Source of the DNA: a virus
Taxonomy: Duplodnaviria > Heunggongvirae > Uroviricota > Caudoviricetes
Length of the DNA stretch: 23,452 bases
Direction: 5' to 3' (one strand)
Virus record (IMG/VR): IMGVR_UViG_2609460346_000013
Both the position numbers and the translations under genes were made by a program. Under the pieces are notes generated by a model, which saw only the letters and a program-made list of their open reading frames with translations, did not search any database and had not been told where the DNA came from. Below are positions 1 through 23,452 of the stretch, piece by piece. Within the stretch, counting starts at the first letter, position 1. Every line of letters starts with the position of its first letter.

Positions 1-981
1 TTATAACGTCACTCCGCCTTTTAGTGGATTCAGAGCGACGGCATTTTGCAGATAGTCAGGCGCAAGGTGCGCATAGGCCATCGTCTGCTGAATGCTCGCA
101 TGTCCCAGAATCTGTTGCAGTGCGATTATATTGCCCCCATTCATCATGAAATGGCTTGCGAATGTATGCCGCAGGATGTGGGTTGCCTGATTGGGTGGTA
201 TATCAGGTTTCACTCTGCGTAAAATCCCGCAAAATTTCTCATAATCAACTTTGAATAATTTGGCGCTGGCCTCCTCTTTAACTTTTTTCTCCAGTTCCTC
301 AGAAATCGGCACGGTTCGCTTTTTACCGTTTTTGGTTTTCAGGAAGGTAACCCTGCAATTTGTAATCTGTGCTGGTTTTAGCGTGGCAACTTCCGTCCAT
401 CTTCCTCCAGTGCTCAGACATAAAAGCGCGACAAGTAAGTCATCACCAGCCAAAACATTTAACAGTTTTTCGATTTCTGCTTTTTCCAGGAACGTCATTT
501 CAGGGTTGGCTTCCGCCAGTGGCGGCAGTCCGTGAATTGGGTGTTGCCCGGAAAATTCATCCAATTGAATTAATTTTGTGAACATGCCGGATAATCGGTA
601 CATGTCACGGTTTATCGTTGCGGCACTGATACCATCACGTAGTCGCATGGAACGATAATCCATCAAAGCCCTTTTGCTCATCCTGCTCACTGGTATATCA
701 CCTATGCCGCTGATGGTTTTGAGTAGATGATTAAACTCTTTTGTTCCATGCTCGTGGTTTTGCCCGTGATATTTCCACCAGATGTCCAGCAACTCACTCA
801 AAGTCCGGCGGTCTGCTCGCTGGCCTCCCCATTCTTTCTGACTGGCATTGGCGATTGTGTATCGCTCAAATGCTAGTGCTTCAGCTTTTCTTTCGAATTT
901 CCTGCGGATGCGTTTTCCGTCGCGGCCGCGAGGTCTAATGTCCACTTCATAGCGACCATCATCGAGCTTCTTAATTGCCAT
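1..981 (-). CDS. int: Tyrosine integrase, P2 Int-like (326 aa from MAIKKLDDG; an in-frame ATG at 1011 would add 10 aa)
   Basis: Minus-strand ORF with C-terminal tyrosine-recombinase motifs (HILRHTFASHF, LGHASIQQTMAYAH). A GGAGGG Shine-Dalgarno lies 8 nt upstream of the ATG at 981. N-terminus matches the recalled P2 Int start. Stop codon sits at window positions 1-3. Confidence 0.9.
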   Translation of the reverse strand: MAIKKLDDGRYEVDIRPRGRDGKRIRRKFERKAEALAFERYTIANASQKEWGGQRADRRTLSELLDIWWKYHGQNHEHGTKEFNHLLKTISGIGDIPVSRMSKRALMDYRSMRLRDGISAATINRDMYRLSGMFTKLIQLDEFSGQHPIHGLPPLAEANPEMTFLEKAEIEKLLNVLAGDDLLVALLCLSTGGRWTEVATLKPAQITNCRVTFLKTKNGKKRTVPISEELEKKVKEEASAKLFKVDYEKFCGILRRVKPDIPPNQATHILRHTFASHFMMNGGNIIALQQILGHASIQQTMAYAHLAPDYLQNAVALNPLKGGVTL

Positions 982-1050
982 AAGAAAGCCCTCCGGCGCT
1001 GTATTCACCATCTTGGTAGCAAATGGTGAAAATGTAATCTTTATATAGAG

Positions 1051-1344
1051 TTAGCCAATCCTTTTCGCGGAGTGGTTGGACTCTGTTGACTCTGGCCCAA
1101 TGTGCGCGAGAGCCGGTGCGATTTGTCCTGCGTCCGGCGCGGTTTTATCTGTCATAAGCCATAGAGCATATTTTTGGAATGTGGGATGCATAGTGATTTT
1201 TAGCAAAGCTGTGCCACCAGGTTCAAAGTTTCCTCCTTCATATTTTTTAAGTGTGCTTAGTGGTAAGTCTATGATTTCACAGAATTTTGATTGGCTTAGC
1301 CCTTCAGCCTCACGCAAGGCCTTAATCTTTTCGCTTAATTTCAT
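1051..1344 (-). CDS. C: Immunity repressor, P2 C-like (97 aa)
   Basis: Small minus-strand ORF between int and a divergently transcribed cox, as in P2. Contains a helix-turn-helix-like segment (LSQSKFCEIIDLPLSTLKKYE) and a C-terminal segment (QIAPALAH) resembling recalled P2 C. Confidence 0.7.
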   Translation of the reverse strand: MKLSEKIKALREAEGLSQSKFCEIIDLPLSTLKKYEGGNFEPGGTALLKITMHPTFQKYALWLMTDKTAPDAGQIAPALAHIGPESTESNHSAKRIG

Positions 1345-1355
1345 TTGACATGGTG

Positions 1356-1403
1356 CCTATATAGGGACTAAATTCCCTCAAAACTGGAACCTATATAGGT
1401 TCC
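1356..1403. promoter_or_regulatory. Putative immunity-switch operator region: two copies of the palindrome CCTATATAGG (1356..1365 and 1390..1399), the second inside a perfect 18-bp palindrome GGAACCTATATAGGTTCC (1386..1403)
   Basis: Read directly from the sequence. Located in the 121-bp gap between divergent C and cox, where P2-like phages carry face-to-face Pc/Pe promoters and repressor operators. Confidence 0.5.
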
Positions 1404-1465
1404 ATTGATTTGAGAATAAACCAGCGTCTAAACGGTTTTGAGTGGTTTAGAAAGGGCTGGATCCT

Positions 1466-1753
1466 ATGAGGGTACCATATATGGACGCTGAAAATTATGT
1501 GATTCAGTATCCGCTGGACGCGGTTCATGTGGATAAATTTGCTGATTTATTAGGGAAGCCAAAGACAGCCGTCAGTGAAATGGTGAAGGCAAATAAATTA
1601 CCAATTATTGAATTACGTGATCCTTGCAAACCGAAGGCTCGTGCCGGTGAAAAATGGGTTTTCATTCCTGAGTTTAATCGCGCTGTACGTGAGGCGTTTT
1701 ATAACCGACCGGTTGAACAGCGTGATGCATGGCTTTTGTGGATGGGGTTGTGA
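1466..1753 (+). CDS. cox: Cox-like excisionase / early transcriptional regulator (95 aa; start could be the internal Met at 1481)
   Basis: First gene of the rightward early operon, divergent from C. Size and position match P2 Cox. Weak AAAGGG ribosome-binding site upstream. Confidence 0.65.
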   Translation: MRVPYMDAENYVIQYPLDAVHVDKFADLLGKPKTAVSEMVKANKLPIIELRDPCKPKARAGEKWVFIPEFNRAVREAFYNRPVEQRDAWLLWMGL

Positions 1754-1755
1754 TT

Positions 1756-1926
1756 ATGAATGAGCCGCGTTGTATTGCTCAGTTATTGCGTAACGAAAGC
1801 CCCAGGGTGATTGACTTCACCATCACCCACGGGAAGGGACGCAAGGGAATCATTATCCGCACCAAAAAACAGAGTCCGTTAAAGAAGGCTCTGACCTTTC
1901 TGAAAAGCCGGAGGGTCTGGAAATGA
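1756..1926 (+). CDS. Small early-operon hypothetical protein (56 aa from MNEPRC)
   Basis: Its stop overlaps the B start in an ATGA junction (1923..1926), suggesting translational coupling. Basic, lysine/arginine-rich. No recognised domain. Confidence 0.45.
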   Translation: MNEPRCIAQLLRNESPRVIDFTITHGKGRKGIIIRTKKQSPLKKALTFLKSRRVWK

Positions 1927-2423
1927 CAGTGATGACGCTTAATCTCGTTGAAAAACAGCCAGCAGCTATGCGCCGGATAATTGGTAAGCATCTGGCCGTC
2001 CCTCGCTGGCAGGATACATGTGATTATTATAATCAGATGATGGAACGCGAACGGCTAACAGTTTGCTTTCATGCGCAGTTAAAACAACGTCATGCAACGA
2101 TGCGTTTTGAAGAAATGAACGACGTCGAACGTGAACGGCTGGTTTGTGCAATTGATGAATTGCGTGGGGCATTCTCAAAACGCCGTCAGGTTGGCGCAAG
2201 TGAGTATGCATATATTAGTTTTTTAACAGTCAGTCAGCGTCGTACTTTATTTATGCATGCCGGATTGACTGAAAAAGAATTCAACCAGCCATACTGGCGA
2301 ATTAATGAAGAGTCATGTTACTGGCGTGATGCTTTATTCCGTGCATTACGTGAATTATTCAGCCTGTTTGAGTATGCACCGACAATTCTGACGTCGGTAA
2401 AACCAGAGCAATATCTGCATTAA
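1923..2423 (+). CDS. B: Replication protein B-like (166 aa)
   Basis: GGAGGG ribosome-binding site about 10 nt upstream. Length identical to recalled P2 gpB and position between cox and A is as in P2. Confidence 0.75.
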   Translation: MTVMTLNLVEKQPAAMRRIIGKHLAVPRWQDTCDYYNQMMERERLTVCFHAQLKQRHATMRFEEMNDVERERLVCAIDELRGAFSKRRQVGASEYAYISFLTVSQRRTLFMHAGLTEKEFNQPYWRINEESCYWRDALFRALRELFSLFEYAPTILTSVKPEQYLH

Positions 2424-2486
2424 ATAATTAACCAGAGTTTTAAACGCACTTAATCGTGCGGGGCTTCTTTTTGCCTGGAGAAAGTC

Positions 2487-2711
2487 ATGCATACAGTTTC
2501 TGAAAATCAGTGCGGTAAATACGCATTACTGCTGCAACAGGCCAGAACCGAAGCACAGGCTGACGCTGCGACGCGCTTTTCTTCTCATCTTGACGCCATG
2601 ATTCGCCATATCACAAAGGCGGAGTTATCCCGCGTGGAGATAGTCGAGCTACTCAGTCAGGAGTCGGAAAAATTTCACAATATCGGATTGTCTCGCGGGG
2701 AGGTGCTTTGA
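2487..2711 (+). CDS. Hypothetical early protein (74 aa)
   Basis: GGAGA ribosome-binding site upstream. Stop overlaps the next start (TGATG). Position corresponds to the small ORFs between B and A in P2. Confidence 0.55.
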
Positions 2712-3010
2712 TGTCCTGTTCTCATTCAGTTGTATTACTGAATAACGCCTTAAAAATCGCCGTTATGAAAAATGGCGATTTGTCTCTTATCCAACTTTGT
2801 CTTGATAAAGAAAAACGCGACATCACTGAATCTGTTATCGCGATTTATCAGAGCGAATTAAACCTCCTGTCTGATGTGATCAATTTACTTGTGAAACGCG
2901 CTGTATTCCACAAGCAAATTTCCTCAGTGGATGAACTGACAAAATTAACGACAGAACTCGCCAGTTATTGCGCTGATGTATCCAGGAAACTTAACGATAA
3001 AAGGAGCTGA
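2711..3010 (+). CDS. Hypothetical early protein (99 aa)
   Basis: ATG at 2711 overlaps the preceding stop, continuing the coupled early operon. Confidence 0.55.
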   Translation: MSCSHSVVLLNNALKIAVMKNGDLSLIQLCLDKEKRDITESVIAIYQSELNLLSDVINLLVKRAVFHKQISSVDELTKLTTELASYCADVSRKLNDKRS

Positions 3011-3012
3011 TA

Positions 3013-3237
3013 ATGCCGGACAACGTAGATTTTATTCAGGAACAACAGGCTGAATTACTGGAGCGCCAGATTAACGCGGCAAGGGTAAAACATTGCGGTG
3101 TTTCTTCGCTGGTTTGCGAAGAGTGTGACGCTCCAATACCTGCTGCCCGTCGTGCGGCTTATCCGTCAGCCACGCGTTGTGTTTCCTGTCAGTCAGTCTT
3201 TGAAGCAAAAAACAAACATTACCGGAGAACGGCATGA
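3013..3237 (+). CDS. DksA/TraR-type C4 zinc-finger protein (74 aa)
   Basis: Perfect AAGGAG ribosome-binding site. CxxC-x17-CxxC motif (CEECDAPIP...CVSCQ) typical of TraR/DksA-family phage proteins. Confidence 0.7.
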   Translation: MPDNVDFIQEQQAELLERQINAARVKHCGVSSLVCEECDAPIPAARRAAYPSATRCVSCQSVFEAKNKHYRRTA

Positions 3238-3509
3238 GTATTCGTATTGAAATTGGCGAACGTTATGTCGTTACCAGTGACAGCTTTCAGTTTATTCTCC
3301 ACGAGAAAAAGAGAGCGGAAAGCGGTAAAAACGCCGGTCAGGAATGGCTGGCGGTGGTTGGTTATTACCCGAAATTAAGCCAGCTCGTTTCCGGCCTGAT
3401 GCATCACGATATTCTGACCGGAAGCGCAAAGTCTTTTGCTGATTTAAACGGGCAGGTTGAGCAACTCAGCAAGCGTTGTTCAGAGGCTTTTGGCTCATAT
3501 GGCCGTTAA
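3234..3509 (+). CDS. Hypothetical early protein (91 aa)
   Basis: ATGA overlap with the preceding gene. Its 3' end overlaps the A start by 11 nt. Confidence 0.55.
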   Translation: MSIRIEIGERYVVTSDSFQFILHEKKRAESGKNAGQEWLAVVGYYPKLSQLVSGLMHHDILTGSAKSFADLNGQVEQLSKRCSEAFGSYGR

Positions 3510-5778
3510 AGCCTCCGGGCGTTTTGTCCCTCCGTCAGCATTTGCCGCAGGCACCGGTAAGACGTTTACCGGTGCTTATGCATGGAACGCGCCACGCGAG
3601 GCCGTCGGGCGCGAAAGACCCCTTACACGTGACGAGATGCGTCAGGTGCAAGGTGTTTTATCCACGATTAACCGCCTGCCTTACTTTTTGCGTTCGCTGT
3701 TTACTTCACGCTATGACTACATCCGGCGCAATAAAAGCCCGGTGCACGGGTTTTATTTCCTCACATCCACTTTTCAGCGTCGTTTATGGCCGCGCATTGA
3801 GCGCGTGAATCAGCGCCATGAAATGAACACCGACGCGTCGTTACTGTTTCTGGCAGAGCGTGACCACTATGCGCGCCTGCCGGGAATGAATGACAAGGAG
3901 CTGAAAAAATTTGCCGCCCGTATCTCATCGCAGCTTTTCATGATGTATGAGGAACTCTGCGATGCCTGGGTGGATGCCCATGGCGAAAAAGAATCGCTGT
4001 TTACGGATGAGGCGCAGGCTCACCTGTATGGTCATGTTGCTGGCGCTGCACGTGCTTTCAATATTTCCCCGCTCTACTGGAAAAAATACCGTAAAGGACA
4101 GATGACCACGAGGCAGGCATATTCTGCCATTGCCCGCCTGTTTAACGATGAGTGGTGGACTCATCAGCTTAAAGGCCAGCGTATGCGCTGGCATGAGGCG
4201 TTACTGATTGCTGTCGGGGAGGTCAATAAAGACCGTTCTCCTTATGCCAGTAAACATGCCATTCGTGATGTGCGTGCACGCCGCCAGGCAAATCTGGAAT
4301 TTCTTAAATCGTGTGACCTTGAAAACAGGGAAACCGGCGAGCGCATCGACCTTATCAGTAAGGTGATGGGCAGTATTTCTAATCCTGAAATTCGCCGGAT
4401 GGAGCTGATGAACACCATTGCCGGTATTGAGCGTTACGCCGCAGCAGAGGGTGATGTGGGGATGTTTATCACGCTGACCGCGCCGTCAAAGTATCACCCG
4501 ACACGTCAGGTCGGAAAAGGCGAAAGTAAAACCGTCCAGCTAAATCACGGCTGGAACGATGAGGCATTTAATCCAAAGGATGCGCAGCGTTATCTCTGCC
4601 ATATCTGGAGCCTGATGCGCACGGCATTCAAGGATAATGATTTACAGGTCTACGGTTTGCGTGTCGTCGAGCCACACCACGACGGAACGCCGCACTGGCA
4701 TATGATGCTTTTTTGTAATCCACGCCAGCGTAACCAGATTATTGAAATCATGCGTCGCTATGCGCTCAAAGAGGATGGCGACGAAAGAGGAGCCGCGCGA
4801 AACCGTTTTCAGGCAAAACACCTTAACCGGGGCGGTGCTGCGGGATATATCGCGAAATACATCTCAAAAAACATCGACGGCTATGCACTGGATGGTCAGC
4901 TCGATAATGATACCGGTAGGCCGCTGAAAGACACAGCTGCGGCTGTTACCGCATGGGCGTCAACGTGGCGCATTCCGCAATTTAAAACGGTTGGTCTGCC
5001 GACAATGGGGGCTTACCGTGAACTACGCAAATTGCCTCGCGGCGTCAGCATTGCTGATGAGTTTGACGAGCGCGTCGAGGCTGCACGCGCCGCTGCAGAC
5101 AGTGGTGATTTTGCGTTGTATATCAGCGCGCAGGGCGGGGCAAATGTCCCGCGCGATTGTCAGACTGTCAGGGTCGCCCGTAGCCCGTCGGATGACGTTA
5201 ACGAGTACGAGGAAGAAGTCGAGAGAGTGGTCGGCATTTACGCGCCGCATCTCGGCGCGCGTCATATTCATATCACCAGAACGACGGACTGGCGCATTGT
5301 TCCGAAAGTGCCGGTCGTTGAGCCTTTGACTTTAAAAAGCGGCATCGCCGCGCCTCGGAGTCCTGTCAATAACTGTGGAAAGCTCACCGGTGGTGATACT
5401 TCGTTACCGGCTCCCACACCTTCTGAGCACGCCGCAGCAGTGCTTAATCTGGTTGATGACGGTGTTATTGAATGGAATGACCAGGAGGTCGTGAGGGCGC
5501 TCAGGGGCGCATTAAAACGAGGTCTGAGAAGACCAAACCGTCAGCAAAGAAACGGAAGCCCGTTAAAACAGCATGAAATGGCACCATCGGCCAGACTGAC
5601 CCGGTCAGAACGAATGCAAATTACCCGTATCCGCGTTGACCTTGCTCAGAACGGTATCAGGCCGCAGCGATGGGAGCTTGAGGCGCTGGCGCGTGGAGCA
5701 ATTGTAAATTACGACGGGAAAAAATTCACGTATCCAGTCGCTGATGAGTGGCGGGGATTCTCAGCAGTAATGGAGTGA
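3499..5778 (+). CDS. A: Replication initiation endonuclease A (rolling-circle initiator; 759 aa from MAVKASGRF)
   Basis: Large ORF with an HUH-type metal-binding motif (PHWHMMLF). N-terminus matches recalled P2 gpA. The longer ORF from 3457 is an upstream extension. Confidence 0.9.
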   Translation: MAVKASGRFVPPSAFAAGTGKTFTGAYAWNAPREAVGRERPLTRDEMRQVQGVLSTINRLPYFLRSLFTSRYDYIRRNKSPVHGFYFLTSTFQRRLWPRIERVNQRHEMNTDASLLFLAERDHYARLPGMNDKELKKFAARISSQLFMMYEELCDAWVDAHGEKESLFTDEAQAHLYGHVAGAARAFNISPLYWKKYRKGQMTTRQAYSAIARLFNDEWWTHQLKGQRMRWHEALLIAVGEVNKDRSPYASKHAIRDVRARRQANLEFLKSCDLENRETGERIDLISKVMGSISNPEIRRMELMNTIAGIERYAAAEGDVGMFITLTAPSKYHPTRQVGKGESKTVQLNHGWNDEAFNPKDAQRYLCHIWSLMRTAFKDNDLQVYGLRVVEPHHDGTPHWHMMLFCNPRQRNQIIEIMRRYALKEDGDERGAARNRFQAKHLNRGGAAGYIAKYISKNIDGYALDGQLDNDTGRPLKDTAAAVTAWASTWRIPQFKTVGLPTMGAYRELRKLPRGVSIADEFDERVEAARAAADSGDFALYISAQGGANVPRDCQTVRVARSPSDDVNEYEEEVERVVGIYAPHLGARHIHITRTTDWRIVPKVPVVEPLTLKSGIAAPRSPVNNCGKLTGGDTSLPAPTPSEHAAAVLNLVDDGVIEWNDQEVVRALRGALKRGLRRPNRQQRNGSPLKQHEMAPSARLTRSERMQITRIRVDLAQNGIRPQRWELEALARGAIVNYDGKKFTYPVADEWRGFSAVME

Positions 5779-6107
5779 ACGTCGCCAGTTGCGAAAATTA
5801 TTTACAGGGGGCAGCGTTAAGCATCTAAAGATCTTGTTCTATGATTAGAATGTTTCCTCGTTGCACTCTCGTATAGTTATTTAATGGGAAGATGTACTCT
5901 ATATGTTGTGTTTTGGTGATAAATGAAGCCAAAGGAAGGAGATTTTGCTTGATTGATGGGCGCTCTTTGCTATACACCTTGTATTGAGAAGGAGAAGTAA
6001 TCAAGGATTAAGCTGGCTTTTGTCAAAAATCTGAAAAGCTTTTTTGACTGAATACGATAGCGAGTTGTACTATTTGCGCCCTCAAAAGTAACCGGCGGCT
6101 GGGTAAA

Positions 6108-6482
6108 ATGGGGAAGCAAGGCAAAGGCAAAGGCAACAAAAATCAGGTTAAGGTTACGTGGGCTCAGGCGTGGCGGGATGTAATGATAAGAGCCATGTCT
6201 AATGGTCAGTTGATACCTATTACCATCAGTATTATTTTAATGATTGCTGCATGGAGGTTACCAAAAACAGACTTGTCCAATTTAGCCTTCTCTATTGTTG
6301 ATGGCTTTAAGGAGCATTCCTTGGTTGGTTGGGCTATCTCGGTAATAGTGGGTTTGGCTTGGTCTGCACATGCGCGAATCATGAGGCGCTGTTTTAGTTC
6401 CGAGGCACAGAGAATCGGTAACGAGAAAACAAAGTATCAACAAAGACAGACCACTCAAGCCTTGGGTACAAGTGATAAATAG
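6108..6482 (+). CDS. Small membrane protein with two predicted transmembrane helices (124 aa; start uncertain)
   Basis: Hydrophobic segments LIPITISIILMIAAW and LVGWAISVIVGLAW. Lies in the cargo island between A and cos. No recognised domain. Confidence 0.5.
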   Translation: MGKQGKGKGNKNQVKVTWAQAWRDVMIRAMSNGQLIPITISIILMIAAWRLPKTDLSNLAFSIVDGFKEHSLVGWAISVIVGLAWSAHARIMRRCFSSEAQRIGNEKTKYQQRQTTQALGTSDK

Positions 6483-6502
6483 TTGTTTATTTAGGAGTTA
6501 TT

Positions 6503-7060
6503 ATGCTGACAGTGCTGTTTTATGTGCTGTTGGGTTTAGGCGCAGCACACTTCATTTACGAGCGAATCATTTTGCCGTCCATCCGACTTCATTATAGAAA
6601 CCAATTGTTTGCGCTTCGTGATGTCGCTAGGAGGAAAATCATTGATGGAGGTTCCGATACTTCCATGCAAGCGGCAACACTTGTGCATGACTCATTGAAT
6701 AACGCTATCAATAGATTGCATTTACTCACGTTGCCAAACAAATTTCGTGCTCAAAAGCGTATGGCAGAAAACCATGCAATAAGGCAGAAAATTCGGCGTG
6801 AGATAGATGTTTTCAAACGCTGTGATGATAGAGAAGTTGTTGATGTACTGTTTAAATCCGGTCGGATACTTGAAAATGTACTGTTATTCAATAGCTTAAT
6901 GTTATTGCTTTACATGTTTCCATTTGTCCTTGCTGTATGGTTCTGTGTTAGGGTCATAAAGACAGCAAGTAGTTTAGTACAGTGGGTCAAAGGAAGAGAT
7001 TTAGAGGAAGCTATAATGCTGCTTCCTGATACTCAGGTTGAAAAGGTTGTATACGCATAA
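6503..7060 (+). CDS. Membrane protein with N- and C-terminal transmembrane helices (185 aa)
   Basis: AGGAG ribosome-binding site 6 nt upstream. Hydrophobic N-terminus (LTVLFYVLLGLGAAHFIY) and C-terminal helix (LLLYMFPFVLAVWFCVRVI). Followed directly by an intrinsic terminator. Confidence 0.6.
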   Translation: MLTVLFYVLLGLGAAHFIYERIILPSIRLHYRNQLFALRDVARRKIIDGGSDTSMQAATLVHDSLNNAINRLHLLTLPNKFRAQKRMAENHAIRQKIRREIDVFKRCDDREVVDVLFKSGRILENVLLFNSLMLLLYMFPFVLAVWFCVRVIKTASSLVQWVKGRDLEEAIMLLPDTQVEKVVYA

Positions 7061-7062
7061 AA

Positions 7063-7088
7063 ATCACCCCTTAGGGGGTGATTTTTTT
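7063..7088 (+). terminator. Rho-independent terminator
   Basis: 7-bp GC-rich stem (TCACCCC/GGGGTGA) with a TTAG loop, followed by a run of seven T. Confidence 0.8.
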
Positions 7089-7299
7089 ACATGACTTTTG
7101 ATTAGCTGACATTGTAAATCCGCATGTATCAGATGCATTGTTTTGCATGTGGAAATGGGTGTTTTCACTGCCAGCTATCGCTACATGTAGCAAAAACACG
7201 GGCTTAATAAGAAATCATTCTGCCATAAGGCATAACTTCCCCGCGTGCTCAGGTATTGACGTCATAGATATGGATCTTTTTTAATCAAGGTATGGTATT

Positions 7300-8247
7300 A
7301 TGAAGATATTTATTAGTTGGTCAGGTCAGGACAGCCTGGAGATAGCAAAAGTATTACGGGATTGGATACCGAATGTTATTCAAGTAGCTGAGCCGTACGT
7401 ATCAGCGGAAGATATTGATAAAGGCACTCGCTGGGCGACTGATATATCAAAGGAACTTGATGACTCTTCTTATGGGATTATTTGCCTTACAAAAAATAAT
7501 ATTAATGCACCGTGGATAAATTTTGAGGCGGGGGCTTTAGGTAAAAAGGTTGATAAGAGCCGGGTTAGTCCTTTCTTGTTTAAAATTAAACCATCTGAGA
7601 TAACAGGCCCAATATTACAATTCCAGTATACTCGTTCGGATGATAAGAACGATATTTTGAAGTTGATGTTGTCAATAAATAATCAAGCAGGATTTTTGAC
7701 TGAAGAACGCTTAACTAAAGCTTTCGAGCAATGGTGGCCAAGTTTAGAGCGTGAGTTAGATAACATTCAAGATATTAACCCTGTAGATAAAGATTCCACT
7801 AAAAAAACAAAAGGTGATTCGACTTCTGAGATACAAAATCTTTCCAAAATTGTTGAAAGTTTGCTGGATATTAGCCGAACAAATCACCAATTATTGCGTG
7901 ATCCAGCATCATTATTGCCAGAAGAATATGTTAGCAAAATAATAAACAGGGAAGGGCGTAAAGAAACTGTTTTAAAAATTGTAGCTTCTGATTTATTATC
8001 CATGCATCATTCACTAATTCGTGTAAAAAGAAGATTTATTCGTCGTGGTATTGATGAAACATCTAGGAGCGAGTTAATTGAATCATTAAATAAAATGATA
8101 ATGGATTGTTCTAGAGTAATCGCTCACTTAGATAATTATTGTGGGGCTTCATCAAACAATATGTTCAATAGTGCGCTTAGATTGCGGACCAGAAATTTAA
8201 TTGACATGATGGATGAGGAGGATGCAGAACGGGATGAAATGGAATAA
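7300..8247 (+). CDS. TIR-like domain protein with an uncharacterised C-terminal helical domain (315 aa)
   Basis: N-terminus MKIFISWSGQDS matches the TIR first-strand signature. Downstream ICLTKNNINAPWINFEAGAL fits the TIR W-x-x-E block that carries the catalytic glutamate. About 170 C-terminal residues have no recognised motif. Visibly AT-rich. Confidence 0.7.
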   Translation: MKIFISWSGQDSLEIAKVLRDWIPNVIQVAEPYVSAEDIDKGTRWATDISKELDDSSYGIICLTKNNINAPWINFEAGALGKKVDKSRVSPFLFKIKPSEITGPILQFQYTRSDDKNDILKLMLSINNQAGFLTEERLTKAFEQWWPSLERELDNIQDINPVDKDSTKKTKGDSTSEIQNLSKIVESLLDISRTNHQLLRDPASLLPEEYVSKIINREGRKETVLKIVASDLLSMHHSLIRVKRRFIRRGIDETSRSELIESLNKMIMDCSRVIAHLDNYCGASSNNMFNSALRLRTRNLIDMMDEEDAERDEME

Positions 8248-8791
8248 TCAATTTTGACTAATCATAAATAATTTTGCATATATAAACTTATAATGCCGCA
8301 GCCGCTATTTTTCAGCGGCTGTATATCGCTTATAATGGGTATGTTATTTTTATTTTGATAAAATCATTAAAATTGTCGATGTTATATGAATGCACATGTA
8401 TTATTAATGTTAGAAGATTATGCCTGCTTACGGCTATTGTGCTGAATTCAACTATGAACGCATCAGTATTAAAATCGTTCCATGAAATGTTCTTCGTCTA
8501 CAGCAGATGATGGGCAACGAAAAAATGACGCTGAGTGAGTTGGTCGGGGAGAATTGTTAGAGGTATTTATGGAGTGGTTTAATAATATCGGTCAATCCTG
8601 AGTTGCAGCATCACATAGACGATAGGGAATCTCTCCAGTCGTTCTGGAATGGCAGCGTTGAACAACAAGCACAGCGAGGCGTTAGATGCCCATCAGATTG
8701 ACACAGAGGGTTTATGAATCGCTGGGATTTACTTAGTTTGAAAAATAATATATTTATATGTTTTTGTATTGTGTTTGTTAAGGAGTTTGGA

Positions 8792-8998
8792 TTGAAAAGA
8801 AAACTGATTTGTGTTATGGCTTTTTGGGGGGCGTTGCTGGCTGGTTGTAATGAGAGTAATAAAAAAGAAGTTGAGGGTTGTATTGAAAGAGGTGTCCAAT
8901 ATTTTATAGAGATTGGTTCTTACCCTAAATTAAGTGATGGGCGTGATGCTGTAAAAGTTGCTACTGAACGTTGTAATAGAACAATAACGGCTTTCTGA
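8792..8998 (+). CDS. Small lipoprotein (about 68 aa from a TTG start; the ORF track's longer frame starts at 8714)
   Basis: AGGAG at 8781..8785 sits 6 nt before the TTG at 8792. Signal peptide with lipobox (KRKLICVMAFWGALLAGC). Stop is 2 nt before the next ATG. Confidence 0.5.
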   Translation: MKRKLICVMAFWGALLAGCNESNKKEVEGCIERGVQYFIEIGSYPKLSDGRDAVKVATERCNRTITAF

Positions 8999-9000
8999 TA

Positions 9001-9918
9001 ATGGATTATACGAGCTATATAATAGGACAGCTTCAGGTTGAGGATATTATTGATGCAATTAAAGGCGTTAATAATACTAATGTCATAAAAGATTATGTGC
9101 TGCCTGTAGTATTACCAATTATATCTTCTGTGCTGAGTTACTTTATTGCAACTAGGTTGTTTTATCGGCAGGAGTACCTTAAAGCACAAAGAAGAAAGGT
9201 AAGCGTTGTAAATAAATGTATTTATGACTACTTTTCTGCAATGACAACGTTGTTGCAAATTAAAGGGAATTATTATGGTGGGGTAAGTATAAGTGAAAAT
9301 CCTATCGAGAGGGCTTTAGCTTTTCCTGTTGTGGTTTTTTCTGGTGCTCCTCTATCATCAGATTTAAGTGAGTTGGCCTGTATATTGAGTCAAAAGGGAG
9401 TAGGGAATAATAGAGAGCCAGCAAAGACTACTAACTGGGGGGATGCTTTTGCTGTTAGTGATATAGCAAGAAGGTTTAACAGCCTATTGGCTGCATTAAA
9501 TGTTAGGAATGATTTTGATGACACCTATAGAGGAATGATTATTGAATCAACAGGTTCACCTTTGCCTACGATGCGTTTTAAAAATGATGATATTGTTAAT
9601 GCTATAGGTAGTAATAAGGCAGCTTATTACATTGATATTACTGAGCAAATAATGATTATGATAGATGTTTTGTTGCTTGATATTAATCTGTTGCTCAAAG
9701 AGTTGCCATTGTATGCTGAATCGCTGTTTGACAAAAGAGTAATGCAAGAAGATTCAGGGATTCTTAAATTCAATGATTTGCACGAACGTTTTCCTCTACT
9801 TATGAAACCTGTAACGCCACCTTCGATTAAACTCATGTCTGATTATTTGGGGTACAGTGAAGATGAGATCTTACGACGCTATCCATACCCGTTCTTTAAT
9901 ATGCATGATTGTGAATGA
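9001..9918 (+). CDS. Membrane-anchored hypothetical protein (305 aa, one N-proximal transmembrane helix)
   Basis: Hydrophobic segment VLPVVLPIISSVLSYFIATRLF. Tightly coupled to the upstream lipoprotein gene. AT-rich. No recognised domain. Confidence 0.6.
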   Translation: MDYTSYIIGQLQVEDIIDAIKGVNNTNVIKDYVLPVVLPIISSVLSYFIATRLFYRQEYLKAQRRKVSVVNKCIYDYFSAMTTLLQIKGNYYGGVSISENPIERALAFPVVVFSGAPLSSDLSELACILSQKGVGNNREPAKTTNWGDAFAVSDIARRFNSLLAALNVRNDFDDTYRGMIIESTGSPLPTMRFKNDDIVNAIGSNKAAYYIDITEQIMIMIDVLLLDINLLLKELPLYAESLFDKRVMQEDSGILKFNDLHERFPLLMKPVTPPSIKLMSDYLGYSEDEILRRYPYPFFNMHDCE

Positions 9919-10022
9919 ATGTGCATATGTCAGAAGCCGTTTTTATTGTCAGTTATCGTCAGTGCTGGCGCGCTCTTGGAGTGTTCATGCAACTGCATTA
10001 AAACCGCCCCACGAAGCGGGCG

Positions 10023-10041
10023 GGCGAGGCGGGGAAAGCAC
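10023..10041. other. Putative cos cohesive-end sequence GGCGAGGCGGGGAAAGCAC
   Basis: The 19-mer matches the P2 cohesive-end sequence as I recall it. It lies in a GC-rich non-coding stretch just beyond the portal gene terminator, as in P2. Confidence 0.55.
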
Positions 10042-10171
10042 TGCGCGCTGGCGGTGGTGATGATTGTCTGAGCGCGTCGTGATGGCGTTTAGATTGTGCG
10101 CCGGGGCGTTGGTGTGTCTGCGGGGTGTTTTGTACAGTGGCGAGCGTGTGAGGGCGTGATGACGGGGGTGT

Positions 10172-10193
10172 AAAAAAGCCGCCCGCAGGCGGC
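10172..10193 (-). terminator. Rho-independent terminator for Q (minus strand)
   Basis: GCCGCC/GGCGGC hairpin followed on the minus strand by six U, 5 nt past the Q stop codon. Confidence 0.7.
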
Positions 10194-10198
10194 GATGT

Positions 10199-11233
10199 TC
10201 AGCCGTTGTCAGTGTCCAGTGAGTAGTTTTTAAAGCGGATGACCTCCTGACCGAGCCAGCCGTTTATTTCCCGAATCCTGTCCTGTAACGGGATAAGTTC
10301 ATTGCGGACAAAGACCTTTGCCACTTTCTCAATATCGCCCAGCGACCCGACGTTTTCCGGCTTGCCACCCATCAACTGAAAGGGGATGCGGTGCGCGTCC
10401 AGCAGGTCAGCGGCGCTGGCTTTTTTGATATTAAAAAAATCGTCCTTCGTGGCCACTTCACTGAGCGGGATAATTTTAATGCCGTCGGCTTTTCCCTGTG
10501 GGGCATAGAGAAACAGGTTTTTAAAGTTATTGCGGCCTTTCGACTTCACCATGTTTTCGCGGAGCATTTCGATATCGTTGCGATCCTGCACGGCATCAGT
10601 GACGTACATGATGTATCCGGCATGTGCGCCGTTTTCGTAATACTTGCGGCGGAACAGCGTGGCCGACTCATTCAGCCAGGCAGAGTTAAGGGCGCTGAGA
10701 TATTCCGGCAGACCGTACAGCTCCTGATTAATATCCGGCTCCAGCAGGTGAAACACGGAGCCGGGCGCGAAAGGTGTCGGCTCGTTGAAGGACGGCACCC
10801 ACCAGTAAACATCCTCCTCCACGCCACGGCGGGGATATTTTGCCGGTGAGGTTTCCAGTCTGATGACCTTACCGGTGGTGCTGTAACGCTTTTCCAGAAA
10901 CGCATTACCGAATACCAGAAAATCCAGCACAAAGCGGCTGAAATCCTGCTGAGAAAGCCACGGGTGTGGGATAAACGTTGAGGCCAGAATGTTACGTTTG
11001 ACGTAAATCGGTGAGCTGTGATGCACGGCAGCACGCAGGCTTTTTGCCAGACCGGTAAAGCTGACTGGTGGCTCATACCATCTGCCGTTACTGATGCACT
11101 CGACGTAATCCAGAATGTCACGGCGGTCGAGTACCGGCACCGGCTCACCAAAGGTGAATGCCTCCATTTTCGGGGCGCTGGCGGTCATTTTTTTTGCCGC
11201 AGGTTGCGGTGTTTTCCCTTTTTTCTTGCTCAT
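10199..11233 (-). CDS. Q: Portal protein, P2 gpQ-like (344 aa)
   Basis: Length identical to recalled P2 gpQ, with the lysine-rich MSKKKGKTPQPAAK N-terminus. Lies next to cos and is divergent from the lysis and tail genes. Confidence 0.9.
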   Translation of the reverse strand: MSKKKGKTPQPAAKKMTASAPKMEAFTFGEPVPVLDRRDILDYVECISNGRWYEPPVSFTGLAKSLRAAVHHSSPIYVKRNILASTFIPHPWLSQQDFSRFVLDFLVFGNAFLEKRYSTTGKVIRLETSPAKYPRRGVEEDVYWWVPSFNEPTPFAPGSVFHLLEPDINQELYGLPEYLSALNSAWLNESATLFRRKYYENGAHAGYIMYVTDAVQDRNDIEMLRENMVKSKGRNNFKNLFLYAPQGKADGIKIIPLSEVATKDDFFNIKKASAADLLDAHRIPFQLMGGKPENVGSLGDIEKVAKVFVRNELIPLQDRIREINGWLGQEVIRFKNYSLDTDNG

Positions 11234-11740
11234 CAGTAAAACTCCAGAATGGTGGATGTCAGCGGGGTGCTGATACCGGCGGTGAGTGGCTCATTTAACA
11301 GGGCGTGCATGGTCGCCCAGGCGAGGTCGGCGTGGCTGGCTTCCTCGCTACGGCTGGCCTCATAGGTGGCGCTGCGTCCGCTGCTGGTCATGGTCTTGCG
11401 GATAGCCATGAACGAGCTGGTGATGTCGGTGGCGCTGACGTCATATTCCAGACAGCCACGGCGGATGACGTCTTTTGCCTTGAGCACCATTGCGGTTTTC
11501 ATTTCCGGCGTGTAGCGGATATCGCGTGCGGCGGGATAGAACGAGCGCACGAGCTGGAACACGCCGACACCGAGGCCGGTGGCATCAATTCCGATGTATT
11601 CGACGTTGTATTTTTCGGTGAGTTTGCGGATGGATTCCGCCTGAGTGGCAAAGTCCATGCCTTTCCACTGGTGACGCTCAAGTATTCTGAATTTACCTCC
11701 GGCCACCACCGGCGGTGCCAGCACCACGCATCCGGCGCTG
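11233..11740 (-). pseudogene. P: Terminase ATPase subunit P, C-terminal fragment only (about 165 codons; N-terminal part deleted)
   Basis: The reading frame stops overlapping the Q start as in P2, but only about 165 codons remain instead of about 590. The upstream end abuts a truncated K on the opposite strand. Confidence 0.75.
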
Positions 11741-11743
11741 GCC

Positions 11744-12187
11744 GTGTCCGAAGGGACGGCGAATCATCCGCTGACGAAAAACCGGGGCTATGACGTGATA
11801 GTCACCGGACTGGACGGAAAGCCGGAAATTTTCACCGACTACAGTGACCACCCGTTCGCACATGGTCGACCGGCGAAGGTGTTTAACCGTCGCGGTGAAA
11901 AATCCACGGCCTCCGGTCGCTATCAGCAGCTTTACCTGTTCTGGCCGCATTACCGCAAACAGCTTGCCCTGCCGGATTTCAGTCCGTTGTCACAGGACAG
12001 GCTCGCCATTCAGTTGATCCGCGAACGCGGTGCACTGGATGACATCCGGGCGGGACGCATTGAGCGCGCCATTTCACGCTGTCGCAATATCTGGGCGTCC
12101 CTGCCGGGTGCCGGTTACGGTCAGCGTGAGCATCCACTGGAAAAACTGGTCACCGTCTGGCGTACCGCCGGCGGCGTACCGGCTTAA
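11744..12187 (+). pseudogene. K: Endolysin K (lambda R-like transglycosylase), N-terminally truncated with no native ATG
   Basis: The frame carries the SEGT block with the catalytic glutamate, then GYDVIV and WASLPGAGYGQ motifs of R/K-type lysozymes. The residues before LAVSEGT are unrelated, and only a GTG at 11744 with no ribosome-binding site could start it. Confidence 0.75.
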
Positions 12188-12201
12188 ACGGAGTAAACAC
12201 C

Positions 12202-12627
12202 ATGAAGAAATTATCCCTTTCACTGATGCTGAATGTGCCGCTGGCGCTGATGCTGGCACTGTCCCTGATTTACCCGCAGAGCGTGGCCGTCAGTTTTGTC
12301 GCCGCCTGGGCGATTCTGGCGACGGTTATCTGTGTGGTTGCCGGTGGTGTCGGCGTGTATGCCACTGAGTATGTGCTGGAACGCTACGGGCGGGAGCTGC
12401 CGCCGGAATCGCTGGCCGTGAAGATTGTCACGTCGCTGTTTTTGCAGCCGGTGCCGTGGCGCAGACGGGCAGTAGCTCTGGTGGTGATGGTGGCGACGTT
12501 TATCTCGCTGGTCGCTGCCGGGTGGATTTTTACCGCGCTGATTTATCTTGTGGCGTCGCTGTTTTTCCGGCTGATACGTAAAGCCTGCCGTCAGCGTTTT
12601 GAGGGGCGGGAACCATGTCAAAGCTGA
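12202..12627 (+). CDS. lysA: LysA-like lysis accessory membrane protein (141 aa)
   Basis: Multi-pass hydrophobic protein directly after K. Length identical to recalled P2 LysA. Confidence 0.75.
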   Translation: MKKLSLSLMLNVPLALMLALSLIYPQSVAVSFVAAWAILATVICVVAGGVGVYATEYVLERYGRELPPESLAVKIVTSLFLQPVPWRRRAVALVVMVATFISLVAAGWIFTALIYLVASLFFRLIRKACRQRFEGREPCQS

Positions 12628-13040
12628 TGATTGTGCTGGTTGTGCTGTTATCGCTGGCGGTGGCGGGGCTGTTTCTGGTGAAGCATGAAAACGCCAGCCT
12701 GCGCGCCTCGCTGGACAGGGCGAACAACGTCGCCAGTGAACAGCAGACGACCATCACCATGCTGCAAAATCAGCTTCATGTTGCCATCACCAGGGCAGAC
12801 AAAAACGAGCTGGCGCAGGTGGCACTGCGTCAGGAACTGGAGAACGCCGCGAAGCGTGAAGCACAGCGCGAGAAAACCATCACGAGGTTACTTAATGAAA
12901 ACGAAGATTTTCGCCGCTGGTATGGCGCTGACCTGCCTGATGCTGTGCGCCGGTTGCACCAGCGCCCCGCCTGCACCGACGCCAGTGATTGTCGCCAACG
13001 CCTGCCCGAAAGTGAGCCTTTGCCCGATGCCGGGCAGTGA
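12615..13040 (+). CDS. lysB: LysB, Rz-like inner-membrane spanin (141 aa)
   Basis: N-terminal transmembrane helix (MSKLMIVLVVLLSLAVAGLFLV) followed by a coiled-coil-like region. Position is as in P2. Confidence 0.75.
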   Translation: MSKLMIVLVVLLSLAVAGLFLVKHENASLRASLDRANNVASEQQTTITMLQNQLHVAITRADKNELAQVALRQELENAAKREAQREKTITRLLNENEDFRRWYGADLPDAVRRLHQRPACTDASDCRQRLPESEPLPDAGQ

Positions 13041-13185
13041 CCCGGAGACGAACGGCGATTTAAGTGCCGATATCCGGCAGCTTGAGAACGCGCTGGCACG
13101 TTGTGCCAGCCAGGTAAAAATGATTAAACACTGTCAGGACGAAAACGATGCTCAAACCCGACAGCCTGCGCAGGGCGCTGACTGA
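12895..13185 (+). CDS. lysC: LysC, Rz1-like outer-membrane lipoprotein spanin (96 aa), starting inside lysB in another frame
   Basis: An internal ATG at 12895 gives MKTKIFAAGMALTCLMLCAGC, a signal peptide with a lipobox, followed by a proline-rich segment. The frame overlaps the lysB 3' half and extends into R. Confidence 0.65.
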   Translation: MKTKIFAAGMALTCLMLCAGCTSAPPAPTPVIVANACPKVSLCPMPGSDPETNGDLSADIRQLENALARCASQVKMIKHCQDENDAQTRQPAQGAD

Positions 13186-13615
13186 TGCCGTCACGGTGCT
13201 GAAAACTAACCCCGATATGCTGCGGATATTCGTGGATAACGGGAGTATTGCCTCCACACTGGCGGCGTCGTTGTCATTCGAAAAGCGTTACACGCTCAAT
13301 GTCATTGTGACCGACTTTACCGGTGATTTTGACCTGCTCATCGTGCCGGTGCTGGCGTGGCTGCGGGAAAATCAGCCCGACATCATGACCACCGACGAAG
13401 GCCAGAAAAAGGGCTTCACGTTTTATGCAGACATCAACAATGACAGCAGCTTTGATATCAGTATCAGCCTGATGCTGACCGAGCGCACGCTGGTCAGTGA
13501 GGTTGACGGTGCGCTGCATGTGAAGAATATCCCGGAACCTCCGCCGCCGGAGCCAGTCAATCGCCCGATGGAGCTTTATATCAATGGTGAACTGGTGAGC
13601 AAGTGGGATGAATGA
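13148..13615 (+). CDS. R: Tail completion protein R (155 aa)
   Basis: Length and position match recalled P2 gpR. Confidence 0.8.
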   Translation: MLKPDSLRRALTDAVTVLKTNPDMLRIFVDNGSIASTLAASLSFEKRYTLNVIVTDFTGDFDLLIVPVLAWLRENQPDIMTTDEGQKKGFTFYADINNDSSFDISISLMLTERTLVSEVDGALHVKNIPEPPPPEPVNRPMELYINGELVSKWDE

Positions 13616-14060
13616 GTTTAAGCGTTTTGAAGACCGACTGACCGGACTGATTGAATCGCTGTCACCGTCTGGGCGTCGGCGACTGAGTGCAGAACTGGCG
13701 AAACGTCTGCGGCAGAGTCAGCAGCGTCGGGTGATGGCACAGAAAGCTCCGGACGGCACACCCTACGCACCACGCCAGCAGCAGAGCGCCAGAAAAAAGA
13801 CCGGTCGCGTTAAGCGAAAAATGTTTGCGAAACTTATCACCAGTCGTTTTTTGCATATCCGCGCCAGCCCTGAACAGGCATCAATGGAGTTTTACGGCGG
13901 GAAGTCACCGAAAATCGCCAGTGTGCATCAGTTCGGTCTGTCGGAAGAAACCCGGAAAGACGGTAAGAAAATTGATTATCCGGCGCGTCCTCTGCTCGGC
14001 TTTACCGGTGAGGATGTGCAGATGATTGAAGAGATTATCCTGGCTCACCTTGAGCGTTAG
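13608..14060 (+). CDS. S: Tail completion protein S (150 aa)
   Basis: ATGA overlap with R. Length matches recalled P2 gpS. Confidence 0.8.
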   Translation: MNEFKRFEDRLTGLIESLSPSGRRRLSAELAKRLRQSQQRRVMAQKAPDGTPYAPRQQQSARKKTGRVKRKMFAKLITSRFLHIRASPEQASMEFYGGKSPKIASVHQFGLSEETRKDGKKIDYPARPLLGFTGEDVQMIEEIILAHLER

Positions 14061-14090
14061 TTTTATCCAGACAGAGGCTGATGCGCAATT

Positions 14091-14125
14091 AAACATTGAG
14101 CGGCCATGCTGGTCGCTCAATGTTT
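14091..14125. terminator. Hairpin between convergent S and the antisense cargo gene (12-bp perfect inverted repeat AAACATTGAGCG / CGCTCAATGTTT); probable bidirectional terminator
   Basis: Inverted repeat read directly, with an 11-nt loop. On the minus strand it is followed by a U-rich stretch (UUUAAUU). No clean U-run on the plus strand. Confidence 0.5.
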
Positions 14126-14131
14126 AGAGGT

Positions 14132-14917
14132 TTATGAGTGATTTTTATTTGATGCTTTGTATTCTAAAACCTTCTTATTGGCGTAAAAGAATTTTGTATA
14201 TGACAGGAATATAACCAGACCTGAAGTGAAATAGACGAGGGATAGTATTAATAATGCTTTTTTGCGACTGTTATTATCTTTAATCTCCAGGCTTAACCAT
14301 TCGGAGTCCTCCTCGTTTAGCTGTAAGAGCTTATTGCAGGCGATTTCAGGAAGTGTGTCTTTTATAAATACGTTTTGCAGTCTCTTGCAATCGGCAAGGC
14401 TATAAGTTTTATTAAATTCAACTGCTTTATTTTTGAAGGATAAAAGAACTTTGTCACTATAAACATAGTACATCATGTTTTTATATGGTATGCCTATGGC
14501 ATCCCTTACTATAACGGATTGTTCGTTGTGTATGTAACATGCGAGGAGAATGTAAAAAATACTGGCCAGAATTACAATTATTGTTTTAATTATGTGTGGT
14601 GGTTTTGTTATGTCACCCCAGATGCGAGTAAGGAAAAAATACGATGTTTTTAGTTTTCCATCAATCAGTCCCTGCTGTATCATTCTCACATTTTCAATGC
14701 CTGATACATTGATTCCGTTAATTATTTTAAATAGTTGAATGTCGCGCCACTCGCGGTCAAGTCTTTTTAATTTTTTGTCTGAATATCCAAAATTGAAATA
14801 ATGTGCAATAAGCCTCATAAGGTTACTTTTACCAAAGCTAAAAAATGCTAATACTGCAAAGCTACAAAGGAAAAAAACGATTAGCCCCCACACATTAGTC
14901 ACATTATAGCTGACCAT
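14132..14917 (-). CDS. Multi-pass membrane protein, cargo gene antisense to the tail operon (261 aa)
   Basis: Strong AAGGAGA ribosome-binding site on the minus strand 8 nt before the ATG at 14917. Hydrophobic helices at the N-terminus, middle and C-terminus. Very AT-rich. Occupies the position of the antisense orf30 between S and V in P2. Confidence 0.7.
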   Translation of the reverse strand: MVSYNVTNVWGLIVFFLCSFAVLAFFSFGKSNLMRLIAHYFNFGYSDKKLKRLDREWRDIQLFKIINGINVSGIENVRMIQQGLIDGKLKTSYFFLTRIWGDITKPPHIIKTIIVILASIFYILLACYIHNEQSVIVRDAIGIPYKNMMYYVYSDKVLLSFKNKAVEFNKTYSLADCKRLQNVFIKDTLPEIACNKLLQLNEEDSEWLSLEIKDNNSRKKALLILSLVYFTSGLVIFLSYTKFFYANKKVLEYKASNKNHS

Positions 14918-15000
14918 TACGCTCTCCTTGAATGTTGTCTGGTAGTTCTACAAATGAATCCAGATAGCATAACTTTTATATATTGTGCAATCTCACATGC

Positions 15001-15636
15001 ATGAACACTCTCGCAAATATTCAGGAACTCGCGCGCGCACTGCGCAACATGATTCGCACCGGCATTATCGTCGAAACCGACCTTAACGCCGGTCGCTGCC
15101 GCGTGCAGACCGGCGGCATGTGCACCGACTGGCTTCAGTGGCTGACCCATCGCGCCGGTCGTTCGCGCACATGGTGGGCACCTTCCGTGGGGGAACAGGT
15201 GCTGATTCTGTCCGTGGGCGGTGAACTCGACACGGCGTTTGTTCTGCCGGGGATTTATTCCGGCGATAATCCCGCGCCGTCTGCGTCGGCGGATGCCCTG
15301 CATATCCGTTTCCCTGACGGGGCGGTGATTGAGTATGAACCCGAAACCAGTGCGCTCACGGTAAGCGGAATTAAAACGGCCAGCGTGACGGCTTCCGGTT
15401 CTGTTACTGCCACTGTGCCGGTGGTCATGGTGAAAGCGTCAACCCGCATCACCCTGGACACACCGGAGGTGGTCTGCACCAACAGGCTGATTACCGGCAC
15501 GCTGGAAGTGCAGAAGGGCGGGACGATGCGCGGCAACATTGAACACACCGGCGGTGAACTCTCATCAAACGGTAAGGTACTGCATACCCATAAACACCCC
15601 GGCGACAGCGGCGGCACAACCGGGAGTCCTCTATGA
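15001..15636 (+). CDS. V: Baseplate spike protein V (211 aa from MNTLANIQ)
   Basis: Length matches recalled P2 gpV. The ORF track's earlier TTG start at 14983 is unlikely. Confidence 0.85.
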   Translation: MNTLANIQELARALRNMIRTGIIVETDLNAGRCRVQTGGMCTDWLQWLTHRAGRSRTWWAPSVGEQVLILSVGGELDTAFVLPGIYSGDNPAPSASADALHIRFPDGAVIEYEPETSALTVSGIKTASVTASGSVTATVPVVMVKASTRITLDTPEVVCTNRLITGTLEVQKGGTMRGNIEHTGGELSSNGKVLHTHKHPGDSGGTTGSPL

Positions 15637-15980
15637 CAGCGCGTTATCTCGGAATGAATCGCAGTGATGGCCTGACGGTCACTGACCTTGAGCATATCAG
15701 CCAGAGTATCGGCGATATCCTGCGCACACCGGTCGGCTCACGGGTGATGCGCCGTGATTACGGCTCGTTGCTGGCGTCAATGATTGACCAGCCGCAGACC
15801 CCGGCGCTTGAGTTGCAGATTAAGGTCGCCTGTTACATGGCGGTGCTGAAATGGGAACCCCGCGTCACCCTGTCATCCGTCACCACGGCGCGCAGTTTTG
15901 ACGGGCGAATGACGGTCACGTTAACCGGTCAGCACAACGACACCGGTCAGCCACTTTCGTTAACCATCCCTGTGAGTTGA
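15633..15980 (+). CDS. W: Baseplate wedge protein W (115 aa)
   Basis: ATGA overlap with V. Length matches recalled P2 gpW. Confidence 0.85.
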   Translation: MTARYLGMNRSDGLTVTDLEHISQSIGDILRTPVGSRVMRRDYGSLLASMIDQPQTPALELQIKVACYMAVLKWEPRVTLSSVTTARSFDGRMTVTLTGQHNDTGQPLSLTIPVS

Positions 15981-15984
15981 AACC

Positions 15985-16893
15985 ATGCCGATTATCGACC
16001 TGAACCAGCTACCCGCACCGGATGTGGTCGAGGAGCTGGACTTTGAAACCATTCTTGCCGAACGCAAGGCGACACTGATTTCCCTTTACCCGGAAGACCA
16101 GCAGGAGGTGGTCGCCCGTACCCTGACGCTGGAATCGGAGCCTCTCGTCAAACTGCTGGAAGAAAATGCTTATCGTGAGCTTATCTGGCGTCAGCGTGTG
16201 AATGAGGCCGCACGGGCGGTGATGCTGGCCTGTGCCGCCGGTAATGACCTTGATGTGATTGGTGCCAATTACAACACCACACGCCTGATTATCATCCCGG
16301 CAGATGATTCGACCATCCCGCCGACACCGGCAGTGATGGAATCTGACACCGATTATCGTCTGCGTATTCAGCAGGCGTTTGAAGGTTTAAGCGTTGCCGG
16401 GTCGGTGGGAGCCTATCAGTATCATGGTCGCAGTGCCGACGGGCGTGTCGCGGATATCTCTGTCACCAGTCCGTCTCCGGCCTGTGTCACTATCTCCGTG
16501 CTGTCCCGAGAAAATAACGGTGTCGCATCCGAAGACCTGCTGGCTGTGGTGCGTAACGCTCTTAATGGCGAGGACGTCAGGCCGGTGGCTGACCGTGTGA
16601 CCGTGCAGTCTGCCGCCATTGTTGAATACCAGATAAACGCCACGCTGTATCTTTACCCTGGTCCAGAAAGCGAACCCATCCGCGCCGCCGCCGTGAAAAA
16701 ACTGGAAGCGTACATCACGGCACAGCACCGGCTGGGGCGCGACATCCGTCTGTCTGCCATTTATGCCGCTTTGCATGTGGAAGGCGTGCAGCGTGTCGAA
16801 CTGACTGCACCGCTGGCTGACATCGTGCTCAACAGTACGCAGGCGTCTTTCTGCACCGAATACAGCGTCGTGACCGGAGGCTCGGATGAGTGA
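15985..16893 (+). CDS. J: Baseplate protein J (302 aa)
   Basis: Length matches recalled P2 gpJ. Gene order V-W-J-I is conserved. Confidence 0.85.
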   Translation: MPIIDLNQLPAPDVVEELDFETILAERKATLISLYPEDQQEVVARTLTLESEPLVKLLEENAYRELIWRQRVNEAARAVMLACAAGNDLDVIGANYNTTRLIIIPADDSTIPPTPAVMESDTDYRLRIQQAFEGLSVAGSVGAYQYHGRSADGRVADISVTSPSPACVTISVLSRENNGVASEDLLAVVRNALNGEDVRPVADRVTVQSAAIVEYQINATLYLYPGPESEPIRAAAVKKLEAYITAQHRLGRDIRLSAIYAALHVEGVQRVELTAPLADIVLNSTQASFCTEYSVVTGGSDE

Positions 16894-17416
16894 TTCGCGA
16901 CTGCTGCCGACCGGCTCATCACCGCTTGAGGTCGCCGCCGCAAAAGCCTGTGCGGAAATTGAAAAAACACCGGTCAGTATTCGTGAGCTGTGGAACCCGG
17001 ACTCCTGTCCGGCAAATCTGCTGCCGTGGCTGGCGTGGGCGTTTTCGGTCGACAGGTGGGATGAAAAGTGGCCGGAAGCGACAAAACGCGCCGTTATCCG
17101 CGATGCCTATTTCATCCACTGTCATAAAGGCACTATCGGCGCAATCCGACGCGTGGTGGAGCCGCTCGGCTATCTCATCAACGTGACGGAGTGGTGGGAA
17201 AACAGTGACCCGCCCGGCACCTTCCGGCTTGATATTGGTGTACTGGAAAGCGGTATCACAGAGGCAATGTATCAGGAAATGGAACGGCTGATTGCCGATG
17301 CCAAACCTGCAAGCCGCCACCTTATTGGCCTGAACATTACCCGGGACATTCCCGGCTATCTGTTCGCCGGTGGTGTGGCTTACGACGGCGATGTAATTAC
17401 GGTTTACCCCGGATAA
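16886..17416 (+). CDS. I: Baseplate protein I (176 aa)
   Basis: Overlaps the J stop by 8 nt. Length matches recalled P2 gpI. Confidence 0.85.
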   Translation: MSDSRLLPTGSSPLEVAAAKACAEIEKTPVSIRELWNPDSCPANLLPWLAWAFSVDRWDEKWPEATKRAVIRDAYFIHCHKGTIGAIRRVVEPLGYLINVTEWWENSDPPGTFRLDIGVLESGITEAMYQEMERLIADAKPASRHLIGLNITRDIPGYLFAGGVAYDGDVITVYPG

Positions 17417-17426
17417 GTGAGGAATA

Positions 17427-19472
17427 ATGAGCATAAAATTCAGAACCGTTATCACCACTGCCGGTGCAGCAAAGCTGGCAGCGGCAACCGCGCCGGGAGG
17501 GCGGAAGGTCAACATTACCACGATGGCCGTCGGGGATGGCGGTGGTAAATTGCCTGTCCCGGATGCCGGACAGACCGGGCTTATCCATGAAGTCTGGCGA
17601 CATGCGCTGAACAAAATCAGCCAGGACAAACGAAACAGTAATTATATTATCGCCGAGCTGGTTATTCCGCCGGAGGTGGGCGGTTTCTGGATGCGTGAGC
17701 TTGGCCTGTACGATGATGCGGGAACATTAATTGCCGTGGCGAACATGGCCGAAAGTTATAAGCCAGCTCTTGCCGAAGGCTCAGGGCGTTCGCAGACCTG
17801 TCGCATGGTCATCATCGTCAGCAGTGTGGCCTCAGTGGAGCTGACCATTGACACCACAACGGTGATGGCGACTCAGGATTACGTTGATGACAAAATTGCA
17901 GAGCATGAACAGTCACGACGTCACCAGGACGCCTCGCTGACCGCAAAAGGTTTTACTCAGTTAAGCAATGCGACCAACAGCACGTCTGAAACACTGGCCG
18001 CAACGCCGAAAGCGGTTAAGGCCGCATATGACCTTGCTAACGGGAAATATACCGCACAGGACGCTACCACAGCGCGAAAAGGTCTTGTCCAGCTAAGTAG
18101 TGCGACCAACAGCATATCTGAAACGCTCGCCGCAACACCAAAAGCCGTTAAGACGGTAATGGATGAAACGAACAAGAAAGCGCCATTAAACAGCCCTGCA
18201 CTGACCGGAACGCCAACGACGCCAACTGCGCGACAGGGAACGAATAATACTCAGATCGCAAACACGGCTTTCGTTATGGCCGCGATTGCCGCCCTTGTAG
18301 ACTCGTCGCCTGACGCACTGAATACGCTGAACGAGCTGGCGGCGGCGCTGGGCAATGACCCGAATTTTGCTACCACCATGACTAATGCGCTTGCGGGTAA
18401 GCAACCGAAAGATGCCACTTTGACGGCGCTGGCGGGGCTTGCTACTGCGGCAGACAGGTTTCCGTATTTTACGGGGAATGATGTTGCCAGCCTGGCGACC
18501 CTGACAAAAGTCGGGCGGGATATTCTGGCTAAATCGACCGTTGCCGCTGTTATCGAATATCTCGGTTTACAGGAAACGGTAAACCGAGCCGGGAACGCCG
18601 TGCAAAAAAATGGCGATACTTTGTCCGGCGGGCTTACTTTTGAAAACGACTCAATCCTTGCCTGGATTCGAAATACTGACTGGGCGAAGATTGGATTTAA
18701 AAATGATGCCGATGGTGACACTGATTCATATATGTGGTTTGAAACAGGTGACAACGGCAATGAATATTTCAAATGGAGAAGTCGCCAGAGCACCACAACA
18801 AAAGACCTGATGAATCTTAAATGGGATGCTCTGTATGTTCTTGTTAAAGCCCTTTTCAGCAGTGAAGTAAAAATATCTACAGTCAATGCACTGAGGATAT
18901 TTAATTCATCTTTTGGGGCTATTTTTCGCCGTTCTGAAGAAAACCTGTATATCATTCCTACACGAGAAAATGAGGGTGAAAATGGAGATATTGGGCCATT
19001 AAGGCCATTCGGCATCAACTTAAGAACAGGAGTTGTGTCTGTTGGTAATGGTGCCAGGATTGATGGCGGGCTGGCACTTGGCACGAATAACGCGTTGGGT
19101 GGGAACTCTATTGTTCTTGGTGATAACGACACCGGATTTAAACAAAATGGCGATGGTAATCTGGATGTTTATGCTAATAACGTCCATGTTATGCGCTTTG
19201 TTTCCGGAAGCATTCAAAGTAATAAGACCATAAATATTACGGGGCGTGTTAATCCCTCGGATTACGGTAACTTTGATTCCCGCTATGTGAGAGATATCAG
19301 ACTTGGCACACGTGTTGTCCAGACCATGCAGAAAGGGGTGATGTATGAGAAAGCAGGGCACGTAATTACCGGGCTTGGTATTGTCGGTGAAGTCGATGGT
19401 GATGACCCCGCAGTATTCAGGCCAATACAAAAATACATCAATGGCACATGGTATAACGTCGCACAGGTGTAA
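17427..19472 (+). CDS. H: Tail fibre protein H (681 aa)
   Basis: GAGGAA ribosome-binding site. Conserved P2-H-type N-terminus (MSIKFRTVITTAGAAKLAAA). Internal repeated SATNS-SETLAATPKAVK motif. The C-terminal third is visibly AT-richer. Confidence 0.85.
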   Translation: MSIKFRTVITTAGAAKLAAATAPGGRKVNITTMAVGDGGGKLPVPDAGQTGLIHEVWRHALNKISQDKRNSNYIIAELVIPPEVGGFWMRELGLYDDAGTLIAVANMAESYKPALAEGSGRSQTCRMVIIVSSVASVELTIDTTTVMATQDYVDDKIAEHEQSRRHQDASLTAKGFTQLSNATNSTSETLAATPKAVKAAYDLANGKYTAQDATTARKGLVQLSSATNSISETLAATPKAVKTVMDETNKKAPLNSPALTGTPTTPTARQGTNNTQIANTAFVMAAIAALVDSSPDALNTLNELAAALGNDPNFATTMTNALAGKQPKDATLTALAGLATAADRFPYFTGNDVASLATLTKVGRDILAKSTVAAVIEYLGLQETVNRAGNAVQKNGDTLSGGLTFENDSILAWIRNTDWAKIGFKNDADGDTDSYMWFETGDNGNEYFKWRSRQSTTTKDLMNLKWDALYVLVKALFSSEVKISTVNALRIFNSSFGAIFRRSEENLYIIPTRENEGENGDIGPLRPFGINLRTGVVSVGNGARIDGGLALGTNNALGGNSIVLGDNDTGFKQNGDGNLDVYANNVHVMRFVSGSIQSNKTINITGRVNPSDYGNFDSRYVRDIRLGTRVVQTMQKGVMYEKAGHVITGLGIVGEVDGDDPAVFRPIQKYINGTWYNVAQV

Positions 19473-19475
19473 TTT

Positions 19476-20003
19476 ATGCAGCATTTAAAAAATATTACTG
19501 CGGGTAATCCAAAAACTGTTGCCCAATATCAACTGACAAAAAATTTTGATGTTATCTGGTTATGGTCCGAAGAGGGAAAAAACTGGTATGAGGAAGTAAG
19601 TAATTTTCAGGAAGACACGATAAAGATTGTTTACGACGAGAATAATATAATTGTCGGCATCACCAGAGATGCTTCAACGCTTAACCCTGAAGGTTTCAGC
19701 GTTGTCGAGGTTCCTGATATTACCTCCAACCGACGTGCTGATGACTCAGGTAAATGGATGTTTAAGGATGGTGCCGTGATTAAGCGGATTTATACGGCAG
19801 ATGAACAGGAGCAACAGGCAGAATCACAAAAAGCAGCTTTACTTTCCGAAGCGGAAAGCGTTATTCAGCCACTGGAACGCGCTGTCAGGCTGAATATGGC
19901 GACGGATGAGGAATGCGCACGACTGGAGTCATGGGAACGCTACAGCGTTCTGATCAGCCGTGTGGATCCTGCAAATCCTGAATGGCCGGAAATGCCGCAA
20001 TAA
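19476..20003 (+). CDS. G: Tail fibre assembly chaperone G (175 aa)
   Basis: Directly downstream of H. Length matches recalled P2 gpG. Confidence 0.8.
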
Positions 20004-20224
20004 GTTGTATAAGCTCTGGTGTGAGATTACATATCTATGGCACAGAGTAAAGCCTAATCTGACAGGCCGCTCTGTGTCTGGAGTAGATTTTAGTAAAGCA
20101 TTATTTTATTAGTGCAAATTCTAATCAATACATTTTATGTATATGATATCCTACGGACTTTAATGACTTGGTTTAGGCTAACCAGATAACACTGAAGGAA
20201 TATTTTTGATAATTAAGGTGCGGT

Positions 20225-20818
20225 ATGTTTACTAAGCGACGATTAAAAAATATTAACTGGGAGGCAAGTTCAGTGATTCTTGCTATGGTTCTCTTTGTTG
20301 GAAATATATTTTATACAAATCATCGTGATGATATAAGCATGGAGGCTGAGAGGGACAGTATCAGAACAATGTTTGCATATGAAATCGCTAATAACCATCG
20401 CGCTCTCACTTTTCTTGATAAAACGAGACATATTGGCTTTGACGAAAATTCGGAGCATTTTGTTGGCGAGCCTTTTGCCATTAATGTCAAATCATTAGGG
20501 GGACCTCGCTTACAGATTGCATTAAACCAGACTGATAAAGTGTTTAAATCCTACTTCGGCGAATTAAGTAAGCTTGATAAAGAGGATGTTACTCTTCTTA
20601 TGGACTATTACCATGAGCAAAGCATCCTGCTGGAGCGTGTAAAATCTACGTTACAGAAGATGAAAAGTGGTAATGATATTAAAGTTGATATTGATGGTTG
20701 CTTATTAGAAGAACACTTCATGAATGAGCTTAATCTTTCTAATATTTTGCTTAAACGCTATAGCTATTTATTATCACAACACGCTAAGGAACATAAAACA
20801 AAAGATTTACATAATTGA
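20225..20818 (+). CDS. N-terminally membrane-anchored hypothetical protein (197 aa), cargo gene at the P2 Z/fun position
   Basis: AAGGTG ribosome-binding site. One N-terminal hydrophobic helix (SSVILAMVLFVGNIFY), then a soluble domain with no recognised motif. AT-rich. Confidence 0.6.
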   Translation: MFTKRRLKNINWEASSVILAMVLFVGNIFYTNHRDDISMEAERDSIRTMFAYEIANNHRALTFLDKTRHIGFDENSEHFVGEPFAINVKSLGGPRLQIALNQTDKVFKSYFGELSKLDKEDVTLLMDYYHEQSILLERVKSTLQKMKSGNDIKVDIDGCLLEEHFMNELNLSNILLKRYSYLLSQHAKEHKTKDLHN

Positions 20819-21044
20819 TAATCTGCTAATGGTTATTCATGGGGTAACTATGTTTTATATGTAATCCAGCCCAGATGAATTATTGATTCTGGATAATAAC
20901 CGCAGAGCGGCATATACCCTGACAGGCAAATGTCCGCTTCTTGCTCAAAGCAGACTGTCAGATTTGATAACTTTTGGGCTATGTAAACTGTCAGTCGGAA
21001 AATGAGTGTGTACAAATCAGGACAGGCGGGGGGAATTGCCCCCA

Positions 21045-21066
21045 TTTTTTTTTTTTTTTTTTTTTT
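21045..21066. repeat. Homopolymeric tract of 22 consecutive T, preceded by an imperfect GC hairpin (GGGGGGAATTGCCCCC)
   Basis: Counted directly. Lies between the cargo gene and the FI remnant. Confidence 0.9.
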
Positions 21067-21148
21067 CCACTGACCAGCCAGGTCAAATAGCGTCTCATGT
21101 ACTACCCAACGGAAAATAGTTGCACCCATTAACCACGGAGTTAAACGG

Positions 21149-21262
21149 ATGAGTGACTATCATCACGGCGTGCAGGTGCTGGAGATTAACGACGGCACCC
21201 GCGTCATTTCCACCGTATCCACAGCCATTGTCGGCATGGTCTGCACGGCTAGCCTCCCGTAA
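21149..21262 (+). pseudogene. FI: Tail sheath FI, N-terminal 37-codon remnant
   Basis: [35 protein letters not shown] matches the recalled P2 FI N-terminus, then runs into a stop after two more codons. Confidence 0.75.
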
Positions 21263-22013
21263 CAGGCTGGAAGCCAGTGTCGCTCCGTCACTGGCCGGAA
21301 TTAAAATCCCGCACATCGACCAGTCGCAGGAGTCCGATGCGAAATTCCTGACCCGTCTTGCTGAACGCAACGGCGGTGAGGTGTCGGTAAAAATGGGAAA
21401 ACTGCTGTTTCTCAAAGCGGGGCAGGGGGGGACGGTCAGCGGTAAAAAAATCCCGCAGATTACCATCACCCGCAGCGACGGCGACCGTCATCATTTTGCG
21501 ATTGCTGACCGTGGAGCCTACACAGGCGTAACGGCAAAGTGGTTACACACCAAAGACCCGAAGCCGCAAAAGCAGAAGGTAAAACTGAAACGCAAAAAGA
21601 AAGAGAAACACCTGCGCGCACTGGAGCACCCGAAAGCGAAACCGGTCACGCAGAAGAAAGAGCCAAAAGTACCGGAAGCGCGCGAAGGTGAATACATGGC
21701 CGGTGAGGCTGACAACGTTTTTGCCCTGACCACGGTATATGCCACGAAAGCACAGGCCATGCGCGCCGCTCAGGCGAAGTGGGATAAACTGCAACGGGGT
21801 GTTGCGGAGTTCTCCATCAGCCTGGCTACTGGTCGGGCAGATATTTACACGGAAACGCCGGTCAGAGTGTCAGGCTTTAAGCGCGTCATAGACGAGCAGG
21901 ACTGGACAATCACTAAGGTGACACATTTTCTGAATAATAGCGGCTTCACGACGTCCCTGGAGCTTGAGGTCAGGCTTTCTGATGTGGAGTACGAAACAGA
22001 AGATGATGAGTGA
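21263..22013 (+). pseudogene. D: Tail protein D, C-terminal fragment (about 240 codons), fused out of frame to the FI remnant
   Basis: The frame carries D-like C-terminal sequence (IPHIDQSQESDAKFLTRLAERNGGEVS ... lysine-rich linker ... RLSDVEYETEDDE). Its first about 36 codons in the ORF track are an out-of-frame read of FI. The exact junction lies within about 21255..21300. Confidence 0.7.
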
Positions 22014-22094
22014 TGTAATTTATTTATCTGTTTGTTTTATAAGGATAAATTAACTAAAATGGCACCATCAACAAAACCGGAAGAGGTGCTCGCG

Positions 22095-22313
22095 ATGTTT
22101 CATTGTCCTTTATGCCAGCATGCCGCACATGCGCGTACAAGCCGCTATATCACTGACACGACAAAAGAGCGTTATCACCAGTGTCAGAACGTGAATTGCA
22201 GCGCCACGTTCATCACTTATGAGTCGGTACAGCGATACATCGTGAAGCCGGGAGAAGTCCATGCCGTAAGGCCGCACCCGTTGCCGTCAGGACAGCAAAT
22301 TATGTGGATGTAA
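22095..22313 (+). CDS. ogr: Late-gene transcriptional activator Ogr (zinc finger, 72 aa from MFHCPLCQH)
   Basis: CxxC...CxxxxC zinc-binding pattern (CPLCQH...CQNVNC). Length and N-terminus match recalled P2 Ogr. It is the last prophage gene before host DNA. Confidence 0.9.
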   Translation: MFHCPLCQHAAHARTSRYITDTTKERYHQCQNVNCSATFITYESVQRYIVKPGEVHAVRPHPLPSGQQIMWM

Positions 22314-22323
22314 TCACAAAAAT

Positions 22324-22350
22324 AGCCCCTCAGTTGAGGGGCTTTATTTA
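22324..22350 (+). terminator. Rho-independent terminator after ogr
   Basis: 8-bp stem AGCCCCTC/GAGGGGCT with a 4-nt loop, followed by a U-rich tail (TTTATTTA). Confidence 0.75.
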
Positions 22351-22441
22351 TGGTCGATGTGGACGCTATGTGGACAGCGTTTGATATAAATCCATTTATA
22401 TCATCAGGTTAGGTGCTTTTTTGTGACACCATCCCTGTCTT

Positions 22442-22468
22442 CCCCCACATGATGTGGGGGTTTTTTTT
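22442..22468 (+). terminator. Rho-independent terminator, probably host-derived
   Basis: CCCCCACA/TGTGGGGG stem followed by eight T. Confidence 0.7.
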
Positions 22469-22549
22469 ATCCTCAATTTGCCTGCTGCTTAATGCATTGC
22501 AGATGATTTGCTTCCGTTATACTACCGTCAGTTGATAGCGGGAGTATTT

Positions 22550-23452
22550 ATGAATCAATCTTATGGACGGCTGGTCAGTCGGGCGGCGATTGCTGCGACG
22601 GCGATGGCTTCGCTGCTATTGCTGATTAAAATTTTTGCATGGTGGTATACCGGGTCGGTGAGTATTCTCGCCGCGCTGGTGGATTCGCTGGTGGATATCG
22701 GCGCGTCGTTGACGAATTTACTGGTGGTGCGATATTCCCTGCAACCTGCCGACGATAATCACTCGTTTGGTCACGGTAAAGCTGAGTCCCTCGCGGCGCT
22801 GGCGCAAAGTATGTTTATCTCCGGTTCGGCACTATTCCTGTTTTTGACGGGTATTCAACATCTGGTATCTCCAACACCGATGACAGATCCAGGCGTCGGG
22901 GTTATCGTGACAATTGTGGCGCTAATTTGTACGATTATCCTTGTCTCGTTTCAGCGTTGGGTGGTGCGCCGGACGCAAAGCCAGGCGGTGCGGGCTGATA
23001 TGCTACATTACCAGTCTGATGTTATGATGAACGGCGCAATTCTGCTGGCGCTGGGGTTGTCCTGGTACGGCTGGCATCGCGCCGATGCTCTGTTTGCATT
23101 GGGGATCGGCATCTATATTTTATATAGCGCGTTACGCATGGGATATGAGGCGGTACAGTCATTACTGGATCGCGCATTGCCTGATGAGGAACGGCAAGAA
23201 ATTATTGATATCGTGACTTCCTGGCCGGGTGTTAGCGGCGCTCACGATCTTCGCACGCGGCAGTCAGGGCCGACCCGCTTTATTCAGATTCATTTGGAAA
23301 TGGAAGACTCTCTGCCTTTGGTTCAGGCACATATGGTGGCGGATCAGGTAGAGCAGGCTATTTTACGGCGTTTTCCGGGATCGGATGTGATTATCCATCA
23401 GGACCCCTGTTCCGTCGTACCCAGGGAGGGTAAACGGTCTATGCTTTCATAA
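22550..23452 (+). CDS. fieF: Cation diffusion facilitator family Fe/Zn efflux transporter FieF (YiiP), 300 aa
   Basis: Starts [35 protein letters not shown] and carries the CDF signature with multiple transmembrane helices. Matches the enterobacterial FieF sequence as I recall it. GGGAG ribosome-binding site upstream. The stop is the last codon of the window. Confidence 0.9.

What the first reader, a model, noticed from the sequence alone, without database searches (positions are those of the whole stretch)
1..22350. Selective decay pattern: integration, immunity, replication, cos, portal, baseplate and tail fibres retained; capsid and tail tube/sheath lost
Both deletions remove blocks of structural genes, while int, C, cox, B, A, the cos sequence, Q, lysA/B/C, R, S, V, W, J, I, H, G and ogr look intact with in-frame lengths matching P2. 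This could mean the element is recently decayed. Alternatively it may be maintained for its cargo genes, or be mobilisable by a helper P2-like phage that supplies capsid and terminase in trans, since cos and replication functions remain.
Basis: inference. Interest (0 to 1): 0.45.

Follow-up and report, generated by a model that had tools for sequence, protein, structure and literature searches.

The report
Recently broken P2-like prophage
This is an ordinary P2-family prophage of E. coli, inserted between cpxP and fieF, that two recent strain-private deletions have crippled; its surviving genes look intact because the damage is young, not because they are demonstrably being preserved.

Summary
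The window is a P2-like (Peduovirus) prophage, 98% identical to the viable phage P2_AC1. It lacks two blocks. The first (5.3 kb) runs from the N-terminal part of P through pP/pO, O, N, M, L, X and Y to the first 16 codons of K. The second (5.4 kb) runs from FI codon 36 through FII, E, T and U to D codon 126. Every other gene is full length, with no stops or frameshifts.

The pattern is not demonstrably selective. Both junctions show 3-4 nt microhomology and occur in none of 5,426 complete E. coli genomes, nor in the other collections scanned. dN/dS of the retained genes (0.06-0.09) equals that between viable phages. The dead fragments P' and 'K are as well conserved as the whole genes. Q and lysA-S have lost their promoters. 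Random placement puts both deletions inside the late region about 30% of the time.

The cargo is the 2TM-1TM-TIR defence system, experimentally validated in phage AC1, which also blocks P2. Helper mobilisation is physically possible (cos, ori, A, int and cox present; 22.6 kb) but nothing supports it.

Side findings: the D breakpoint is a recurrent deletion endpoint, and a private T22 tract replaces half of the pF activator site.

The parts
1..1011 (-). int, tyrosine integrase (AC1/Wphi type; 326-336 aa depending on the start chosen). The window begins at its stop codon.
   Evidence: tblastn: 99.7% to AC1 gp13, 52% to P2 Int. Pfam Int_N + Phage_integrase.
1051..1344 (-). C immunity repressor (97 aa), not P2 immunity type.
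   Evidence: 99% to AC1 gp12, 43% to P2 C. Same allele in D7, M21816, R18C and P24B2.
1481..5778 (+). Early operon: cox, orf78, B, orf80-83 and A (3499-5778), with the ori nick site near 5357.
   Evidence: All full length. The 80 nt around the P2 ori nick differ at 1 position.
6108..8247 (+). 2TM-1TM-TIR anti-phage system (three genes: 6108-6482, 6503-7060, 7300-8247) in the A-Q hotspot.
   Evidence: PADLOC 2TM-TIR, 1TM-TIR and TIR-TM, full length, E 1e-58 to 1e-118. Pfam TIR_2. The same system from phage AC1 was shown to protect against lambda, LF82_P8 and P2 (PMC9122126).
8714..9918 (+). Two further hotspot ORFs (94 aa and 305 aa), function unknown.
   Evidence: Only PHROG families of unknown function. 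99.6-100% identical to D7, 0-4 and Ec-U3 prophages.
10023..10041 (+). cos 19-nt cohesive-end sequence GGCGAGGCGGGGAAAGCAC.
   Evidence: Exact match to P2 cosL/cosR. The flanks match AC1 and M21816, including a 13-bp gap relative to P2, D7 and Wphi that AC1 and M21816 share.
10199..11233 (-). Q portal gene, intact ORF (344 aa), but its promoter pP is deleted.
   Evidence: 99.4% to AC1 gp42. pP/pO lie inside deletion 1. No promoter-like site nearby.
11236..11739 (-). P' fragment: C-terminal 168 codons of the terminase large subunit.
   Evidence: tblastn P residues 423-590, 100% amino-acid identity.
11737..11740 (.). Junction 1 (P'|'K), microhomology GCTG. About 5.32 kb missing.
   Evidence: Absent from 5,426 complete E. 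coli genomes, GTDB representatives and metagenomes (the single hit is a chance 22-mer).
11738..12187 (+). 'K fragment: endolysin lacking its first 16 codons and its start.
   Evidence: tblastn K residues 17-165.
12202..14060 (+). lysA, lysB, lysC (12895-13185), R and S: intact ORFs cut off from the pO promoter.
   Evidence: Full-length matches. pO deleted. No promoter-like site between 9934 and 14225.
14132..14917 (-). orf30 (261 aa), non-essential P2 cargo ORF.
   Evidence: 98.9% to P2 Orf30.
14932..20003 (+). pV activator site (14932-14959) and the V operon: V, W, J, I, H, G (baseplate wedge/spike, tail fibre and its assembly protein). This is the only late operon with promoter and genes complete.
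   Evidence: The pV region is identical to P2 10239-10310. All six genes are full length.
20225..20818 (+). Z/fun-locus cargo ORF (197 aa), labelled 'lysogenic conversion protein' in RefSeq for M21816.
21033..21066 (+). Private sequence cluster: a GC hairpin plus a T22 run replaces the conserved tract that carries the TGT half of the pF activator site.
   Evidence: Not found in IMG/VR.
21149..21253 (+). FI' fragment: the first 35 codons of the tail sheath gene, then 2 codons and a stop after the junction.
21250..21253 (.). Junction 2 (FI'|'D), imperfect microhomology (C/T)AGC. About 5.44 kb missing.
   Evidence: Absent from complete E. coli genomes, GTDB representatives and metagenomes.
21254..22013 (+). 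'D fragment: about 253 C-terminal codons of D, with no start and out of frame with FI'.
   Evidence: It differs from intact AC1/M21816 at 2 of 760 positions.
22095..22313 (+). ogr late-gene activator with its own promoter and terminator.
   Evidence: 100% to P2 and AC1 Ogr. Promoter region conserved. Terminator at 22324-22343.
22425..22471 (+). attR core (47 bp, includes the cpxP terminator hairpin).
   Evidence: Identical 47-mer at attL and attR of the D7 prophage, one copy in the window.
22550..23452 (+). Host gene fieF (CDF cation efflux), the right chromosomal flank.
   Evidence: Pfam Cation_efflux + ZT_dimer. Annotated as fieF in D7, M21816 and 26561.

Best explanation
The window holds a defective P2-like prophage at the cpxP|fieF attachment site. 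It derives from a phage very like the viable isolate P2_AC1. Two independent illegitimate (microhomology-mediated, RecA-independent type) deletions, each internal to the late-gene region, created it.

Deletion 1 removed terminase, capsid, head completion, the tail protein X, the holin, the start of the endolysin and the divergent pP/pO promoters. Deletion 2 removed sheath, tube, tape measure, U and the N-terminal third of D. The element can therefore make neither heads nor tails nor lyse the cell.

The remaining genes are intact because the deletions are evolutionarily very recent, not because they were spared by selection. Q and lysA-lysB-lysC-R-S are now promoterless passengers. Only the lysogeny/early module, ogr, the V operon and the cargo genes remain expressible.

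The one part with an obvious present-day benefit to the host is the 2TM-1TM-TIR anti-phage system, with superinfection immunity from C. Shown: the structure, the junctions, their privacy, and the lack of relaxed selection. Inferred: the deletion mechanism, the loss of expression, and the benefit of the cargo.
For: Collinear 96-99.8% identity to AC1 and M21816 with exactly two gaps. An intact counterpart with the same cargo sits at the same cpxP|fieF site in strains M21816 and D7.

Junction microhomologies are GCTG and (C/T)AGC. By my calculation, roughly 1e-3 is expected for both by chance if the ends were arbitrary.

Neither junction occurs in 5,426 complete E. coli genomes, although about 1,530 to 1,740 of them match those junction-flank queries. 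Neither junction was found where it was scanned: each was tried in the GTDB representatives and in 241 M metagenome records; only the second junction's D side was scanned in IMG/VR, which found a different junction (L016), not this one.

All retained ORFs are full length. Pairwise dN/dS window vs AC1, M21816, D7 and P2 is 0.04-0.12 for early genes, 0.06-0.08 for the promoterless late genes and fragments, and 0.09 for the V operon. Intact-vs-intact controls give 0.06-0.13.

Private substitutions are 34 synonymous to 13 nonsynonymous (ratio 0.38). Viable phages P2, Wphi, HQ103, R18C and P24B2 give 0.29-0.60. With a panel of up to 118 sequences the count is 54 to 22, with no stops or indels in about 19.8 kb.

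Internal control: the fragment P' has zero amino-acid changes relative to P2 and AC1, and 'K has one. Conservation here therefore cannot indicate function.

pP/pO are deleted and no promoter-like site lies between 9934 and 14225. pV is identical to P2.

Multi-deletion P2-like remnants with other endpoints are common (ZH177, 26561, L016, L079, L090, L123). Another such junction, in 26561, is also private to one genome.
Against: Under random placement, sparing all three cargo loci as well as the early region, cos and ogr has p about 0.02. Some filtering by selection, for example against loss of the defence genes or of the repressor, therefore cannot be dismissed.

Three of the other remnants examined (ZH177, 26561, L016) also keep sequence at the A-Q cargo position; for L016 this is inferred only from an unaligned 5.6 kb stretch.

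The closest sequenced relatives are still 1-3% diverged over most genes, so the test for relaxed selection on the terminal branch has limited power. By my estimate it bounds the neutral period to under about 15% of a 0.4% branch.

The cluster of private changes at 21033-21066 shows the element is not simply 'AC1 minus two blocks'. attL and the rest of the genome are unseen.
Confidence: 0.8

Rival explanations
1. Domestication. The host keeps the element for its cargo (the 2TM-1TM-TIR defence system, immunity, perhaps orf30 and the Z-locus ORF). The two deletions were favoured because they disarm the prophage (no lysis, no virions) while sparing every useful module.
For: The cargo system is full length and 97.6-100% identical in protein to the AC1 system, whose three cloned genes (2TM, 1TM, TIR) were shown experimentally to protect against lambda, LF82_P8 and P2. 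Both deletions miss all three cargo loci, the early region, cos and ogr, with p about 0.02 under random placement and the strict definition. Deletion 1 removes the holin and truncates the endolysin. ZH177, 26561 and L016 also retain sequence at the A-Q cargo position; for L016 this is inferred only from an unaligned stretch.
Against: The architecture is private to one sequence, so there is no sign of persistence or sweep. The p of 0.02 rests on a definition made after seeing the data, and the lenient definition gives 0.28-0.33. P2-type prophages are, from established knowledge, not SOS-inducible and cost little, so selection for disarming is weak. Retained but promoterless or truncated genes are as conserved as the cargo, which points to recency. 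At least one remnant (L123) did lose the A-cargo-cos block.
Confidence: 0.25
2. Proto-satellite. The element is mobilised by a P2-like helper that supplies terminase, capsid and tail in trans. It excises with its own Int and Cox, replicates with its own A, B and ori, and is packaged from its cos site as a 22.6-kb genome.
For: The cos 19-mer and flanks are identical to those of the viable phage AC1. The ori region, A, B, int, cox and attR are intact. The element is 22,587 bp, close to two P4 genomes, and P2-size heads are reported to package two or three P4 copies viably (PMC4936722; bioRxiv 10.64898/2026.03.30.715334).
Against: Every ORF is either a P2 orthologue or hotspot cargo also present in intact relatives; those relatives carry no P4-type satellite genes in their annotations, but no direct search for sid, psu, delta or epsilon homologues was run. 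The element keeps its own C repressor, which is shared by many P2-like phages, so homoimmune helpers are repressed. A heteroimmune helper has no known way to derepress it (established P2 biology, inference). Its own TIR system restricts P2. Neither junction occurs in any of the 5,426 complete E. coli genomes or in the other collections scanned, so there is no sign of horizontal spread. The retained late genes (portal, baseplate wedge, fibres) do not form a coherent unit that a satellite would need.
Confidence: 0.06
3. Artefact. The deletions are assembly errors or laboratory constructions rather than natural events.
For: No other sequence in any collection searched carries either junction. The odd T22 tract at 21045-21066 could be a base-calling artefact.
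Against: Assembly collapse needs repeats, and the joined sequences share only 3-4 nt. Both junctions show microhomology typical of natural illegitimate recombination. The D breakpoint is the same nucleotide used by two independent natural remnants. Neither junction makes an in-frame or otherwise designed fusion.
Confidence: 0.04

Closest known systems
Escherichia phage P2_AC1 (NC_070903 / OV192280), a viable P2-like phage isolated on E. coli C (Rousset et al. 2022, PMC9122126), and the intact prophage of E. coli M21816 at cpxP|fieF
   Same: Same gene order, immunity type, integrase, cos variant, tail-fibre H allele (99.1%), 2TM-1TM-TIR cargo, orf30 and Z-locus ORF. 98.1% identity over 96% of the window. 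The 'D-ogr-attR segment differs at 2 of 1222 positions.
   Different: The window lacks 10.76 kb in two blocks. It has a private T22 / altered hairpin tract upstream of pF. It is 2-5% diverged in many late genes (mosaic ancestry).
Other decayed P2-like prophages in E. coli: strain 26561 (NZ_CP027118, same cpxP|fieF site), strain ZH177 (NZ_CM125652, yegR|trhP site), IMG/VR UViG_2778261676_000006
   Same: Internal deletions in the late region leave int, hotspot cargo, cos, Q, a D fragment and ogr. P is truncated in 26561 and ZH177, and Q itself is truncated in the UViG. Several deletions per element are usual. 26561 and the UViG use exactly the same D breakpoint as the window.
   Different: Different left partners (P+897, Q+88) and different extents. 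26561 lost everything from P to D, and ZH177 also lost cox-A and P-V. Different cargo. The 'D sequences differ at 19-24 of 760 positions, so the events are independent.
E. coli K-12 cryptic prophage PR-X (ogrK + yegZ)
   Same: An end-stage P2 remnant that keeps ogr and a C-terminal fragment of D next to attR.
   Different: Only 629 bp remain, at the trhP|yegR site, with a different D breakpoint (219-nt fragment). The window is at a far earlier stage of decay.
Satellite phage P4 (and P4-like elements)
   Same: Lacks capsid, terminase and tail genes. Carries a P2-type cos, its own integrase and replication functions, and a defence hotspot next to cos (PMC9122126).
   Different: P4 has dedicated helper-exploitation genes (sid, psu, delta, epsilon; established knowledge), its own primase-type replicon and an 11.6-kb genome sized for small capsids, and it is widespread. 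The window has none of these, and its architecture is unique to one sequence.

Membership tests
P2-like (Peduovirus) prophage | Collinear nucleotide and protein homology to P2-family genomes across early, late and regulatory modules | tested here: met
   192 phage records match. AC1: 98.1% over 96% of the window. P2: 95.9% over 65%.
P2-like (Peduovirus) prophage | P2-type cos site (19-nt cohesive end) between the A-side hotspot and Q | tested here: met
   Exact 19-mer at 10023-10041. Flanks as in AC1.
P2-like (Peduovirus) prophage | Tyrosine integrase with duplicated att core at both ends | tested here: inconclusive
   int is intact and the attR core (47 bp) is present at 22425-22471. attL lies about 116 nt beyond the left end of the window and cannot be seen.
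Functional (plaque-forming) P2-like phage | Complete set of essential head, packaging, tail and lysis genes (Q P O N M L X Y K R S V W J I H G FI FII E T U D) | tested here: not met
   O, N, M, L, X, Y, FII, E, T and U are absent. P, K, FI and D are truncated.
Phage satellite (P4-like / PICI-like) | Lacks capsid and terminase genes but carries a packaging site recognised by the helper | tested here: met
   Terminase and capsid genes deleted, cos intact. This feature alone is also true of any defective prophage with this deletion.
Phage satellite (P4-like / PICI-like) | Dedicated helper-exploitation functions (derepression or transactivation of the helper, capsid-size redirection, interference) | tested here: inconclusive
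   All ORFs are P2 orthologues or hotspot cargo also carried by intact relatives. Pfam, PADLOC and PHROGs were run only on the cargo ORFs, int and the host flank, and gave nothing satellite-like there. No direct search for sid, psu, delta or epsilon homologues was run.
Phage satellite (P4-like / PICI-like) | The same architecture recurs in many genomes and loci (evidence of transfer) | tested here: not met
   Neither junction occurs in any of 5,426 complete E. coli genomes. The scans of GTDB representatives and metagenomes, each of which tested one junction at a time, also found none.
Phage satellite (P4-like / PICI-like) | Helper-dependent packaging and transduction | not testable with these tools
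   Needs a superinfection or transduction experiment.
2TM-1TM-TIR anti-phage system (Rousset et al. 2022) | Three adjacent genes matching the 2TM, 1TM and TIR models full length, located in the gpA-gpQ hotspot | tested here: met
   PADLOC PDLC02978, PDLC02977 and PDLC03016, full length, E 2e-58 to 2e-118. Pfam TIR_2. Position 6108-8247 between A and cos.
2TM-1TM-TIR anti-phage system (Rousset et al. 2022) | Confers phage resistance | not testable with these tools
   Shown for the AC1 copy, which is 97.6-100% identical in protein, in PMC9122126. Not tested for this copy.
R-type tailocin / contractile-tail bacteriocin | Sheath, tube, tape measure and complete baseplate retained with lysis genes, head genes lost | tested here: not met
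   Sheath, tube, tape measure, U, X, the N-terminal part of D, the holin and the endolysin start are all missing.
Domesticated, vertically maintained defective prophage | Orthologous remnant with the same lesions shared by related strains, with purifying selection after inactivation | tested here: not met
   The lesions are private. The dN/dS signal is indistinguishable from that of viable phages and is equally present in dead fragments, so it predates inactivation.

The most novel reading that the evidence does not exclude
The element is an incipient P2-derived satellite. It would be a defence-carrying, 22.6-kb cos+ori+int replicon that heteroimmune P2-like helpers can package into full-size heads. 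It would keep its own tail-fibre/baseplate-wedge operon (V-G, Ogr-activatable) and so impose its own host range on the particles. Nothing in the sequence forbids this, but nothing specifically supports it. The lack of spread and the element's own anti-P2 TIR system argue against it.
Probability: 0.05. Interest if true: 0.55.

Novelty: new member of a known kind. Interest (0 to 1): 0.15.

Why it matters
As it stands the element is a textbook snapshot of the first steps of prophage decay: a P2-like phage disabled by two fresh deletions and still carrying a working-looking defence system. Its main value is methodological. Intact reading frames in a deleted prophage are not evidence of selective retention. 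Here, truncated and promoterless genes are just as 'conserved' as the complete ones.

Two by-products may be worth more than the finding itself. First, one nucleotide position in gene D serves as the right-hand endpoint of three independent deletions. This suggests that mutational hotspots, not selection, shape which tail genes P2-like remnants lose. Second, the defence cargo of a dead prophage stays in place, consistent with the view that defective prophages persist as defence islands.

Tried and rejected
- Exact-junction scans. The first genome contigs and metagenome-contig scans gave 0 hits. The second genome scan gave 0 hits. The second metagenome scan gave one hit (L003) with no other similarity to the window, so it is a chance 22-mer.
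- Shared ancestry of deletion 2 with strain 26561, considered because the D breakpoint is identical. Rejected: 26561 keeps more of P than the window does. Its 'D differs at 23 of 760 positions, while the window's 'D differs from intact AC1 at only 2.
- The cos region initially looked damaged, with a 13-bp gap relative to P2, D7 and Wphi. Rejected as a lesion: the viable phage AC1 and the intact M21816 prophage share the gap.
- Tailocin reading. Rejected because sheath, tube and tape measure are gone.
- Enrichment of left endpoints in P (window, ZH177, 26561). Not sustained once 124 loci were surveyed, since endpoints also fall in Q, O, N, V, J, I, FI and T.
- Mirror-image and K-site hotspot scans in IMG/VR gave 0 hits.
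- Rfam found no RNA family in the window.
- PHROGs and Pfam gave no function for the 94-aa, 305-aa and 197-aa ORFs or for orf30.
- Bobay et al. 2014 could not be read, so statements about general prophage domestication rest on my own knowledge.

Full report
**What the window is**

Megablast against phage records shows the window is a P2-family (Peduovirus) genome. The best match is Escherichia phage P2_AC1 (NC_070903), at 98.1% identity over 96% of the window. That match spans all 33,349 bp of the phage, and P2 itself matches at 95.9% over 65%. All 5,426 complete E. coli genomes match some part of the window, because it ends in a core gene. The best E. coli prophages cover it only across 34-kb spans, so they are intact counterparts.

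Annotated relatives show the prophage sits between cpxP and fieF, as in strains D7, M21816 and 26561. The right flank 22550-23452 is fieF. The 47-bp att core, which includes the cpxP terminator hairpin, lies at 22425-22471. The window starts exactly at the int stop codon. attL, about 116 nt further left in D7, is therefore not visible.

**Checking the observation**

Pairwise BLAST to AC1 and P2 gives four collinear blocks and two gaps.

- Deletion 1 (about 5.32 kb) joins codon 423 of P to codon 17 of K. It removes the N-terminal 422 codons of the large terminase, the divergent pP/pO promoter region with its activator site, and O, N, M, L, X and Y.
- Deletion 2 (about 5.44 kb) joins codon 35 of FI to about codon 127 of D. 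It removes the rest of FI, and FII, E/E', T and U.
- The FI' reading frame stops two codons after the junction. 'D has no start and is out of frame.

tblastn with every P2 and AC1 protein finds all other genes full length, ungapped and stop-free. The list is int, C, cox, orf78, B, orf80-83, A, five hotspot ORFs, Q, lysA, lysB, lysC, R, S, orf30, V, W, J, I, H, G, a Z-locus ORF and ogr.

Refinements:

- int, C and cox are AC1/Wphi-type (43-52% identical to P2 proteins), and H is the 681-aa AC1 allele.
- The lysis cassette is broken (no Y, truncated K).
- Both terminase subunits and the tape measure are gone.

The element is now 22,587 bp against 33,344 bp for the intact equivalent.

**Are the deletions real and natural?**

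The joined sequences share only GCTG (junction 1) and an imperfect (C/T)AGC (junction 2). That excludes repeat collapse in assembly and is typical of illegitimate recombination. By my calculation, 3-4 nt of microhomology at both of two arbitrary joins would occur roughly once in a thousand.

Neither junction exists in any of 5,426 complete E. coli genomes, although roughly 1,530 to 1,740 of them match those junction-flank queries. Scans of one genome per species (GTDB) and of 241 million metagenome records, each testing one junction at a time, also found neither. The single 22-mer hit, L003, has no other similarity to the window. The lesions are therefore private to this sequence.

**Is the pattern selective?**

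Three lines of evidence say it need not be.

First, intact does not mean usable. pP and pO lie inside deletion 1. No sigma-70-like site lies between 9934 and 14225. Q, on the minus strand, and 'K-lysA-lysB-lysC-R-S, on the plus strand, are therefore promoterless. Only the V operon keeps its late promoter, which is identical to P2 pV. ogr keeps its own promoter and terminator. The retained late proteins are portal, tail-completion R and S, baseplate V, W, J and I, and fibre H and G. They cannot assemble anything without capsid, tube, sheath, tape measure, X, U and D (established P2 morphogenesis).

Second, selection signatures do not distinguish this element from viable phages.

- Nei-Gojobori dN/dS of the window against AC1, M21816, D7 and P2 is 0.04-0.12 for early genes. 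It is 0.06-0.08 for the promoterless late genes plus the P' and 'K fragments, and about 0.09 for the V operon.
- Intact-versus-intact controls give 0.06-0.13.
- Substitutions private to the window are 34 synonymous to 13 nonsynonymous (ratio 0.38). That is inside the 0.29-0.60 range of the viable phages P2, Wphi, HQ103, R18C and P24B2.
- With a larger panel of up to 118 sequences per gene, the count is 54 to 22. There is no stop or indel in about 19.8 kb. Neutral evolution would give about three nonsynonymous changes per synonymous one.
- The dead fragment P' has no amino-acid change relative to P2 and AC1, and 'K has one. The conservation therefore predates the deletions.
- The 'D-ogr-attR segment differs from intact AC1/M21816 at 2 of 1222 positions.

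The simplest reading is that the deletions are very young.

Third, chance placement is adequate. Two non-overlapping deletions of the observed sizes, dropped at random into the intact prophage, both fall between cos/Q and ogr in 28% of trials. The figure is 33% if the immunity region must survive. They also miss the small orf30 and Z-locus islands in 2% of trials. The 2% figure rests on a definition framed after seeing the data and on a single element.

**Context from other remnants**

A survey of 124 P2-like loci found about 20 internal deletions with many different endpoints. The loci comprised the relatives, two E. coli remnants found in passing, and 120 IMG/VR contigs. Several elements carry two or three deletions.

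- Strain ZH177 lost cox-A, P-V and FI-D. It kept int, cargo, Q, W-G, a PIN+SIR2 cargo and ogr.
- Strain 26561, at the same cpxP|fieF site, lost everything from P to D. It kept int-A, a helicase cargo, Q and ogr. Its junction is also unique to that genome.
- K-12's PR-X is the end stage: ogrK plus 219 nt of D.

The window is thus a typical early-stage member of a known class.

**The cargo**

ORFs 6108-6482, 6503-7060 and 7300-8247 match the PADLOC models 2TM-TIR, 1TM-TIR and TIR-TM over their full lengths, and the third has a Pfam TIR_2 domain. Rousset et al. 2022 isolated phage AC1 on E. coli C. They showed that lysogens resist lambda and LF82_P8, and that the three cloned genes reproduce this. 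They also showed that the system protects against P2 itself (PMC9122126).

This matters in three ways. It gives the element a plausible present benefit. It shows AC1 is viable, so the AC1-type cos variant shared by the window is functional. And it counts against P2 proper as a helper.

**Helper mobilisation**

Physically possible:

- The cos 19-mer and flanks equal AC1's.
- The ori region differs from P2 at 1 of 80 positions.
- A, B, int and cox are intact.
- P2-size heads are reported to package two or three P4 genomes (23-35 kb) viably (PMC4936722; bioRxiv 10.64898/2026.03.30.715334). A 22.6-kb genome is therefore within range.

Against:

- Every ORF is a P2 orthologue or a cargo gene also carried by intact relatives, so nothing satellite-specific is apparent. 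No direct search for P4-type helper-exploitation genes was run.
- The element keeps its own C repressor, an allele shared by many P2-like phages. Homoimmune helpers would be repressed, and heteroimmune ones have no known means to derepress it (established P2 biology, inference).
- Its own TIR system restricts P2.
- The architecture has not spread to any other sequenced genome.

I put this reading at about 5-6%.

**Side findings**

(1) Recurrent deletion endpoint in D.

- The right end of deletion 2 lies at GGCGA|TAGCCTCCCG (window 21250). It is the same nucleotide, within 1-3 nt set by microhomology, as the right end of the P-to-D deletion in strain 26561. It is also that of a Q-to-D deletion in IMG/VR UViG_2778261676_000006.
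- The three 'D fragments differ from one another at 19-24 of 760 positions, so the events are independent.
- Among 1,591 E. coli records matching a 300-nt probe centred on the site, the only one whose best match is truncated is 26561. It is truncated exactly at the centre.
- 120 of 121 IMG/VR loci are intact at the site.
- The break lies in the loop of a predicted hairpin GAGGC-GATA-GCCTC (60-mer z = -3.1). The K breakpoint also lies in a hairpin loop (z = -2.1), but the P and FI breakpoints do not.
- This suggests a structure-anchored, one-ended deletion hotspot. The mechanism is my inference.

(2) Private change upstream of pF.

- In every relative the sequence upstream of pF reads GGCGGGCGAATTGCCCGC(C/T)TTTTCTTTATCTGTTGTTTCAT|CCACTGACCAGCC.
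- In the window it reads GGCGGGGGGAATTGCCCCCA followed by 22 T. Every non-T base of the tract has become T.
- That removes the TGT half of the TGT-N12-CCA activator site (compare P2 pF) and creates a terminator-like hairpin plus T-run.
- It is absent from IMG/VR.
- It is either a third private lesion or a sequencing artefact. I cannot tell which.

**Verdict**

The interpretation 'recently decayed' is supported. 'Maintained for cargo' is plausible but unproven. 'Helper-mobilisable' is unsupported though not excluded. The element is a new, private member of a well-known kind, a defective P2-like prophage, and interest is low. The D-site hotspot is the most reusable by-product.

Noticed in passing
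window 21250-21253 (gene D, about nt 400); L014 13999-14010; L016 9920-9930: The D breakpoint of deletion 2 is a recurrent deletion endpoint. Three independent P2-like remnants end at the same nucleotide (GGCGA|TAGCCTCCCG): the window with left partner FI+104, E. coli 26561 with P+897, and an IMG/VR UViG with Q+88. The site lies in the loop of a predicted hairpin GAGGC-GATA-GCCTC. In 1,591 E. coli records the only truncation within 150 nt either side of the site is at this position.
   Followed up: partly
window 21033-21066: Private cluster of about 10 changes in 35 nt. A conserved T-rich tract (TTTTCTTTATCTGTTGTTTCAT) carrying the TGT half of the pF activator site is a pure T22 run here, and the preceding hairpin is altered to GGGGGG/CCCCC. 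It is unique among about 90 relatives and absent from IMG/VR. It may be a real third lesion or a base-calling artefact.
   Followed up: partly
window 10042-10090 (right of cos): A 13-bp gap (TTATTTTTTCAGC missing) about 25 nt from the cohesive end, relative to P2, D7, Wphi, HQ103 and R18C. The viable phage AC1 and the intact M21816 prophage share it, so it is a lineage polymorphism of the cos flank and not a defect.
   Followed up: yes
window 8714-9918, 14132-14917, 20225-20818: Four cargo ORFs of unknown function: 94 aa and 305 aa in the A-Q hotspot downstream of the TIR system, orf30, and a 197-aa Z-locus ORF. They match only PHROG families of unknown function. The 94-aa and 305-aa pair is 99.6-100% identical across several otherwise diverged prophages, so it may be a second hotspot system.
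   Followed up: partly
window 5779-10022 versus the rest: The hotspot cargo is 99.6-100% identical to that of prophages whose flanking late genes are only 95-98% identical to the window. This is consistent with recent horizontal exchange of the cargo cassette among P2-like phages.
   Followed up: no
L013 14410-14416 and L121 (FI about nt 365): A second possibly recurrent endpoint. Deletions in ZH177 (FI+365 to D+134) and IMG/VR locus L121 (FI+365 to FI+894) start at the same FI position, and L024 starts at FI+383.
   Followed up: no
window 11737-11760 (K breakpoint): The K-side breakpoint of deletion 1 also lies in the loop of a predicted DNA hairpin (GACATG-CTGGC-CGTGTC; 60-mer z = -2.1). The left-hand breakpoints in P and FI show no such structure. 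No other junction at this site was found in IMG/VR.
   Followed up: partly
window 22425-22471: The att core of this integrase type is the 3' end and terminator of cpxP. Integration therefore duplicates the cpxP terminator hairpin in front of fieF. Rfam reports no family here at gathering threshold.
   Followed up: partly

What the first reader, a model, noticed from the sequence alone, without database searches (positions are those of the whole stretch)
5779..9918. AT-rich cargo island of five genes between replication gene A and cos
Between A and cos, where P2 carries tin/old, there are three separately organised units instead: a two-gene membrane-protein operon ending in a strong terminator, the TIR-like gene, and a lipoprotein plus 305-aa membrane-anchored protein operon. 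All are visibly AT-richer than the phage backbone, consistent with horizontally acquired cargo. None resembles Tin or Old.
Basis: partly seen in the sequence, partly recalled or inferred. Interest (0 to 1): 0.7.

Follow-up and report, generated by a model that had tools for sequence, protein, structure and literature searches.

The report
Three swappable cargo cassettes in P2 hotspot
The AT-rich stretch between replication gene A and cos of this P2-like prophage is the phage's known variable cargo site; three of its genes are a published anti-phage locus (two membrane proteins plus a TIR protein) and the other two are an untested lipoprotein/membrane-protein pair.

Summary
Window 5779-9918 has 37.6% GC against 53-59% in its flanks and carries five same-strand genes between gene A and the P2 cos 19-mer (10023-10041).

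The island is 99.6% identical to the same locus of phage P2_AC1. Rousset et al. 2022 cloned the equivalent of window 5843-8633 as "2TM + 1TM + TIR". That clone protected against lambda, LF82_P8 and P2. It excludes the last two genes.

Relatives show three independently shuffling modules:
- **M1 (5899-7148):** the 2TM+1TM operon with a strong terminator. It occurs in P2-like hotspots without the TIR gene.
- **M2 (7185-8486):** a TIR protein with a helical C-terminal domain and an invariant Glu76. It occurs alone in P2 hotspots, on small plasmids and in chromosomes.
- **M3 (8642-9918):** a 68-aa lipoprotein plus a 305-aa single-pass membrane protein. It occurs alone in other P2 hotspots.

The published clone therefore probably holds two stacked modules, and which one defends is unresolved.

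M3 is uncharacterised. Its 305-aa protein belongs to an unnamed family (170 cluster representatives) with no Pfam, PADLOC, PDB or BFVD match. Distant members lack the lipoprotein; two of those examined sit on an attC site in an integron-type array.

Overall this is a known hotspot and a known system, plus one plausible new defence or exclusion candidate.

The parts
5779..5898 (.). Left junction of the hotspot, from the stop of gene A to the start of M1 homology
   Evidence: Homology to other P2-like phages ends at about 5777-5780. GC falls from 0.53 to 0.38 here.
5899..7148 (+). Module M1: the 2TM+1TM membrane-protein operon with its own upstream region and terminator
   Evidence: Nucleotide homology of 77.5-77.8% to L055 and L056, where the operon lies between A and the portal gene without a TIR gene.
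6108..6482 (+). ORF1, 124 aa, lysine-rich N-terminus and two hydrophobic helices (PADLOC '2TM-TIR')
   Evidence: PADLOC PDLC02978 at 2.2e-58 and phrog_33772 at 9e-76. The hydropathy scan flags one segment at about 29-51. The second helix, about 72-89, is read from the sequence and falls below the scan threshold.
6503..7060 (+). ORF2, 185 aa, N-terminal transmembrane helix plus a long C-terminal hydrophobic stretch at 122-159 (PADLOC '1TM-TIR')
   Evidence: PADLOC PDLC02977 at 2.7e-75 and phrog_24550 at 2e-94. Hydropathy.
7059..7086 (+). Intrinsic terminator closing M1
   Evidence: RNA fold of -17.8 kcal/mol, z = -5.6, 0 of 200 shuffles as stable, followed by a T-run.
7185..8486 (+). Module M2: the TIR gene with its own upstream region and downstream hairpin
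   Evidence: Nucleotide homology of 79.5% to L047, where this module alone lies between A and cos/portal.
7300..8247 (+). TIR protein with a helical C-terminal domain, 315 aa; TIR domain about 1-155, invariant Glu76 in the APWxNFEAG motif
8298..8322 (+). GC-rich hairpin after the TIR gene, with no T-run
   Evidence: Fold of -17.3 kcal/mol, z = -3.3.
8642..9918 (+). Module M3: the lipoprotein plus 305-aa membrane-protein operon
   Evidence: Nucleotide homology of 94-97% starting exactly at 8642 in L001, L005-L007 and L010, which lack M1 and M2. The published AC1 clone ends at 8633.
8792..8998 (+). 68-aa lipoprotein precursor with lipobox LLAG|C; the 50-aa mature part has two further conserved Cys
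   Evidence: Alignment with the 60%-identical homologue keeps the lipobox, Cys30, Cys61 and the C-terminal ERCNRTITAF. RefSeq annotates this 68-aa form in MS 16-3. phrog_32041 at 1.5e-37.
9001..9918 (+). 305-aa protein: short acidic N-terminal helix, one transmembrane helix (about 31-54) and a cytoplasmic all-helical bundle; start lies 2 nt after the lipoprotein stop
   Evidence: AF2 model with pLDDT 88.6 and pTM 0.82. Member of a family of 170 representatives. No Pfam, PADLOC, PDB or BFVD match.
10023..10041 (+). P2 cos cohesive-end 19-mer, just beyond the right limit of the hotspot
   Evidence: Exact single match.

Best explanation
The interval is the variable A-cos cargo hotspot of a P2-like (AC1-type) prophage. 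It is filled with three independently exchangeable cassettes. M1 is an operon of two small membrane proteins closed by a strong terminator. M2 is a single gene for a TIR protein with a helical C-terminal domain. M3 is a tightly spaced operon (2 nt between stop and start) of a small periplasmic lipoprotein and a single-pass inner-membrane protein with a cytoplasmic helical bundle.

Shown: M1+M2 together are the experimentally validated '2TM+1TM+TIR' anti-phage locus of phage AC1.

Inferred mechanism for M2: it is a self-contained sensor-effector. The C-terminal helical domain senses a phage cue or drives assembly, and the TIR domain cleaves NAD+ through Glu76. Infection aborts by NAD+ depletion, or possibly through a signalling product.

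Inferred for M1: it is a separate membrane-acting module, not an obligate effector of M2.

Inferred for M3: it is a second envelope-level module, most likely anti-phage (exclusion or abortive infection). In distant relatives its large protein appears to work without the lipoprotein.
For: Hotspot and cargo: there is a sharp GC break. The flanks are present in 2161 of 5426 E. coli genomes, but the island in 14-15. Other phages carry different cargo at the same site.

Known system: the three proteins hit PADLOC 2TM-TIR, 1TM-TIR and TIR-TM at 1e-58 to 1e-118. The locus is 99.6% identical to AC1. The primers of clone pFD240 map to window 5843 and 8633, and the paper reports defence against lambda, LF82_P8 and P2.

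Module independence: M2 occurs alone in the P2 hotspot in L047 (only 206 bp between A and the TIR gene) and in L048/L049. It also occurs alone on small Klebsiella plasmids and in Serratia, Vibrio and Burkholderia chromosomes. M1 occurs without M2 in L055 and L056. M3 occurs without M1 or M2 in L001, L005-L007, L010 and L011. The nucleotide homology blocks are discrete: 5899-7148, 7185-8486 and 8642 onward. A terminator separates M1 from M2. GC3 differs between modules.

TIR chemistry: TIR fold and an invariant Glu76 with its surrounding motif.

M3: the pair is conserved at 52-57% identity, always inside the P2 hotspot. The wider family sits in mobile or defence-type contexts. Examples are integron-type arrays with an attC site against the gene in L020 and L018, and an array in L026. 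Others lie after hsdM-hsdS, two genes downstream of an Avs2-like protein, and in a conjugative-plasmid accessory region.
Against: In complete E. coli genomes, M1 and M2 appear only together, in one near-clonal arrangement. The separate occurrences come from draft, Klebsiella and viral-contig data, at 74-86% protein identity (L047 78%, L048/L049 74%, L055/L056 85-86%). Separability in relatives does not prove functional independence here, and the published hypothesis that TIR signals to the transmembrane proteins is not excluded.

No NADase activity, trigger or membrane effect was measured.

For M3, the AC1 lysogen showed no protection beyond what the M1+M2 clone gave on an eight-phage panel. 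A census of 61 neighbouring genes of distant family members was heterogeneous, with few defence hits. The fold has no informative match.
Confidence: 0.75

Rival explanations
1. M1 and M2 form one obligate three-gene, Thoeris-like system. On infection the TIR protein makes a nucleotide signal from NAD+, which activates the two membrane proteins to permeabilise the membrane. This is the hypothesis of Rousset et al. 2022.
For: The three genes were cloned and shown active together. DefenseFinder and PADLOC model them as one system. They are always together in the 14 complete E. coli genomes. They share a strand and lie close together.
Against: A strong terminator and a 239-bp spacer separate the operon from the TIR gene. 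The TIR gene alone occupies the same hotspot in L047-L049, and stands alone on plasmids and chromosomes. The operon occurs without TIR in L055 and L056. ORF1 and ORF2 have no recognisable nucleotide-binding domain.
Confidence: 0.3
2. M3 is not anti-phage. It is a lysogenic-conversion factor acting on the host envelope, such as serum or stress resistance or surface modification, comparable in role to lambda Bor.
For: It encodes a small lipoprotein and a membrane protein. The lysogen shows no extra protection on the published phage panel. P2 hotspots also carry non-defence cargo such as cdtABC toxin genes.
Against: Distant homologues of the 305-aa protein lack the lipoprotein and sit in integron-type arrays, after a type I R-M operon and two genes from Avs2. 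The bulk of the protein is predicted to be cytoplasmic (positive-inside rule), which fits a surface factor poorly.
Confidence: 0.25
3. The AT-rich interval is decaying or non-functional DNA in a defective prophage, and the ORFs are no longer under selection.
For: The prophage in this window lacks about 10.7 kb relative to AC1, including capsid, terminase and tail genes.
Against: All five ORFs are intact and 99-100% identical to those of the viable phage AC1 and of 14 other genomes. Diverged homologues keep full length and conserved motifs.
Confidence: 0.03

Closest known systems
The '2TM + 1TM + TIR' locus of P2-like phage AC1 (Rousset et al. 2022, PMC9122126; DefenseFinder Rst_2TM_1TM_TIR; PADLOC 2TM-TIR/1TM-TIR/TIR-TM)
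   Same: Window 5843-8633 matches the cloned fragment end to end: both primers match exactly, and the wider interval 5500-10022 is 99.6% identical to AC1. All three PADLOC models match over their full length.
   Different: ORF1 lacks one GGCAAA (Gly-Lys) repeat present in AC1. The comparative data here suggest that the published 'system' is two separable modules.
The P2 A-cos defence hotspot (tin/old locus of P2; Rousset 2022; Moura de Sousa et al. 2026, PMC13586616)
   Same: Same position between gene A and cos, same pattern of rapid modular replacement of cargo, and AT-rich cargo.
   Different: It carries neither Tin nor Old. Three modules are stacked, one of which (M3) is in no defence database.
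[not shown]
   Different: No detectable sequence match to any solved TIR. The C-terminal helical domain is specific to this family. Trigger and products are unknown.
Thoeris (ThsB TIR plus ThsA effector)
   Same: A TIR protein encoded next to putative effector genes; this was the published working hypothesis.
   Different: ORF1 and ORF2 have no SIR2, SLOG or Macro signal-binding domain, and the TIR gene is frequently alone.
Phage envelope-level exclusion proteins (T5 Llp and phi80/N15 Cor lipoproteins; T4 Imm/Sp), recalled from memory
   Same: M3 combines a small prophage-encoded lipoprotein carrying a probable disulfide with an inner-membrane protein.
   Different: No sequence similarity was found; the best lipoprotein family hit is EexN at E = 0.083. 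The large protein is mostly cytoplasmic, and its distant relatives lack any lipoprotein.

Membership tests
Rst_2TM_1TM_TIR (PADLOC 2TM-TIR / 1TM-TIR / TIR-TM) | Three adjacent genes each matching the family profile | tested here: met
   PDLC02978 at 2.2e-58, PDLC02977 at 2.7e-75 and PDLC03016 at 2.3e-118, all full length.
Rst_2TM_1TM_TIR | Identity with the type locus that was cloned and tested (AC1, pFD240) | tested here: met
   The interval 5500-10022 is 99.6% identical to AC1, and both cloning primers match exactly at 5843 and 8633.
Rst_2TM_1TM_TIR | Anti-phage activity | not testable with these tools
   Reported for the AC1 clone against lambda, LF82_P8 and P2 (PMC9122126).
Rst_2TM_1TM_TIR | The three genes form one co-inherited functional unit | tested here: not met
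   TIR occurs alone in L047-L052 and L040-L046. The 2TM+1TM operon occurs without TIR in L055 and L056. A terminator lies between them. In the 14 complete E. coli genomes they are always together.
TIR-domain NAD+ hydrolases | TIR fold | tested here: met
   [not shown]
TIR-domain NAD+ hydrolases | Conserved catalytic glutamate | tested here: inconclusive
   Glu76 in APWxNFEAG is invariant in 43 homologues. Its equivalence to the catalytic Glu of solved NADase TIRs was not checked residue by residue.
TIR-domain NAD+ hydrolases | NAD+ cleavage activity | not testable with these tools
   Needs a biochemical assay.
Thoeris | ThsA-type effector with a SIR2, Macro or SLOG domain next to the TIR gene | tested here: not met
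   No Pfam domain in ORF1 or ORF2 and no Thoeris model in PADLOC.
P2 Old / Tin | Sequence match to Old (AAA+TOPRIM) or Tin | tested here: not met
   No such hit for any of the five proteins in Pfam or PADLOC.
Bacterial lipoproteins (ORF4) | Signal peptide ending in a lipobox L-[ASV]-G-C | tested here: met
   MKRKLICVMAFWGALLAG|C. The lipobox is conserved in the two homologues aligned and is readable in the L011 homologue (LLSGC).
Integron gene cassettes (distant homologues of the 305-aa protein, not the window itself) | A single ORF bounded by attC sites within an array | tested here: met
   L020: attC-like elements TAAC...GTTA at 5931-5983 and 6866-6958 flank the gene and fold as hairpins. 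Arrays of related repeats occur in L018 and L026. No attC-like site is seen in the window island.

The most novel reading that the evidence does not exclude
Two linked claims. (a) M3, the lipoprotein plus 305-aa membrane protein, is a previously unrecognised anti-phage or superinfection-exclusion system. It would found a wider, unnamed family spread by P2 hotspots, integron cassettes and plasmids. (b) The database entry '2TM_1TM_TIR' lumps two autonomous systems: a stand-alone TIR protein with a helical C-terminal domain, and a two-gene membrane module.
Probability: 0.35. Interest if true: 0.55.

Novelty: already known. Interest (0 to 1): 0.35.

Why it matters
The hotspot and three of its five genes are already published, so the finding adds little as stated. 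Two points are useful.

First, defence-annotation tools score 2TM+1TM+TIR as one three-gene system. The comparative data here suggest two autonomous modules. That would change how orphan TIR genes of this large family (over 1500 relatives) are annotated, and which component should be studied mechanistically.

Second, the lipoprotein/305-aa pair sits in a proven defence hotspot and was left out of the published clone. It belongs to an unnamed family carried on mobile elements, so it is a cheap and well-defined candidate for a new envelope-associated defence or exclusion function.

Tried and rejected
- **Family searches on the last two genes.** Pfam, NCBIfam and PADLOC gave nothing for the lipoprotein or the 305-aa protein. 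This holds for the window proteins and for 61 family members.
- **Locus searches.** The word-indexed protein search found only 2 clusters for the 305-aa protein. The first genome-contig scan with close sequences found nothing. The 61-sequence alignment was too diverse for locus finding.
- **Neighbour census.** A Pfam and PADLOC scan of 61 ORFs around nine distant homologues was heterogeneous. The defence-model hits included one Avs2-like protein and scattered single hits (SspA/DndA, capP, ZorB/MotB, RmrA), so it is not decisive.
- **attC scanning.** Two home-made ungapped attC scanners failed even on attC sites visible by eye. They were discarded, and no family-wide integron fraction is claimed.
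- **Junction repeats.** The search for repeats at module junctions returned only short, low-identity two-copy matches.
- **Promoter scan.** The promoter consensus scan showed no excess over shuffles (17 against 14.8) and was not used to define promoters.
- **Literature.** Searches for the protein accessions and for '2TM_1TM_TIR' found no mechanistic follow-up.
- **Solved TIR relatives.** A phmmer search of the TIR protein against PDB sequences found none.
Full report
**1. Observation**

The interval 5779-9918 lies between the stop of the P2-type replication gene A (3457-5778) and the P2 cos 19-mer at 10023-10041. It holds five + strand ORFs: 124, 185, 315, 94 (more likely 68) and 305 aa.

The island is 37.6% GC. 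Gene A is 53.4%, the cos region 58.9% and the portal gene 52.9%. GC3 is 0.23-0.46 inside and 0.55-0.64 outside, and both edges are sharp.

The hairpin after the second gene is a strong intrinsic terminator: -17.8 kcal/mol, z = -5.6, with a T-run. The third gene is a real TIR gene (Pfam TIR_2 at 4.7e-10). The fourth gene most plausibly starts at TTG 8792 behind AAGGAG and encodes a lipoprotein precursor with lipobox LLAG|C. Its stop lies 2 nt before the ATG of the fifth gene.

**2. The site is a swapped cargo site**

The flanks match 2161 of 5426 complete E. coli genomes. The whole island occurs in only 14, and the last gene pair in 15. Other P2-like phages carry cdtABC, Fic/VbhT, DUF3850, DUF4209, a reverse transcriptase, an exoribonuclease and other cargo at the same site.

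**3. Identity with a published locus**

The island is 99.6% identical to the same locus of Escherichia phage P2_AC1. Rousset et al. 2022 (PMC9122126) found that an AC1 lysogen resists lambda and LF82_P8. [quoted passage not shown]

Their Table S2 gives clone pFD240 as "2TM + 1TM + TIR", with its primers. The primers map exactly to window 5843 and 8633. PADLOC recognises the three proteins as 2TM-TIR, 1TM-TIR and TIR-TM, at 1e-58 to 1e-118.

The first three genes are therefore the type example of a known, experimentally validated system. The clone stops 9 nt before the point where the last module begins. The lipoprotein and 305-aa genes were never tested on their own, and AC1's own annotation omits the lipoprotein.

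**4. Three modules rather than a 3+2 split**

BLAST of the island against every locus fetched gives three discrete homology blocks.

- **M1 (5899-7148)** is 77.5-77.8% identical at the nucleotide level to two IMG/VR P2-like contigs, L055 and L056. There the 2TM and 1TM genes, at 85-86% protein identity, are followed directly by the portal gene with no TIR gene.
- **M2 (7185-8486)** is 79.5% identical to E. coli draft locus L047. There the TIR gene (78% protein identity) is the only gene between A and the portal gene, with just 206 bp separating A from it. The same holds in Klebsiella L048/L049 at 74%.
- **More distant TIR homologues also stand alone.** The family has 1510 hits at E <= 1e-5. 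Members sit alone on small mobilisable Klebsiella plasmids, in a Serratia chromosome, at a prophage edge, in Vibrio, and beside an OLD-family nuclease in Burkholderia.
- **M3 (8642 onward)** is 94-97% identical to loci in E. coli MS 16-3 and Salmonella Potsdam prophages that lack M1 and M2. Homologous pairs at 57% and 52% identity lie in the same hotspot in L004 and L011, and in L011 the pair is the only cargo.

Three further observations agree with separate modules. A terminator lies between M1 and M2. The spacers are 239 and 544 bp. GC3 differs between modules: M1 0.39-0.46, M2 0.30, M3 0.23-0.30.

It also suggests that the database "three-gene system" is two stacked modules.

Caveat: in complete E. 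coli genomes M1 and M2 occur only together, in a single near-clonal arrangement. The published clone was not dissected, so functional dependence is not excluded.

**5. M2 mechanism**

The motif A70-P-W-x-N-F-E76-A-G is invariant across 43 homologues down to 40% identity. Its position matches the catalytic glutamate context W-x-x-x-E of NADase TIRs. That equivalence rests on established knowledge of TIR enzymes and was not superposed residue by residue here.

The C-terminal half is helical and variable, apart from one motif at residues 183-210.

Because this gene so often stands alone, I favour a self-contained sensor-plus-NADase abortive-infection protein (inference). The Thoeris-like signalling model of the original paper is the main rival. 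ORF1 and ORF2 carry no recognisable ligand-binding domain.

**6. M3**

*The lipoprotein.* The mature part is 50 aa with two conserved cysteines, probably forming a periplasmic disulfide. Its +2 residue is Asn here but Asp in both homologues. By the E. coli +2 sorting rule (established knowledge), its membrane of residence is therefore ambiguous.

*The 305-aa protein.* It has an acidic N-terminal helix of about 30 aa. One transmembrane helix follows (about 31-54), and then a cluster of Arg/Lys. By the positive-inside rule it should be N-out/C-in (inference). Its AF2 model is confident (pLDDT 88.6, pTM 0.82). The transmembrane helix continues into a 70-residue helix packed in an all-helical bundle.

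*The wider family.* Exhaustive HMMER finds 170 cluster representatives, 79 of them at E <= 1e-10. Those aligned are full length at about 25% identity, with conserved K88, R104, N158, R169, E215 and D222. No member hits Pfam or PADLOC convincingly, and there is no informative PDB or BFVD structural match.

*Contexts of distant members.* The distant members inspected for it (L012, L020) have no lipoprotein gene upstream. The family appears in marine gammaproteobacteria, Nitrosomonas and Desulfobulbaceae.
- In L020 the gene is flanked on both sides by attC-like elements that fold as hairpins.
- In L018 an attC-like repeat lies immediately upstream of the gene.
- In L026 the gene lies inside an array of such repeats.
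- One member follows hsdM-hsdS.
- One lies two genes downstream of an Avs2-like gene.
- One lies in the accessory region of an Erwinia conjugative plasmid.

*Weighing it.* This is the distribution expected of a mobile accessory gene, possibly a defence gene. However, a 61-gene neighbour census was heterogeneous. The AC1 lysogen also showed nothing beyond the M1+M2 phenotype on eight phages.

I commit to an envelope-associated anti-phage function (exclusion or abortive infection) at roughly 0.4-0.45. The P2-specific lipoprotein would be a periplasmic accessory contacting the N-terminal helix. A non-phage lysogenic-conversion role is the main rival, at about 0.25.

**7. Verdict**

The hotspot and the TIR locus are already known, essentially from this very sequence. 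Two things go beyond the literature: evidence that 2TM+1TM and TIR are separable modules, and the delineation of M3 as an untested candidate belonging to an unnamed, mobile-element-borne family. Interest is modest.

Noticed in passing
window 11737-11740 and 21250-21253: Relative to phage AC1 the prophage has two deletions of about 5.3 kb each, with a 4-bp overlap at each junction. One runs from inside terminase P (only the Terminase_6C part remains, 11236-11727) into the lysis region. The other runs from FI into gene D (a partial Phage_GPD remains, 21153-22010). The prophage is therefore defective but keeps all of its cargo loci.
   Followed up: partly
window 22508-23452: The sequence beyond ogr encodes a host cation-efflux (CDF, FieF-like) protein, so the right prophage end is near 22471. 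Related Salmonella prophages sit next to cpxRA/cpxP.
   Followed up: partly
window 14132-15303 (- strand): A second AT-rich patch lies between tail genes S and V, at the position of P2 orf30. GC is about 0.35 in the core windows and 0.41 over the whole interval. It holds two ORFs of 261 and 128 aa with no Pfam or PADLOC hit; AC1 annotates only the 261-aa gene.
   Followed up: partly
window 20004-21150: A third AT-rich patch (GC 0.37) lies at the Z/fun position between G and FI. It holds a 197-aa ORF (20225-20818) with no Pfam or PADLOC hit. This is the second known P2 cargo hotspot.
   Followed up: partly
window 6114-6140: ORF1 has two GGCAAA (Gly-Lys) repeats where the AC1 clone sequence has three (375-nt against 381-nt CDS). 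This is a small repeat-number polymorphism in the lysine-rich N-terminus.
   Followed up: no
window 8458-8486 versus 9987-10015: The right edge of M2 carries a degenerate copy (about 16 of 22 nt, by eye) of the conserved sequence that precedes cos. In L047 the two alignments overlap by 28 nt. This may be a scar showing that M3 was inserted beside an M2-only hotspot.
   Followed up: partly
E. coli GCEC19 (hit H30): In one genome the island is interrupted or extended by an IS21-family ISEc12 element (istA/istB). L011 likewise has an IS21-like insertion truncating the portal gene.
   Followed up: no
phage mEp390 (JQ182729, 33766-34218): A lambdoid phage encodes a homologue of the TIR domain only (41% identity over residues 1-150). 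The TIR domain is therefore shared with unrelated temperate phages.
   Followed up: no
L004 1808-3109 and L001 4143-5144: In other P2 hotspots M3 is followed by further unannotated genes: a 433-aa protein with a weak MauJ hit, and a 333-aa hypothetical protein. These are further untested hotspot cargo.
   Followed up: no

Follow-up and report, generated by a model that had tools for sequence, protein, structure and literature searches.

A gene for a TIR-domain protein in the cargo region of a P2-like prophage, preceded on the same strand by two genes for membrane proteins, raises the question whether it acts as a defense unit of its own or as one component of a three-gene system, and whether such a system is already known. 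This was analyzed for the window, i.e., the whole stretch of 23,452 nucleotides of viral DNA available for the locus (IMG/VR record IMGVR_UViG_2609460346_000013), the features of which are collected in Table 1.

Relationship to the Locus of Phage AC1

Three consecutive genes of the window are full-length matches to the PADLOC models 2TM-TIR, 1TM-TIR and TIR-TM (Table 1), and the locus is listed in the DefenseFinder catalogue under the name Rst_2TM_1TM_TIR. Over the island, the DNA identity to Escherichia phage P2_AC1 (OV192280.1), which carries the same three genes in the same order and in the same hotspot, is 99.6%. The two TIR proteins agree in 314 of 315 residues, the sole substitution being A283V, and the AC1 1TM protein reaches a score identical to that of the window's own 1TM protein. 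The remaining differences between AC1 and the window are likewise trivial and comprise one GGCAAA repeat fewer in the 2TM gene, the gene orf94, which is frameshifted in AC1 and intact in the window, and the carrier, which in the window is a defective P2-like prophage. The insert start given for the clone pFD240 ("2TM + 1TM + TIR") in Table S2 is matched exactly at window position 5843, and the visible 3′ part of its reverse primer lies at 8609–8627 on the minus strand, the end of the insert at 8634 being an estimate from the remainder of the primer. It is virtually certain that the gene at 7300–8247 is the TIR gene of the described and experimentally validated AC1 anti-phage locus.

According to the sections of Rousset et al. 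(2022; Cell Host Microbe, PMC9122126) that concern this locus, AC1 was isolated and its lysogens resist lambda and LF82_P8; the pFD240 clone reproduced this resistance, also blocked P2 and was active in E. coli C without an added effector. The three genes were assayed as one unit, and the relevant sections of that paper contain no single-gene deletion data for the AC1 trio. As only the trio was tested together, the published phenotype is not attributable to the TIR gene by itself, and the TM proteins may be required for it. A first-pass annotation of the window, made from the sequence alone, had proposed the TIR gene as a new candidate for an NAD-degrading anti-phage effector. The anti-phage role is borne out by the protection that the near-identical pFD240 clone confers against lambda, LF82_P8 and P2 (sections cited above, PMC9122126). 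The NAD degradation is a prediction, and the original authors favored a signal-generating role instead. The claim of novelty had to be given up, since the same locus has already been cloned and is contained in PADLOC and DefenseFinder, and what had been suggested as a possible new pairing with neighboring membrane proteins is how the AC1 system was defined in print. As a discovery the locus therefore carries little weight, being cloned, shown in 2022 to be anti-phage and represented in both main defense-system catalogues. A search of the literature with the RefSeq accessions and the PHROG identifier of the three proteins returned nothing, the name of the system was found in one survey preprint only, and no mechanistic follow-up on AC1 2TM-1TM-TIR was found in the literature searched.

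Table 1. Features of the cargo island and its borders (positions in the window).
Feature	Position	Strand	Basis
P2 gpA-type replication endonuclease gene, left border of the hotspot	3457..5778	+	annotation in the near-identical prophage L002; Pfam Phage_GPA in homologous loci
Equivalent of the pFD240 insert	5843..8634	+	Table S2 insert start and reverse primer
"2TM" gene, basic membrane protein of 124 aa	6108..6482	+	hydrophobic helices ~34–49 and ~71–87; phrog_33772; PADLOC PDLC02978 "2TM-TIR", E=2.2e-58
"1TM" gene, all-helical membrane protein of 185 aa	6503..7060	+	terminal hydrophobic helices 1–19 and 131–149 with a conserved polar helical domain between them; PADLOC PDLC02977 "1TM-TIR", E=2.7e-75
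Rho-independent terminator, closes the 2TM-1TM unit and sets it apart from the TIR gene	7059..7090	+	12-bp stem and U run
TIR-domain protein gene, 315 aa	7300..8247	+	ORF; Pfam TIR_2; PADLOC PDLC03016 "TIR-TM", full length, E=2.3e-118
TIR domain, aa 1–150	7300..7749	+	E76 codon 7525–7527 within APW[IL]NFEAG
Helix-turn motif in the C-terminal helical region, aa 186–210	7855..7929	+	conserved ExxLxxxRxNxxxLRxPxxxxPxxY, with L189 and R193 in the conserved helix
GC-rich hairpin 3′ of the TIR gene	8298..8322	+	dG -15.9 kcal/mol, z -2.9; within the block shared with the Klebsiella TIR-only cassette
Separate downstream cassette: orf94 (8714–8998) and orf305 (9001–9918)	8714..9918	+	outside the validated clone
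P2-type cos cohesive-end sequence GGCGAGGCGGGGAAAGCAC, right border of the cargo	10023..10041	+	sequence
Portal protein gene (gpQ), right flank	10199..11233	-	"phage portal protein" in L002

The TIR Protein and Its Conserved Residues

The open reading frame starts with ATG, the encoded protein begins with MKIFISWSGQDS and the stretch APWINFEAGAL occupies residues 70–80. The gene has a GC content of 35.8% and is preceded by a spacer of 239 bp with an intrinsic terminator at its start. In these points the translation and the layout agree with the first-pass annotation, which had given this N-terminus, placed APWINFEAGAL about 70 residues further on and described an AT-rich gene with its own upstream spacer. 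Its assignment of a W-x-x-E block was right in that the glutamate motif is present, but W72-I-N-F-E76 has the spacing W-x-x-x-E. A hydropathy scan over the 315 residues detected no hydrophobic or transmembrane segment, and the protein is therefore cytosolic.

The label of the gene in RefSeq is already "toll/interleukin-1 receptor domain-containing protein," and the TIR-like domain suspected from the motifs was recovered by two checks of the kind suggested along with it. In the profile search Pfam TIR_2 (PF13676) matched residues 3–113 with 40.5 bits compared to a curated cutoff of 28 (E=4.7e-10). In the structure prediction, an AlphaFold2 model computed from an input alignment of 32 sequences, the N-terminal part is predicted to adopt a TIR fold with alternating strands and helices and a pLDDT of 80–89 across most of residues 1–150. 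The top matches of this model in a Foldseek search of the PDB are bacterial TIR domains, i.e., those of TcpB/BtpA, PdTIR, BtTir, the SPARTA TIR-APAZ and AbTir, with a probability of 1.0 and target-normalized TM-scores of 0.63–0.68. When the PDB was searched by sequence, neither the TIR protein nor the family profile had a significant TIR match (AbTir, E=0.22), and the C-terminal part returned low-complexity helical matches only.

Across 121 distinct relatives with sequence identities down to 28%, the residues E76, W72, F75, G78, T64 and P104 are invariant, and S6-W7-S8-G9 is kept in 120 of the 121. By motif and fold, as opposed to a residue-level superposition, E76 appears to be the equivalent of the catalytic-type glutamate in solved TIR NADases. 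Very likely, this is an enzyme-type TIR protein of the cytosol, in which the domain with the invariant E76 precedes a helical region that contains a single conserved helix-turn motif. The nearest solved folds, namely TcpB/BtpA, PdTIR and AbTir, might suggest a role outside of defense, in which the protein acts on eukaryotic host signaling or on NAD metabolism in the manner of Tcp/Btp-like TIR proteins. This is highly improbable, as the TIR protein has no secretion signal, the genes of the family reside in cargo hotspots of phages and satellites, beside integrases and in defense islands, the family is also present in free-living bacteria and in Methanosarcina, and the locus has a demonstrated anti-phage phenotype (locus-related sections of PMC9122126).

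The Cargo Hotspot and the Layout of the Island

The island is a low-GC segment of 4.4 kb (38.9% GC) in between genes of approximately 53% GC. Its right border is formed by GGCGAGGCGGGGAAAGCAC, which we take to be the P2 cos end, and the linear P2_AC1 record terminates at the equivalent of window position 10022. The first-pass annotation had placed the gene in the slot in which P2 carries old and tin, and this position is supported by the gpA-type gene on the left and by cos and the portal gene on the right. The cos-proximal region is a hotspot of P2-like phages, where P2 itself has old and tin, as stated in the sections on this hotspot in Rousset et al. (2022; PMC9122126).

The 2TM-1TM unit is closed by the terminator at approximately 7059–7090, for which direct folding gave a dG of -17.8 kcal/mol and a z of -5.58, with none of 200 shuffles (0/200) folding as well; a consensus terminator scanner missed this hairpin (7059–7086), which was revealed by direct folding. 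The scan of the region for promoters gave background levels only. At the DNA level, the homology of the TM pair to Serratia covers 6063–7063 and the homology of the TIR gene to a Klebsiella P2-like prophage (L087) covers 7277–8350, while the terminator-bearing stretch at 7064–7276 is common to neither of the two blocks. DNA homology ends at the cassette borders, and the TIR gene forms a transcription unit of its own, apart from that of the TM pair.

A third cassette, encoding a lipoprotein-like protein and a membrane protein, sits beside the TIR and TM-pair cassettes at 8714–9918. Its orf94 product has a lipobox-like LAGC and orf305 encodes the membrane protein; neither has a match in Pfam, PADLOC or NCBIfam, and they belong to phrog_32041 and phrog_21267, both of them families without an assigned function. 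This cassette is present in E. coli MS 16-3 without a TIR gene.

The Membrane Protein Pair

The model of the 1TM protein reaches a pLDDT of 86 and its structural matches are generic four-helix bundles only. Pfam detected no Macro, SLOG, SLATT or other ligand-binding domain in either of the two TM proteins. The 1TM family comprises 49 clusters, with nearly all annotated members from Enterobacterales, and the 2TM gene lies directly 5′ of the 1TM gene in every locus checked. The pair occurs without a TIR gene in 26 loci (18 of 20 viral loci and 8 genome loci), and among the viral and genome loci examined a TIR gene is found within 5 kb of the pair in the AC1-type island only. Some of the TIR-free pairs are located in lambdoid prophages of Klebsiella and E. 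coli, where they lie between Q and holin or between the lysis genes and HNH/terminase. Others occupy the gpA-portal hotspot of Proteus, Serratia and a 186-like prophage of E. coli (L103, in AARRQY010000002.1, with the pair at 5613–6558 of the locus).

These properties bear on the possibility that the TM pair alone gives the published protection, either by superinfection exclusion at DNA entry or as a Rex-like membrane abortive system, with the TIR gene being a separate defense or silent in the assay. The pair is a strictly conserved two-gene unit confined to cargo positions of temperate phages, the 1TM protein, with a helical bundle between two TM segments, is laid out like envelope sensor domains, and protection against the close relative P2 is typical of exclusion genes. 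However, TIR-only cassettes are kept in the same hotspot of other hosts, an argument for a benefit of the TIR gene on its own, and single-gene TIR defenses are documented in E. coli (PMC11350192). We regard this explanation as unlikely; it partly overlaps with a reading in which the TIR gene is autonomous.

Distribution of the TIR Family

The TIR family is large, with 1511 protein clusters at E<=1e-3 and at least 553 loci in species-representative genomes, and it ranges over Proteobacteria, Bacteroidota, Clostridia, Actinobacteria, Planctomycetota and Methanosarcina. Overall, approximately 140 loci have the TIR gene on its own. In IMG/VR, 48 of 51 TIR loci contain the TIR gene only, and phmmer found no 2TM or 1TM homologue near the TIR gene in 80 GTDB species-representative loci and in L003–L005. 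Solo TIR genes are also found at L086–L092 and L102. Two of these loci share the hotspot with the window: the Klebsiella P2-like prophage L087 has a 74%-identical TIR gene as sole cargo gene in the gpA-portal hotspot, and in the E. coli P2-like prophage L102 (in NJZR01000016.1, with the cassette at 6001–6960 of the locus) a 78%-identical TIR gene is the sole gene between gpA and portal. Other contexts with a solo gene are found in Serratia, Enterobacter/Citrobacter, Burkholderiaceae and Vibrio. Apparent tandem TIR genes in L063, L080 and L081 turned out to be split or frameshifted genes and were rejected as duplications.

All-against-all clustering of the neighbors revealed no recurrent partner of the TIR gene, the best family being common to 5 of 86 loci. 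Phage integrases lead the Pfam scan of the 148 immediate neighbors with 10 matches. Membrane proteins are not enriched beside family members (14 of 54 operon-like neighbors vs. 34 of all 148 neighbors, which include the 54). Of 5426 complete E. coli genomes, 14 carry the TIR gene and all of these (14/14) also the TM pair; the trio in these genomes is one island with a DNA identity of at least 98.9%, while the genes of the TM pair and of the TIR protein are each at least 99% identical to the window.

The TIR gene and the TM pair can be separated in evolution. The confinement of the trio to one island, the solo TIR genes, the TIR-free pairs and the terminator together make the catalogued system look like juxtaposed independent cassettes. 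Solo occurrence means that the cassettes can persist apart, and it is compatible with cooperation when they are together. Such cooperation was proposed by the original authors, who in the sections on the AC1 locus suggested the TIR protein to be a signal generator activating the TM proteins (Rousset et al., 2022; PMC9122126). In this model the TIR protein would sense infection and make an NAD+-derived nucleotide messenger, which would activate the 2TM and 1TM proteins and thereby lead to membrane damage, similar to Thoeris types with TM effectors. In its favor, the genes lie side by side in one orientation and were active when cloned together, there are Thoeris-like systems with TM, Macro-TM and SLATT effectors (bioRxiv 10.64898/2025.12.03.692087), and two distant members of the family adjoin a ThsA with 2TM and Macro parts. 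The gene context speaks against an obligate linkage, as each cassette occurs alone in the same hotspot, a terminator lies between them and they co-occur only in the AC1-type island. We regard a cooperative trio as a possible, if doubtful, explanation.

The Relation to Thoeris

The first-pass annotation had noted the lack of a SIR2, Macro or SLOG partner nearby, which was confirmed as none of the neighbors in the window has such a Pfam or PADLOC domain. Membership of the TIR protein in ThsB was considered and rejected, as the only models that PADLOC reported at E<=1 were TIR-TM and PDC-S66, with none for ThsB. Among 82 distant loci there are two, in Paenibacillus oenotherae (L048) and in Anaerotignum (L050), where a family member adjoins a type II Thoeris ThsA (2TM and Macro, PF20016); in the remaining 80 of 82 there is no effector beside the TIR gene. 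Both L048 and L050 also encode a canonical ThsB matching PDLC00421, and in Anaerotignum the locus is a dense defense island, which also encodes a methyltransferase and Hachiman HamA. At these two loci the family member could serve as an auxiliary ThsB or be a mere neighbor within a defense island. The adjacency to ThsA supports a defense role for the family and leaves a signaling function possible; given the canonical ThsB already in place and the density of the island, it may be incidental.

Several TIR genes are often present per Thoeris locus. An orphan or auxiliary ThsB-type sensor, working only with a Thoeris-type effector elsewhere in the host, would fit the family members that flank a complete type II Thoeris in L048 and L050. 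These loci already possess a canonical ThsB, one of them is a dense defense island, 80 of 82 loci are without an effector nearby, and the AC1 clone worked in E. coli C with no effector added (locus-related sections of PMC9122126), all of which speaks against such a sensor and makes it quite improbable.

Proposed Mechanism and Possible Autonomy of the Cassettes

In the mechanism that we favor, the prophage would express the TIR protein from the own transcription unit of the TIR gene. Upon infection by another phage, the helical C-terminal part might sense a phage component or drive self-association, and the TIR domain would then cleave NAD+, by which the infected cell would stop phage production (abortive infection). 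It is likely that defense depends on the cleavage of NAD+ by the TIR domain in response to a phage cue. The chance that the TIR gene works by itself as a single-gene sensor-effector, causing abortive infection through NAD+ consumption and using its C-terminus for sensing or oligomerization, is in our estimate even; the comparative data, from which this reading is drawn, lean toward a self-sufficient single-gene unit, one of the alternatives offered in the first-pass annotation. Two precedents support the proposed cleavage of NAD+ and autonomy of the TIR protein: single-protein TIR systems in E. coli defend alone and need their catalytic residue (PMC11350192), and the field regards standalone TIRs as likely effectors of NAD+ depletion (bioRxiv 10.64898/2025.12.03.692087).

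For the upstream genes the corresponding reading is that 2TM-1TM is an independent, obligately paired membrane cassette of phages that is merely adjacent to the TIR gene in AC1-type islands, which might equally well hold or fail. Evenly balanced is also the judgment on the catalogue entry, in that Rst_2TM_1TM_TIR may have arisen as an artefact of annotating a mosaic hotspot that combines a standalone TIR, founding a very large cross-phylum family of single-gene defenses (>1500 clusters and >550 species-level loci, including Methanosarcina) for which no characterization was found in the literature searched, with a TM pair of temperate phages of Enterobacterales as a separate exclusion or abortive module. 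Going by gene context, the definition in the catalogue, which requires three genes, probably misdescribes the biology by merging independent modules. Doubt about this definition is consistent with one genomic survey, in which the DefenseFinder model did not detect Rst_2TM_1TM_TIR in the bacterial genomes covered, while the TIR gene alone is common in bacteria.

Should a sensor and an NAD+-consuming effector be combined in this one self-contained protein of approximately 300 aa, it would be among the smallest and most widespread TIR immune modules and a convenient model for the switch-on of TIR domains. The 2TM+1TM pair would then constitute a separate, new module for exclusion by prophages.

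Comparison with Known Systems

With old and tin of P2, the locus shares the slot between gpA and cos/gpQ and the principle of a prophage-encoded exclusion of other phages, whereas the proteins are unrelated and without homology, Old being an ATPase-nuclease. Compared to the structurally characterized TIR proteins AbTir, TcpB/BtpA, PdTIR and BtTir, the TIR protein of the window has an identity of only 15–23% over the structural alignments. Its helical part is C-terminal, unlike in AbTir and BtpA, in both of which the helical part is N-terminal.

The TIR gene beside genes for membrane proteins resembles type II Thoeris (ThsB and the 2TM-Macro protein ThsA; bioRxiv 10.1101/2024.01.03.573942) as well as types V–XI with TM effectors (bioRxiv 10.64898/2025.12.03.692087), and the two distant family members adjoining ThsA-Macro add to this likeness. 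It differs from Thoeris in that the TIR protein of the window matches no PADLOC ThsB model, the TM neighbors have no Macro, SLOG or SLATT domain and a partner is not conserved family-wide. [quoted passage not shown] The family of the window differs from these proteins by its own conserved C-terminal helix motif and by an autonomy that is deduced from gene context, and it resembles them, in a comparison by description, in the solo occurrence of its genes.

The remnant prophage

The prophage that carries the island is defective. Since the window starts with the integrase gene of the prophage and ends in a chromosomal cation-efflux gene (Cation_efflux and ZT_dimer domains), it covers nearly the entire remnant, which amounts to ~22 kb. 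Of the terminase ATPase gene only the part encoding the C-terminal 163 aa remains, for which Pfam reports Terminase_6C only, and homology to P2-like phages picks up again at ~11737 with the genes for endolysin and lysis; P has therefore lost its 5′ part, and O, N, M, L, X and the holin gene are deleted. By contrast, the near-identical prophage L002 is intact.

The tail-fibre assembly gene is followed by a second deletion or rearrangement. This region appears to lack the genes for sheath and tube as well as E, T and U, and the ORF preceding ogr matches the C-terminal two-thirds of gpD only (profile positions 106-304). Next to an ORF encoding 197 aa, two further unannotated ORFs on the minus strand occupy the same gap, and scans of these three gap ORFs with Pfam and PADLOC returned no match. 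Moreover, two ORFs running opposite to the tail genes are found at the position of P2 orf30. These also gave no match in Pfam and PADLOC, and a homologue is labelled 'putative 30.4 kDa protein' in a phage record.

Features of the remnant prophage and its cargo, in window coordinates
Feature	Position	Strand	Remark
Integrase gene	1-1011		window start
Repeat in the 2TM gene	6114-6137		5′ end of the gene
orf94 and orf305	8714-9918		cassette downstream of the TIR gene
Region of the truncated terminase ATPase gene	11233-11740		
Two ORFs	14132-15303	minus	260 aa and 127 aa; flanked by tail genes S and V
Second deletion or rearrangement	20003-22313		
Unannotated ORF	20225-20818		197 aa; in the gap after the tail-fibre assembly gene
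ORF matching gpD	21153-22013		
ogr	22032-22313		next after the gpD-matching ORF
Cation-efflux gene	22508-23452		chromosomal; window end

A separate cassette downstream of the TIR gene

The two genes downstream of the TIR gene, orf94 and orf305, form one separate cassette, which is not contained in the insert that Rousset et al. validated. E. coli MS 16-3 carries the cassette without a TIR gene, adjoining another hypothetical gene, and in the Escherichia phage P2_AC1 (AC1) orf94 carries a frameshift. The orf94 product has a lipobox-like signal (LLAGC) and orf305 encodes a membrane protein; they correspond to phrog_32041 and phrog_21267, to which no function is assigned. The cassette may represent an exclusion module.

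Genomic settings of the island genes

The 2TM and 1TM genes of the island form a strictly conserved pair that occupies cargo slots in temperate phages of Enterobacterales, nearly always without a TIR gene (L093-L100, L103, L106-L123). The pair is located either between the antiterminator Q and holin genes, or with the lysis genes on one side and HNH/terminase on the other, or in the gpA-portal hotspot of P2/186. The 1TM protein consists of a helical domain flanked by two TM helices, and the invariant polar residues of this domain are H16, Y19, E20, R28, R32, D40, R43, N66, N67 and N70.

In Enterobacter and Citrobacter (L090-L092) a solo TIR gene has chromosomal mug (UDG) on one side and, on the other, a phage or satellite-like element that is integrated downstream of rpoD and whose terminase end faces the TIR gene. 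This is a further cargo position at the edge of an element. In Paenibacillus oenotherae (L048, 4112-6879) and Anaerotignum sp. (L050, 4932-9953) members of the TIR family adjoin a complete type II Thoeris locus composed of a ThsA of the 2TM-Macro type and a canonical ThsB, in Anaerotignum together with a type II methyltransferase and Hachiman HamA.

Variants of the island

In one of the 14 complete E. coli genomes having the island, GCEC19 (NZ_CP137765.1, 4888623-4895639), the IS21-family element ISEc12 (istA/istB) is inserted inside the part matching window 5780-10198. The 2TM gene contains an in-frame GGCAAA (Gly-Lys) repeat, which reads MGKQGKGKGN in the window, whereas in AC1, its clone pFD240 and two E. 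coli genomes it is longer by one GK unit (+6 bp).

Follow-up and report, generated by a model that had tools for sequence, protein, structure and literature searches.

Several mobile elements encode small lipoproteins that protect the carrier cell from incoming DNA, including Llp of phage T5, Cor of phages phi80 and N15, and TraT of the F plasmid, where the genes for the outer-membrane lipoprotein TraT and the inner-membrane protein TraS lie side by side. Phage P22 encodes SieA, an inner-membrane exclusion protein that stops only related phages from injecting their DNA and that exists in several very divergent types (PMC10883804). In P2-like phages, the interval between gpA and gpQ is an experimentally established anti-phage hotspot (PMC9122126; PMC9519451) and among the richest sources of new anti-phage systems; its non-defence cargo includes partition systems and cytolethal distending toxin (PMC9122126). 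For phage P2_AC1, this interval is listed as a five-gene arrangement, 'hypothetical + ... + TIR_2 + hypothetical + hypothetical', in Table S5 of Rousset et al. (2022, PMC9122126). Lysogens of P2_AC1 were protected only against lambda and LF82_P8, with no extra phenotype against T4, P1, 186, CLB_P2, AL505_P2 and T7, and a three-gene TIR clone gave the same protection (PMC9122126).

In this article, we focus on two adjacent genes at positions 8792-9918 of the window, that is, of the whole 23,452-nucleotide stretch of DNA analysed (IMG/VR record IMGVR_UViG_2609460346_000013). We find that they constitute a self-contained, horizontally shuffled two-gene accessory cassette, which encodes a small lipoprotein and a 305-aa membrane protein. 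The pair is a reasonable candidate for a new phage-exclusion module; the role in defence is our best guess and is inferred from its location.

A defective P2-like prophage of E. coli makes up the window. In its order of int, C, cox, gpA, hotspot, portal and terminase it is collinear with the P2-like prophage carried by E. coli D7, and across the hotspot it is 99.6% identical to P2_AC1; the linear P2_AC1 record ends at the position that matches window position 10022. The first-pass annotation, made from the sequence alone, had placed the two genes in a prophage cargo island and counted them as its third unit. The island is indeed there, being the gpA-gpQ/cos hotspot, but the pair is its second module, because a single known system, Rst_2TM_1TM_TIR, is made up of the genes at 6108-6482, 6503-7060 and 7300-8247. 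These three upstream genes are matched by the PADLOC models 2TM-TIR, 1TM-TIR and TIR-TM at 2.2e-58, 2.7e-75 and 2.3e-118. The primers of the validated TIR clone pFD240 map to window positions 5843 and 8633, and since the clone ends at 8633 the pair lies outside it. The cassette thus sits in a published, validated locus yet was left out of the clone, and the one phage that was examined carries a broken lipoprotein allele. The features of the cassette and its boundaries are listed in Table 1.

Table 1. Features of the lipoprotein/305-aa cassette and its flanks, in window coordinates
Feature	Position	Strand	Basis or remark
Fossil of gpA 3' end and downstream spacer	8714..8763	+	left boundary of the mobile cassette
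Shine-Dalgarno AAGGAG	8780..8785	+	read from sequence; 6-nt spacer, then TTG at 8792
Lipoprotein precursor gene, 68 aa	8792..8998	+	ORF and translation; stop TGA 8996-8998
Predicted type II signal peptide MKRKLICVMAFWGALLAGC	8792..8848	+	read from sequence; lipobox L-A-G-C at 8837-8848
G6 run in the signal-peptide coding region	8826..8831	+	alignment and tract counts
Gene for 305-aa single-pass membrane protein	9001..9918	+	ORF; ATG at 9001
Transmembrane helix VLPVVLPIISSVLSYFIATRLF, residues 33-54	9097..9162	+	hydropathy
P2-type cos cohesive-end sequence (presumed) GGCGAGGCGGGGAAAGCAC	10023..10041	.	right hotspot boundary; context, outside the cassette

The motif GGCGAGGCGGGGAAAGCAC in the last row is one that we take to be the P2 cos sequence. 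At the other end of the cassette, local alignment of the fossil with the gpA end and spacer of ETEC1730 gives a score of 19, which was reached by none of 500 dinucleotide shuffles (mean 11.3, maximum 17).

The lipoprotein precursor was compared with the features of signal peptidase II substrates, namely a positive n-region, an h-region of 7-22 residues, a lipobox of the form [LVI][ASTVI][GAS]C and a Cys about 15-35 residues from the start. All of them are present: the n-region is MKRK, followed by LICVMAFWGAL, the hydrophobic core has 12 residues, the lipobox reads L-A-G-C and the Cys is residue 19. The lipobox is kept in eight of ten aligned homologues. The mature protein of about 49 aa has two invariant cysteines (C30 and C61) and the invariant C-terminus ERCNRT(T/I)TAF, and it is probably a disulfide-bonded domain. 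In E. coli lipoproteins, Asp at position +2 is a signal for retention in the inner membrane. The +2 residue is Asn in this allele and Asp in the versions from E. albertii and locus L039, and the membrane of residence may therefore differ between versions; both lipidation and sorting are predictions from the amino acid sequence.

The annotated start of this gene varies among genomes. In strain D7, PGAP starts it at an ATG at 8714, which gives a 94-aa ORF; in loci L040 and L089, PGAP annotates the 68-aa form. The homologues are 66-81 aa long with starts that align with TTG 8792, and in the L043/MS 16-3 allele an ATG stands exactly at this position. TTG 8792, not ATG 8714, is the start that the comparison of homologues supports, and the choice of the 68-aa over the 94-aa form corrects a recurrent misannotation. 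That the ATG at 8714 falls within the gpA-end fossil likewise speaks for the TTG.

Comparison of the three versions of the pair yields dN/dS ratios of 0.15-0.30 for the lipoprotein gene and 0.12-0.23 for the 305-aa gene, which is evidence of purifying selection and consequently that both ORFs are real genes. The ATG of the 305-aa gene comes 2 nt after the lipoprotein stop codon and has no Shine-Dalgarno sequence of its own, an arrangement that fits translational coupling. RNA folding revealed no structure where the two genes join (z -0.68), and a promoter scan of the AT-rich spacer detected 9 sites where 6.8 were expected, which is not above the shuffle expectation.

Not all copies of the lipoprotein gene are intact. 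Alleles with five rather than six G at the G6 run, found in phage P2_AC1 and in loci L041 and L042, shift the reading frame; the frameshifted products (P0006 and P0007) occur on 124 contigs and 1 contig, respectively, and the intact product (P0003) on 297 contigs. The lipoprotein is thus frameshifted in about 30% of contigs carrying this allele group, so that it is dispensable in nature. Phase variation at the G6 run was considered and seems less likely: the SNP 9418A is common to all three G5 alleles, as expected if a single frameshift was inherited and not if slippage recurred. Because the allele in AC1 is frameshifted, the phenotype of its lysogens is weakened as evidence against a function of the pair.

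The 305-aa protein has one hydrophobic helix, preceded by a net-acidic N-terminal helix of about 30 residues and followed by the basic segment RQEYLKAQRRK. We applied the positive-inside rule to 130 members of its family, which we refer to as fam305, and the C-terminal flank of the transmembrane helix is more positive in 104 of them. The predicted topology is therefore most likely N-out/C-in, with the N-terminal helix in the periplasm and the remainder in the cytoplasm. The AlphaFold2 model (pLDDT 88.2, pTM 0.80; an earlier model from a 3-sequence alignment had reached a pLDDT of 53) is all-helical and forms an elongated bundle of about 250 aa. Conserved polar residues (N71, K88, Y91, R104, R169, E215, D222) lie within this predicted cytoplasmic bundle. 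Fold searches with the model returned generic helical bundles only. A C-terminal helix-turn-helix at residues 276-293 was also considered and rejected: the spacing fits, but the would-be recognition helix is acidic (SEDEI, with the family consensus SEEEI) and no helix-turn-helix model matches.

Most of what the first-pass annotation had read from this segment is borne out. The lipobox, the TTG start and the ribosome-binding site are where it had put them, the tight junction of the two genes agrees with the coupling it proposed, and the 305-aa protein does have a single N-proximal transmembrane helix. The large soluble domain that it described is likewise present, but is most likely cytoplasmic and not surface-exposed, which weakens the case for masking of surface receptors by the 305-aa protein.

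Both proteins have counterparts in PHROGs: the lipoprotein corresponds to phrog_32041 (E 9.5e-38) and the 305-aa protein to phrog_21267 (E 1.8e-149; residues 9-300 against profile positions 1-291 of 291), and both groups are annotated as 'unknown function'. Neither protein matches a model in Pfam, NCBIfam or PADLOC, with no PADLOC family at E<=1; searches with 51 fam305 members against defence, Pfam and NCBIfam models gave no match save one at chance level (E 0.004), PDB sequence searches with both family profiles gave none, and full-text literature searches found no paper describing either protein. These results agree with the earlier statement that no function can be assigned from sequence, and the remote homology search proposed for the 305-aa protein produced no match to a known non-defence family in Pfam, NCBIfam or PDB. 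As judged by such comparisons with PADLOC-DB v2, Pfam and NCBIfam, the pair appears to belong to no described defence or exclusion family. A word-index protein search gave only 2-4 relatives, and fam305 emerged only with an exhaustive profile search, which recovered the representatives of at least 198 clusters (50% identity) at E<=1e-3. Loci were retrieved with the lipoprotein alignment and a 10-sequence sub-alignment of fam305, the full 51-sequence alignment being too divergent.

The order and adjacency of the two genes are constant in four hotspot contexts, where three versions of the pair, 54-59% identical in protein sequence, have diverged in parallel in both genes. The operon described in the first-pass annotation is therefore a unit in enterobacterial P2-like hotspots, but not an obligate pair across bacteria: fam305 is present at just one of 28 lipoprotein loci and absent from the 27 others, in other species, and among about 46 loci with a homologue of the 305-aa protein the lipoprotein family occurs only in enterobacterial P2-like ones. 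Since the families are unlinked outside these phages, the pair may consist of two co-inherited independent genes.

The two products come from separate uncharacterised families, whose genes are mobile and usually solitary. The lipoprotein family is found in many environmental or free-living Proteobacteria, with several loci outside any recognisable mobile element. Members of fam305 occur as single-gene cargo in prophages and integrative islands, in diverse positions: between lambda-like tail genes I and J (L080/81, L069/82), at the head-tail junction (L072-78), in another P2-like hotspot beside an autotransporter gene (L066), adjoining integrases (L033, L046, and P0056 in many Enterobacterales genera, L083-88), after hsdS (P0020), and with an OLD/GajA-like ATPase on one side and PADLOC candidate PDC-S42 on the other (L054). 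Many homologues also stand alone among housekeeping genes.

We tentatively favour the explanation that the pair is an independent cassette through which the prophage keeps other phages out at the level of the cell envelope; it is the likeliest function we can name, held with less than even confidence. An envelope location is supported by the lipobox, by the topology statistic for fam305 and, for two of the three lipoprotein versions from enterobacteria, by the Asp at +2. The 305-aa protein would act at the inner membrane, where it would disturb or sense DNA delivery, and the lipoprotein of P2-like phages would be either its periplasmic partner or a second, independent exclusion factor. If the bundle is cytoplasmic and the N-terminal helix periplasmic, contact between the two products would be restricted to the periplasmic face of the inner membrane. 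The specificity of such exclusion would be narrow. A pure block of entry is no obvious match for the prediction that the largest and most conserved portion of the 305-aa protein is in the cytoplasm. Also against exclusion are the lack of any match to a defence or exclusion protein, the absence of a further phenotype in P2_AC1 lysogens, the many homologues standing alone among housekeeping genes, the missing linkage of the two families outside enterobacterial P2-like phages and the frequent frameshifts in the lipoprotein gene. A more general proposal, which we regard as doubtful, is that fam305 is a widespread single-gene anti-phage or anti-mobile-element family at the inner membrane, for which Escherichia P2-like phages recruited a small Cys-paired lipoprotein as a periplasmic partner. 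Its members, in P2-like and lambdoid prophages, satellite-like islands and integrative elements of Gammaproteobacteria, would couple a short, conserved periplasmic N-terminal helix to a cytoplasmic bundle, and fam305 with the lipoprotein could then represent an exclusion device spanning two membrane compartments that has no known counterpart.

The distribution of fam305, whose members are overwhelmingly single genes found on mobile elements and, in one case, in a clear defence island, also agrees with an abortive-infection effector, in which detection of a phage product by the bundle leads the transmembrane helix to oligomerise, with membrane depolarisation and death of the infected cell as the outcome; the lipoprotein would then be unrelated to this sensor-effector or would modulate it. 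Membrane-anchored single-gene Abi proteins are common, and the conserved polar residues of the 305-aa protein fall within the part predicted to face the cytoplasm. We nevertheless judge this unlikely, given that the protein resembles no Abi or defence model, that a single transmembrane helix is a weak pore former, and that the attachment of the lipoprotein in four P2 hotspot contexts would be left unexplained. We see an equally small chance that the pair is lysogenic-conversion cargo that benefits the host through envelope stress tolerance, through serum or bile resistance as with lambda Bor, or through adhesion and colonisation. Both products being envelope proteins, the presence of non-defence cargo in the hotspot, the autotransporter beside the L066 homologue, the several fam305 homologues embedded among housekeeping genes and the lipoprotein family of free-living Proteobacteria all accord with such a role. 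However, neither product resembles a known virulence or stress family, and it is more typically conflict systems that show the strong association which fam305 has with phages, integrases and genes for restriction or defence.

Two further explanations concern the neighbourhood of the pair and its composition. In 14 of the 15 complete E. coli genomes with this version, and in phage AC1, the pair adjoins the TIR system, and it could accordingly be a fourth and fifth component that tunes or extends the 2TM-1TM-TIR system. This is very unlikely and largely refuted already: the three-gene clone reproduces the lysogen phenotype, a 545-bp spacer containing the gpA-end fossil separates the pair from the TIR gene, and elsewhere the pair has entirely different neighbours or is alone, with TIR genes missing from four other arrangements (as in E. 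albertii/ETEC, MS 16-3 and L039). That the 305-aa protein is homologous to the adjacent 1TM or TIR proteins was rejected with hhalign, which detected no relationship of fam305 to either (probabilities 1.5% and 0.3%). We conclude that the pair is independent of Rst_2TM_1TM_TIR. Superficially, a phage with adjacent genes for a small lipoprotein and a helical single-pass membrane protein also recalls Rz/Rz1, and a second two-component spanin, in which an inner-membrane protein and an outer-membrane lipoprotein bridge the periplasm for lysis, would have this composition. To this we assign next to no likelihood. The P2-like lysis cassette already contains LysB and LysC and the pair lies in a cargo hotspot; the gene order is reversed, with the lipoprotein first, where an o-spanin gene is embedded in, overlaps or follows that of the i-spanin; the helical domain is predicted to be cytoplasmic, whereas an i-spanin needs N-in/C-out and a periplasmic coiled coil; and the 305-aa protein is roughly double an i-spanin in size. 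In addition, the two families are almost always unlinked, and a typical o-spanin is short and proline-rich, unlike the folded Cys-paired domain of this lipoprotein.

If the pair does exclude phages, it would represent a new envelope-acting family and provide a function for about 200 clusters that Pfam, NCBIfam and PADLOC leave unannotated and that PHROGs covers with families of unknown function only. Even if it does not, the boundaries of Rst_2TM_1TM_TIR are sharpened.

Among the closest known systems, Rst_2TM_1TM_TIR of P2_AC1 shares the same gpA-gpQ (old/tin) hotspot locus, but the pair is no component of it, as it lies outside the clone, matches no PADLOC model and moves apart from the TIR genes. 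Four-helix-bundle sensor domains (Tar/Tsr, PcaY, McpS, TorS, PilJ) and DUF3829 are also among the closest. A sensor domain of the 4HB_MCP type, which is recognised by a Pfam match or strong structural similarity together with a periplasmic site between two transmembrane helices, was considered and rejected. From TraT, Llp and Cor the lipoprotein differs in having no Pfam match to these families, and in that its own family also occurs in environmental Proteobacteria outside obvious mobile elements. The likeness to P22 SieA is one of analogy and not of homology: both are accessory inner-membrane proteins encoded by prophages, but no sequence or fold similarity was detected, and a large conserved domain of the 305-aa protein is predicted to lie in the cytoplasm. 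A range of exclusion as narrow as that of SieA would explain the absence of a phenotype on a small phage panel.

The lipoprotein gene and the 305-aa membrane protein gene that follows it (the pair) are conserved, mobile prophage cargo in a locus devoted largely to inter-phage conflict, and, as judged from their sequences, both encode envelope-targeted proteins. The window is collinear with the P2-like prophage beside cpxP in E. coli strain D7 (L001), in the order integrase, C, Cox, gpA, hotspot, portal and terminase. The pair lies in a low-GC interval that ends at the P2-type cos cohesive-end sequence, GGCGAGGCGGGGAAAGCAC; the linear record of phage P2_AC1 terminates at the position equivalent to window 10022. 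This gpA-gpQ (old/tin) hotspot is a place where many anti-phage systems have been demonstrated by experiment (PMC9122126; PMC9519451), and the three genes 5' of the pair are one of them, the experimentally validated Rst_2TM_1TM_TIR system.

Features of the window in and around the hotspot and in the rest of the prophage
Feature	Position	Strand	Remarks
gpA	3457-5778		left flank of the low-GC interval holding the pair
2TM-TIR gene	6108-6482		124 aa; PADLOC E 2e-58
1TM-TIR gene	6503-7060		185 aa; PADLOC E 3e-75
TIR-TM gene	7300-8247		315 aa; PADLOC E 2e-118
Shine-Dalgarno AAGGAG	8780-8785	+	read from the sequence; 6-nt spacer, then TTG 8792
Lipoprotein gene	8792-8998		68 aa; TGA 8996-8998
305-aa protein gene	9001-9918		ATG 9001
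P2-type cos	10023-10041		right flank of the interval
Portal gene	10199-11233		right flank of the interval, after the cos site
Deletion junction	11737-11740		5.3 kb missing relative to D7 (L001 15054-20368)
Low-GC insertion	14063-15000		~940 bp, 35-37% GC; between tail genes S and V
ORF in insertion	14132-14917	minus	261 aa
Low-GC ORF	20225-20818		197 aa; after tail-fibre genes, second P2 hotspot position (Z/fun)
Exact repeat	22425-22471		47 bp, identical to L001 3139-3185

The lipoprotein reading frame of the first-pass annotation was recovered intact, and its N-terminus, MKRKLICVMAFWGALLAGC, carries the classical lipobox that had been claimed: it is a canonical type II signal peptide, its lipobox reading L-A-G-C with Cys19. 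In the window translation the mature protein has ~49 residues and two Cys besides Cys19. The D7 RefSeq annotation gives instead a 94-aa product starting at ATG 8714. Homologues from Marinobacter and metagenomes are 66-81 aa long, with signal peptides that start at the position of TTG 8792; the 97.5% identical allele of MS 16-3 and locus L043 has an ATG precisely there, and the 68-aa form is the PGAP annotation in the MS 16-3-type allele and in ETEC1730. Segment 8714-8763 shares homology with the final codons of gpA and the following spacer from phages with the pair directly after gpA (local alignment score 19; 500 dinucleotide shuffles averaged 11.3 and peaked at 17, none reaching 19), and the upstream ATG therefore sits inside a gpA fossil. 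Homologue length, the ATG of L043 and this fossil favour TTG 8792 over ATG 8714 as the likely start, as first proposed.

At window 8826-8831 the lipoprotein gene has six G and P2_AC1 (L002) has five, which shifts the reading frame and accounts for the gene being unannotated in that phage. The frameshifted lipoprotein is present on ~125 contigs (124 with protein P0006, one with P0007) and the intact one on 297. G5 alleles were found in AC1 and two IMG/VR prophages (L041, L042), and because these three inspected alleles have SNP 9418A in common, the data suggest one inherited lesion, probably a single lineage, rather than repeated slippage or phase variation. Other states of this signal-peptide homopolymer are G7 on one contig and T7G4 in the MS 16-3-type allele.

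The 305-aa gene begins two bases past the lipoprotein stop and lacks its own Shine-Dalgarno sequence; consequently, its translation is probably coupled to that of the lipoprotein gene, in line with the earlier suggestion. The single transmembrane helix expected from the first reading is found at residues 33-54. A remote-homology check also agreed with the view that no function is assignable: neither the protein nor 50 relatives matched Pfam, NCBIfam, PADLOC or PDB sequences, and the sole match of the 305-aa protein was phrog_21267, annotated as of unknown function. In an AlphaFold2 model built from a 51-sequence alignment (pLDDT 88.2, pTM 0.80), a very long helix (28-95) includes the membrane span and goes on to form a bundle together with helices 149-184 and 204-242, with short helices at the C-terminus. 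Conservation is complete or almost so at Y32 and P35, where the membrane helix begins, and within the bundle at N71, L84, K88, Y91, P101, R104, R169, E215 and D222. Lys and Arg are richer in the C-terminal than in the N-terminal flank of the membrane helix in 104 of 130 members (mean net charge +1.0 vs -0.4), and from these flank charges and the positive-inside rule we infer that the bundle is cytoplasmic and the conserved N-terminal helix of ~25-30 residues periplasmic. The large soluble domain previously proposed for this membrane-anchored protein is most likely cytoplasmic.

The pair was seen in four hotspot arrangements, with the lipoprotein gene first and the two genes adjacent in every one: downstream of the TIR system, as in the window, AC1 and 14 complete E. 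coli genomes; flanked by DUF3850 and a hypothetical gene on one side and a gene for a 333-aa hypothetical protein on the other (MS 16-3, L043); as the only cargo between gpA and the portal gene, in four porcine ETEC and E. albertii NBRC 107761; and before the gene for a 433-aa protein (metagenomic contig L039). Three versions of the pair exist, whose lipoproteins are 59-78% and membrane proteins 54-79% identical. Both genes have diverged in parallel at low dN/dS (0.15-0.30 and 0.12-0.23, respectively), so both are functional and have been passed on as a unit. The 433-aa protein of L039 (1808-3109) weakly matches Pfam MauJ (E 3.6e-6) and PADLOC DzbB of Dazbog (E 2e-4).

Beyond P2-like phages the two families are independent, and a general linkage between them was rejected on the basis of 28 genomes and ~46 loci. 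The lipoprotein family, whose alignment displays the motifs C-x2-RG-x2-YF-x-EIGSYP and C-terminal ERCNRTTTAF, occurs in 28 species-representative genomes, including Marinobacter, Nitrosospira, Sphingomonas, Janthinobacterium, Idiomarina and Gemmatimonadota; its neighbourhoods vary, several being mobile- or defence-like, and only at the E. albertii locus is the 305-aa family also present. Among the ~46 loci with a 305-aa homologue, the lipoprotein family is found solely in the enterobacterial P2-like ones.

The 305-aa family was barely detected by a word-index search; an exhaustive profile search returned 198 representatives at E<=1e-3 and 115 at E<=1e-10, mostly full-length (280-300 aa). Homologues lie between lambda-type tail genes I and J (L080/81, L069/82), between head and tail genes in another lambdoid group (L072-78), beside an autotransporter in a P2-like hotspot (L066), next to an integrase (L033, L046), after hsdS in a type I restriction locus, and solitary between housekeeping genes. 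On a marine metagenome contig (L054 1124-5433) the homologue stands between an AAA_15 ATPase (589 aa, OLD/GajA/AriA-like) and a match to PADLOC candidate PDC-S42 (E 1.7e-42), in what looks like a defence island. Homologue P0056, at least 90% identical in Salmonella, Klebsiella, Serratia, Pectobacterium, Enterobacter, Pantoea, Providencia and E. coli, immediately follows a 649-aa DUF6538-type integrase (L083-L088 5699-11905). The Pfam families recurring among 130 neighbour proteins are phage integrase (5), GpJ (3), KAP NTPase (2), transposases and phage structural proteins, and this profile is a signature of mobile accessory cargo. The P0056 locus is an integrative island with at least two chromosomal insertion sites, and 3' of P0056 it carries a possible toxin-antitoxin pair (a small gene and a GNAT acetyltransferase), DUF6119 and DUF4468. 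An unrelated 144-160-aa lipoprotein gene lies between K and I in lambdoid loci (L080/L081 4884-6918, L069/L082 4806-6909), a second, non-homologous instance of a lipoprotein gene near a 305-aa-family gene.

The prophage in the window is defective and has kept its hotspot cargo. The 5.3-kb loss takes away the scaffold, capsid, small terminase, head-completion, X and holin genes, and it also covers most of the gene for the terminase ATPase and a portion of that for the endolysin. The 47-bp repeat, whose D7 copy lies just beyond the integrase end of that prophage, is probably the att core at the far end; as the 197-aa ORF is just ~2.2 kb away, the sheath-to-D tail genes appear to be lost too. The insertion between S and V, absent from D7, may be another cargo site. 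Neither its ORF nor the 197-aa ORF matched Pfam, NCBIfam or PADLOC.

The locus is already catalogued, yet uncharacterised, and a description of either protein family was not found in the literature or databases searched. Gene sets that await characterisation abound in this hotspot, for which 1,650 arrangements have been listed (PMC9122126), so that to a specialist the pair is a sensible candidate and no surprise. It stands above the average hypothetical pair in the size and mobility of the 305-aa family, a confident fold without a match, a linkage kept across four contexts, and its having been bypassed by the locus's one published experiment. Overall, the pair is prophage hotspot cargo and probably has an exclusion or defence role.

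The TIR system was first discovered in P2_AC1 (PMC9122126), whose hotspot is 99.6% identical to that of the window. The primers of its validated plasmid, pFD240, are located at window 5843 and 8633, the clone ends 159 bp short of the lipoprotein start, and this three-gene clone gives the same protection as the lysogen against lambda and LF82_P8 (PMC9122126). The pair, left out of the published clone and listed in Table S5 solely as 'hypothetical' entries (PMC9122126), is no part of that system, and the proposal that it acts as a TIR accessory is largely refuted and very improbable. Because the AC1 lipoprotein is frameshifted, the missing extra phenotypes of the AC1 lysogen are weak evidence on the intact pair. 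Location, gene order, size and topology all oppose a spanin, which we consider less credible still.

An abortive-infection effector would suit a 305-aa family whose predicted cytoplasmic domain is conserved and whose genes are usually solitary, and we rate it unlikely overall; lysogenic conversion with a non-phage role seems doubtful to a similar degree. Our tentative preference, held at somewhat below even probability, is envelope-level phage exclusion. The periplasmic face of the inner membrane would be the sole compartment common to both products, and the lipoprotein +2 residue is Asp in two of three enterobacterial versions (C-D-N, C-D-D) and Asn in the window allele. Asp at +2 is an inner-membrane retention signal in E. 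coli lipoproteins, and this residue and the putative shared compartment favour exclusion at the envelope. With its periplasmic helix and span, the 305-aa protein would block or detect the machinery of phage DNA delivery at the inner membrane, and the lipoprotein may be either a partner that P2-like phages acquired or another exclusion factor acting on its own. P22 SieA shows that proteins of this kind can be specific to a single phage group and go unseen on small panels (PMC10883804).

Follow-up and report, generated by a model that had tools for sequence, protein, structure and literature searches.

Where a minus-strand fragment of the large terminase gene P meets a plus-strand endolysin gene K that lacks its start, at positions 11233 to 12187 of the window (the entire 23,452-nt stretch of DNA analysed here), the question is whether two genes have been fused by a deletion, have been joined artificially, or represent short forms that still function. 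We conclude with high confidence that one internal deletion of 5.3 kb left this interval as its scar, in a P2-like (Peduovirus) prophage that sits between cpxP and fieF in E. coli.

Organization of the prophage

The window (23.4 kb) contains an almost complete P2-like prophage, in which int, the C/cox switch, B, A, cargo genes, cos, Q, the late genes, and ogr are followed by host fieF. The integrase gene is located at one end and ogr at the other, adjoining host DNA, while cos is located between the A-side cargo and Q. The features that define this layout to the left of Q are:

1-1011, minus strand: int, one end of the prophage
6108-9918, plus strand: cargo genes, upstream of cos
10023..10041: cos cohesive-end sequence, retained, matching both ends of the linear P2 record

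Gene order was found to be collinear with P2, with high identity in the replication, late, and tail-fibre modules (blastn, tblastn), and int, C, cox, B, A, V, W, J, I, G, R, S, lysA, lysB, and ogr are all present at full length. The segment at window 9994-10041 corresponds to P2 33546-33593, and its 19-nt overlap with the block matching P2 1-1728 is the annotated cosL/cosR (blastn). The non-P2 parts of the window are the cargo (5782-9993 and 20077-20932), the C-terminal part of the tail-fibre gene H (18852-19265), which has diverged from P2, and the host flank (22380-23452), which is 100% identical to E. coli fieF; the remainder consists of P2 genes. The prophage remnant is ~22.4 kb long, roughly two thirds of the P2 genome.

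Compared to P2 (NC_001895), Q, the C-terminus of P, K through H, G, the C-terminus of D, ogr, and orf78 through A presented 87-100% protein identity, and cos as well as the late promoter regions P_V and P_F are kept. However, int, C, and cox are just 43-52% identical to their P2 counterparts (43% for C), so that the element differs from P2 in immunity and in its attachment site (cpxP-fieF), and other cargo takes the place of old/tin, orf91, and fun(Z). The prophage switch is of the P2 type (C/Cox), and P2-type prophages are not known to be SOS-inducible, which makes the mitomycin C induction suggested in the earlier note a weak check. The A-Q cargo holds a complete 2TM-TIR / 1TM-TIR / TIR-TM system; the cargo proteins that were scanned presented either TIR/TM matches alone or no match. 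The A-Q locus adjoining cos has been described as a defence hotspot of P2-like prophages (10.1101/2021.01.21.427644).

In E. coli D7 (NZ_CP010150.1, 2099287-2133626), an intact relative occupies this integration site. This prophage shares the cpxP-fieF site, int/C/cox, and five A-Q cargo genes, including the TIR protein, and aligns with 91% of the window (97.6% identity); similar intact prophages are found in strains MY732, PBS4, TK3888, and ECCNB20-2. However, the D7 prophage is about 10.9 kb longer and carries full-length P, O, N, M, L, X, Y, K, FI, FII, E, T, U, and D; it also lacks orf30 between S and V and differs in its Z/fun-site cargo. Short forms of P and K are thus not normal among the closest relatives, which carry both genes at full length (1773 nt and 498 nt, respectively, in D7).

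The junction between P and K

Two collinear blocks, window 10023-11740 (P2 1-1728) and window 11737-18851 (P2 7044-14158), meet with a 4-bp overlap (blastn versus NC_001895); the segment absent between them is P2 1729-7043, about 5.3 kb. The earlier note had placed the breakpoint at about 11728..11743, and alignment to the complete P2 genome, together with base-level alignments, refined this position to a 4-bp GCTG microhomology at 11737-11740, which falls within that range. The features surrounding this junction (junction 1) are:

10199..11233, minus strand: portal gene Q, 344 aa, full length (tblastn, 98.8% to P2 Q residues 1-343), with P_P deleted
11233..11740, minus strand: P', the 3' 508 nt of large terminase gene P (Terminase_6C match, tblastn)
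11737..11740: deletion junction 1, microhomology GCTG, P2 1728 joined to P2 7044 (blastn, base-level alignments)
11738..12187, plus strand: K', endolysin gene without codons 1-16 (tblastn, lambda lysozyme alignment)
12202..13185, plus strand: lysA, lysB, and lysC (spanin-type), full length, without holin Y and without P_O (tblastn)
13148..14060, plus strand: tail completion genes R and S, full length, at the distal end of the O operon and now promoter-less (tblastn)

The junction was aligned base by base with both parental regions, in P2 and in the intact E. coli D7 prophage. The left parent reads ...CATCCGGCGCTG up to the breakpoint and TCGCCA beyond it, the right parent reads ...GACATGCTG up to the breakpoint and GCCGTGTCC beyond it, and the window reads ...CATCCGGCGCTGGCCGTGTCC across the junction. 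One copy of GCTG is located inside gene P and the other at K codons 16-17, and the P2 and D7 alignments revealed no further similarity on either side of the tetranucleotide. Because microhomology of at least 4 bp is expected at only ~1.6% of random junctions, the simplest mechanism is illegitimate recombination at short homology. Such recombination, probably RecA-independent, between the two GCTG tetranucleotides would have removed the P ATPase domain, P_P/P_O, O, N, M, L, X, Y, and K codons 1-16 in one event; the route may have been replication slippage or microhomology-mediated end joining, which the sequence does not tell apart. A Chi site at the junction (GCTGGTGG) was considered and rejected, as the actual junction sequence is GCTGGCCG.

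According to the P2 annotation, the minus strand carries Q (187-1221) and P (1221-2993), the control region with P_P/P_O spans 3016-3127, O through Y occupy 3167-6997, and K occupies 6997-7494. Loss of P2 1729-7043 hence removes P codons 1 to about 421 and K codons 1-16, as well as the genes encoding the scaffold (O), the capsid protein (N), the small terminase (M), head completion (L), a tail protein (X), and the holin (Y); the Ogr-dependent divergent late promoters P_P/P_O and their common activator site are also inside the deleted segment. When all P2 proteins were compared with the window by tblastn, O, N, M, L, X, and Y had no match, so that copies which have moved or diverged can be ruled out within the interval, and no full-length P or K was found elsewhere in the window. 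The earlier note had listed the N-terminus of P and the scaffold, capsid, small terminase, head completion, and holin genes as lost, leaving a prophage without head-building genes and with a holin-less lysis cassette; this account holds, and X and P_P/P_O can be added to the list.

The deleted form is found in a number of independent assemblies. Within the assembly collection, 60 blocks contain the exact 147-aa K' product, and it is listed on 41 contigs, including those of the isolates E. coli 6-175-07_S3_C1 and C2. Junction 1 is identical in an NCBI isolate assembly (GCA_907163395.1, a 153-kb contig), three Logan assemblies, and an ENA metagenome scaffold, and gene order around K' is the same across these five carrier assemblies. 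In a 3-kb alignment centred on junction 1, the carriers differ by 0-1 SNP, with the exception of the metagenome scaffold, in which 123 bp are missing from lysA, lysB presents a GAG>TAG change, and SNPs occur in a cluster; these lesions may stem from additional decay, from a tract of recombination, or from faulty assembly. Junction 1 is absent from all 5,426 complete RefSeq E. coli genomes, suggesting that the deleted allele represents a modest lineage and is not widespread.

One could ask whether the joint is an error of assembly, or an engineered, IS-mediated, or site-specific recombinase-mediated deletion. Short-read assemblers may collapse repeats between two P2-like prophages that share sequence, and the absence of junction 1 from complete RefSeq E. 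coli genomes would fit such an artefact. However, the flanks have only 4 bp in common, so that there is no repeat for an assembler to collapse, and the same junction was recovered from different projects and assemblers, in contigs of up to 153 kb, which indicates an inherited deletion rather than an assembly artefact. In addition, no IS end, att core, FRT/lox site, marker, or cassette scar was found at junction 1. We therefore regard an artificial or enzyme-directed origin as hardly credible; illegitimate recombination, followed by inheritance of the deleted form within a set of E. coli strains, would account for the pattern.

Other prophages have lost part of P at other positions. L011 (GCA_036913275.1), L015 (SRR25944715), strain YJR (NZ_CM146016.1), and strain 26561 (NZ_CP027118.1) also present a C-terminal P fragment beside Q and lack head genes. 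However, the break is ~20 bp deeper into P in L011, where it is joined to a truncated S, and ~110 bp deeper in L015, where it is joined to unrelated DNA; these truncations, including those in YJR and 26561, are separate events and do not represent the allele in the window. Alone among complete E. coli genomes, YJR matched the P-K interval in two pieces; it was considered as a carrier of the same junction and rejected, as it presents a 282-nt P' beside a full-length K, along with an inverted tail module. The exact 163-aa P' product is also found in prophages with a frameshifted P (L010, L012, and L016) and in differently deleted ones (L011 and L015). The idea of a deletion hotspot in P common to these prophages was dropped, since a look-up based on the P' product selects for breakpoints close to the junction.

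Terminase and endolysin fragments and the orphaned late genes

P' corresponds to P2 P residues about 422-590, with residues 423-590 matched at 100% identity (tblastn); the earlier note was thus correct that the C-terminal fragment of P alone is left on the minus strand. The longest open reading frame of P' starts from a GTG at 11727, encodes 164 aa, and has no ATG start. Its Pfam match is solely to Terminase_6C (E 1.1e-41, profile positions 21-154 of 155), indicating that P' keeps the RNaseH-like nuclease domain, while the N-terminal ATPase domain (Terminase_6N, Walker motifs) is gone; in the relatives L010 and L012, a Terminase_5/6N match is located upstream of the Terminase_6C part.

K' corresponds to P2 K residues 17-165 at 99.3% identity (tblastn) and begins two codons ahead of the SEGT block. 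SEGT pairs with S18-E19-G20-T21 of lambda lysozyme (1AM7/3D3D), in which E19 is the catalytic residue, and the alignment runs from lambda residue 18 to 152. The earlier note's placement of the start just before SEGT therefore stands; its description of K as starting mid-protein does not, as only about 10% of K is lost (16 of 165 codons, or 18 if translation begins at GTG 11744). This GTG (K codon 19) is the earliest available start, with S-E-G-T directly after it and no AUG. From the upstream stop, which ends at 11674, to GTG 11744 the K frame contains no start codon, and no Shine-Dalgarno-like motif was seen by eye in the 25 nt upstream of this GTG. Among the features of lambda R / P2 K endolysins (GH104 / GH24 as annotated), K' thus keeps the SEGT block and lacks the full-length fold and a translatable start.

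Deletion of P_P/P_O deprives Q, P', K', the three lys genes (lysA, lysB, and lysC), R, and S of their promoter, and no sigma-70-like promoter was identified on the plus strand between cos and S. Read-through from the plus-strand cargo genes (6108-9918) past cos could yield some K' transcript. The predicted outcome of the deletion is a prophage without capsid, DNA packaging, or holin, in which the endolysin would be a pseudogene deprived of its N-terminal segment, start codon, and ribosome-binding site, and in which transcription of Q and of K' through S would be lost.

A different possibility is that the short forms are functional, with K', translated from GTG 11744, acting as a holin-independent muramidase or transglycosylase, and P' acting as a stand-alone nuclease. 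In favour of function, K' retains SEGT and all residues aligning with lambda lysozyme 18-152, P' covers nearly the whole Terminase_6C profile, and both open reading frames are intact in the five carrier assemblies aligned over junction 1. However, this conservation is explained by recent common descent of the carriers, and K' lacks the 17-18 N-terminal residues ahead of the catalytic Glu. The native promoter of K' is deleted with no promoter-like site in its place, neither frame has an ATG, and inspection by eye of the 25 nt ahead of GTG 11744 revealed no Shine-Dalgarno-like motif; furthermore, the named relatives listed from a 2361-member cluster all encode 165 aa, contig-end partials aside. 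Retained function of either fragment is therefore highly unlikely. K' and P' are best read, from their sequences, as pseudogene fragments, and Q, lysA, lysB, lysC, R, and S as intact, orphaned genes; the open reading frames at 11233-12187 should be annotated accordingly as fragments of terminase P and endolysin K. In public records, the exact products carry the names "terminase-like family protein" (P') and "lysozyme" (K'); the truncated products are already in public databases, and the fusion opens no new question.

A second deletion and the persistence of the remnant

A clean deletion that does not appear in the earlier note was observed between FI and D, and is represented by the following features:

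21149..21253, plus strand: FI', the first 35 codons of the tail sheath gene (blastn, tblastn)
21250..21253: deletion junction 2, P2 17756 joined to P2 23191 (blastn, alignments)
21254..22013, plus strand: 'D, the C-terminal two thirds of D (P2 residues about 134-387; Phage_GPD profile 106-304, tblastn)

Junction 2 presents a microhomology of 3-4 bp, (C/T)AGC, and P2 17757-23190 (about 5.4 kb) is gone; FII, E, T, and U are lost entirely, along with the greater part of FI and the initial third of D. Loss of the sheath, tube, tape measure, and U means that tails cannot be built, in addition to heads. A look-up of the 286-aa FI'/'D open reading frame returned no record, and complete E. coli genomes contained no identical match to junction 2, just other D-truncated remnants. 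Both deletions were seen together only in GCA_907163395.1 (L003); the other contigs compared (L004-L007) end before junction 2. The window thus lacks the complete essential morphogenetic set of a viable phage: it has no O, N, M, L, X, Y, FII, E, T, or U, and only shortened forms of P, K, FI, and D. Together, the two deletions would have produced a locked-in cryptic prophage, defective for heads, tails, and lysis, that keeps its integrase, repressor, replication, baseplate, and fibre genes, ogr, and anti-phage cargo; the prophage should be scored as defective for these three functions.

Loss of head and packaging genes from a P2-related element is also characteristic of R-type tailocins. However, R-type tailocins keep the sheath, tube, tape measure, and a working holin-endolysin cassette, all of which are deleted or truncated in the window; with FII, E, T, and U absent and FI reduced to 35 codons, the element is no tailocin. 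Like P4-like satellites, the element carries a cos recognised by the P2 terminase and its own integrase, but satellite-specific genes (alpha primase-helicase, sid/psu capsid-size control, delta/epsilon helper control) are absent, as the window outside the cargo, the diverged end of H, and the host flank consists of P2 genes, and the element therefore does not qualify as a P4-like satellite. A related possibility is that the remnant behaves as a helper-dependent, satellite-like element, which excises, replicates, and is packaged in the capsids of a heteroimmune P2-like helper, spreading its TIR defence. With cos, integrase, Cox, A, B, and Ogr intact in an element of ~22.4 kb, mobilisation by a helper is conceivable, and the size of the remnant is not obviously prohibitive, as P2-size heads can accommodate P4 dimers of about 23 kb. 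We consider this scenario quite improbable; if true, the element would spread a TIR system without the cost of virion genes.

The deletion itself is compatible with an adaptive explanation that differs solely in why the deletion persists, namely that selection favoured loss of killing and virion functions while keeping the repressor, defence cargo, and fibre genes, so that the scar would mark a host-beneficial defence island. Such domestication would be consistent with two clean deletions that take the head genes, the tail shaft (sheath, tube, tape measure), and the holin and leave the other P2 genes, except H, at full length; with the presence of a complete TIR system in the documented A-Q defence hotspot (10.1101/2021.01.21.427644); and with the occurrence of the deleted form in dozens of assemblies. 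However, carriers that are 0-1 SNP per 3 kb apart may represent one recent clone, and at this level of divergence there is no power for detecting purifying selection. Retention also extends to the baseplate genes, R, S, Q, and P', for which no host use is obvious, one carrier already presents lesions in lysA and lysB, and absence of junction 1 from complete RefSeq E. coli genomes indicates that the form has not become widespread. Adaptive domestication is thus possible but somewhat unlikely. The interval is an ordinary case of prophage decay towards a harmless remnant by illegitimate recombination, of a kind already known.

The remnant represents a clean, datable case of early prophage decay, with an intact sister at the same site and 3-4-bp microhomology at two junctions, and still carries a complete TIR-based anti-phage system. 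A later stage is illustrated by the E. coli K-12 cryptic prophage PR-X, likewise a deletion-reduced P2-like prophage, in which ogrK and the D-fragment pseudogene yegZ adjoin attR; PR-X is an end-stage remnant of 629 bp, whereas the ~22.4-kb prophage described here is at an early stage, with most genes intact.

Backbone and mosaicism

The first three genes of the prophage, int, C, and cox (window 1-1753), showed only 43-52% identity with their counterparts in phage P2 (NC_001895), while from orf78 onwards identity to P2 was mostly 97-99% (89% for orf81). The prophage therefore combines a P2 backbone with an immunity and an attachment specificity that differ from those of P2, the latter directed to the cpxP-fieF site. 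The C-terminal part of the tail-fibre gene H (window 18851-19266) also diverged from P2, with about 52% protein identity over residues 475-669 and only patchy nucleotide matches; this divergence is a typical host-range mosaic. A difference was also seen from the P2-like prophage of E. coli D7 (NZ_CP010150.1), which is intact and occupies the same cpxP-fieF site:

14132-14917, minus strand: homologue of P2 orf30, between S and V, 98.9% identity

Although D7 is otherwise the closest intact relative, it lacks this homologue, and the prophage is therefore mosaic relative to D7.

Cargo in the A-to-Q and Z/fun hotspots

Inserted genes were found at two positions, and those between A and Q comprise two groups:

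6108-8247, plus strand: three TIR-system genes, in the A-to-Q (old/tin) hotspot
8714-9918: two additional cargo ORFs, one of 94 aa and one of 305 aa, in the stretch from the TIR genes to cos

The three genes gave full-length matches to the PADLOC models 2TM-TIR, 1TM-TIR, and TIR-TM (E values of 1e-58 to 1e-118) and make up a complete anti-phage system of the TIR type, which the prophage carries as cargo; they are also present in the intact D7 prophage. Pfam and PADLOC profile searches gave no match for the 94-aa and 305-aa ORFs, which are conserved alongside these three genes both in D7 and in every assembly sharing the main deletion junction (the P fragment joined to truncated K; hereafter, carriers) and may represent an uncharacterised gene pair with a defence or accessory role.

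The second position lies between G and FI:

20077-20932: Z/fun hotspot
20225-20818: 197-aa ORF, inside the Z/fun hotspot

The hotspot segment had no match to P2, and the D7 prophage carries other genes at this position than the window does; for the 197-aa ORF, Pfam and PADLOC profile searches gave no match.

A second internal deletion and variation around the main deletion

Relative to P2, the prophage lacks another internal segment of about 5.4 kb, corresponding to P2 17757-23190; this second deletion took out FII, E, T, and U:

21149-22013: FI/D fusion region, with the junction at 21250-21253

The join is out of frame: codons 1-35 of the tail sheath gene FI run into D, of which the final two thirds remain, and the microhomology at the junction, (C/T)AGC, is 3-4 bp long.

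Two other E. coli assemblies presented independent deletions with left breakpoints only about 20 bp (L011, GCA_036913275.1; joined to truncated S) and about 110 bp (L015, SRR25944715; joined to unrelated DNA) further into P; the closeness of these breakpoints is probably a by-product of how the loci were found.

Among carriers of the main deletion, an ENA metagenome scaffold (L006, ERZ28566128) has the same junction and, at the equivalent of window 12431-12840, extra lesions: lysA has lost 123 bp, lysB shows a GAG>TAG change, and there are seven clustered SNPs. Possible explanations are ongoing decay, a tract of recombination, or a chimera created during metagenome assembly. At position 10834, within the portal gene Q, all five other carriers have T and the window has G; this G, which gives ...KYPRRG... 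in the window's Q protein, is a substitution private to the window, and the prophage has no further need of the gene.

What the first reader, a model, noticed from the sequence alone, without database searches (positions are those of the whole stretch)
14132..14917. Antisense AT-rich membrane protein gene inserted between tail genes S and V
A 261-aa multi-pass membrane protein is encoded on the opposite strand inside the otherwise co-directional late operon, with a strong ribosome-binding site of its own and a hairpin shared with S. It is among the most AT-rich genes in the window. P2 carries an antisense accessory ORF (orf30) at this position, so this is a second cargo locus, plausibly expressed from the prophage in the lysogen.
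Basis: partly seen in the sequence, partly recalled or inferred. Interest (0 to 1): 0.6.

Follow-up and report, generated by a model that had tools for sequence, protein, structure and literature searches.

The report
Phage P2 orf30: known orphan cargo gene
The antisense AT-rich gene between tail genes S and V is bacteriophage P2's long-known, dispensable orf30, a three-pass membrane protein of untested function that sits in a swap site where related prophages carry anti-phage defence genes.

Summary
An intact 261-codon ORF lies at 14132-14917 on the minus strand, with an AAGGAG ribosome site and a strong hairpin shared with S. At 34% GC it is the most AT-rich gene in the window.

It is not merely like P2 orf30. 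It is orf30: 258/261 residues match the P2 protein, which GenBank annotates as 'nonessential'.

It is variable cargo. About 27% of close P2-like prophages carry it, about 65% have an empty 66-bp S-V gap, and the rest carry other AT-rich antisense genes.

New here:
- Orf30 belongs to a small enterobacterial family, with about 25 full-length representatives and a remote sub-threshold link to Pfam DUF6216.
- Members diverged to 20-35% identity still sit antisense in the S-V gap of divergent P2-like phages.
- The predicted topology is N-out/C-in, with a conserved cytoplasmic helical domain and a periplasmic domain holding a conserved cysteine pair.
- No fold match was found in the PDB or the viral structure library BFVD.
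- In a sister clade the S-V gap carries AbiU, PARIS, TIR and other defence genes.

The best guess is an envelope-acting phage-exclusion protein. That is inference only. No promoter was found and no phenotype is known.

The parts
14132..14917 (-). orf30 coding sequence (261 aa, stop codon included). Predicted three-pass inner-membrane protein.
   Evidence: ORF listing. 258/261 residues identical to P2 Orf30 AAD03281. PHROG 2407 at 2.7e-147. Hydropathy. dN/dS 0.46 and 22/22 copies intact. AlphaFold model with pLDDT 87.4.
14924..14929 (-). Shine-Dalgarno sequence AAGGAG, 6 nt upstream of the ATG.
   Evidence: Read directly from the sequence.
14089..14127 (.). Hairpin between the convergent S and orf30 genes. 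Annotated in P2 as the putative terminator of the O operon. Usable on both strands.
   Evidence: Fold energies of -26.8 and -21.3 kcal/mol, z about -6.7. P2 annotation 9397-9433 transferred with an offset of 4693.
14932..14959 (+). Ogr (late activator) binding site of the V-operon promoter. It begins 15 nt from the orf30 start codon on the other strand.
   Evidence: P2 feature 10239-10266 transferred by offset, at 98% DNA identity. An ACACAAC-type core is kept next to the start of divergent orf30 homologues.
14061..15000 (.). The whole exchangeable S-V interval (940 bp): terminator hairpin, orf30, and the V promoter region.
   Evidence: In relatives it is replaced by an unrelated 66-bp interval, or by 1040-bp and 1256-bp cassettes. 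The break points lie exactly at the S stop and the V ATG.
13608..14060 (+). Conserved flank: tail completion gene S.
15001..15636 (+). Conserved flank: baseplate spike gene V.

Best explanation
SHOWN
- The gene is bacteriophage P2 orf30.
- It is a dispensable, horizontally exchanged single-gene cassette occupying the S-V gap of a P2-like prophage of E. coli.

PREDICTED
- It encodes an inner-membrane protein with three anchoring helices.
- The N-terminus faces the periplasm.
- A conserved, positively charged helical domain (residues about 29-107) faces the cytoplasm.
- A beta-sheet-plus-helix domain (about 130-220), stapled by a conserved cysteine pair, faces the periplasm.
- A lysine-rich tail faces the cytoplasm.

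INFERRED
- It is a prophage-borne protective gene that acts at the cell envelope against other phages.
- It would work either by blocking genome entry (superinfection exclusion) or by sensing infection at the membrane and aborting it.
- The antisense orientation and the bidirectional hairpin would insulate it from late transcription.
- Its start abuts the Ogr site of the V promoter, so it would be made when that late promoter is silent (lysogeny) and be interfered with when late genes fire.
For: Identity and cargo status:
- 98% DNA and 99% protein identity to P2 orf30, annotated 'nonessential'.
- The orf30 interval occurs at 483 places in E. coli complete genomes, against 1798 places for gene S.
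- Among 79 IMG/VR loci with near-identical S, the gap is empty in 51, holds orf30 in 21, and holds other antisense AT-rich genes in 7.

It is a real, constrained gene:
- 22/22 copies are intact and dN/dS is 0.46. The loops score 0.26-0.31 and the TM1 region about 1.

Topology across 25 family representatives:
- Net charge is +5.0 for loop 1, +2.0 for the C-tail, -0.8 for the N-terminus and -0.2 for loop 2.
- Loop 2 has at least two cysteines (mean 2.04) in 25/25 sequences.
- A confident model (pLDDT 87.4, pTM 0.76) shows the same layout.

Arms-race signature:
- Homologues at the same site are only 24-34% identical, while the flanking V is 64-84% and R 73-80% identical.
- All homologues are 30-35% GC in 49-58% GC flanks.
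- One locus has two tandem paralogues.

Guilt by location:
- In a sister clade, 39 of 73 S-V gaps hold about 34 different cargo families.
- These include AbiU, AriA/AriB (PARIS), ThsB-like TIR, AIPR, putAbiC and several PADLOC candidate systems.
- One family member lies next to a P2 Q-type portal gene, the position of the established old/tin defence hotspot (Rousset 2022 PMC9122126; Vassallo 2022 PMC9519451).
Against: - No experimental phenotype exists. Papers in the library list orf30 only as 'unknown' (PMC3091744, PMC2771037).
- There is no hit to any of 5027 PADLOC models for Orf30 or 24 relatives. The only listed match is one relative to HamA at E = 0.0067.
- There is no homology to P22 SieA or HK97 gp15 (hhalign probability below 1%).
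- There is no fold neighbour.
- No sigma-70-like promoter was found upstream, so expression in the lysogen is unproven.
- Hotspot residence is circumstantial. The same gap also carries a GGDEF protein, an acyltransferase-like protein and many unknowns.
- P2's three classical exclusion phenotypes were mapped to old, tin and fun, not to orf30 (background knowledge, consistent with PMC9519451).
Confidence: 0.4

Rival explanations
1. Lysogenic-conversion factor for host fitness, unrelated to phages. The membrane protein would alter envelope physiology, for example stress tolerance, colonisation or resistance to colicins or serum, and the prophage keeps it because it benefits the lysogen.
For: It is an AT-rich moron-type cassette in a prophage, under purifying selection. 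The same gap in other phages carries non-defence-looking cargo such as a MASE4-GGDEF protein and a hexapeptide acyltransferase. The gene stays intact in a prophage that has lost capsid and tail genes.
Against: Very fast divergence at a fixed site, and a tandem duplication, are more typical of conflict genes. Recognisable cargo in the gap includes several defence genes. No domain suggests an enzymatic or transport role.
Confidence: 0.2
2. Accessory function for the phage's own cycle. Examples are modulating lysis timing, preventing re-adsorption or lysis-from-without of the producing cell, or assisting or blocking genome ejection across the inner membrane. It would be useful but not essential.
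For: Seven of eleven family representatives examined sit next to the spike gene V and the tail-completion gene S in divergent P2-like phages. The start codon abuts the late promoter's activator site. It is a membrane protein with a periplasmic domain.
Against: It is antisense to all late transcription and separated from it by a terminator hairpin. It is absent from about two thirds of otherwise near-identical phages, including plaque-forming isolates. Family members also occur at the portal-side hotspot and outside P2-like contexts.
Confidence: 0.15
3. Functionless passenger. The gene would be selfish or decaying foreign DNA that persists only because the gap tolerates insertions.
For: No known phenotype, no detectable promoter, relatively high dN/dS (0.46), and neutral-looking transmembrane segments.
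Against: 22/22 copies are intact across 19 alleles, and the loops are constrained at 0.26-0.31. The family keeps its length, topology, cysteine pair and loop-1 motif down to about 20% identity.
Confidence: 0.05
4. Essential or structural tail-assembly gene conserved with S and V.
For: Only its position among tail genes.
Against: Annotated nonessential in P2. The gap is empty in 51 of 79 close relatives and in viable phages such as fiAA91-ss. W-phi and L-413C lack it (PMC2771037).
Confidence: 0.01

Closest known systems
Bacteriophage P2 Orf30 (AAD03281; PHROG 2407)
   Same: 258/261 identical residues. Same antisense position between S and V, same terminator hairpin and the same V promoter context.
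   Different: Three substitutions (I141T, L210Q and R218H going from window to P2). Here the gene sits in a prophage that carries two large internal deletions.
The other variable cargo loci of P2-like phages: old/tin (next to cos and Q) and Z/fun (after G)
   Same: AT-rich foreign genes at fixed gaps between conserved genes, differing between otherwise near-identical phages. The literature already lists orf30 as the third such region (PMC3091744, PMC2771037). This window's old/tin-position locus carries a TIR defence system.
   Different: old, tin and fun have demonstrated exclusion phenotypes, and recent screens mined those two hotspots (PMC9122126, PMC9519451, bioRxiv 10.1101/2024.10.15.618418). 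No function has been shown for orf30, and none of those three papers treats the S-V gap as a hotspot.
P22 SieA superinfection-exclusion protein
   Same: A membrane-protein gene transcribed antisense to the adjacent late structural genes of a temperate phage.
   Different: 164 aa against 261 aa. No sequence relationship (hhalign probability 0.3%). SieA has an annotated promoter and a proven phenotype. Orf30 has neither.
HK97 gp15 moron (inner-membrane exclusion protein within the tail genes)
   Same: An extra gene inserted among tail genes that encodes a membrane protein. The function cited for gp15 is superinfection exclusion (reference list of PMC11364771).
   Different: 62 aa, co-oriented with the tail operon, and no sequence relationship (hhalign probability 0.8%).
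Pfam DUF6216 (PF19723)
   Same: Similar length (profile of 270). Five of 25 Orf30-family representatives match it, best E = 8.7e-7, and one covers profile positions 50-255.
   Different: The one match whose bit score was seen (21.8) is below the gathering score of 27.3. The window protein itself gives no Pfam hit even at E = 10. DUF6216 has no known function, so the link adds no mechanism.

Membership tests
P2 Orf30 / PHROG 2407 | Near-identity to the P2 Orf30 protein over its full length | tested here: met
   258/261 identical. PHROG 2407 at 2.7e-147 over 1-261 of 261.
P2 Orf30 / PHROG 2407 | Antisense position between S and V of a P2-like genome | tested here: met
Phage moron / hotspot cargo | Presence/absence polymorphism among otherwise near-identical phages | tested here: met
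   Of 79 IMG/VR loci, 51 are empty, 21 hold orf30 and 7 hold other cargo. In E. coli genomes, 483 places against 1798 for S.
Phage moron / hotspot cargo | Base composition unlike the flanking phage genes | tested here: met
   GC of 0.34 against 0.53 and 0.60. Homologues are 0.30-0.35 against 0.49-0.58.
Phage moron / hotspot cargo | Own terminator | tested here: met
   Hairpin at 14089-14127, stable on both strands. The T-run is imperfect, so termination itself is not shown.
Phage moron / hotspot cargo | Own promoter active in the lysogen | tested here: inconclusive
   No sigma-70-like site on the minus strand upstream of 14917. Only weak hexamers were found by eye. No transcript data are available.
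Phage moron / hotspot cargo | Dispensable for phage growth | tested here: met
   The P2 record says 'nonessential'. Isolated phages lack it. This is database evidence, not an experiment done here.
Superinfection-exclusion proteins (P22 SieA, HK97 gp15) | Sequence or profile homology to a characterised member | tested here: not met
   hhalign probability of 0.3% (SieA) and 0.8% (gp15).
Superinfection-exclusion proteins (P22 SieA, HK97 gp15) | Inner-membrane location | tested here: inconclusive
   Three hydrophobic helices and a positive-inside charge pattern across 25 sequences. This is prediction only.
Superinfection-exclusion proteins (P22 SieA, HK97 gp15) | Blocks genome entry of superinfecting phage while adsorption is normal | not testable with these tools
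   Needs plating, adsorption and DNA-entry assays.
Known anti-phage defence systems (PADLOC-DB 2.0) | Match to a defence-protein profile | tested here: not met
   No family for the window protein (E up to 10). Among 25 relatives the only listed match is HamA at E = 0.0067.
Pfam DUF6216 | Score at or above the gathering cut-off (27.3 bits) | tested here: not met
   Window protein: no hit. Relatives: 5 of 25 match at E of 0.01 or better; the one bit score seen was 21.8. Remote relationship is plausible. Membership is not shown.

The most novel reading that the evidence does not exclude
The S-V gap would be a third anti-phage hotspot of P2-like phages, one that the three hotspot papers read here do not cover. 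Orf30 and its DUF6216-like relatives would be a new family of envelope-embedded exclusion or abortive-infection proteins with no detected fold relative. The family would have kept its place at this site while diverging to about 20% identity in an arms race with other phages.
Probability: 0.3. Interest if true: 0.55.

Novelty: already known. Interest (0 to 1): 0.33.

Why it matters
The gene has been in GenBank since the P2 genome was deposited, and it has been listed as one of three variable regions of P2-like phages. Finding it in a P2-like prophage is therefore ordinary.

What remains open is its function. orf30 is the only one of P2's classical foreign loci with no phenotype.

The survey here gives concrete reasons to test it:
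- It is carried by roughly a quarter of P2-type prophages, which are present in about 29% of complete E. coli genomes.
- It belongs to a fast-evolving family tied to this site.
- The site itself carries AbiU, PARIS and TIR genes in sister phages.

A positive result would add a new membrane-acting defence family. It would also add a small, easily anchored hotspot (between Phage_tail_S and Phage_base_V genes) for mining defence genes from short contigs.

Tried and rejected
- **Domain and family searches.** For the window protein, Pfam, PADLOC and NCBIfam returned nothing. PHROGs returned only an unknown-function family.
- **Searches across 25 relatives.** These gave only sub-threshold DUF6216 matches and noise.
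- **Profile search of PDB sequences.** Only a chance NDH subunit match, E = 0.036.
- **Fold searches of the pLDDT 87 model.**
  - Foldseek against the PDB had a best E of 0.089. A superficial claudin/TARP-like look at TM-score 0.15-0.2 was rejected.
  - BFVD had a best E of 0.078.
  - The AFDB library was not available.
- **Profile comparison with P22 SieA and HK97 gp15.** No relationship.
- **Promoter scan.** Nothing upstream of orf30.
- **An Ogr-dependent promoter for orf30.** Rejected on geometry. A start 55 nt from the site centre would fall inside the coding sequence.
- **Lipoprotein signal.** Rejected. There is no lipobox around C18, and that cysteine is not conserved.
- **Word-indexed search with the family profile.** It added only Serratia, Enterobacter and E. 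coli 'hypothetical proteins'.
- **Literature.** No paper in the held library tests orf30. The Christie & Calendar review and Odegrip 2006 are not held.
- **Tail-assembly-interference systems (Tai, Tab).** They surfaced in literature searches and each paper was read once. Neither reading connected them to orf30 or the S-V gap.

Full report
**1. The observation**

- Reading the minus strand, AAGGAG lies at 14929-14924, six bases before the ATG.
- Hydropathy gives three strong 19-residue peaks, at residues 9-28, 108-129 and 221-240.
- GC is 0.34, against 0.53 for S and 0.60 for V. It is the lowest of the 22 main ORFs in the window.
- A hairpin at 14089-14127 sits between the convergent stops of S (14060) and the ORF (14132). 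It folds at -26.8 kcal/mol on the plus strand and -21.3 on the minus strand. The z-scores are -6.7 and -6.8, and no shuffle out of 200 did as well.

**2. Identity**

A megablast of 13600-15700 matches bacteriophage P2 over the full length at 98.1% identity. P2-related phages match similarly.
- In the P2 record the ORF is 'orf30, Orf30, nonessential'.
- The hairpin is the 'putative rho-independent terminator for O operon'.
- The 28 bp at window 14932-14959 are the activator (Ogr) binding site of the V promoter.
- V starts at window 15001 (offset 4693).
- The protein is 258/261 identical to P2 Orf30, and it matches PHROG 2407 (unknown function) end to end.

So this is orf30 itself, not an analogue. 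The flanks are two operons, not one: S ends the O operon and V opens its own.

**3. Cargo or core?**

*E. coli complete genomes.* Gene S is found at 1798 places in 1572 of 5426 genomes. The S-V interval with orf30 is found at 483 places in 464 genomes. That is about 27% of P2-type prophages.

*IMG/VR loci.* Among 79 loci whose S protein is at least 99% identical:

| S-V gap | Loci |
|---|---|
| 61-66 bp, empty | 51 |
| 940 bp (one of 918 bp), with orf30 | 21 |
| 1040 bp | 2 |
| 1256 bp | 5 |

The two other cassettes also hold a single antisense gene at about 34% GC. One encodes a 268-aa soluble protein. The other encodes a 357-aa protein with two C-terminal hydrophobic helices. Neither matches Pfam above noise or PADLOC.

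The empty allele, as in phage fiAA91-ss, shares no similarity with either end of the orf30 allele. Similarity stops at the S stop codon and resumes at the V ATG. Whole intervals are therefore swapped, including the terminator and the V promoter region.

Only 21 isolated phage records carry the gene, all Peduovirus. Many plaque-forming relatives lack it.

The literature already says this. orf30 is an ORF of unknown function inserted between S and V, absent from W-phi and L-413C, and the site is one of three regions where P2-like phages carry foreign genes (PMC2771037, PMC3091744, PMC6823313).

**4. A real gene under selection**

All 22 copies compared keep 261 codons without stops, in 19 alleles. 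Between the four divergent E. coli lineages dN/dS is 0.46, and it is uneven:

| Region | dN/dS |
|---|---|
| Loop 1 | 0.29 |
| Loop 2 | 0.31 |
| C-tail | 0.26 |
| N-terminus plus first helix | about 1.06 |
| Second helix | 0.64 |
| Third helix | too few changes to say |

The same genomes have S at dN of about 0 and V at about 0.015, with similar dS. orf30 therefore evolves faster than its neighbours but is not decaying. The helices behave as anchors. The loops carry the function.

**5. The family**

- A word-indexed search of 5.8 billion proteins found only four E. coli clusters (98-79% identity) and one Enterobacter protein at 39%.
- An exhaustive HMMER profile search of 1.84 billion representatives found 44, of which about 25 are full length at 250-270 aa.
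- The alignment keeps the three helices and a loop-1 motif, roughly D-x-Q-L-F-(R/K)-x3-G-I-N-V-x4-D-A. G68, G87, C194 and I212 are invariant.
- Named sources are E. coli, Enterobacter and Serratia, always as 'hypothetical protein'.
- Five of 25 members match Pfam DUF6216, best E = 8.7e-7. One alignment covers profile positions 50-255 of 270 at 21.8 bits, below the 27.3-bit cut-off. The window protein itself has no Pfam hit.
- PADLOC and NCBIfam give nothing.

**6. Where the relatives live**

Of eleven representatives whose contigs I read (one search gives the identities and GC values):

*Seven are antisense in the S-V gap of P2-like phages.*
- These are the window's orf30 plus P0006, P0008, P0021, P0026, P0033 and P0041.
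- At those loci V is 64-84% identical to the window's V, R 73-80%, S 47-51% and W 57-76%.
- The Orf30 relative is only 24-34% identical.
- Every relative is 30-35% GC in flanks of 49-58%.
- Locus L090 holds two tandem paralogues.

*One is in the other established hotspot.*
- P0038 lies just downstream of a portal gene 69% identical to the window's Q. That is the position of the old/tin hotspot.

*Three are elsewhere.*
- One is beside an acetyltransferase, preceded by two 49-aa ORFs.
- One is beside a DsbA-like gene.
- One is at a contig end.

The family is mobile but strongly tied to P2-type hotspots. It diverges far faster than the structural genes around it.

**7. The S-V gap as a hotspot**

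Using the V protein of L089 as bait, 73 IMG/VR loci had S and V in order.
- 34 gaps were empty.
- 39 held 800-2700 bp of 33-41% GC DNA in both orientations. The cargo proteins fell into about 34 clusters.

Scanning one representative per cluster gave these matches:
- *PADLOC:* AbiU (2e-193), PDC-S21, ThsB-like TIR, AriA and AriB, PDC-S59, PDC-M50A, PDC-S31 and mad3. The AriA and AriB hits fit the ATPase plus DUF4435 pair at L171, which would be a PARIS system. That assignment is my reading, because the scan reports hits per family, not per locus.
- *Pfam:* AIPR, putAbiC, DUF4917, DUF4435, AAA_15/21, HipA_2, a pentapeptide/ion-channel protein, MASE4-GGDEF and a hexapeptide transferase.

The papers that mined P2 hotspots describe the old/tin and Z/fun sites, and one describes a third site near the repressor. 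None describes this gap (PMC9122126; PMC9519451 read; bioRxiv 10.1101/2024.10.15.618418 read). I found no paper in the held library that tests orf30.

**8. Structure and topology**

With the 25-sequence alignment AlphaFold2 gives pLDDT 87.4 and pTM 0.76. The model contains:
- a long first helix (7-40);
- a helical domain (48-94);
- a second long helix (109-134);
- a four-stranded sheet followed by two helices (141-198);
- a very long last helix (202-260).

Across the family the charge pattern is as follows:

| Segment | Mean net charge |
|---|---|
| N-terminus | -0.8, with no Lys or Arg |
| Loop 1 | +5.0 |
| Loop 2 | -0.2 |
| C-tail | +2.0 |

Loop 2 contains at least two cysteines (mean 2.04) in 25/25 sequences, and the other segments almost never do. 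By the positive-inside rule, and because disulfides form in the periplasm, the topology is N-out and C-in. Loop 1 is cytoplasmic. Loop 2 is periplasmic and probably disulfide-bonded. This is prediction, not measurement.

**9. Expression signals**

The ribosome site is strong. The promoter is not evident.
- The scan finds nothing on the minus strand upstream of 14917.
- By eye the best candidates are about 7/12 matches.
- The Ogr site begins 15 nt from the start codon. Any promoter must therefore overlap the V promoter or lie inside V.
- Divergent homologues keep the activator-site core (ACACAAC on the orf30 strand) 10-60 nt from their starts.

An arrangement in which orf30 is transcribed when the V promoter is idle, and is interfered with when Ogr fires it, is plausible but unproven. 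The claim of expression in the lysogen stays open.

**10. Most likely mechanism**

*Shown:* identity, dispensability, cargo status and selective constraint.

*Predicted:* a three-helix anchor with a conserved cytoplasmic domain and a disulfide-stapled periplasmic domain.

*Inferred:* an envelope-acting protective function for the lysogen. This would be either a block to genome entry by other phages or a membrane sensor that aborts infection.

The inference rests on four things: the arms-race pattern, the defence content of the same gap in sister phages, one relative in the old/tin hotspot, and analogy with antisense or inserted membrane-protein genes such as P22 sieA and HK97 gp15.

I put this at about 0.4. 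The rivals are:
- a host-fitness conversion factor (0.2);
- a non-essential role in the phage's own cycle (0.15);
- a functionless passenger (0.05);
- an essential assembly gene (0.01).

The remainder is something not considered.

**11. Novelty and score**

The gene and its cargo nature are already known. The function is not.

The additions here are the family, its site fidelity, the topology, the lack of any fold relative, and the defence content of the S-V gap. These are leads for experiments rather than a discovery. Interest is 0.33.

**12. Context of the window**

The element is a P2-like prophage of E. coli, closest to phage P2_AC1, integrated next to fieF. It carries two internal deletions relative to P2-type phages.
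- P2 coordinates 1729-7043 are missing. This removes most of P, all of O, N, M, L, X and Y, and the start of K. The junction is at window 11737-11740.
- A jump at about 21253 goes from the start of the tail sheath gene into gene D.
- Neither junction occurs contiguously in any of 5426 complete E. coli genomes.

The prophage cannot make virions. It nevertheless keeps all three cargo loci intact, including a TIR defence system at 6108-8247.

Noticed in passing
window 11737-11740: Deletion junction. The window matches P2 coordinates 1-1728 and then 7044 onward. Most of terminase gene P, all of O, N, M, L, X and Y, and the first bases of K are missing (about 5.3 kb). The junction is not found contiguously in any of 5426 complete E. 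coli genomes.
   Followed up: partly
window about 21250-21255: Second internal deletion. The sequence runs from the start of the tail sheath gene straight into gene D and ogr, so FI (most), FII, E, T, U and part of D are absent. No complete E. coli genome has this junction contiguously. The best hit is two pieces 829 bp apart. Together with the first deletion, this makes the prophage defective. Real decay versus an assembly artefact was not resolved.
   Followed up: partly
window 6108-8247: Three genes at the old/tin-position hotspot match the PADLOC models 2TM-TIR, 1TM-TIR and TIR-TM (E from 2e-58 to 2e-118). This is likely the three-gene locus of phage P2_AC1 reported active against lambda, LF82_P8 and P2 (PMC9122126). 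That identification is inferred from the window's best match to P2_AC1.
   Followed up: partly
window 9001-9918 and 20225-20818: Two more AT-rich ORFs with no PADLOC hit: 305 aa at GC 0.356 and 197 aa at GC 0.35. The first lies beside the TIR system in the old/tin hotspot. The second lies at the Z/fun position after G.
   Followed up: no
window 22472-23452: The phage match ends just after ogr. The rest is the E. coli chromosome (fieF), present in all 5426 genomes. The ORF at 22508-23452 is therefore a host gene, not tail sheath.
   Followed up: yes
L028/L037 4453-5494; L021/L027 S-V interval: Two alternative single-gene antisense cassettes fill the same S-V gap in E. coli P2-like prophages, both at about 34% GC. 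One encodes a 268-aa soluble protein with an R-N-I-L-T-H-Q motif. The other encodes a 357-aa protein with two C-terminal hydrophobic helices. Neither has a significant Pfam or PADLOC hit. A 252-aa cargo protein in the sister clade (L169) carries a near-identical R-N-I-I-T-H-Q motif; whether the two are related was not tested.
   Followed up: partly
L094-L173 (S-V intervals): In a sister clade of P2-like phages, 39 of 73 S-V gaps carry about 34 different cargo families. These include AbiU, AriA/AriB (PARIS), ThsB-like TIR, AIPR, putAbiC, DUF4917, HipA-like and a MASE4-GGDEF protein. The three P2 hotspot papers read here do not describe this gap as a defence hotspot.
   Followed up: partly
L090 6001-6771 and 6900-7658: Two tandem, same-strand paralogues of the Orf30 family sit next to gene V.
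   Followed up: no
L178 75-2135: An Orf30-family member (P0038) lies directly downstream of a portal gene 69% identical to the window's Q. This is the other (old/tin) hotspot, so the family moves between P2 hotspots.
   Followed up: partly
L086-L088 (about 630-1770): Outside P2-like contexts, an Orf30-family gene is preceded by two co-oriented ORFs of about 49 aa and followed by a convergent GNAT acetyltransferase. The meaning is unknown.
   Followed up: no
window 14061-15000 compared with L002 762-827: The orf30-bearing and empty alleles have unrelated sequences for both the O-operon terminator and the region upstream of V. Each allele therefore brings its own version of the late V promoter's upstream region.
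   Followed up: partly
window 14132-14917 (codons 1-28 and 108-129): The transmembrane segments evolve almost neutrally (dN/dS about 1.06 and 0.64), while both soluble loops are constrained (about 0.3). AT-richness is kept in all homologues even at 20% protein identity. That suggests low GC is maintained rather than a leftover of recent transfer.
   Followed up: partly

What the first reader, a model, noticed from the sequence alone, without database searches (positions are those of the whole stretch)
20225..20818. N-terminally anchored 197-aa cargo gene at the Z/fun position after the tail-fibre chaperone
P2 carries the Z/fun exclusion gene between G and FI. Here that position holds an AT-rich gene for a protein with one N-terminal transmembrane helix and an uncharacterised soluble domain, making it a third candidate exclusion or defence determinant.
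Basis: partly seen in the sequence, partly recalled or inferred. Interest (0 to 1): 0.55.

Follow-up and report, generated by a model that had tools for sequence, protein, structure and literature searches.

The report
Membrane-anchored orphan cargo gene in P2 hotspot
A P2-type prophage carries, at its known variable "Z/fun" slot, one foreign AT-rich gene for a membrane-anchored protein of unknown function, which is a reasonable but untested candidate for blocking other phages at the cell envelope.

Summary
Window 20225..20818 (+) is a real, intact 197-codon gene. It has 35% GC against 48% for the window and lies between the tail-fibre assembly gene G and the remnant of the sheath gene FI. That is the slot where P2 carries fun(Z).

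It is the only gene of an ~845-bp variable cassette (about 20086-20930) bounded by sequences conserved among P2-like phages. The protein has a basic N-terminus and one conserved hydrophobic helix (residues ~12-31). That helix runs straight into a four-helix bundle (AlphaFold pLDDT 83). By the positive-inside rule the bundle should face the periplasm.

It matches no Pfam, NCBIfam, PADLOC or PDB entry. It is unrelated to P2 Fun(Z). It belongs to PHROG 3829 ("unknown function"). NCBI's label "lysogenic conversion protein" rests on no experiment that I could find.

The family is tiny and evolves under purifying selection. It always travels as a single gene. Homologues occur in P2-like phages, P4-like satellites, plasmids and islands, several times beside defence-type genes.

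My best reading, at confidence 0.4, is an envelope-level superinfection-exclusion factor. No own promoter could be shown, so expression only by late-operon read-through is not excluded.

It is a testable candidate in a defence hotspot that is already known, and is of modest interest.

The parts
20225..20818 (+). Cargo ORF, 197 aa plus stop codon (PHROG 3829; called 'lysogenic conversion protein' in some NCBI records).
   Evidence: ORF listed. Full-length PHROG hit, E=8e-135. Identical protein found in 25 blocks of public assemblies. pN/pS 0.16-0.38.
20216..20221 (+). Shine-Dalgarno sequence AAGGTG, 3 nt upstream of the ATG.
   Evidence: Sequence read. The AAGG motif before the start codon is kept in most of the homologues from other genera.
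20258..20317 (+). Codons 12-31: predicted signal-anchor transmembrane helix. It is preceded by the basic N-terminus MFTKRRLKNIN.
   Evidence: Hydropathy and flank charges, +4 on the N side and -3 on the C side. AlphaFold helix 12-31, continuous to residue 66. Residues N11, W12, E13, A14, S16, V17, A20, M21 and F24 are invariant in the close family.
20330..20782 (+). Codons 36-186: soluble four-helix-bundle domain, predicted to be periplasmic. It contains the family motif IRTMFAYEIxxN (R47, E53, N57) and the conserved tip loop GEPFA...LGGxRL.
20086..20930 (.). Variable AT-rich cassette (GC 0.34) that replaces the fun(Z) segment of P2. It holds only this one ORF.
   Evidence: Similarity to the P2 reference and to P2-EC58 ends near 20085 on the left and resumes near 20930 on the right. 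GC. The cassette is 96-99% identical across 29 loci while the neighbouring gene G drops to 75%.
20004..20085 (.). Conserved left flank after the G stop codon. It contains a hairpin (about 20038-20077) and the left inverted-repeat arm 20056-20074.
   Evidence: Alignment with P2 and P2-EC58. Inverted repeat I1. RNA fold. P2-EC58 record AJ512683 annotates a 'left inverted repeat' here.
20931..21024 (.). Conserved right flank with the right inverted-repeat arm 20946-20964.
   Evidence: Invariant block in the alignment of the window, P2, E. coli A36 and P2-EC58. Inverted repeat I1. Annotated as 'right inverted repeat' in AJ512683.
21025..21066 (+). GC hairpin plus T run: the only terminator-like site downstream of the ORF. 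It is conserved in P2-like phages. In this window it is altered to a T22 run that overlies the pF activator-site region.
   Evidence: Terminator scan. Alignment. Comparison with assemblies that are 99.8% identical. P2 pF annotation.
19476..20003 (+). Upstream neighbour: tail-fibre assembly protein G.
   Evidence: Pfam Caudo_TAP, E=6.5e-35.
21149..21262 (+). Downstream neighbour: a 37-codon remnant of the sheath gene FI. It is fused at about 21253 to the 3' part of gene D.
   Evidence: The FI start aligns with P2 FI. An intact-FI locus matches the window only up to 21253. The D remnant carries Pfam Phage_GPD. Gene calls come from identical assemblies.

Best explanation
This is a one-gene 'moron'-type cargo cassette in the G-FI (Z/fun) hotspot of a P2-like prophage, which here is defective.

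The product is predicted to be a type II (N-in, C-out) inner-membrane protein. It has a short basic cytoplasmic N-terminus and one transmembrane helix with unusually conserved polar positions. That helix continues as the first helix of a four-helix bundle of about 150 residues, which projects into the periplasm.

I think it most likely acts as a superinfection-exclusion factor at the envelope. From the inner membrane and periplasm it would bind a host inner-membrane component or the incoming tail-tip or tape-measure apparatus of other phages. That would stop their DNA from crossing the inner membrane without masking outer-membrane receptors. HK97 gp15 is proposed to act in this way.

Shown here: the gene is real, is under selection, occupies the hotspot, moves on its own between mobile elements, and has the predicted architecture.

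Inferred: the membrane topology, expression in the lysogen, and the exclusion activity and its targets.
For: 1. Position. P2 carries fun(Z) in the same interval, and its record notes that the cloned gene blocks growth of T5. Vassallo et al. 2022 (PMC9519451) describe this locus as a second defence-enriched P2 hotspot holding three of their validated systems. Egorov et al. recover it as a hotspot (10.1101/2024.10.15.618418).

2. Foreign, self-contained cassette. It has GC 0.34 and sharp boundaries against conserved flanks. It is present in 201 of the 1041 complete E. coli genomes that match the region, and in 13 P2-like phage records.

3. Independence from the virion module. The cassette is 96-99% identical while the adjacent G gene ranges from 75 to 97% and the H C-termini differ.

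4. Single-gene cargo in unrelated mobile contexts:
- downstream of the alpha primase of P4-like satellites in Pantoea and Kosakonia;
- on an IncFII plasmid near IS91;
- in a plasmid leading region near ardA;
- in a Salmonella island next to a C5-methyltransferase and DUF4928;
- in Proteus next to a KAP-NTPase gene and next to a putAbiC-domain gene.

5. Architecture. All members have a basic N-flank and a neutral or acidic C-flank around the single hydrophobic helix. Four distant members carry CX4C pairs on the predicted periplasmic side, three in a C-terminal extension and one in the loop after the first bundle helix. The AlphaFold model is confident, with pLDDT 83. A periplasm-facing domain cannot sense cytoplasmic infection cues, which points to action at entry.

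6. The transmembrane helix is more conserved than a plain anchor needs to be: N11, W12, E13, S16 and N27 are invariant or nearly so. This suggests a specific contact within the membrane.

7. Purifying selection. The gene is kept intact in a prophage that has lost the FI-D genes and its head genes.
Against: - No paper mentions the family. It was not among the systems recovered in the Vassallo selection.
- No convincing sigma-70 promoter was found. The only scan hit would start transcription 4-5 nt before the ATG. No terminator lies between G and the ORF, so the gene may be transcribed only with the late operon.
- The hydrophobicity of the anchor is marginal.
- Hotspot cargo is not all defence. 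Most cargo in these hotspots is unannotated, and toxins also occur in the other P2 hotspot, old/tin.
- Truncated 99-aa alleles exist in about 40 contigs.
Confidence: 0.4

Rival explanations
1. The gene is a non-antiviral lysogenic-conversion factor. The periplasm-facing protein would change the host envelope for the host's benefit. Examples would be immunity to periplasm-acting colicins, tailocins or T6SS effectors, envelope-stress tolerance, or a surface or virulence trait.
For: Some NCBI records name the family 'lysogenic conversion protein'. It is carried on plasmids and small integrative elements as well as phages. One Pantoea copy lies a few kilobases from an Rhs toxin/immunity array. The architecture, an N-terminal anchor plus a small periplasmic domain, also fits anchored immunity proteins such as colicin M immunity (my own knowledge). 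The hotspot cargo is functionally mixed.
Against: The NCBI label has no matching NCBIfam model and no literature. It echoes the 'lysogenic conversion' note on P2 fun(Z), to which this protein is unrelated. No toxin partner gene is conserved next to it in any context. Several neighbours are defence-like rather than virulence-like.
Confidence: 0.2
2. The gene is a late-expressed accessory of the phage's own lytic cycle, transcribed by read-through from the V-W-J-I-H-G operon. It could exclude superinfecting phage during lytic growth, stop progeny from wasting themselves on lysing cells, or modulate lysis timing from the periplasmic side.
For: The gene has the same orientation as H and G and lies 221 nt downstream of G. 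No terminator-like site lies in between, and the only one follows the ORF at 21025-21066. No good promoter of its own was found, and the upstream DNA is not conserved between contexts. In P4-like satellites the homologue is likewise co-directional and directly downstream of the alpha primase gene.
Against: The gene is dispensable, since most P2-like phages lack it. Homologues function in contexts with no lytic cycle, such as plasmids and chromosomal islands. The prophage has its own lysis genes elsewhere. The gene stays intact in a lineage whose prophage can no longer make virions.
Confidence: 0.15
3. The gene is an abortive-infection effector. The single-pass protein would oligomerise through its conserved transmembrane helix and depolarise the membrane when infection perturbs the envelope.
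For: The transmembrane helix is strongly conserved and contains polar residues. Single-gene, membrane-anchored defence proteins are common in P2 hotspots. For example, the 2TM/1TM-TIR genes of this same prophage match PADLOC models. A homologue lies next to a putAbiC-domain gene.
Against: One marginally hydrophobic helix is a weak basis for a pore. The large conserved domain is on the predicted periplasmic side, where it cannot see intracellular phage cues. No toxicity or sensor module is recognisable.
Confidence: 0.1
4. The gene encodes a virion or tail-fibre accessory, such as a second chaperone or an adhesin helper, tied to the receptor-binding module next to it.
For: It lies immediately after the tail-fibre assembly gene. 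The same hotspot shows tail-fibre swapping.
Against: It has no similarity to any structural protein. The predicted membrane anchor argues against it. The cassette is paired with at least three different G/H alleles. Homologues occur in satellites, plasmids and islands that carry no tail-fibre genes.
Confidence: 0.03

Closest known systems
P2 Fun(Z) (NP_046777), the T5-exclusion / FUdR-sensitivity gene of phage P2
   Same: Both occupy the same slot between G and FI. Both are non-essential, AT-rich accessory cargo of a P2-like genome, bounded by the same conserved flanks and inverted repeats.
   Different: There is no sequence similarity (BLASTP E=2.2). The sizes are 197 and 528 aa. The genes are on opposite strands. 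Neither protein matches any Pfam family. The present protein has a predicted N-terminal membrane anchor; whether Fun(Z) has one was not examined. Only the position is shared.
HK97 gp15 (YebO-like moron protein), an inner-membrane superinfection-exclusion factor
   Same: Both are single-gene morons inserted among tail genes of a temperate coliphage. gp15 is a small protein that inserts into the inner membrane. It is proposed to block the incoming phage from forming a DNA channel, without touching outer-membrane receptors (PMC3594210). This is the mechanism I propose here.
   Different: No homology was detected, as no Pfam family of any kind was hit. The present protein is larger and has a folded four-helix-bundle ectodomain. 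Prophage expression and the exclusion phenotype are shown for gp15 and unknown here.
Validated Z/fun-hotspot defence systems of Vassallo et al. 2022 (their PD-T4 and PD-lambda series)
   Same: Same hotspot in P2-like prophages of E. coli (PMC9519451; 10.1101/2024.10.15.618418).
   Different: PADLOC-DB v2 holds models of known and candidate defence systems up to 2023, and to my knowledge these include the Vassallo systems. It gives no hit to this protein. No nuclease, NTPase or other enzymatic domain is recognisable.
Four-helix-bundle periplasmic sensor domains of chemoreceptors and sensor kinases (e.g. PilJ 8wdf, PcaY 6s18, Tsr 2d4u)

Membership tests
P2 Fun(Z) family | Sequence homology to Fun(Z) | tested here: not met
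   BLASTP best E=2.2 over 32 residues.
P2 Fun(Z) family | Located between tail-fibre assembly gene G and sheath gene FI | tested here: met
   G is at 19476-20003 and the FI start at 21149. The strand is opposite to that of fun(Z).
P2 Fun(Z) family | Blocks T5 growth / confers FUdR sensitivity | not testable with these tools
   This needs an expression and phage-challenge experiment.
Moron (independent accessory transcription unit in a phage genome) | Extra DNA of deviating composition, present in some relatives and absent from others, between conserved genes | tested here: met
   GC 0.34 against 0.48 for the window. Present in 201 of the 1041 E. coli genomes that match the region.
Moron (independent accessory transcription unit in a phage genome) | Own promoter active in the repressed prophage | tested here: inconclusive
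   Only one weak consensus match (20186-20213), which lies too close to the ATG. The upstream DNA is not conserved across contexts. There are no expression data.
Moron (independent accessory transcription unit in a phage genome) | Terminator downstream | tested here: met
   Hairpin plus T run at 21025-21066, conserved in P2-like phages. It is shared with the late operon rather than private to the cassette.
Known anti-phage defence systems (PADLOC-DB v2.0.0) | Significant match to a defence-protein model | tested here: not met
   0 families at E<=10. As a positive control, the same library recognises the TIR genes of this prophage.
Inner-membrane superinfection-exclusion proteins (functional class; e.g. 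HK97 gp15) | Inner-membrane insertion with a periplasm-exposed part | tested here: inconclusive
   This is predicted only. There is a single conserved hydrophobic helix, a +4/-3 charge asymmetry and an AlphaFold helix at 12-66. No experimental topology exists.
Inner-membrane superinfection-exclusion proteins (functional class; e.g. HK97 gp15) | Expressed from the prophage and blocks DNA entry of other phages after adsorption | not testable with these tools
   This requires expression plus efficiency-of-plating, adsorption and DNA-entry (e.g. potassium-efflux) assays.
Inner-membrane superinfection-exclusion proteins (functional class; e.g. HK97 gp15) | Homology to the YebO/gp15 family | tested here: not met
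   No Pfam family of any kind is matched by the protein or by 26 relatives at E<=1 beyond scattered single chance hits.
i-spanin (Rz-type) lysis proteins | Type II inner-membrane protein with a helical periplasmic domain | tested here: inconclusive
   The predicted architecture is compatible, but the domain is a closed four-helix bundle, not an extended coiled coil.
i-spanin (Rz-type) lysis proteins | Partner o-spanin lipoprotein gene embedded or adjacent, within the lysis cassette | tested here: not met
   No lipobox ORF lies within or next to the gene; the embedded ORFs of 41 and 46 aa lack a lipobox cysteine context. The gene lies in the tail region, not the lysis region. Homologues have no conserved neighbour.
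4HB_MCP-type periplasmic sensor domains | Four-helix bundle flanked by two transmembrane helices and linked to a cytoplasmic signalling module | tested here: not met
   There is only one hydrophobic segment; the next best has dG +12.8. The protein ends after the bundle. No Pfam hit. The similarity is to the fold only.

The most novel reading that the evidence does not exclude
The family (PHROG 3829 and its distant relatives) could be a previously unrecognised single-protein anti-phage determinant that works from the periplasmic face of the inner membrane. A four-helix-bundle ectodomain on a sequence-specific transmembrane helix would intercept the genome-delivery machinery of incoming phages. 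It would be shared as a portable single gene among P2-like phages, their P4-like satellites, plasmids and islands of Enterobacterales.
Probability: 0.35. Interest if true: 0.6.

Novelty: new member of a known kind. Interest (0 to 1): 0.36.

Why it matters
Envelope-level exclusion proteins are among the least understood antiviral functions, because they are small, orphan and invisible to domain-based defence finders.

This gene is common for an uncharacterised gene. It occurs in about 4% of complete E. coli genomes and about a fifth of those that match the P2-type G-FI region. It sits in a hotspot that has already yielded validated systems. It also has a confident structural model with an obvious conserved tip loop and transmembrane face to mutate.

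If it excludes phages, it would add a new fold and probably a new target to the short list of proteins that block DNA entry. It would also matter for predicting phage-therapy host range in E. coli. If it does not, it is one more hotspot cargo gene of unknown role.

Tried and rejected
Searches that found nothing:
- Domain and family searches with the single protein and with all 27 aligned relatives: Pfam, NCBIfam and PADLOC found nothing, and PHROGs gave only phrog_3829.
- PDB by sequence, with phmmer and with a profile, gave only E>=0.08 noise.
- An exhaustive profile search of 1.84 billion representative proteins found only 29 clusters. All have the same architecture and none has an added informative domain.
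- The first AlphaFold model, built from close relatives only, was poor (pLDDT 63.5). Adding distant relatives raised it to 83.4.
- Rfam found no RNA family in the window or in the cassette.
- Literature searches for the PHROG id, the FIG id and a RefSeq accession found nothing. Searches on P2 hotspots and exclusion found no paper on this family.
- The alignment-based scan of genome contigs with the wide alignment failed for lack of a conserved block. It was rerun with the close alignment.

Ideas rejected:
- Homology to Fun(Z).
- A tail-fibre-linked function.
- A spanin, because there is no lipoprotein partner.
- A conserved two-gene system, because no neighbour is shared across contexts.

Full report
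THE OBSERVATION

An AAGGTG ribosome-binding site lies 3 nt upstream of the ATG.

It is not a chance ORF. The G-FI interval (20004-21152) has a stop-codon probability of 0.072 per codon. The chance that 197 codons stay open is therefore about 4e-7. In 2000 shuffles of the interval the longest open run averaged 76 codons and never exceeded 157, against 201 observed.

The ORF has GC 0.35 and GC3 0.32. The window has 0.48, and the flanking genes have 0.50 (H), 0.445 (G) and 0.525 (D/ogr).

The upstream gene, 19476-20003, is a Caudo_TAP tail-fibre assembly protein. The gene before it is the P2-type tail fibre H. Downstream, at 21149, lies the start of the sheath gene FI. In the P2 reference genome the same interval holds fun(Z). 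It is annotated 'cloned gene blocks growth of T5; nonessential; lysogenic conversion'. The factual part of the finding is therefore confirmed.

ANATOMY OF THE LOCUS

I aligned the window with the P2 reference and with the P2-EC58 'Z-region' record. Similarity after the G stop codon runs to about 20085 and resumes at about 20930. The ~845 bp in between (GC 0.34) is the variable cassette, and it contains only this ORF.

The conserved flanks carry an imperfect inverted repeat, 20056-20074 against 20946-20964. This corresponds to the 'left/right inverted repeat' features annotated in AJ512683.

The only terminator-like structure on the plus strand downstream of G is the conserved GC hairpin plus T run at 21025-21066, after the cargo ORF. 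None lies between G and the ORF.

The only sigma-70-like match upstream (20186-20213) would start transcription 4-5 nt before the ATG, so it is not convincing. The upstream DNA is not conserved where the gene occurs in other genera, apart from a T-run and the AAGG motif.

The cassette therefore has the composition and patchy distribution of a moron. An autonomous promoter is not demonstrated, and read-through from the late V-W-J-I-H-G operon is possible.

THE PROTEIN

No Pfam, NCBIfam or PADLOC model matches. PHROGs gives a full-length hit to phrog_3829, annotated 'unknown function'. PDB sequence searches give nothing below E=0.08. There is no similarity to P2 Fun(Z).

Some NCBI records call the protein 'lysogenic conversion protein'. 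No NCBIfam model lies behind that name, and no paper in the library mentions the family. The label echoes the 'lysogenic conversion' note on fun(Z), and I found no experiment behind it.

The sequence starts with a basic stretch, MFTKRRLKNIN, with net charge about +4. A single hydrophobic segment follows at residues 14-30, with a summed Hessa scale of about +1.4 kcal/mol. The next-best segment scores +12.8. An acidic stretch follows the hydrophobic segment.

The same pattern, with the more positive flank on the N side in most members, holds in 25 of the 27 family members examined. By the positive-inside rule (established knowledge) this predicts an uncleaved signal anchor with the N-terminus in the cytoplasm and the rest in the periplasm. 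No signal-peptidase or lipobox motif follows the helix.

Four distant relatives carry CX4C cysteine pairs on the predicted periplasmic side. This is consistent with disulfide formation there.

An AlphaFold model built from close relatives only was poor, with pLDDT 63.5. Adding distant relatives gave pLDDT 83.4 and pTM 0.72, and all five models scored 81-83. The model shows:
- one continuous helix at 12-66, which is the membrane helix running into the first bundle helix;
- a conserved loop at 67-91, containing GEPFA and leading into LGGxRL (residues 91-96) at the start of the next helix;
- helices at 92-116, 119-148 and 151-186, which close a four-helix bundle.

Across the whole family only R47, N57 and L117 are invariant. 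S16, A51, E53, I54 and Y129 are nearly so. Within the close family the membrane helix itself is almost invariant, including the polar residues N11, W12, E13, S16 and N27. That is more than an anchor needs, and it suggests a specific contact within the membrane. This last point is inference.

THE FAMILY AND WHERE IT LIVES

A word-indexed search found 38 relatives, all in Enterobacterales. An exhaustive profile search of 1.84 billion representative proteins found only 29 clusters. All have the same length class and architecture. It is a small orphan family.

In E. coli the full cassette is present in 201 of 5426 complete genomes. That is about a fifth of the 1041 genomes that match the region at all. 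It is always placed G, then the ORF, then FI. It also occurs in 13 P2-like phage records, including P24E6b, P24B2, P22H1, D8, 12W, PhiR44_1 and P2_AC1.

Among 19 distinct alleles from the window and 27 IMG/VR loci there are no stop codons, and pN/pS is 0.16-0.38. A minority of truncated 99-aa alleles exists in about 40 contigs.

The cassette is 96-99% identical across loci in which the adjacent G gene is only 75-97% identical and the H C-terminus differs. The cassette is therefore not tied to a receptor-binding module.

Outside E. coli the gene appears, always alone, in very different mobile contexts:
- directly downstream of the alpha primase at the edge of P4-like satellites in Pantoea ananatis and Kosakonia, which is not the psu-int hotspot described by Rousset et al.;
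- on an Enterobacter IncFII plasmid beside IS91;
- in a plasmid leading region near ardA;
- in a small AlpA-type element in Pantoea;
- beside a 1524-aa AAA/NACHT-like ATPase;
- in a Salmonella island next to a C5-methyltransferase and DUF4928, directly beside fieF;
- in Proteus, 45 nt downstream of a KAP-NTPase gene in a phage contig, and next to a putAbiC-domain gene and an HD-domain gene in the chromosome.

No neighbour is shared across these contexts, so the gene functions on its own.

WHAT IT MOST LIKELY DOES

The hotspot is a published defence hotspot. Vassallo et al. report three of their validated systems there, plus fun(Z) (PMC9519451). Egorov et al. recover it with iLund4u. Rousset et al. 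analysed only the old/tin locus.

Five features bear on function:
- it is a portable single gene;
- it is common in prophages, satellites and plasmids;
- it is under purifying selection;
- it sometimes lies next to defence genes;
- its conserved domain is predicted to face the periplasm.

These fit best with an envelope-level superinfection-exclusion factor. Such a factor would interfere with genome delivery across the periplasm and inner membrane, as is proposed for the HK97 gp15 moron protein (PMC3594210). A periplasmic domain cannot sense intracellular infection cues, which makes classical sensor-effector or abortive-infection logic less likely.

I put this reading at 0.4. What is shown is the gene, its constraint, its mobility and its predicted architecture. 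What is inferred is the topology, expression in the lysogen and the activity.

The rivals are:
- a non-antiviral envelope conversion or immunity function (0.2);
- a late-expressed accessory of the phage's own lytic cycle, which the missing promoter and terminator make a real possibility (0.15);
- an abortive-infection membrane effector (0.1);
- a tail-fibre accessory (0.03), which the allele independence and the non-phage contexts argue against.

COMPARISON WITH KNOWN SYSTEMS, AND NOVELTY

The gene is a positional analogue of fun(Z), not a homologue. It may work like gp15-type inner-membrane exclusion proteins but is not a member of that family. It is not any PADLOC-catalogued defence protein. 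Its ectodomain has the fold, but not the context, of 4HB sensor domains.

The gene family is already catalogued (a PHROG and RefSeq clusters) but uncharacterised, and the hotspot is known. I therefore rate it a new member of a known kind, namely hotspot or moron cargo, and of modest interest (0.36). If an entry-blocking activity were shown, it would be a new structural type of exclusion protein, with interest around 0.6.

OTHER OBSERVATIONS

The prophage is defective. FI is cut to 37 codons and fused near 21253 to the 3' part of D. The same arrangement occurs in at least 20 public assemblies that are 99.7-99.9% identical to the window. The large terminase is reduced to its C-terminal 164 codons, and there is no room for head genes.

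The hairpin and T22 run at 21028-21066 is unique to this window among those near-identical assemblies, and it concentrates almost all the mismatches. It is probably a sequencing or assembly artefact. It overlies the pF activator site.

The old/tin hotspot of this prophage carries three genes that match the PADLOC 2TM-TIR, 1TM-TIR and TIR-TM models. A 261-aa AT-rich orphan ORF sits at the orf30 position.

Noticed in passing
window 21028-21066: The conserved terminator hairpin and the 22 nt after it read GGGGGGAATTGCCCCC followed by T22 in this window. Four public assemblies that are otherwise 99.7-99.9% identical over 17225-23452 read GGGCGAATTGCCCGC ATTTTCTTTATCTGTTGTTTCAT. Nearly all mismatches fall here. 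This is probably a sequencing or assembly artefact. It overlies the Ogr activator site of the pF promoter.
   Followed up: partly
window 21149-22013 (junction about 21253): The sheath gene FI is reduced to 37 codons and joined to the 3' part of gene D, so FI, FII, E, T, U and most of D are deleted. The same junction is present in at least 20 public E. coli assemblies, while one assembly with the identical cargo protein has an intact FI-T region.
   Followed up: partly
window 11233-12200: The large terminase gene P is reduced to its C-terminal 164 codons (Terminase_6C only). Only about 1.4 kb separates it from the R/S tail-completion genes, so the scaffold, capsid, small terminase and head-completion genes must be missing. 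This is a second large deletion in the prophage.
   Followed up: no
window 6108-8247 (and 8714-9918): The old/tin hotspot between gene A and portal gene Q carries three genes that match the PADLOC models 2TM-TIR, 1TM-TIR and TIR-TM (E=2e-58 to 2e-118). Two further AT-rich ORFs (94 and 305 aa) have no Pfam or PADLOC hit.
   Followed up: partly
window 14132-14917 (- strand): An AT-rich 261-aa ORF lies on the minus strand between tail-completion gene S and baseplate gene V, the orf30 position of P2. It has no Pfam or PADLOC match. It is another uncharacterised cargo gene.
   Followed up: no
L033 4172-6585; L035 4046-6591: Distant homologues (29-31% identity) in Proteus lie 45 nt downstream of a 593-aa KAP-family NTPase gene in a phage contig. 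In the P. mirabilis chromosome they lie next to a putAbiC-domain gene and an HD-domain gene beside ahpCF. The KAP-NTPase pairing could be a two-gene unit.
   Followed up: partly
L039 2903-6001; L034 3061-6591: In Pantoea ananatis and Kosakonia the homologue sits directly downstream of the alpha primase at the outer edge of a P4-like satellite. This is not the psu-int hotspot described for P4. It may be a second cargo site in P4-like elements.
   Followed up: no
L036 5170-10404: In Salmonella enterica a 62%-identical homologue lies between an ArsR/MarR-type HTH gene and a C5 DNA methyltransferase plus DUF4928 pair, immediately beside fieF-pfkA. This is the same chromosomal junction at which the window's prophage ends.
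   Followed up: no
window 17427-20003 versus L002-L031: Phages that share the 96-99% identical cargo cassette carry at least three different tail-fibre C-termini and G alleles; G is 75-76%, 87-89% or 94-97% identical. This shows frequent recombination at the cassette's conserved left flank.
   Followed up: partly
protein cluster of window 20225-20818: Truncated 99-aa alleles of the protein occur in about 40 contigs, including complete chromosomes. The gene is therefore occasionally inactivated.
   Followed up: no

Follow-up and report, generated by a model that had tools for sequence, protein, structure and literature searches.

The window, that is, the whole 23,452-nt stretch of DNA that we analyzed, holds a P2-like prophage that carries two internal deletions and adjoins the host gene fieF. 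BLAST comparison with P2 (NC_001895), P2_AC1 and the intact prophage of Escherichia coli M21816 revealed a collinear arrangement with two breaks, at 11737-11740 and 21250-21253. The gene order is that of P2, and the fieF-adjacent site is also occupied by intact prophages in E. coli M21816, in RM11911 and in a sibling genome described below (L015). Both deletions have removed genes for virion formation. We regard the element, as judged from its gene content, as a defective prophage devoid of the sheath, the tube, the tape measure and a complete hub. The principal features are as follows.

1-1011, minus strand: integrase gene
near 10022/10023: cos
21028-21066, plus strand: terminator-like hairpin and T22 run upstream of FI' (hairpin detection, assembly comparison)
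21059-21076, plus strand: position of the Ogr/delta activator dyad of the late promoter PF (alignment to the P2-annotated site)
21137-21140, plus strand: Shine-Dalgarno GGAG of FI, 8 nt upstream of ATG 21149 (read from the sequence)
21149-21262, plus strand: FI' remnant ORF, ATG start, 37 codons, TAA at 21260-21262
21153-22013, plus strand: chimeric ORF, GTG start, 286 codons (33 codons of FI DNA in the +1 frame, then D residues 135-387)
21250-22013, plus strand: 'D remnant, D nt 401-1164, native stop included
22095-22313, plus strand: ogr late-gene activator, intact; Pfam Ogr_Delta (zinc-finger protein), E = 2e-21
22324-22343, plus strand: terminator hairpin downstream of ogr (hairpin detection), counterpart of the P2 terminator 24265-24288
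22550-23452: host gene fieF

At the first break (11737-11740), P nt 1266 (minus strand) is joined to K nt 48 (plus strand) with a GCTG microhomology. Relative to P2, 5,315 bp are lost there, including the N-terminus of P, the PP and PO promoters, O, N, M, L, X, the holin gene Y and the start of K. What remains of the terminase gene P is an ORF at 11233-11727 encoding only the C-terminal Terminase_6C part. The prophage still keeps int, C/cox, the replication genes, cos, the portal gene Q, the baseplate and fibre genes, R/S, ogr and its accessory genes. Together, the two deletions are expected to abolish head building, tail building and lysis, and the defective prophage would be passed on vertically.

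Accessory genes were observed in two places. Three ORFs of 124, 185 and 315 aa at 6108-8247, the P2 tin/old slot, match PADLOC 2TM-TIR, 1TM-TIR and TIR-TM with E-values of 2e-58 to 2e-118; the 315-aa ORF has a Pfam TIR_2 match in addition. The defective prophage has thus kept a candidate system of anti-phage defence. A 197-aa ORF (20225-20818) with no Pfam or PADLOC match lies between G and FI, in the Z/fun slot, and its RefSeq counterparts are named "lysogenic conversion protein" in M21816, A36 and E956 and "hypothetical protein" in RM11911 and S3. The Z/fun slot of E. coli ZH177 holds PIN-domain and SIR2-family genes.

The FI-D junction and the interval lost

A search for proteins identical to the 197-aa product of ORF 20225-20818, which lies nearby, led us to a sibling prophage in GCA_024706755.1 (JANPXH010000003.1, loci L012/L015; hereafter L015). 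It represents what is essentially the same phage in intact form (99.9% identity) and occupies the homologous site at fieF. None of M, L, X, Y, K and FI through D is disrupted in L015, whose identity to the window is 99.87% between 11737 and 21253; its low identity on the right side is confined to the host gene fieF. The FI-D break is the sole interruption of the collinearity of the window with P2, P2_AC1, M21816 and L015 at 21249-21253.

To the left of approximately 21253, the DNA corresponds to the FI start of these four relatives, and from 21250 onward it corresponds to D. By BLAST, the FI homology extends to FI nt 105 on the left side and the D homology begins at D nt 401 on the right side. 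A three-way alignment with the intact L015 and M21816 placed the join at 21249/21250, where FI nt 101 passes into D nt 401. At this point, L015, P2, M21816, RM11911 and S3 read ...ACGGC-C-AGC-GATGCG in FI and ...GGCGA-T-AGC-CTCCCG in D, and the window reads ...ACGGC-T-AGC-CTCCCG. In FI, the base at this position is C in each of these five intact relatives; the T at 21250 therefore derives from D. The AGC that follows (21251-21253) is common to both parental sequences, and the junction spans 21250-21253 if it is counted. A 4-nt microhomology, TAGC, indicated by the BLAST overlaps, was rejected on the same ground. Measured against the near-identical L015, the missing interval is 5,438 bp.

The preliminary description of this DNA had proposed an out-of-frame fusion of the FI start with the C-terminal two-thirds of D, and comparison with four intact relatives, including L015, verified this arrangement. 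Its statement that the sheath body, the tube, the tape measure and associated genes have been removed agrees with the P2 annotation, according to which FI from codon 34/36 on, FII (tube), E, E+E', T (tape measure), U and D codons 1-134 are gone. D homology downstream of 21263, on which that reading depended, is present, and neither FI nor D is intact. However, the junction had been predicted within 21255-21300 and lies slightly upstream of that range. Similarly, the first 37 codons of the sheath gene had been described as intact; an ORF of 37 codons does exist, but only 35 of its residues belong to FI, and codons 36-37 are D DNA.

Expression of the FI' and 'D remnants

The FI' peptide consists of 35 residues identical to the sheath N-terminus, followed by Leu-Pro from the out-of-frame D DNA and a stop. 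No Pfam domain was found in the FI' ORF, which retains 35 of the 396 sheath residues and does not amount to a sheath domain; the sheath of the intact siblings carries Gp18_domIII_N, Phage_sheath_1 and Phage_sheath_1C. The GGAG Shine-Dalgarno is conserved in P2, M21816, RM11911 and S3. Because it stands 8 nt from ATG 21149, the 37-residue peptide is the expected translation product of the FI start, and ribosomes starting there would halt at 21260-21262.

The 'D remnant is longer. D residues 135-387 (253 of 387, 65%) are readable from 21252, and 'D is 99.7% identical to D of L015 and M21816, with 2 mismatches in 764 nt versus L015. Residues 35-263 of the chimeric ORF match positions 106-304 of the 305-position Pfam profile Phage_GPD (PF05954) at E = 3e-19, with 69.8 bits against a cut-off of 30.1, which places the sequence in this family. 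The complete hub domain is not present, as profile positions 1-105 are absent and D nt 1-400 are gone. The missing N-terminal 134 residues of D align to the R2 pyocin hub chain 6u5h_C; thus, a conserved part of the hub is missing from 'D. The hub partner proteins of 'D are all gone as well.

A GTG-initiated chimeric ORF at 21153-22013 had been noted in the preliminary description as a possible source of a D-like polypeptide. The ORF exists, with 286 codons in the +1 frame, but its proposed product is not supported, given that the Shine-Dalgarno is placed for ATG 21149 and no good alternative start is available. GTG 21153 overlaps the FI' reading frame, being 4 nt inside the FI' ORF and 12 nt after GGAG, and none of the other in-frame starts (TTG 21228, GTG 21381 and ATG 21393) has a well-placed Shine-Dalgarno. 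The two routes to D translation, its own start or coupling to U as in P2, are both missing, for U and the D start are deleted, and there is no in-frame start near the FI' stop that would permit coupling. We also considered a programmed +1 frameshift from FI' into 'D and discarded it, since CTC CCG TAA offers no slippery or stop-adjacent motif for re-pairing of the P-site tRNA. Translation of 'D is therefore unlikely on the available signals; lacking its own start and ribosome-binding site, 'D would stay untranslated. FI' and 'D are most likely pseudogene remnants, and we suggest that the ORF 21153-22013 be annotated as a pseudogene rather than as a "late control D family protein".

Existing annotations of the sister assemblies are inconsistent at this locus: 286 aa in L017, 37 aa plus 261 aa in L011 and L016, and no gene in L009/L014. 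The 261-aa call in L011 and L016 starts at the equivalent of TTG 21228. An exact-protein look-up of the 286-aa ORF of the window returned no match, which is likely explained by the L017 call having V194 where the window has G194, and by the assemblies with G194 being called as 37 plus 261 aa. Relative to D of L015, the window differs at V194G and A196V. Among the six deleted copies, A196V occurs in five, V194G in the window, L011 and L016, A284V in L010 and A196G in L011. All of these amino-acid differences are nonsynonymous, which would fit relaxed constraint, although the numbers are tiny.

Transcription of the P2 F operon is driven by PF, an Ogr-dependent promoter whose activator site is annotated in P2 at 17555-17583, with the transcription start at 17626-17628, 24-26 nt before FI. 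The consensus of the Ogr activator site is TGT-N12-ACA (PMC3931495). At the PF dyad, the relatives and the sister assemblies have TGT-N12-CCA, whereas the window has TTT-N12-CCA owing to the T22 run, so that a TGT-N12-ACA-like dyad centred approximately 55 nt upstream of the transcription start was not found in the window. A sigma-70 consensus scan of 20700-22500 gave no promoter; none was expected, because the late promoter is activator-dependent. The ogr gene and the D-ogr spacer, in which the P2 annotation puts the ogr promoter, are 100% identical to those of L015 and M21816 and were untouched by the deletion. In P2, the terminator at 24265-24288 serves both the ogr transcript and the F operon. 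The Rfam gathering scan of the whole window yielded no match. With PF intact in the sister assemblies, an FI'-'D transcript is likely to be made there whenever Ogr or a satellite activator is present.

The T22 run belongs to a cluster of changes that is private to the window. Hairpin detection identified GGGGGGAATTGCCCCC followed by a T run at 21028-21066, where the five sisters and the intact L015 read GGCGGGCGAATTGCCCGCATTTTCTTTATCTGTTGTTTCAT. The window is identical to its sister L016 across 13.2 kb (10225-23452) except for this cluster at 21028-21065, in which a G insertion, C>G, G>C and seven replacements by T, 10 changes in all, convert GGCGGGCGAATTGCCCGC-ATTTTCTTTATCTGTTGTTTCAT to GGCGGGGGGAATTGCCCCC-A(T)22. 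Every change extends a homopolymer. The hairpin is retained, and the upstream half-site of the PF activator dyad is erased (TGT to TTT). The G6/C5 hairpin variant is absent from the sister assemblies and relatives, and a query covering 20985-21046, with T22 outside the query, had no full-length match above 95.2% in the 5,426 complete E. coli genomes. A scan of viral_contigs with a pattern of at least 15 T gave 0 matches. The cluster is probably a local sequencing or consensus artefact of the source assembly. If it were real, it would be a private complex mutation that further silences the remnant operon.

An alternative reading is that a truncated D polypeptide is made, from GTG 21153, TTG 21228 or an internal start, and may poison the hub assembly of superinfecting P2-like phages, the Ogr of the incoming phage turning on PF. 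We consider this reading distinctly unlikely. The D-frame long ORF is open in all six copies examined, ogr is intact, PF and its activator dyad are intact in the sister assemblies, and gene callers at times predict a 261- or 286-aa product. However, an open D-frame ORF is expected anyway after a deletion too recent for it to be informative, and the features described above weigh against a functional product: the Shine-Dalgarno serves ATG 21149, the competing starts have no good ribosome-binding site, the first third of the hub profile (positions 1-105) is absent, the activator half-site of the window is TTT, and every amino-acid difference from L015 is nonsynonymous. The more specific proposal that FI'-'D is a retained decoy, in which Ogr or delta from a P2-like phage or a P4-like satellite fires PF and truncated gpD (135-387) poisons the hub or baseplate of the invader, appears to us very improbable. 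If true, it would add to the 2TM-1TM-TIR defence genes of the prophage, and the prophage, with its two deletions, would have been domesticated under selection and would not be neutral debris.

Origin and spread of the deletion

Overall, the locus very probably represents a fixed 5,438-bp deletion in the late tail operon (FI FII E E' T U D), brought about by ordinary decay, with remnants that are untranslated pseudogenes. As L015 matches both flanks and carries the interval, a simple intra-prophage deletion suffices. The endpoints share no repeat and only three bases, at most an imperfect microhomology, which suggests RecA-independent illegitimate recombination or replication slippage; FI nt 101 and D nt 401 would have been brought together by such recombination with end joining, or by slippage.

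It could also be argued that the fusion arose by illegitimate recombination between two P2-like elements, for example, lysogens in tandem, or a D'-ogr remnant and a phage entering its host. On the left, identity to M21816 and P2_AC1 is 97.3%, against 99.8-99.9% for the right side, and D'-ogr remnants are known at P2 attachment sites, for example, PR-X of K-12. Nevertheless, L015 is near-perfect on both sides with the whole interval between them, so that one parent explains the flanks; a different ancestry of the two flanks was dropped for this reason, and we regard a two-element origin as highly improbable compared with a deletion within one prophage.

The deletion is not restricted to the window. 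A 33-mer spanning the junction was found in five independent NCBI draft assemblies (GCA_052502265.1, GCA_043407555.1, GCA_000713035.1, GCA_000714375.1 and GCA_054724725.1; loci L009/L014, L010, L011, L016 and L013/L017). The neighbouring 197-aa gene occurs on 24 contigs, one of them intact and the other 23 with the deletion. The two loci whose sequence extends upstream as far as the first deletion, L014 and L016, show its junction as well, and no single-deletion intermediate was seen among the sampled assemblies. Neither deletion junction is present in any of the 5,426 complete E. coli genomes, in which the sole full-coverage match, ZH177, proved to carry a different deletion. An exact-junction 33-mer scan of genome_contigs (species-representative) and metagenome_contigs gave 0 matches. 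We take the FI-D deletion, by its recurrence in these assemblies, to be a real allele that is fixed in the lineage and inherited together with the first deletion. That the junction reflects faulty assembly, through a mis-join or a collapsed contig, is hardly credible: the odd private homopolymer cluster approximately 185 nt upstream hints at local errors in the source assembly and the complete genomes lack the junction, but the same 33-mer stands in five other independently deposited assemblies, the join shares at most 3 nt, far too little for an assembler mis-join, and outside the cluster the flanking DNA agrees fully with L016 across 13.2 kb.

The fieF-pfkA region of the L015 host is at most 90.1% identical to any of the 5,426 E. 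coli genomes, and this host is probably another Escherichia species. If so, horizontal spread of the phage would be recent and would predate its inactivation in the E. coli lineage. The intact sibling and the approximately 23 deletion-bearing contigs provide a before-and-after case of recent decay by homology-independent deletion, and the pair could be used to study the speed and order in which P2-like prophages are disabled while defence genes are kept.

Comparison with known P2-like elements

The intact F operon of P2 (NC_001895), M21816, RM11911 and GCA_024706755.1 shares with the window the promoter region, the Shine-Dalgarno, the FI start, the D 3' part, ogr and the terminator, at 85-100% nucleotide identity. 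In contrast to the window, it contains the 5,438 bp from FI nt 101 to D nt 401, and the reading frames differ. Independent FI-D truncations were found at the following positions.

L003 (E. coli S3): 7149-9184
L008 (ZH177): 5020-6413
L007 (K-12): 5603-5821

As in the window, the deletions of S3 and ZH177 start within FI and extend to D or its vicinity, so that FI' and ogr remain. In S3, however, FI nt 756 is joined within U, 119 nt upstream of D, and in ZH177, FI nt 366 is joined to D nt 135; both prophages occupy the yegR-trhP site. Judging by these endpoints and by the integration site, the deletions of S3, ZH177 and the window are separate events. PR-X of K-12 (the yegZ pseudogene and ogrK) resembles the window in that a C-terminal fragment of D is followed directly by an intact ogr at the attR end of a decayed P2-like prophage. 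It differs in that only D nt 950-1164 of the phage are left, at the yegQ(trhP)-yegR site, whereas the window retains D nt 401-1164 and approximately 22 kb of prophage next to fieF. The recurrence of independent deletions in S3, ZH177 and K-12 PR-X supports ordinary decay, and the comparison shows, at the level of the genomes aligned here, that the FI-to-D interval is lost recurrently while ogr is kept.

The deletion allele itself was already present in public assemblies but apparently has not been discussed, and the finding is of little import beyond annotation. Defective P2-like prophages, and D' remnants beside ogr, are already well known, and the window is another instance. Sp13 of O157 Sakai is a defective P2-like prophage that has lost most morphogenetic genes and kept its early functions (PMC2669165). 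Whereas Sp13 is without nearly all structural genes, the prophage in the window keeps its baseplate, fibre, R/S and portal genes and has been interrupted by two deletions of approximately 5.3-5.4 kb.
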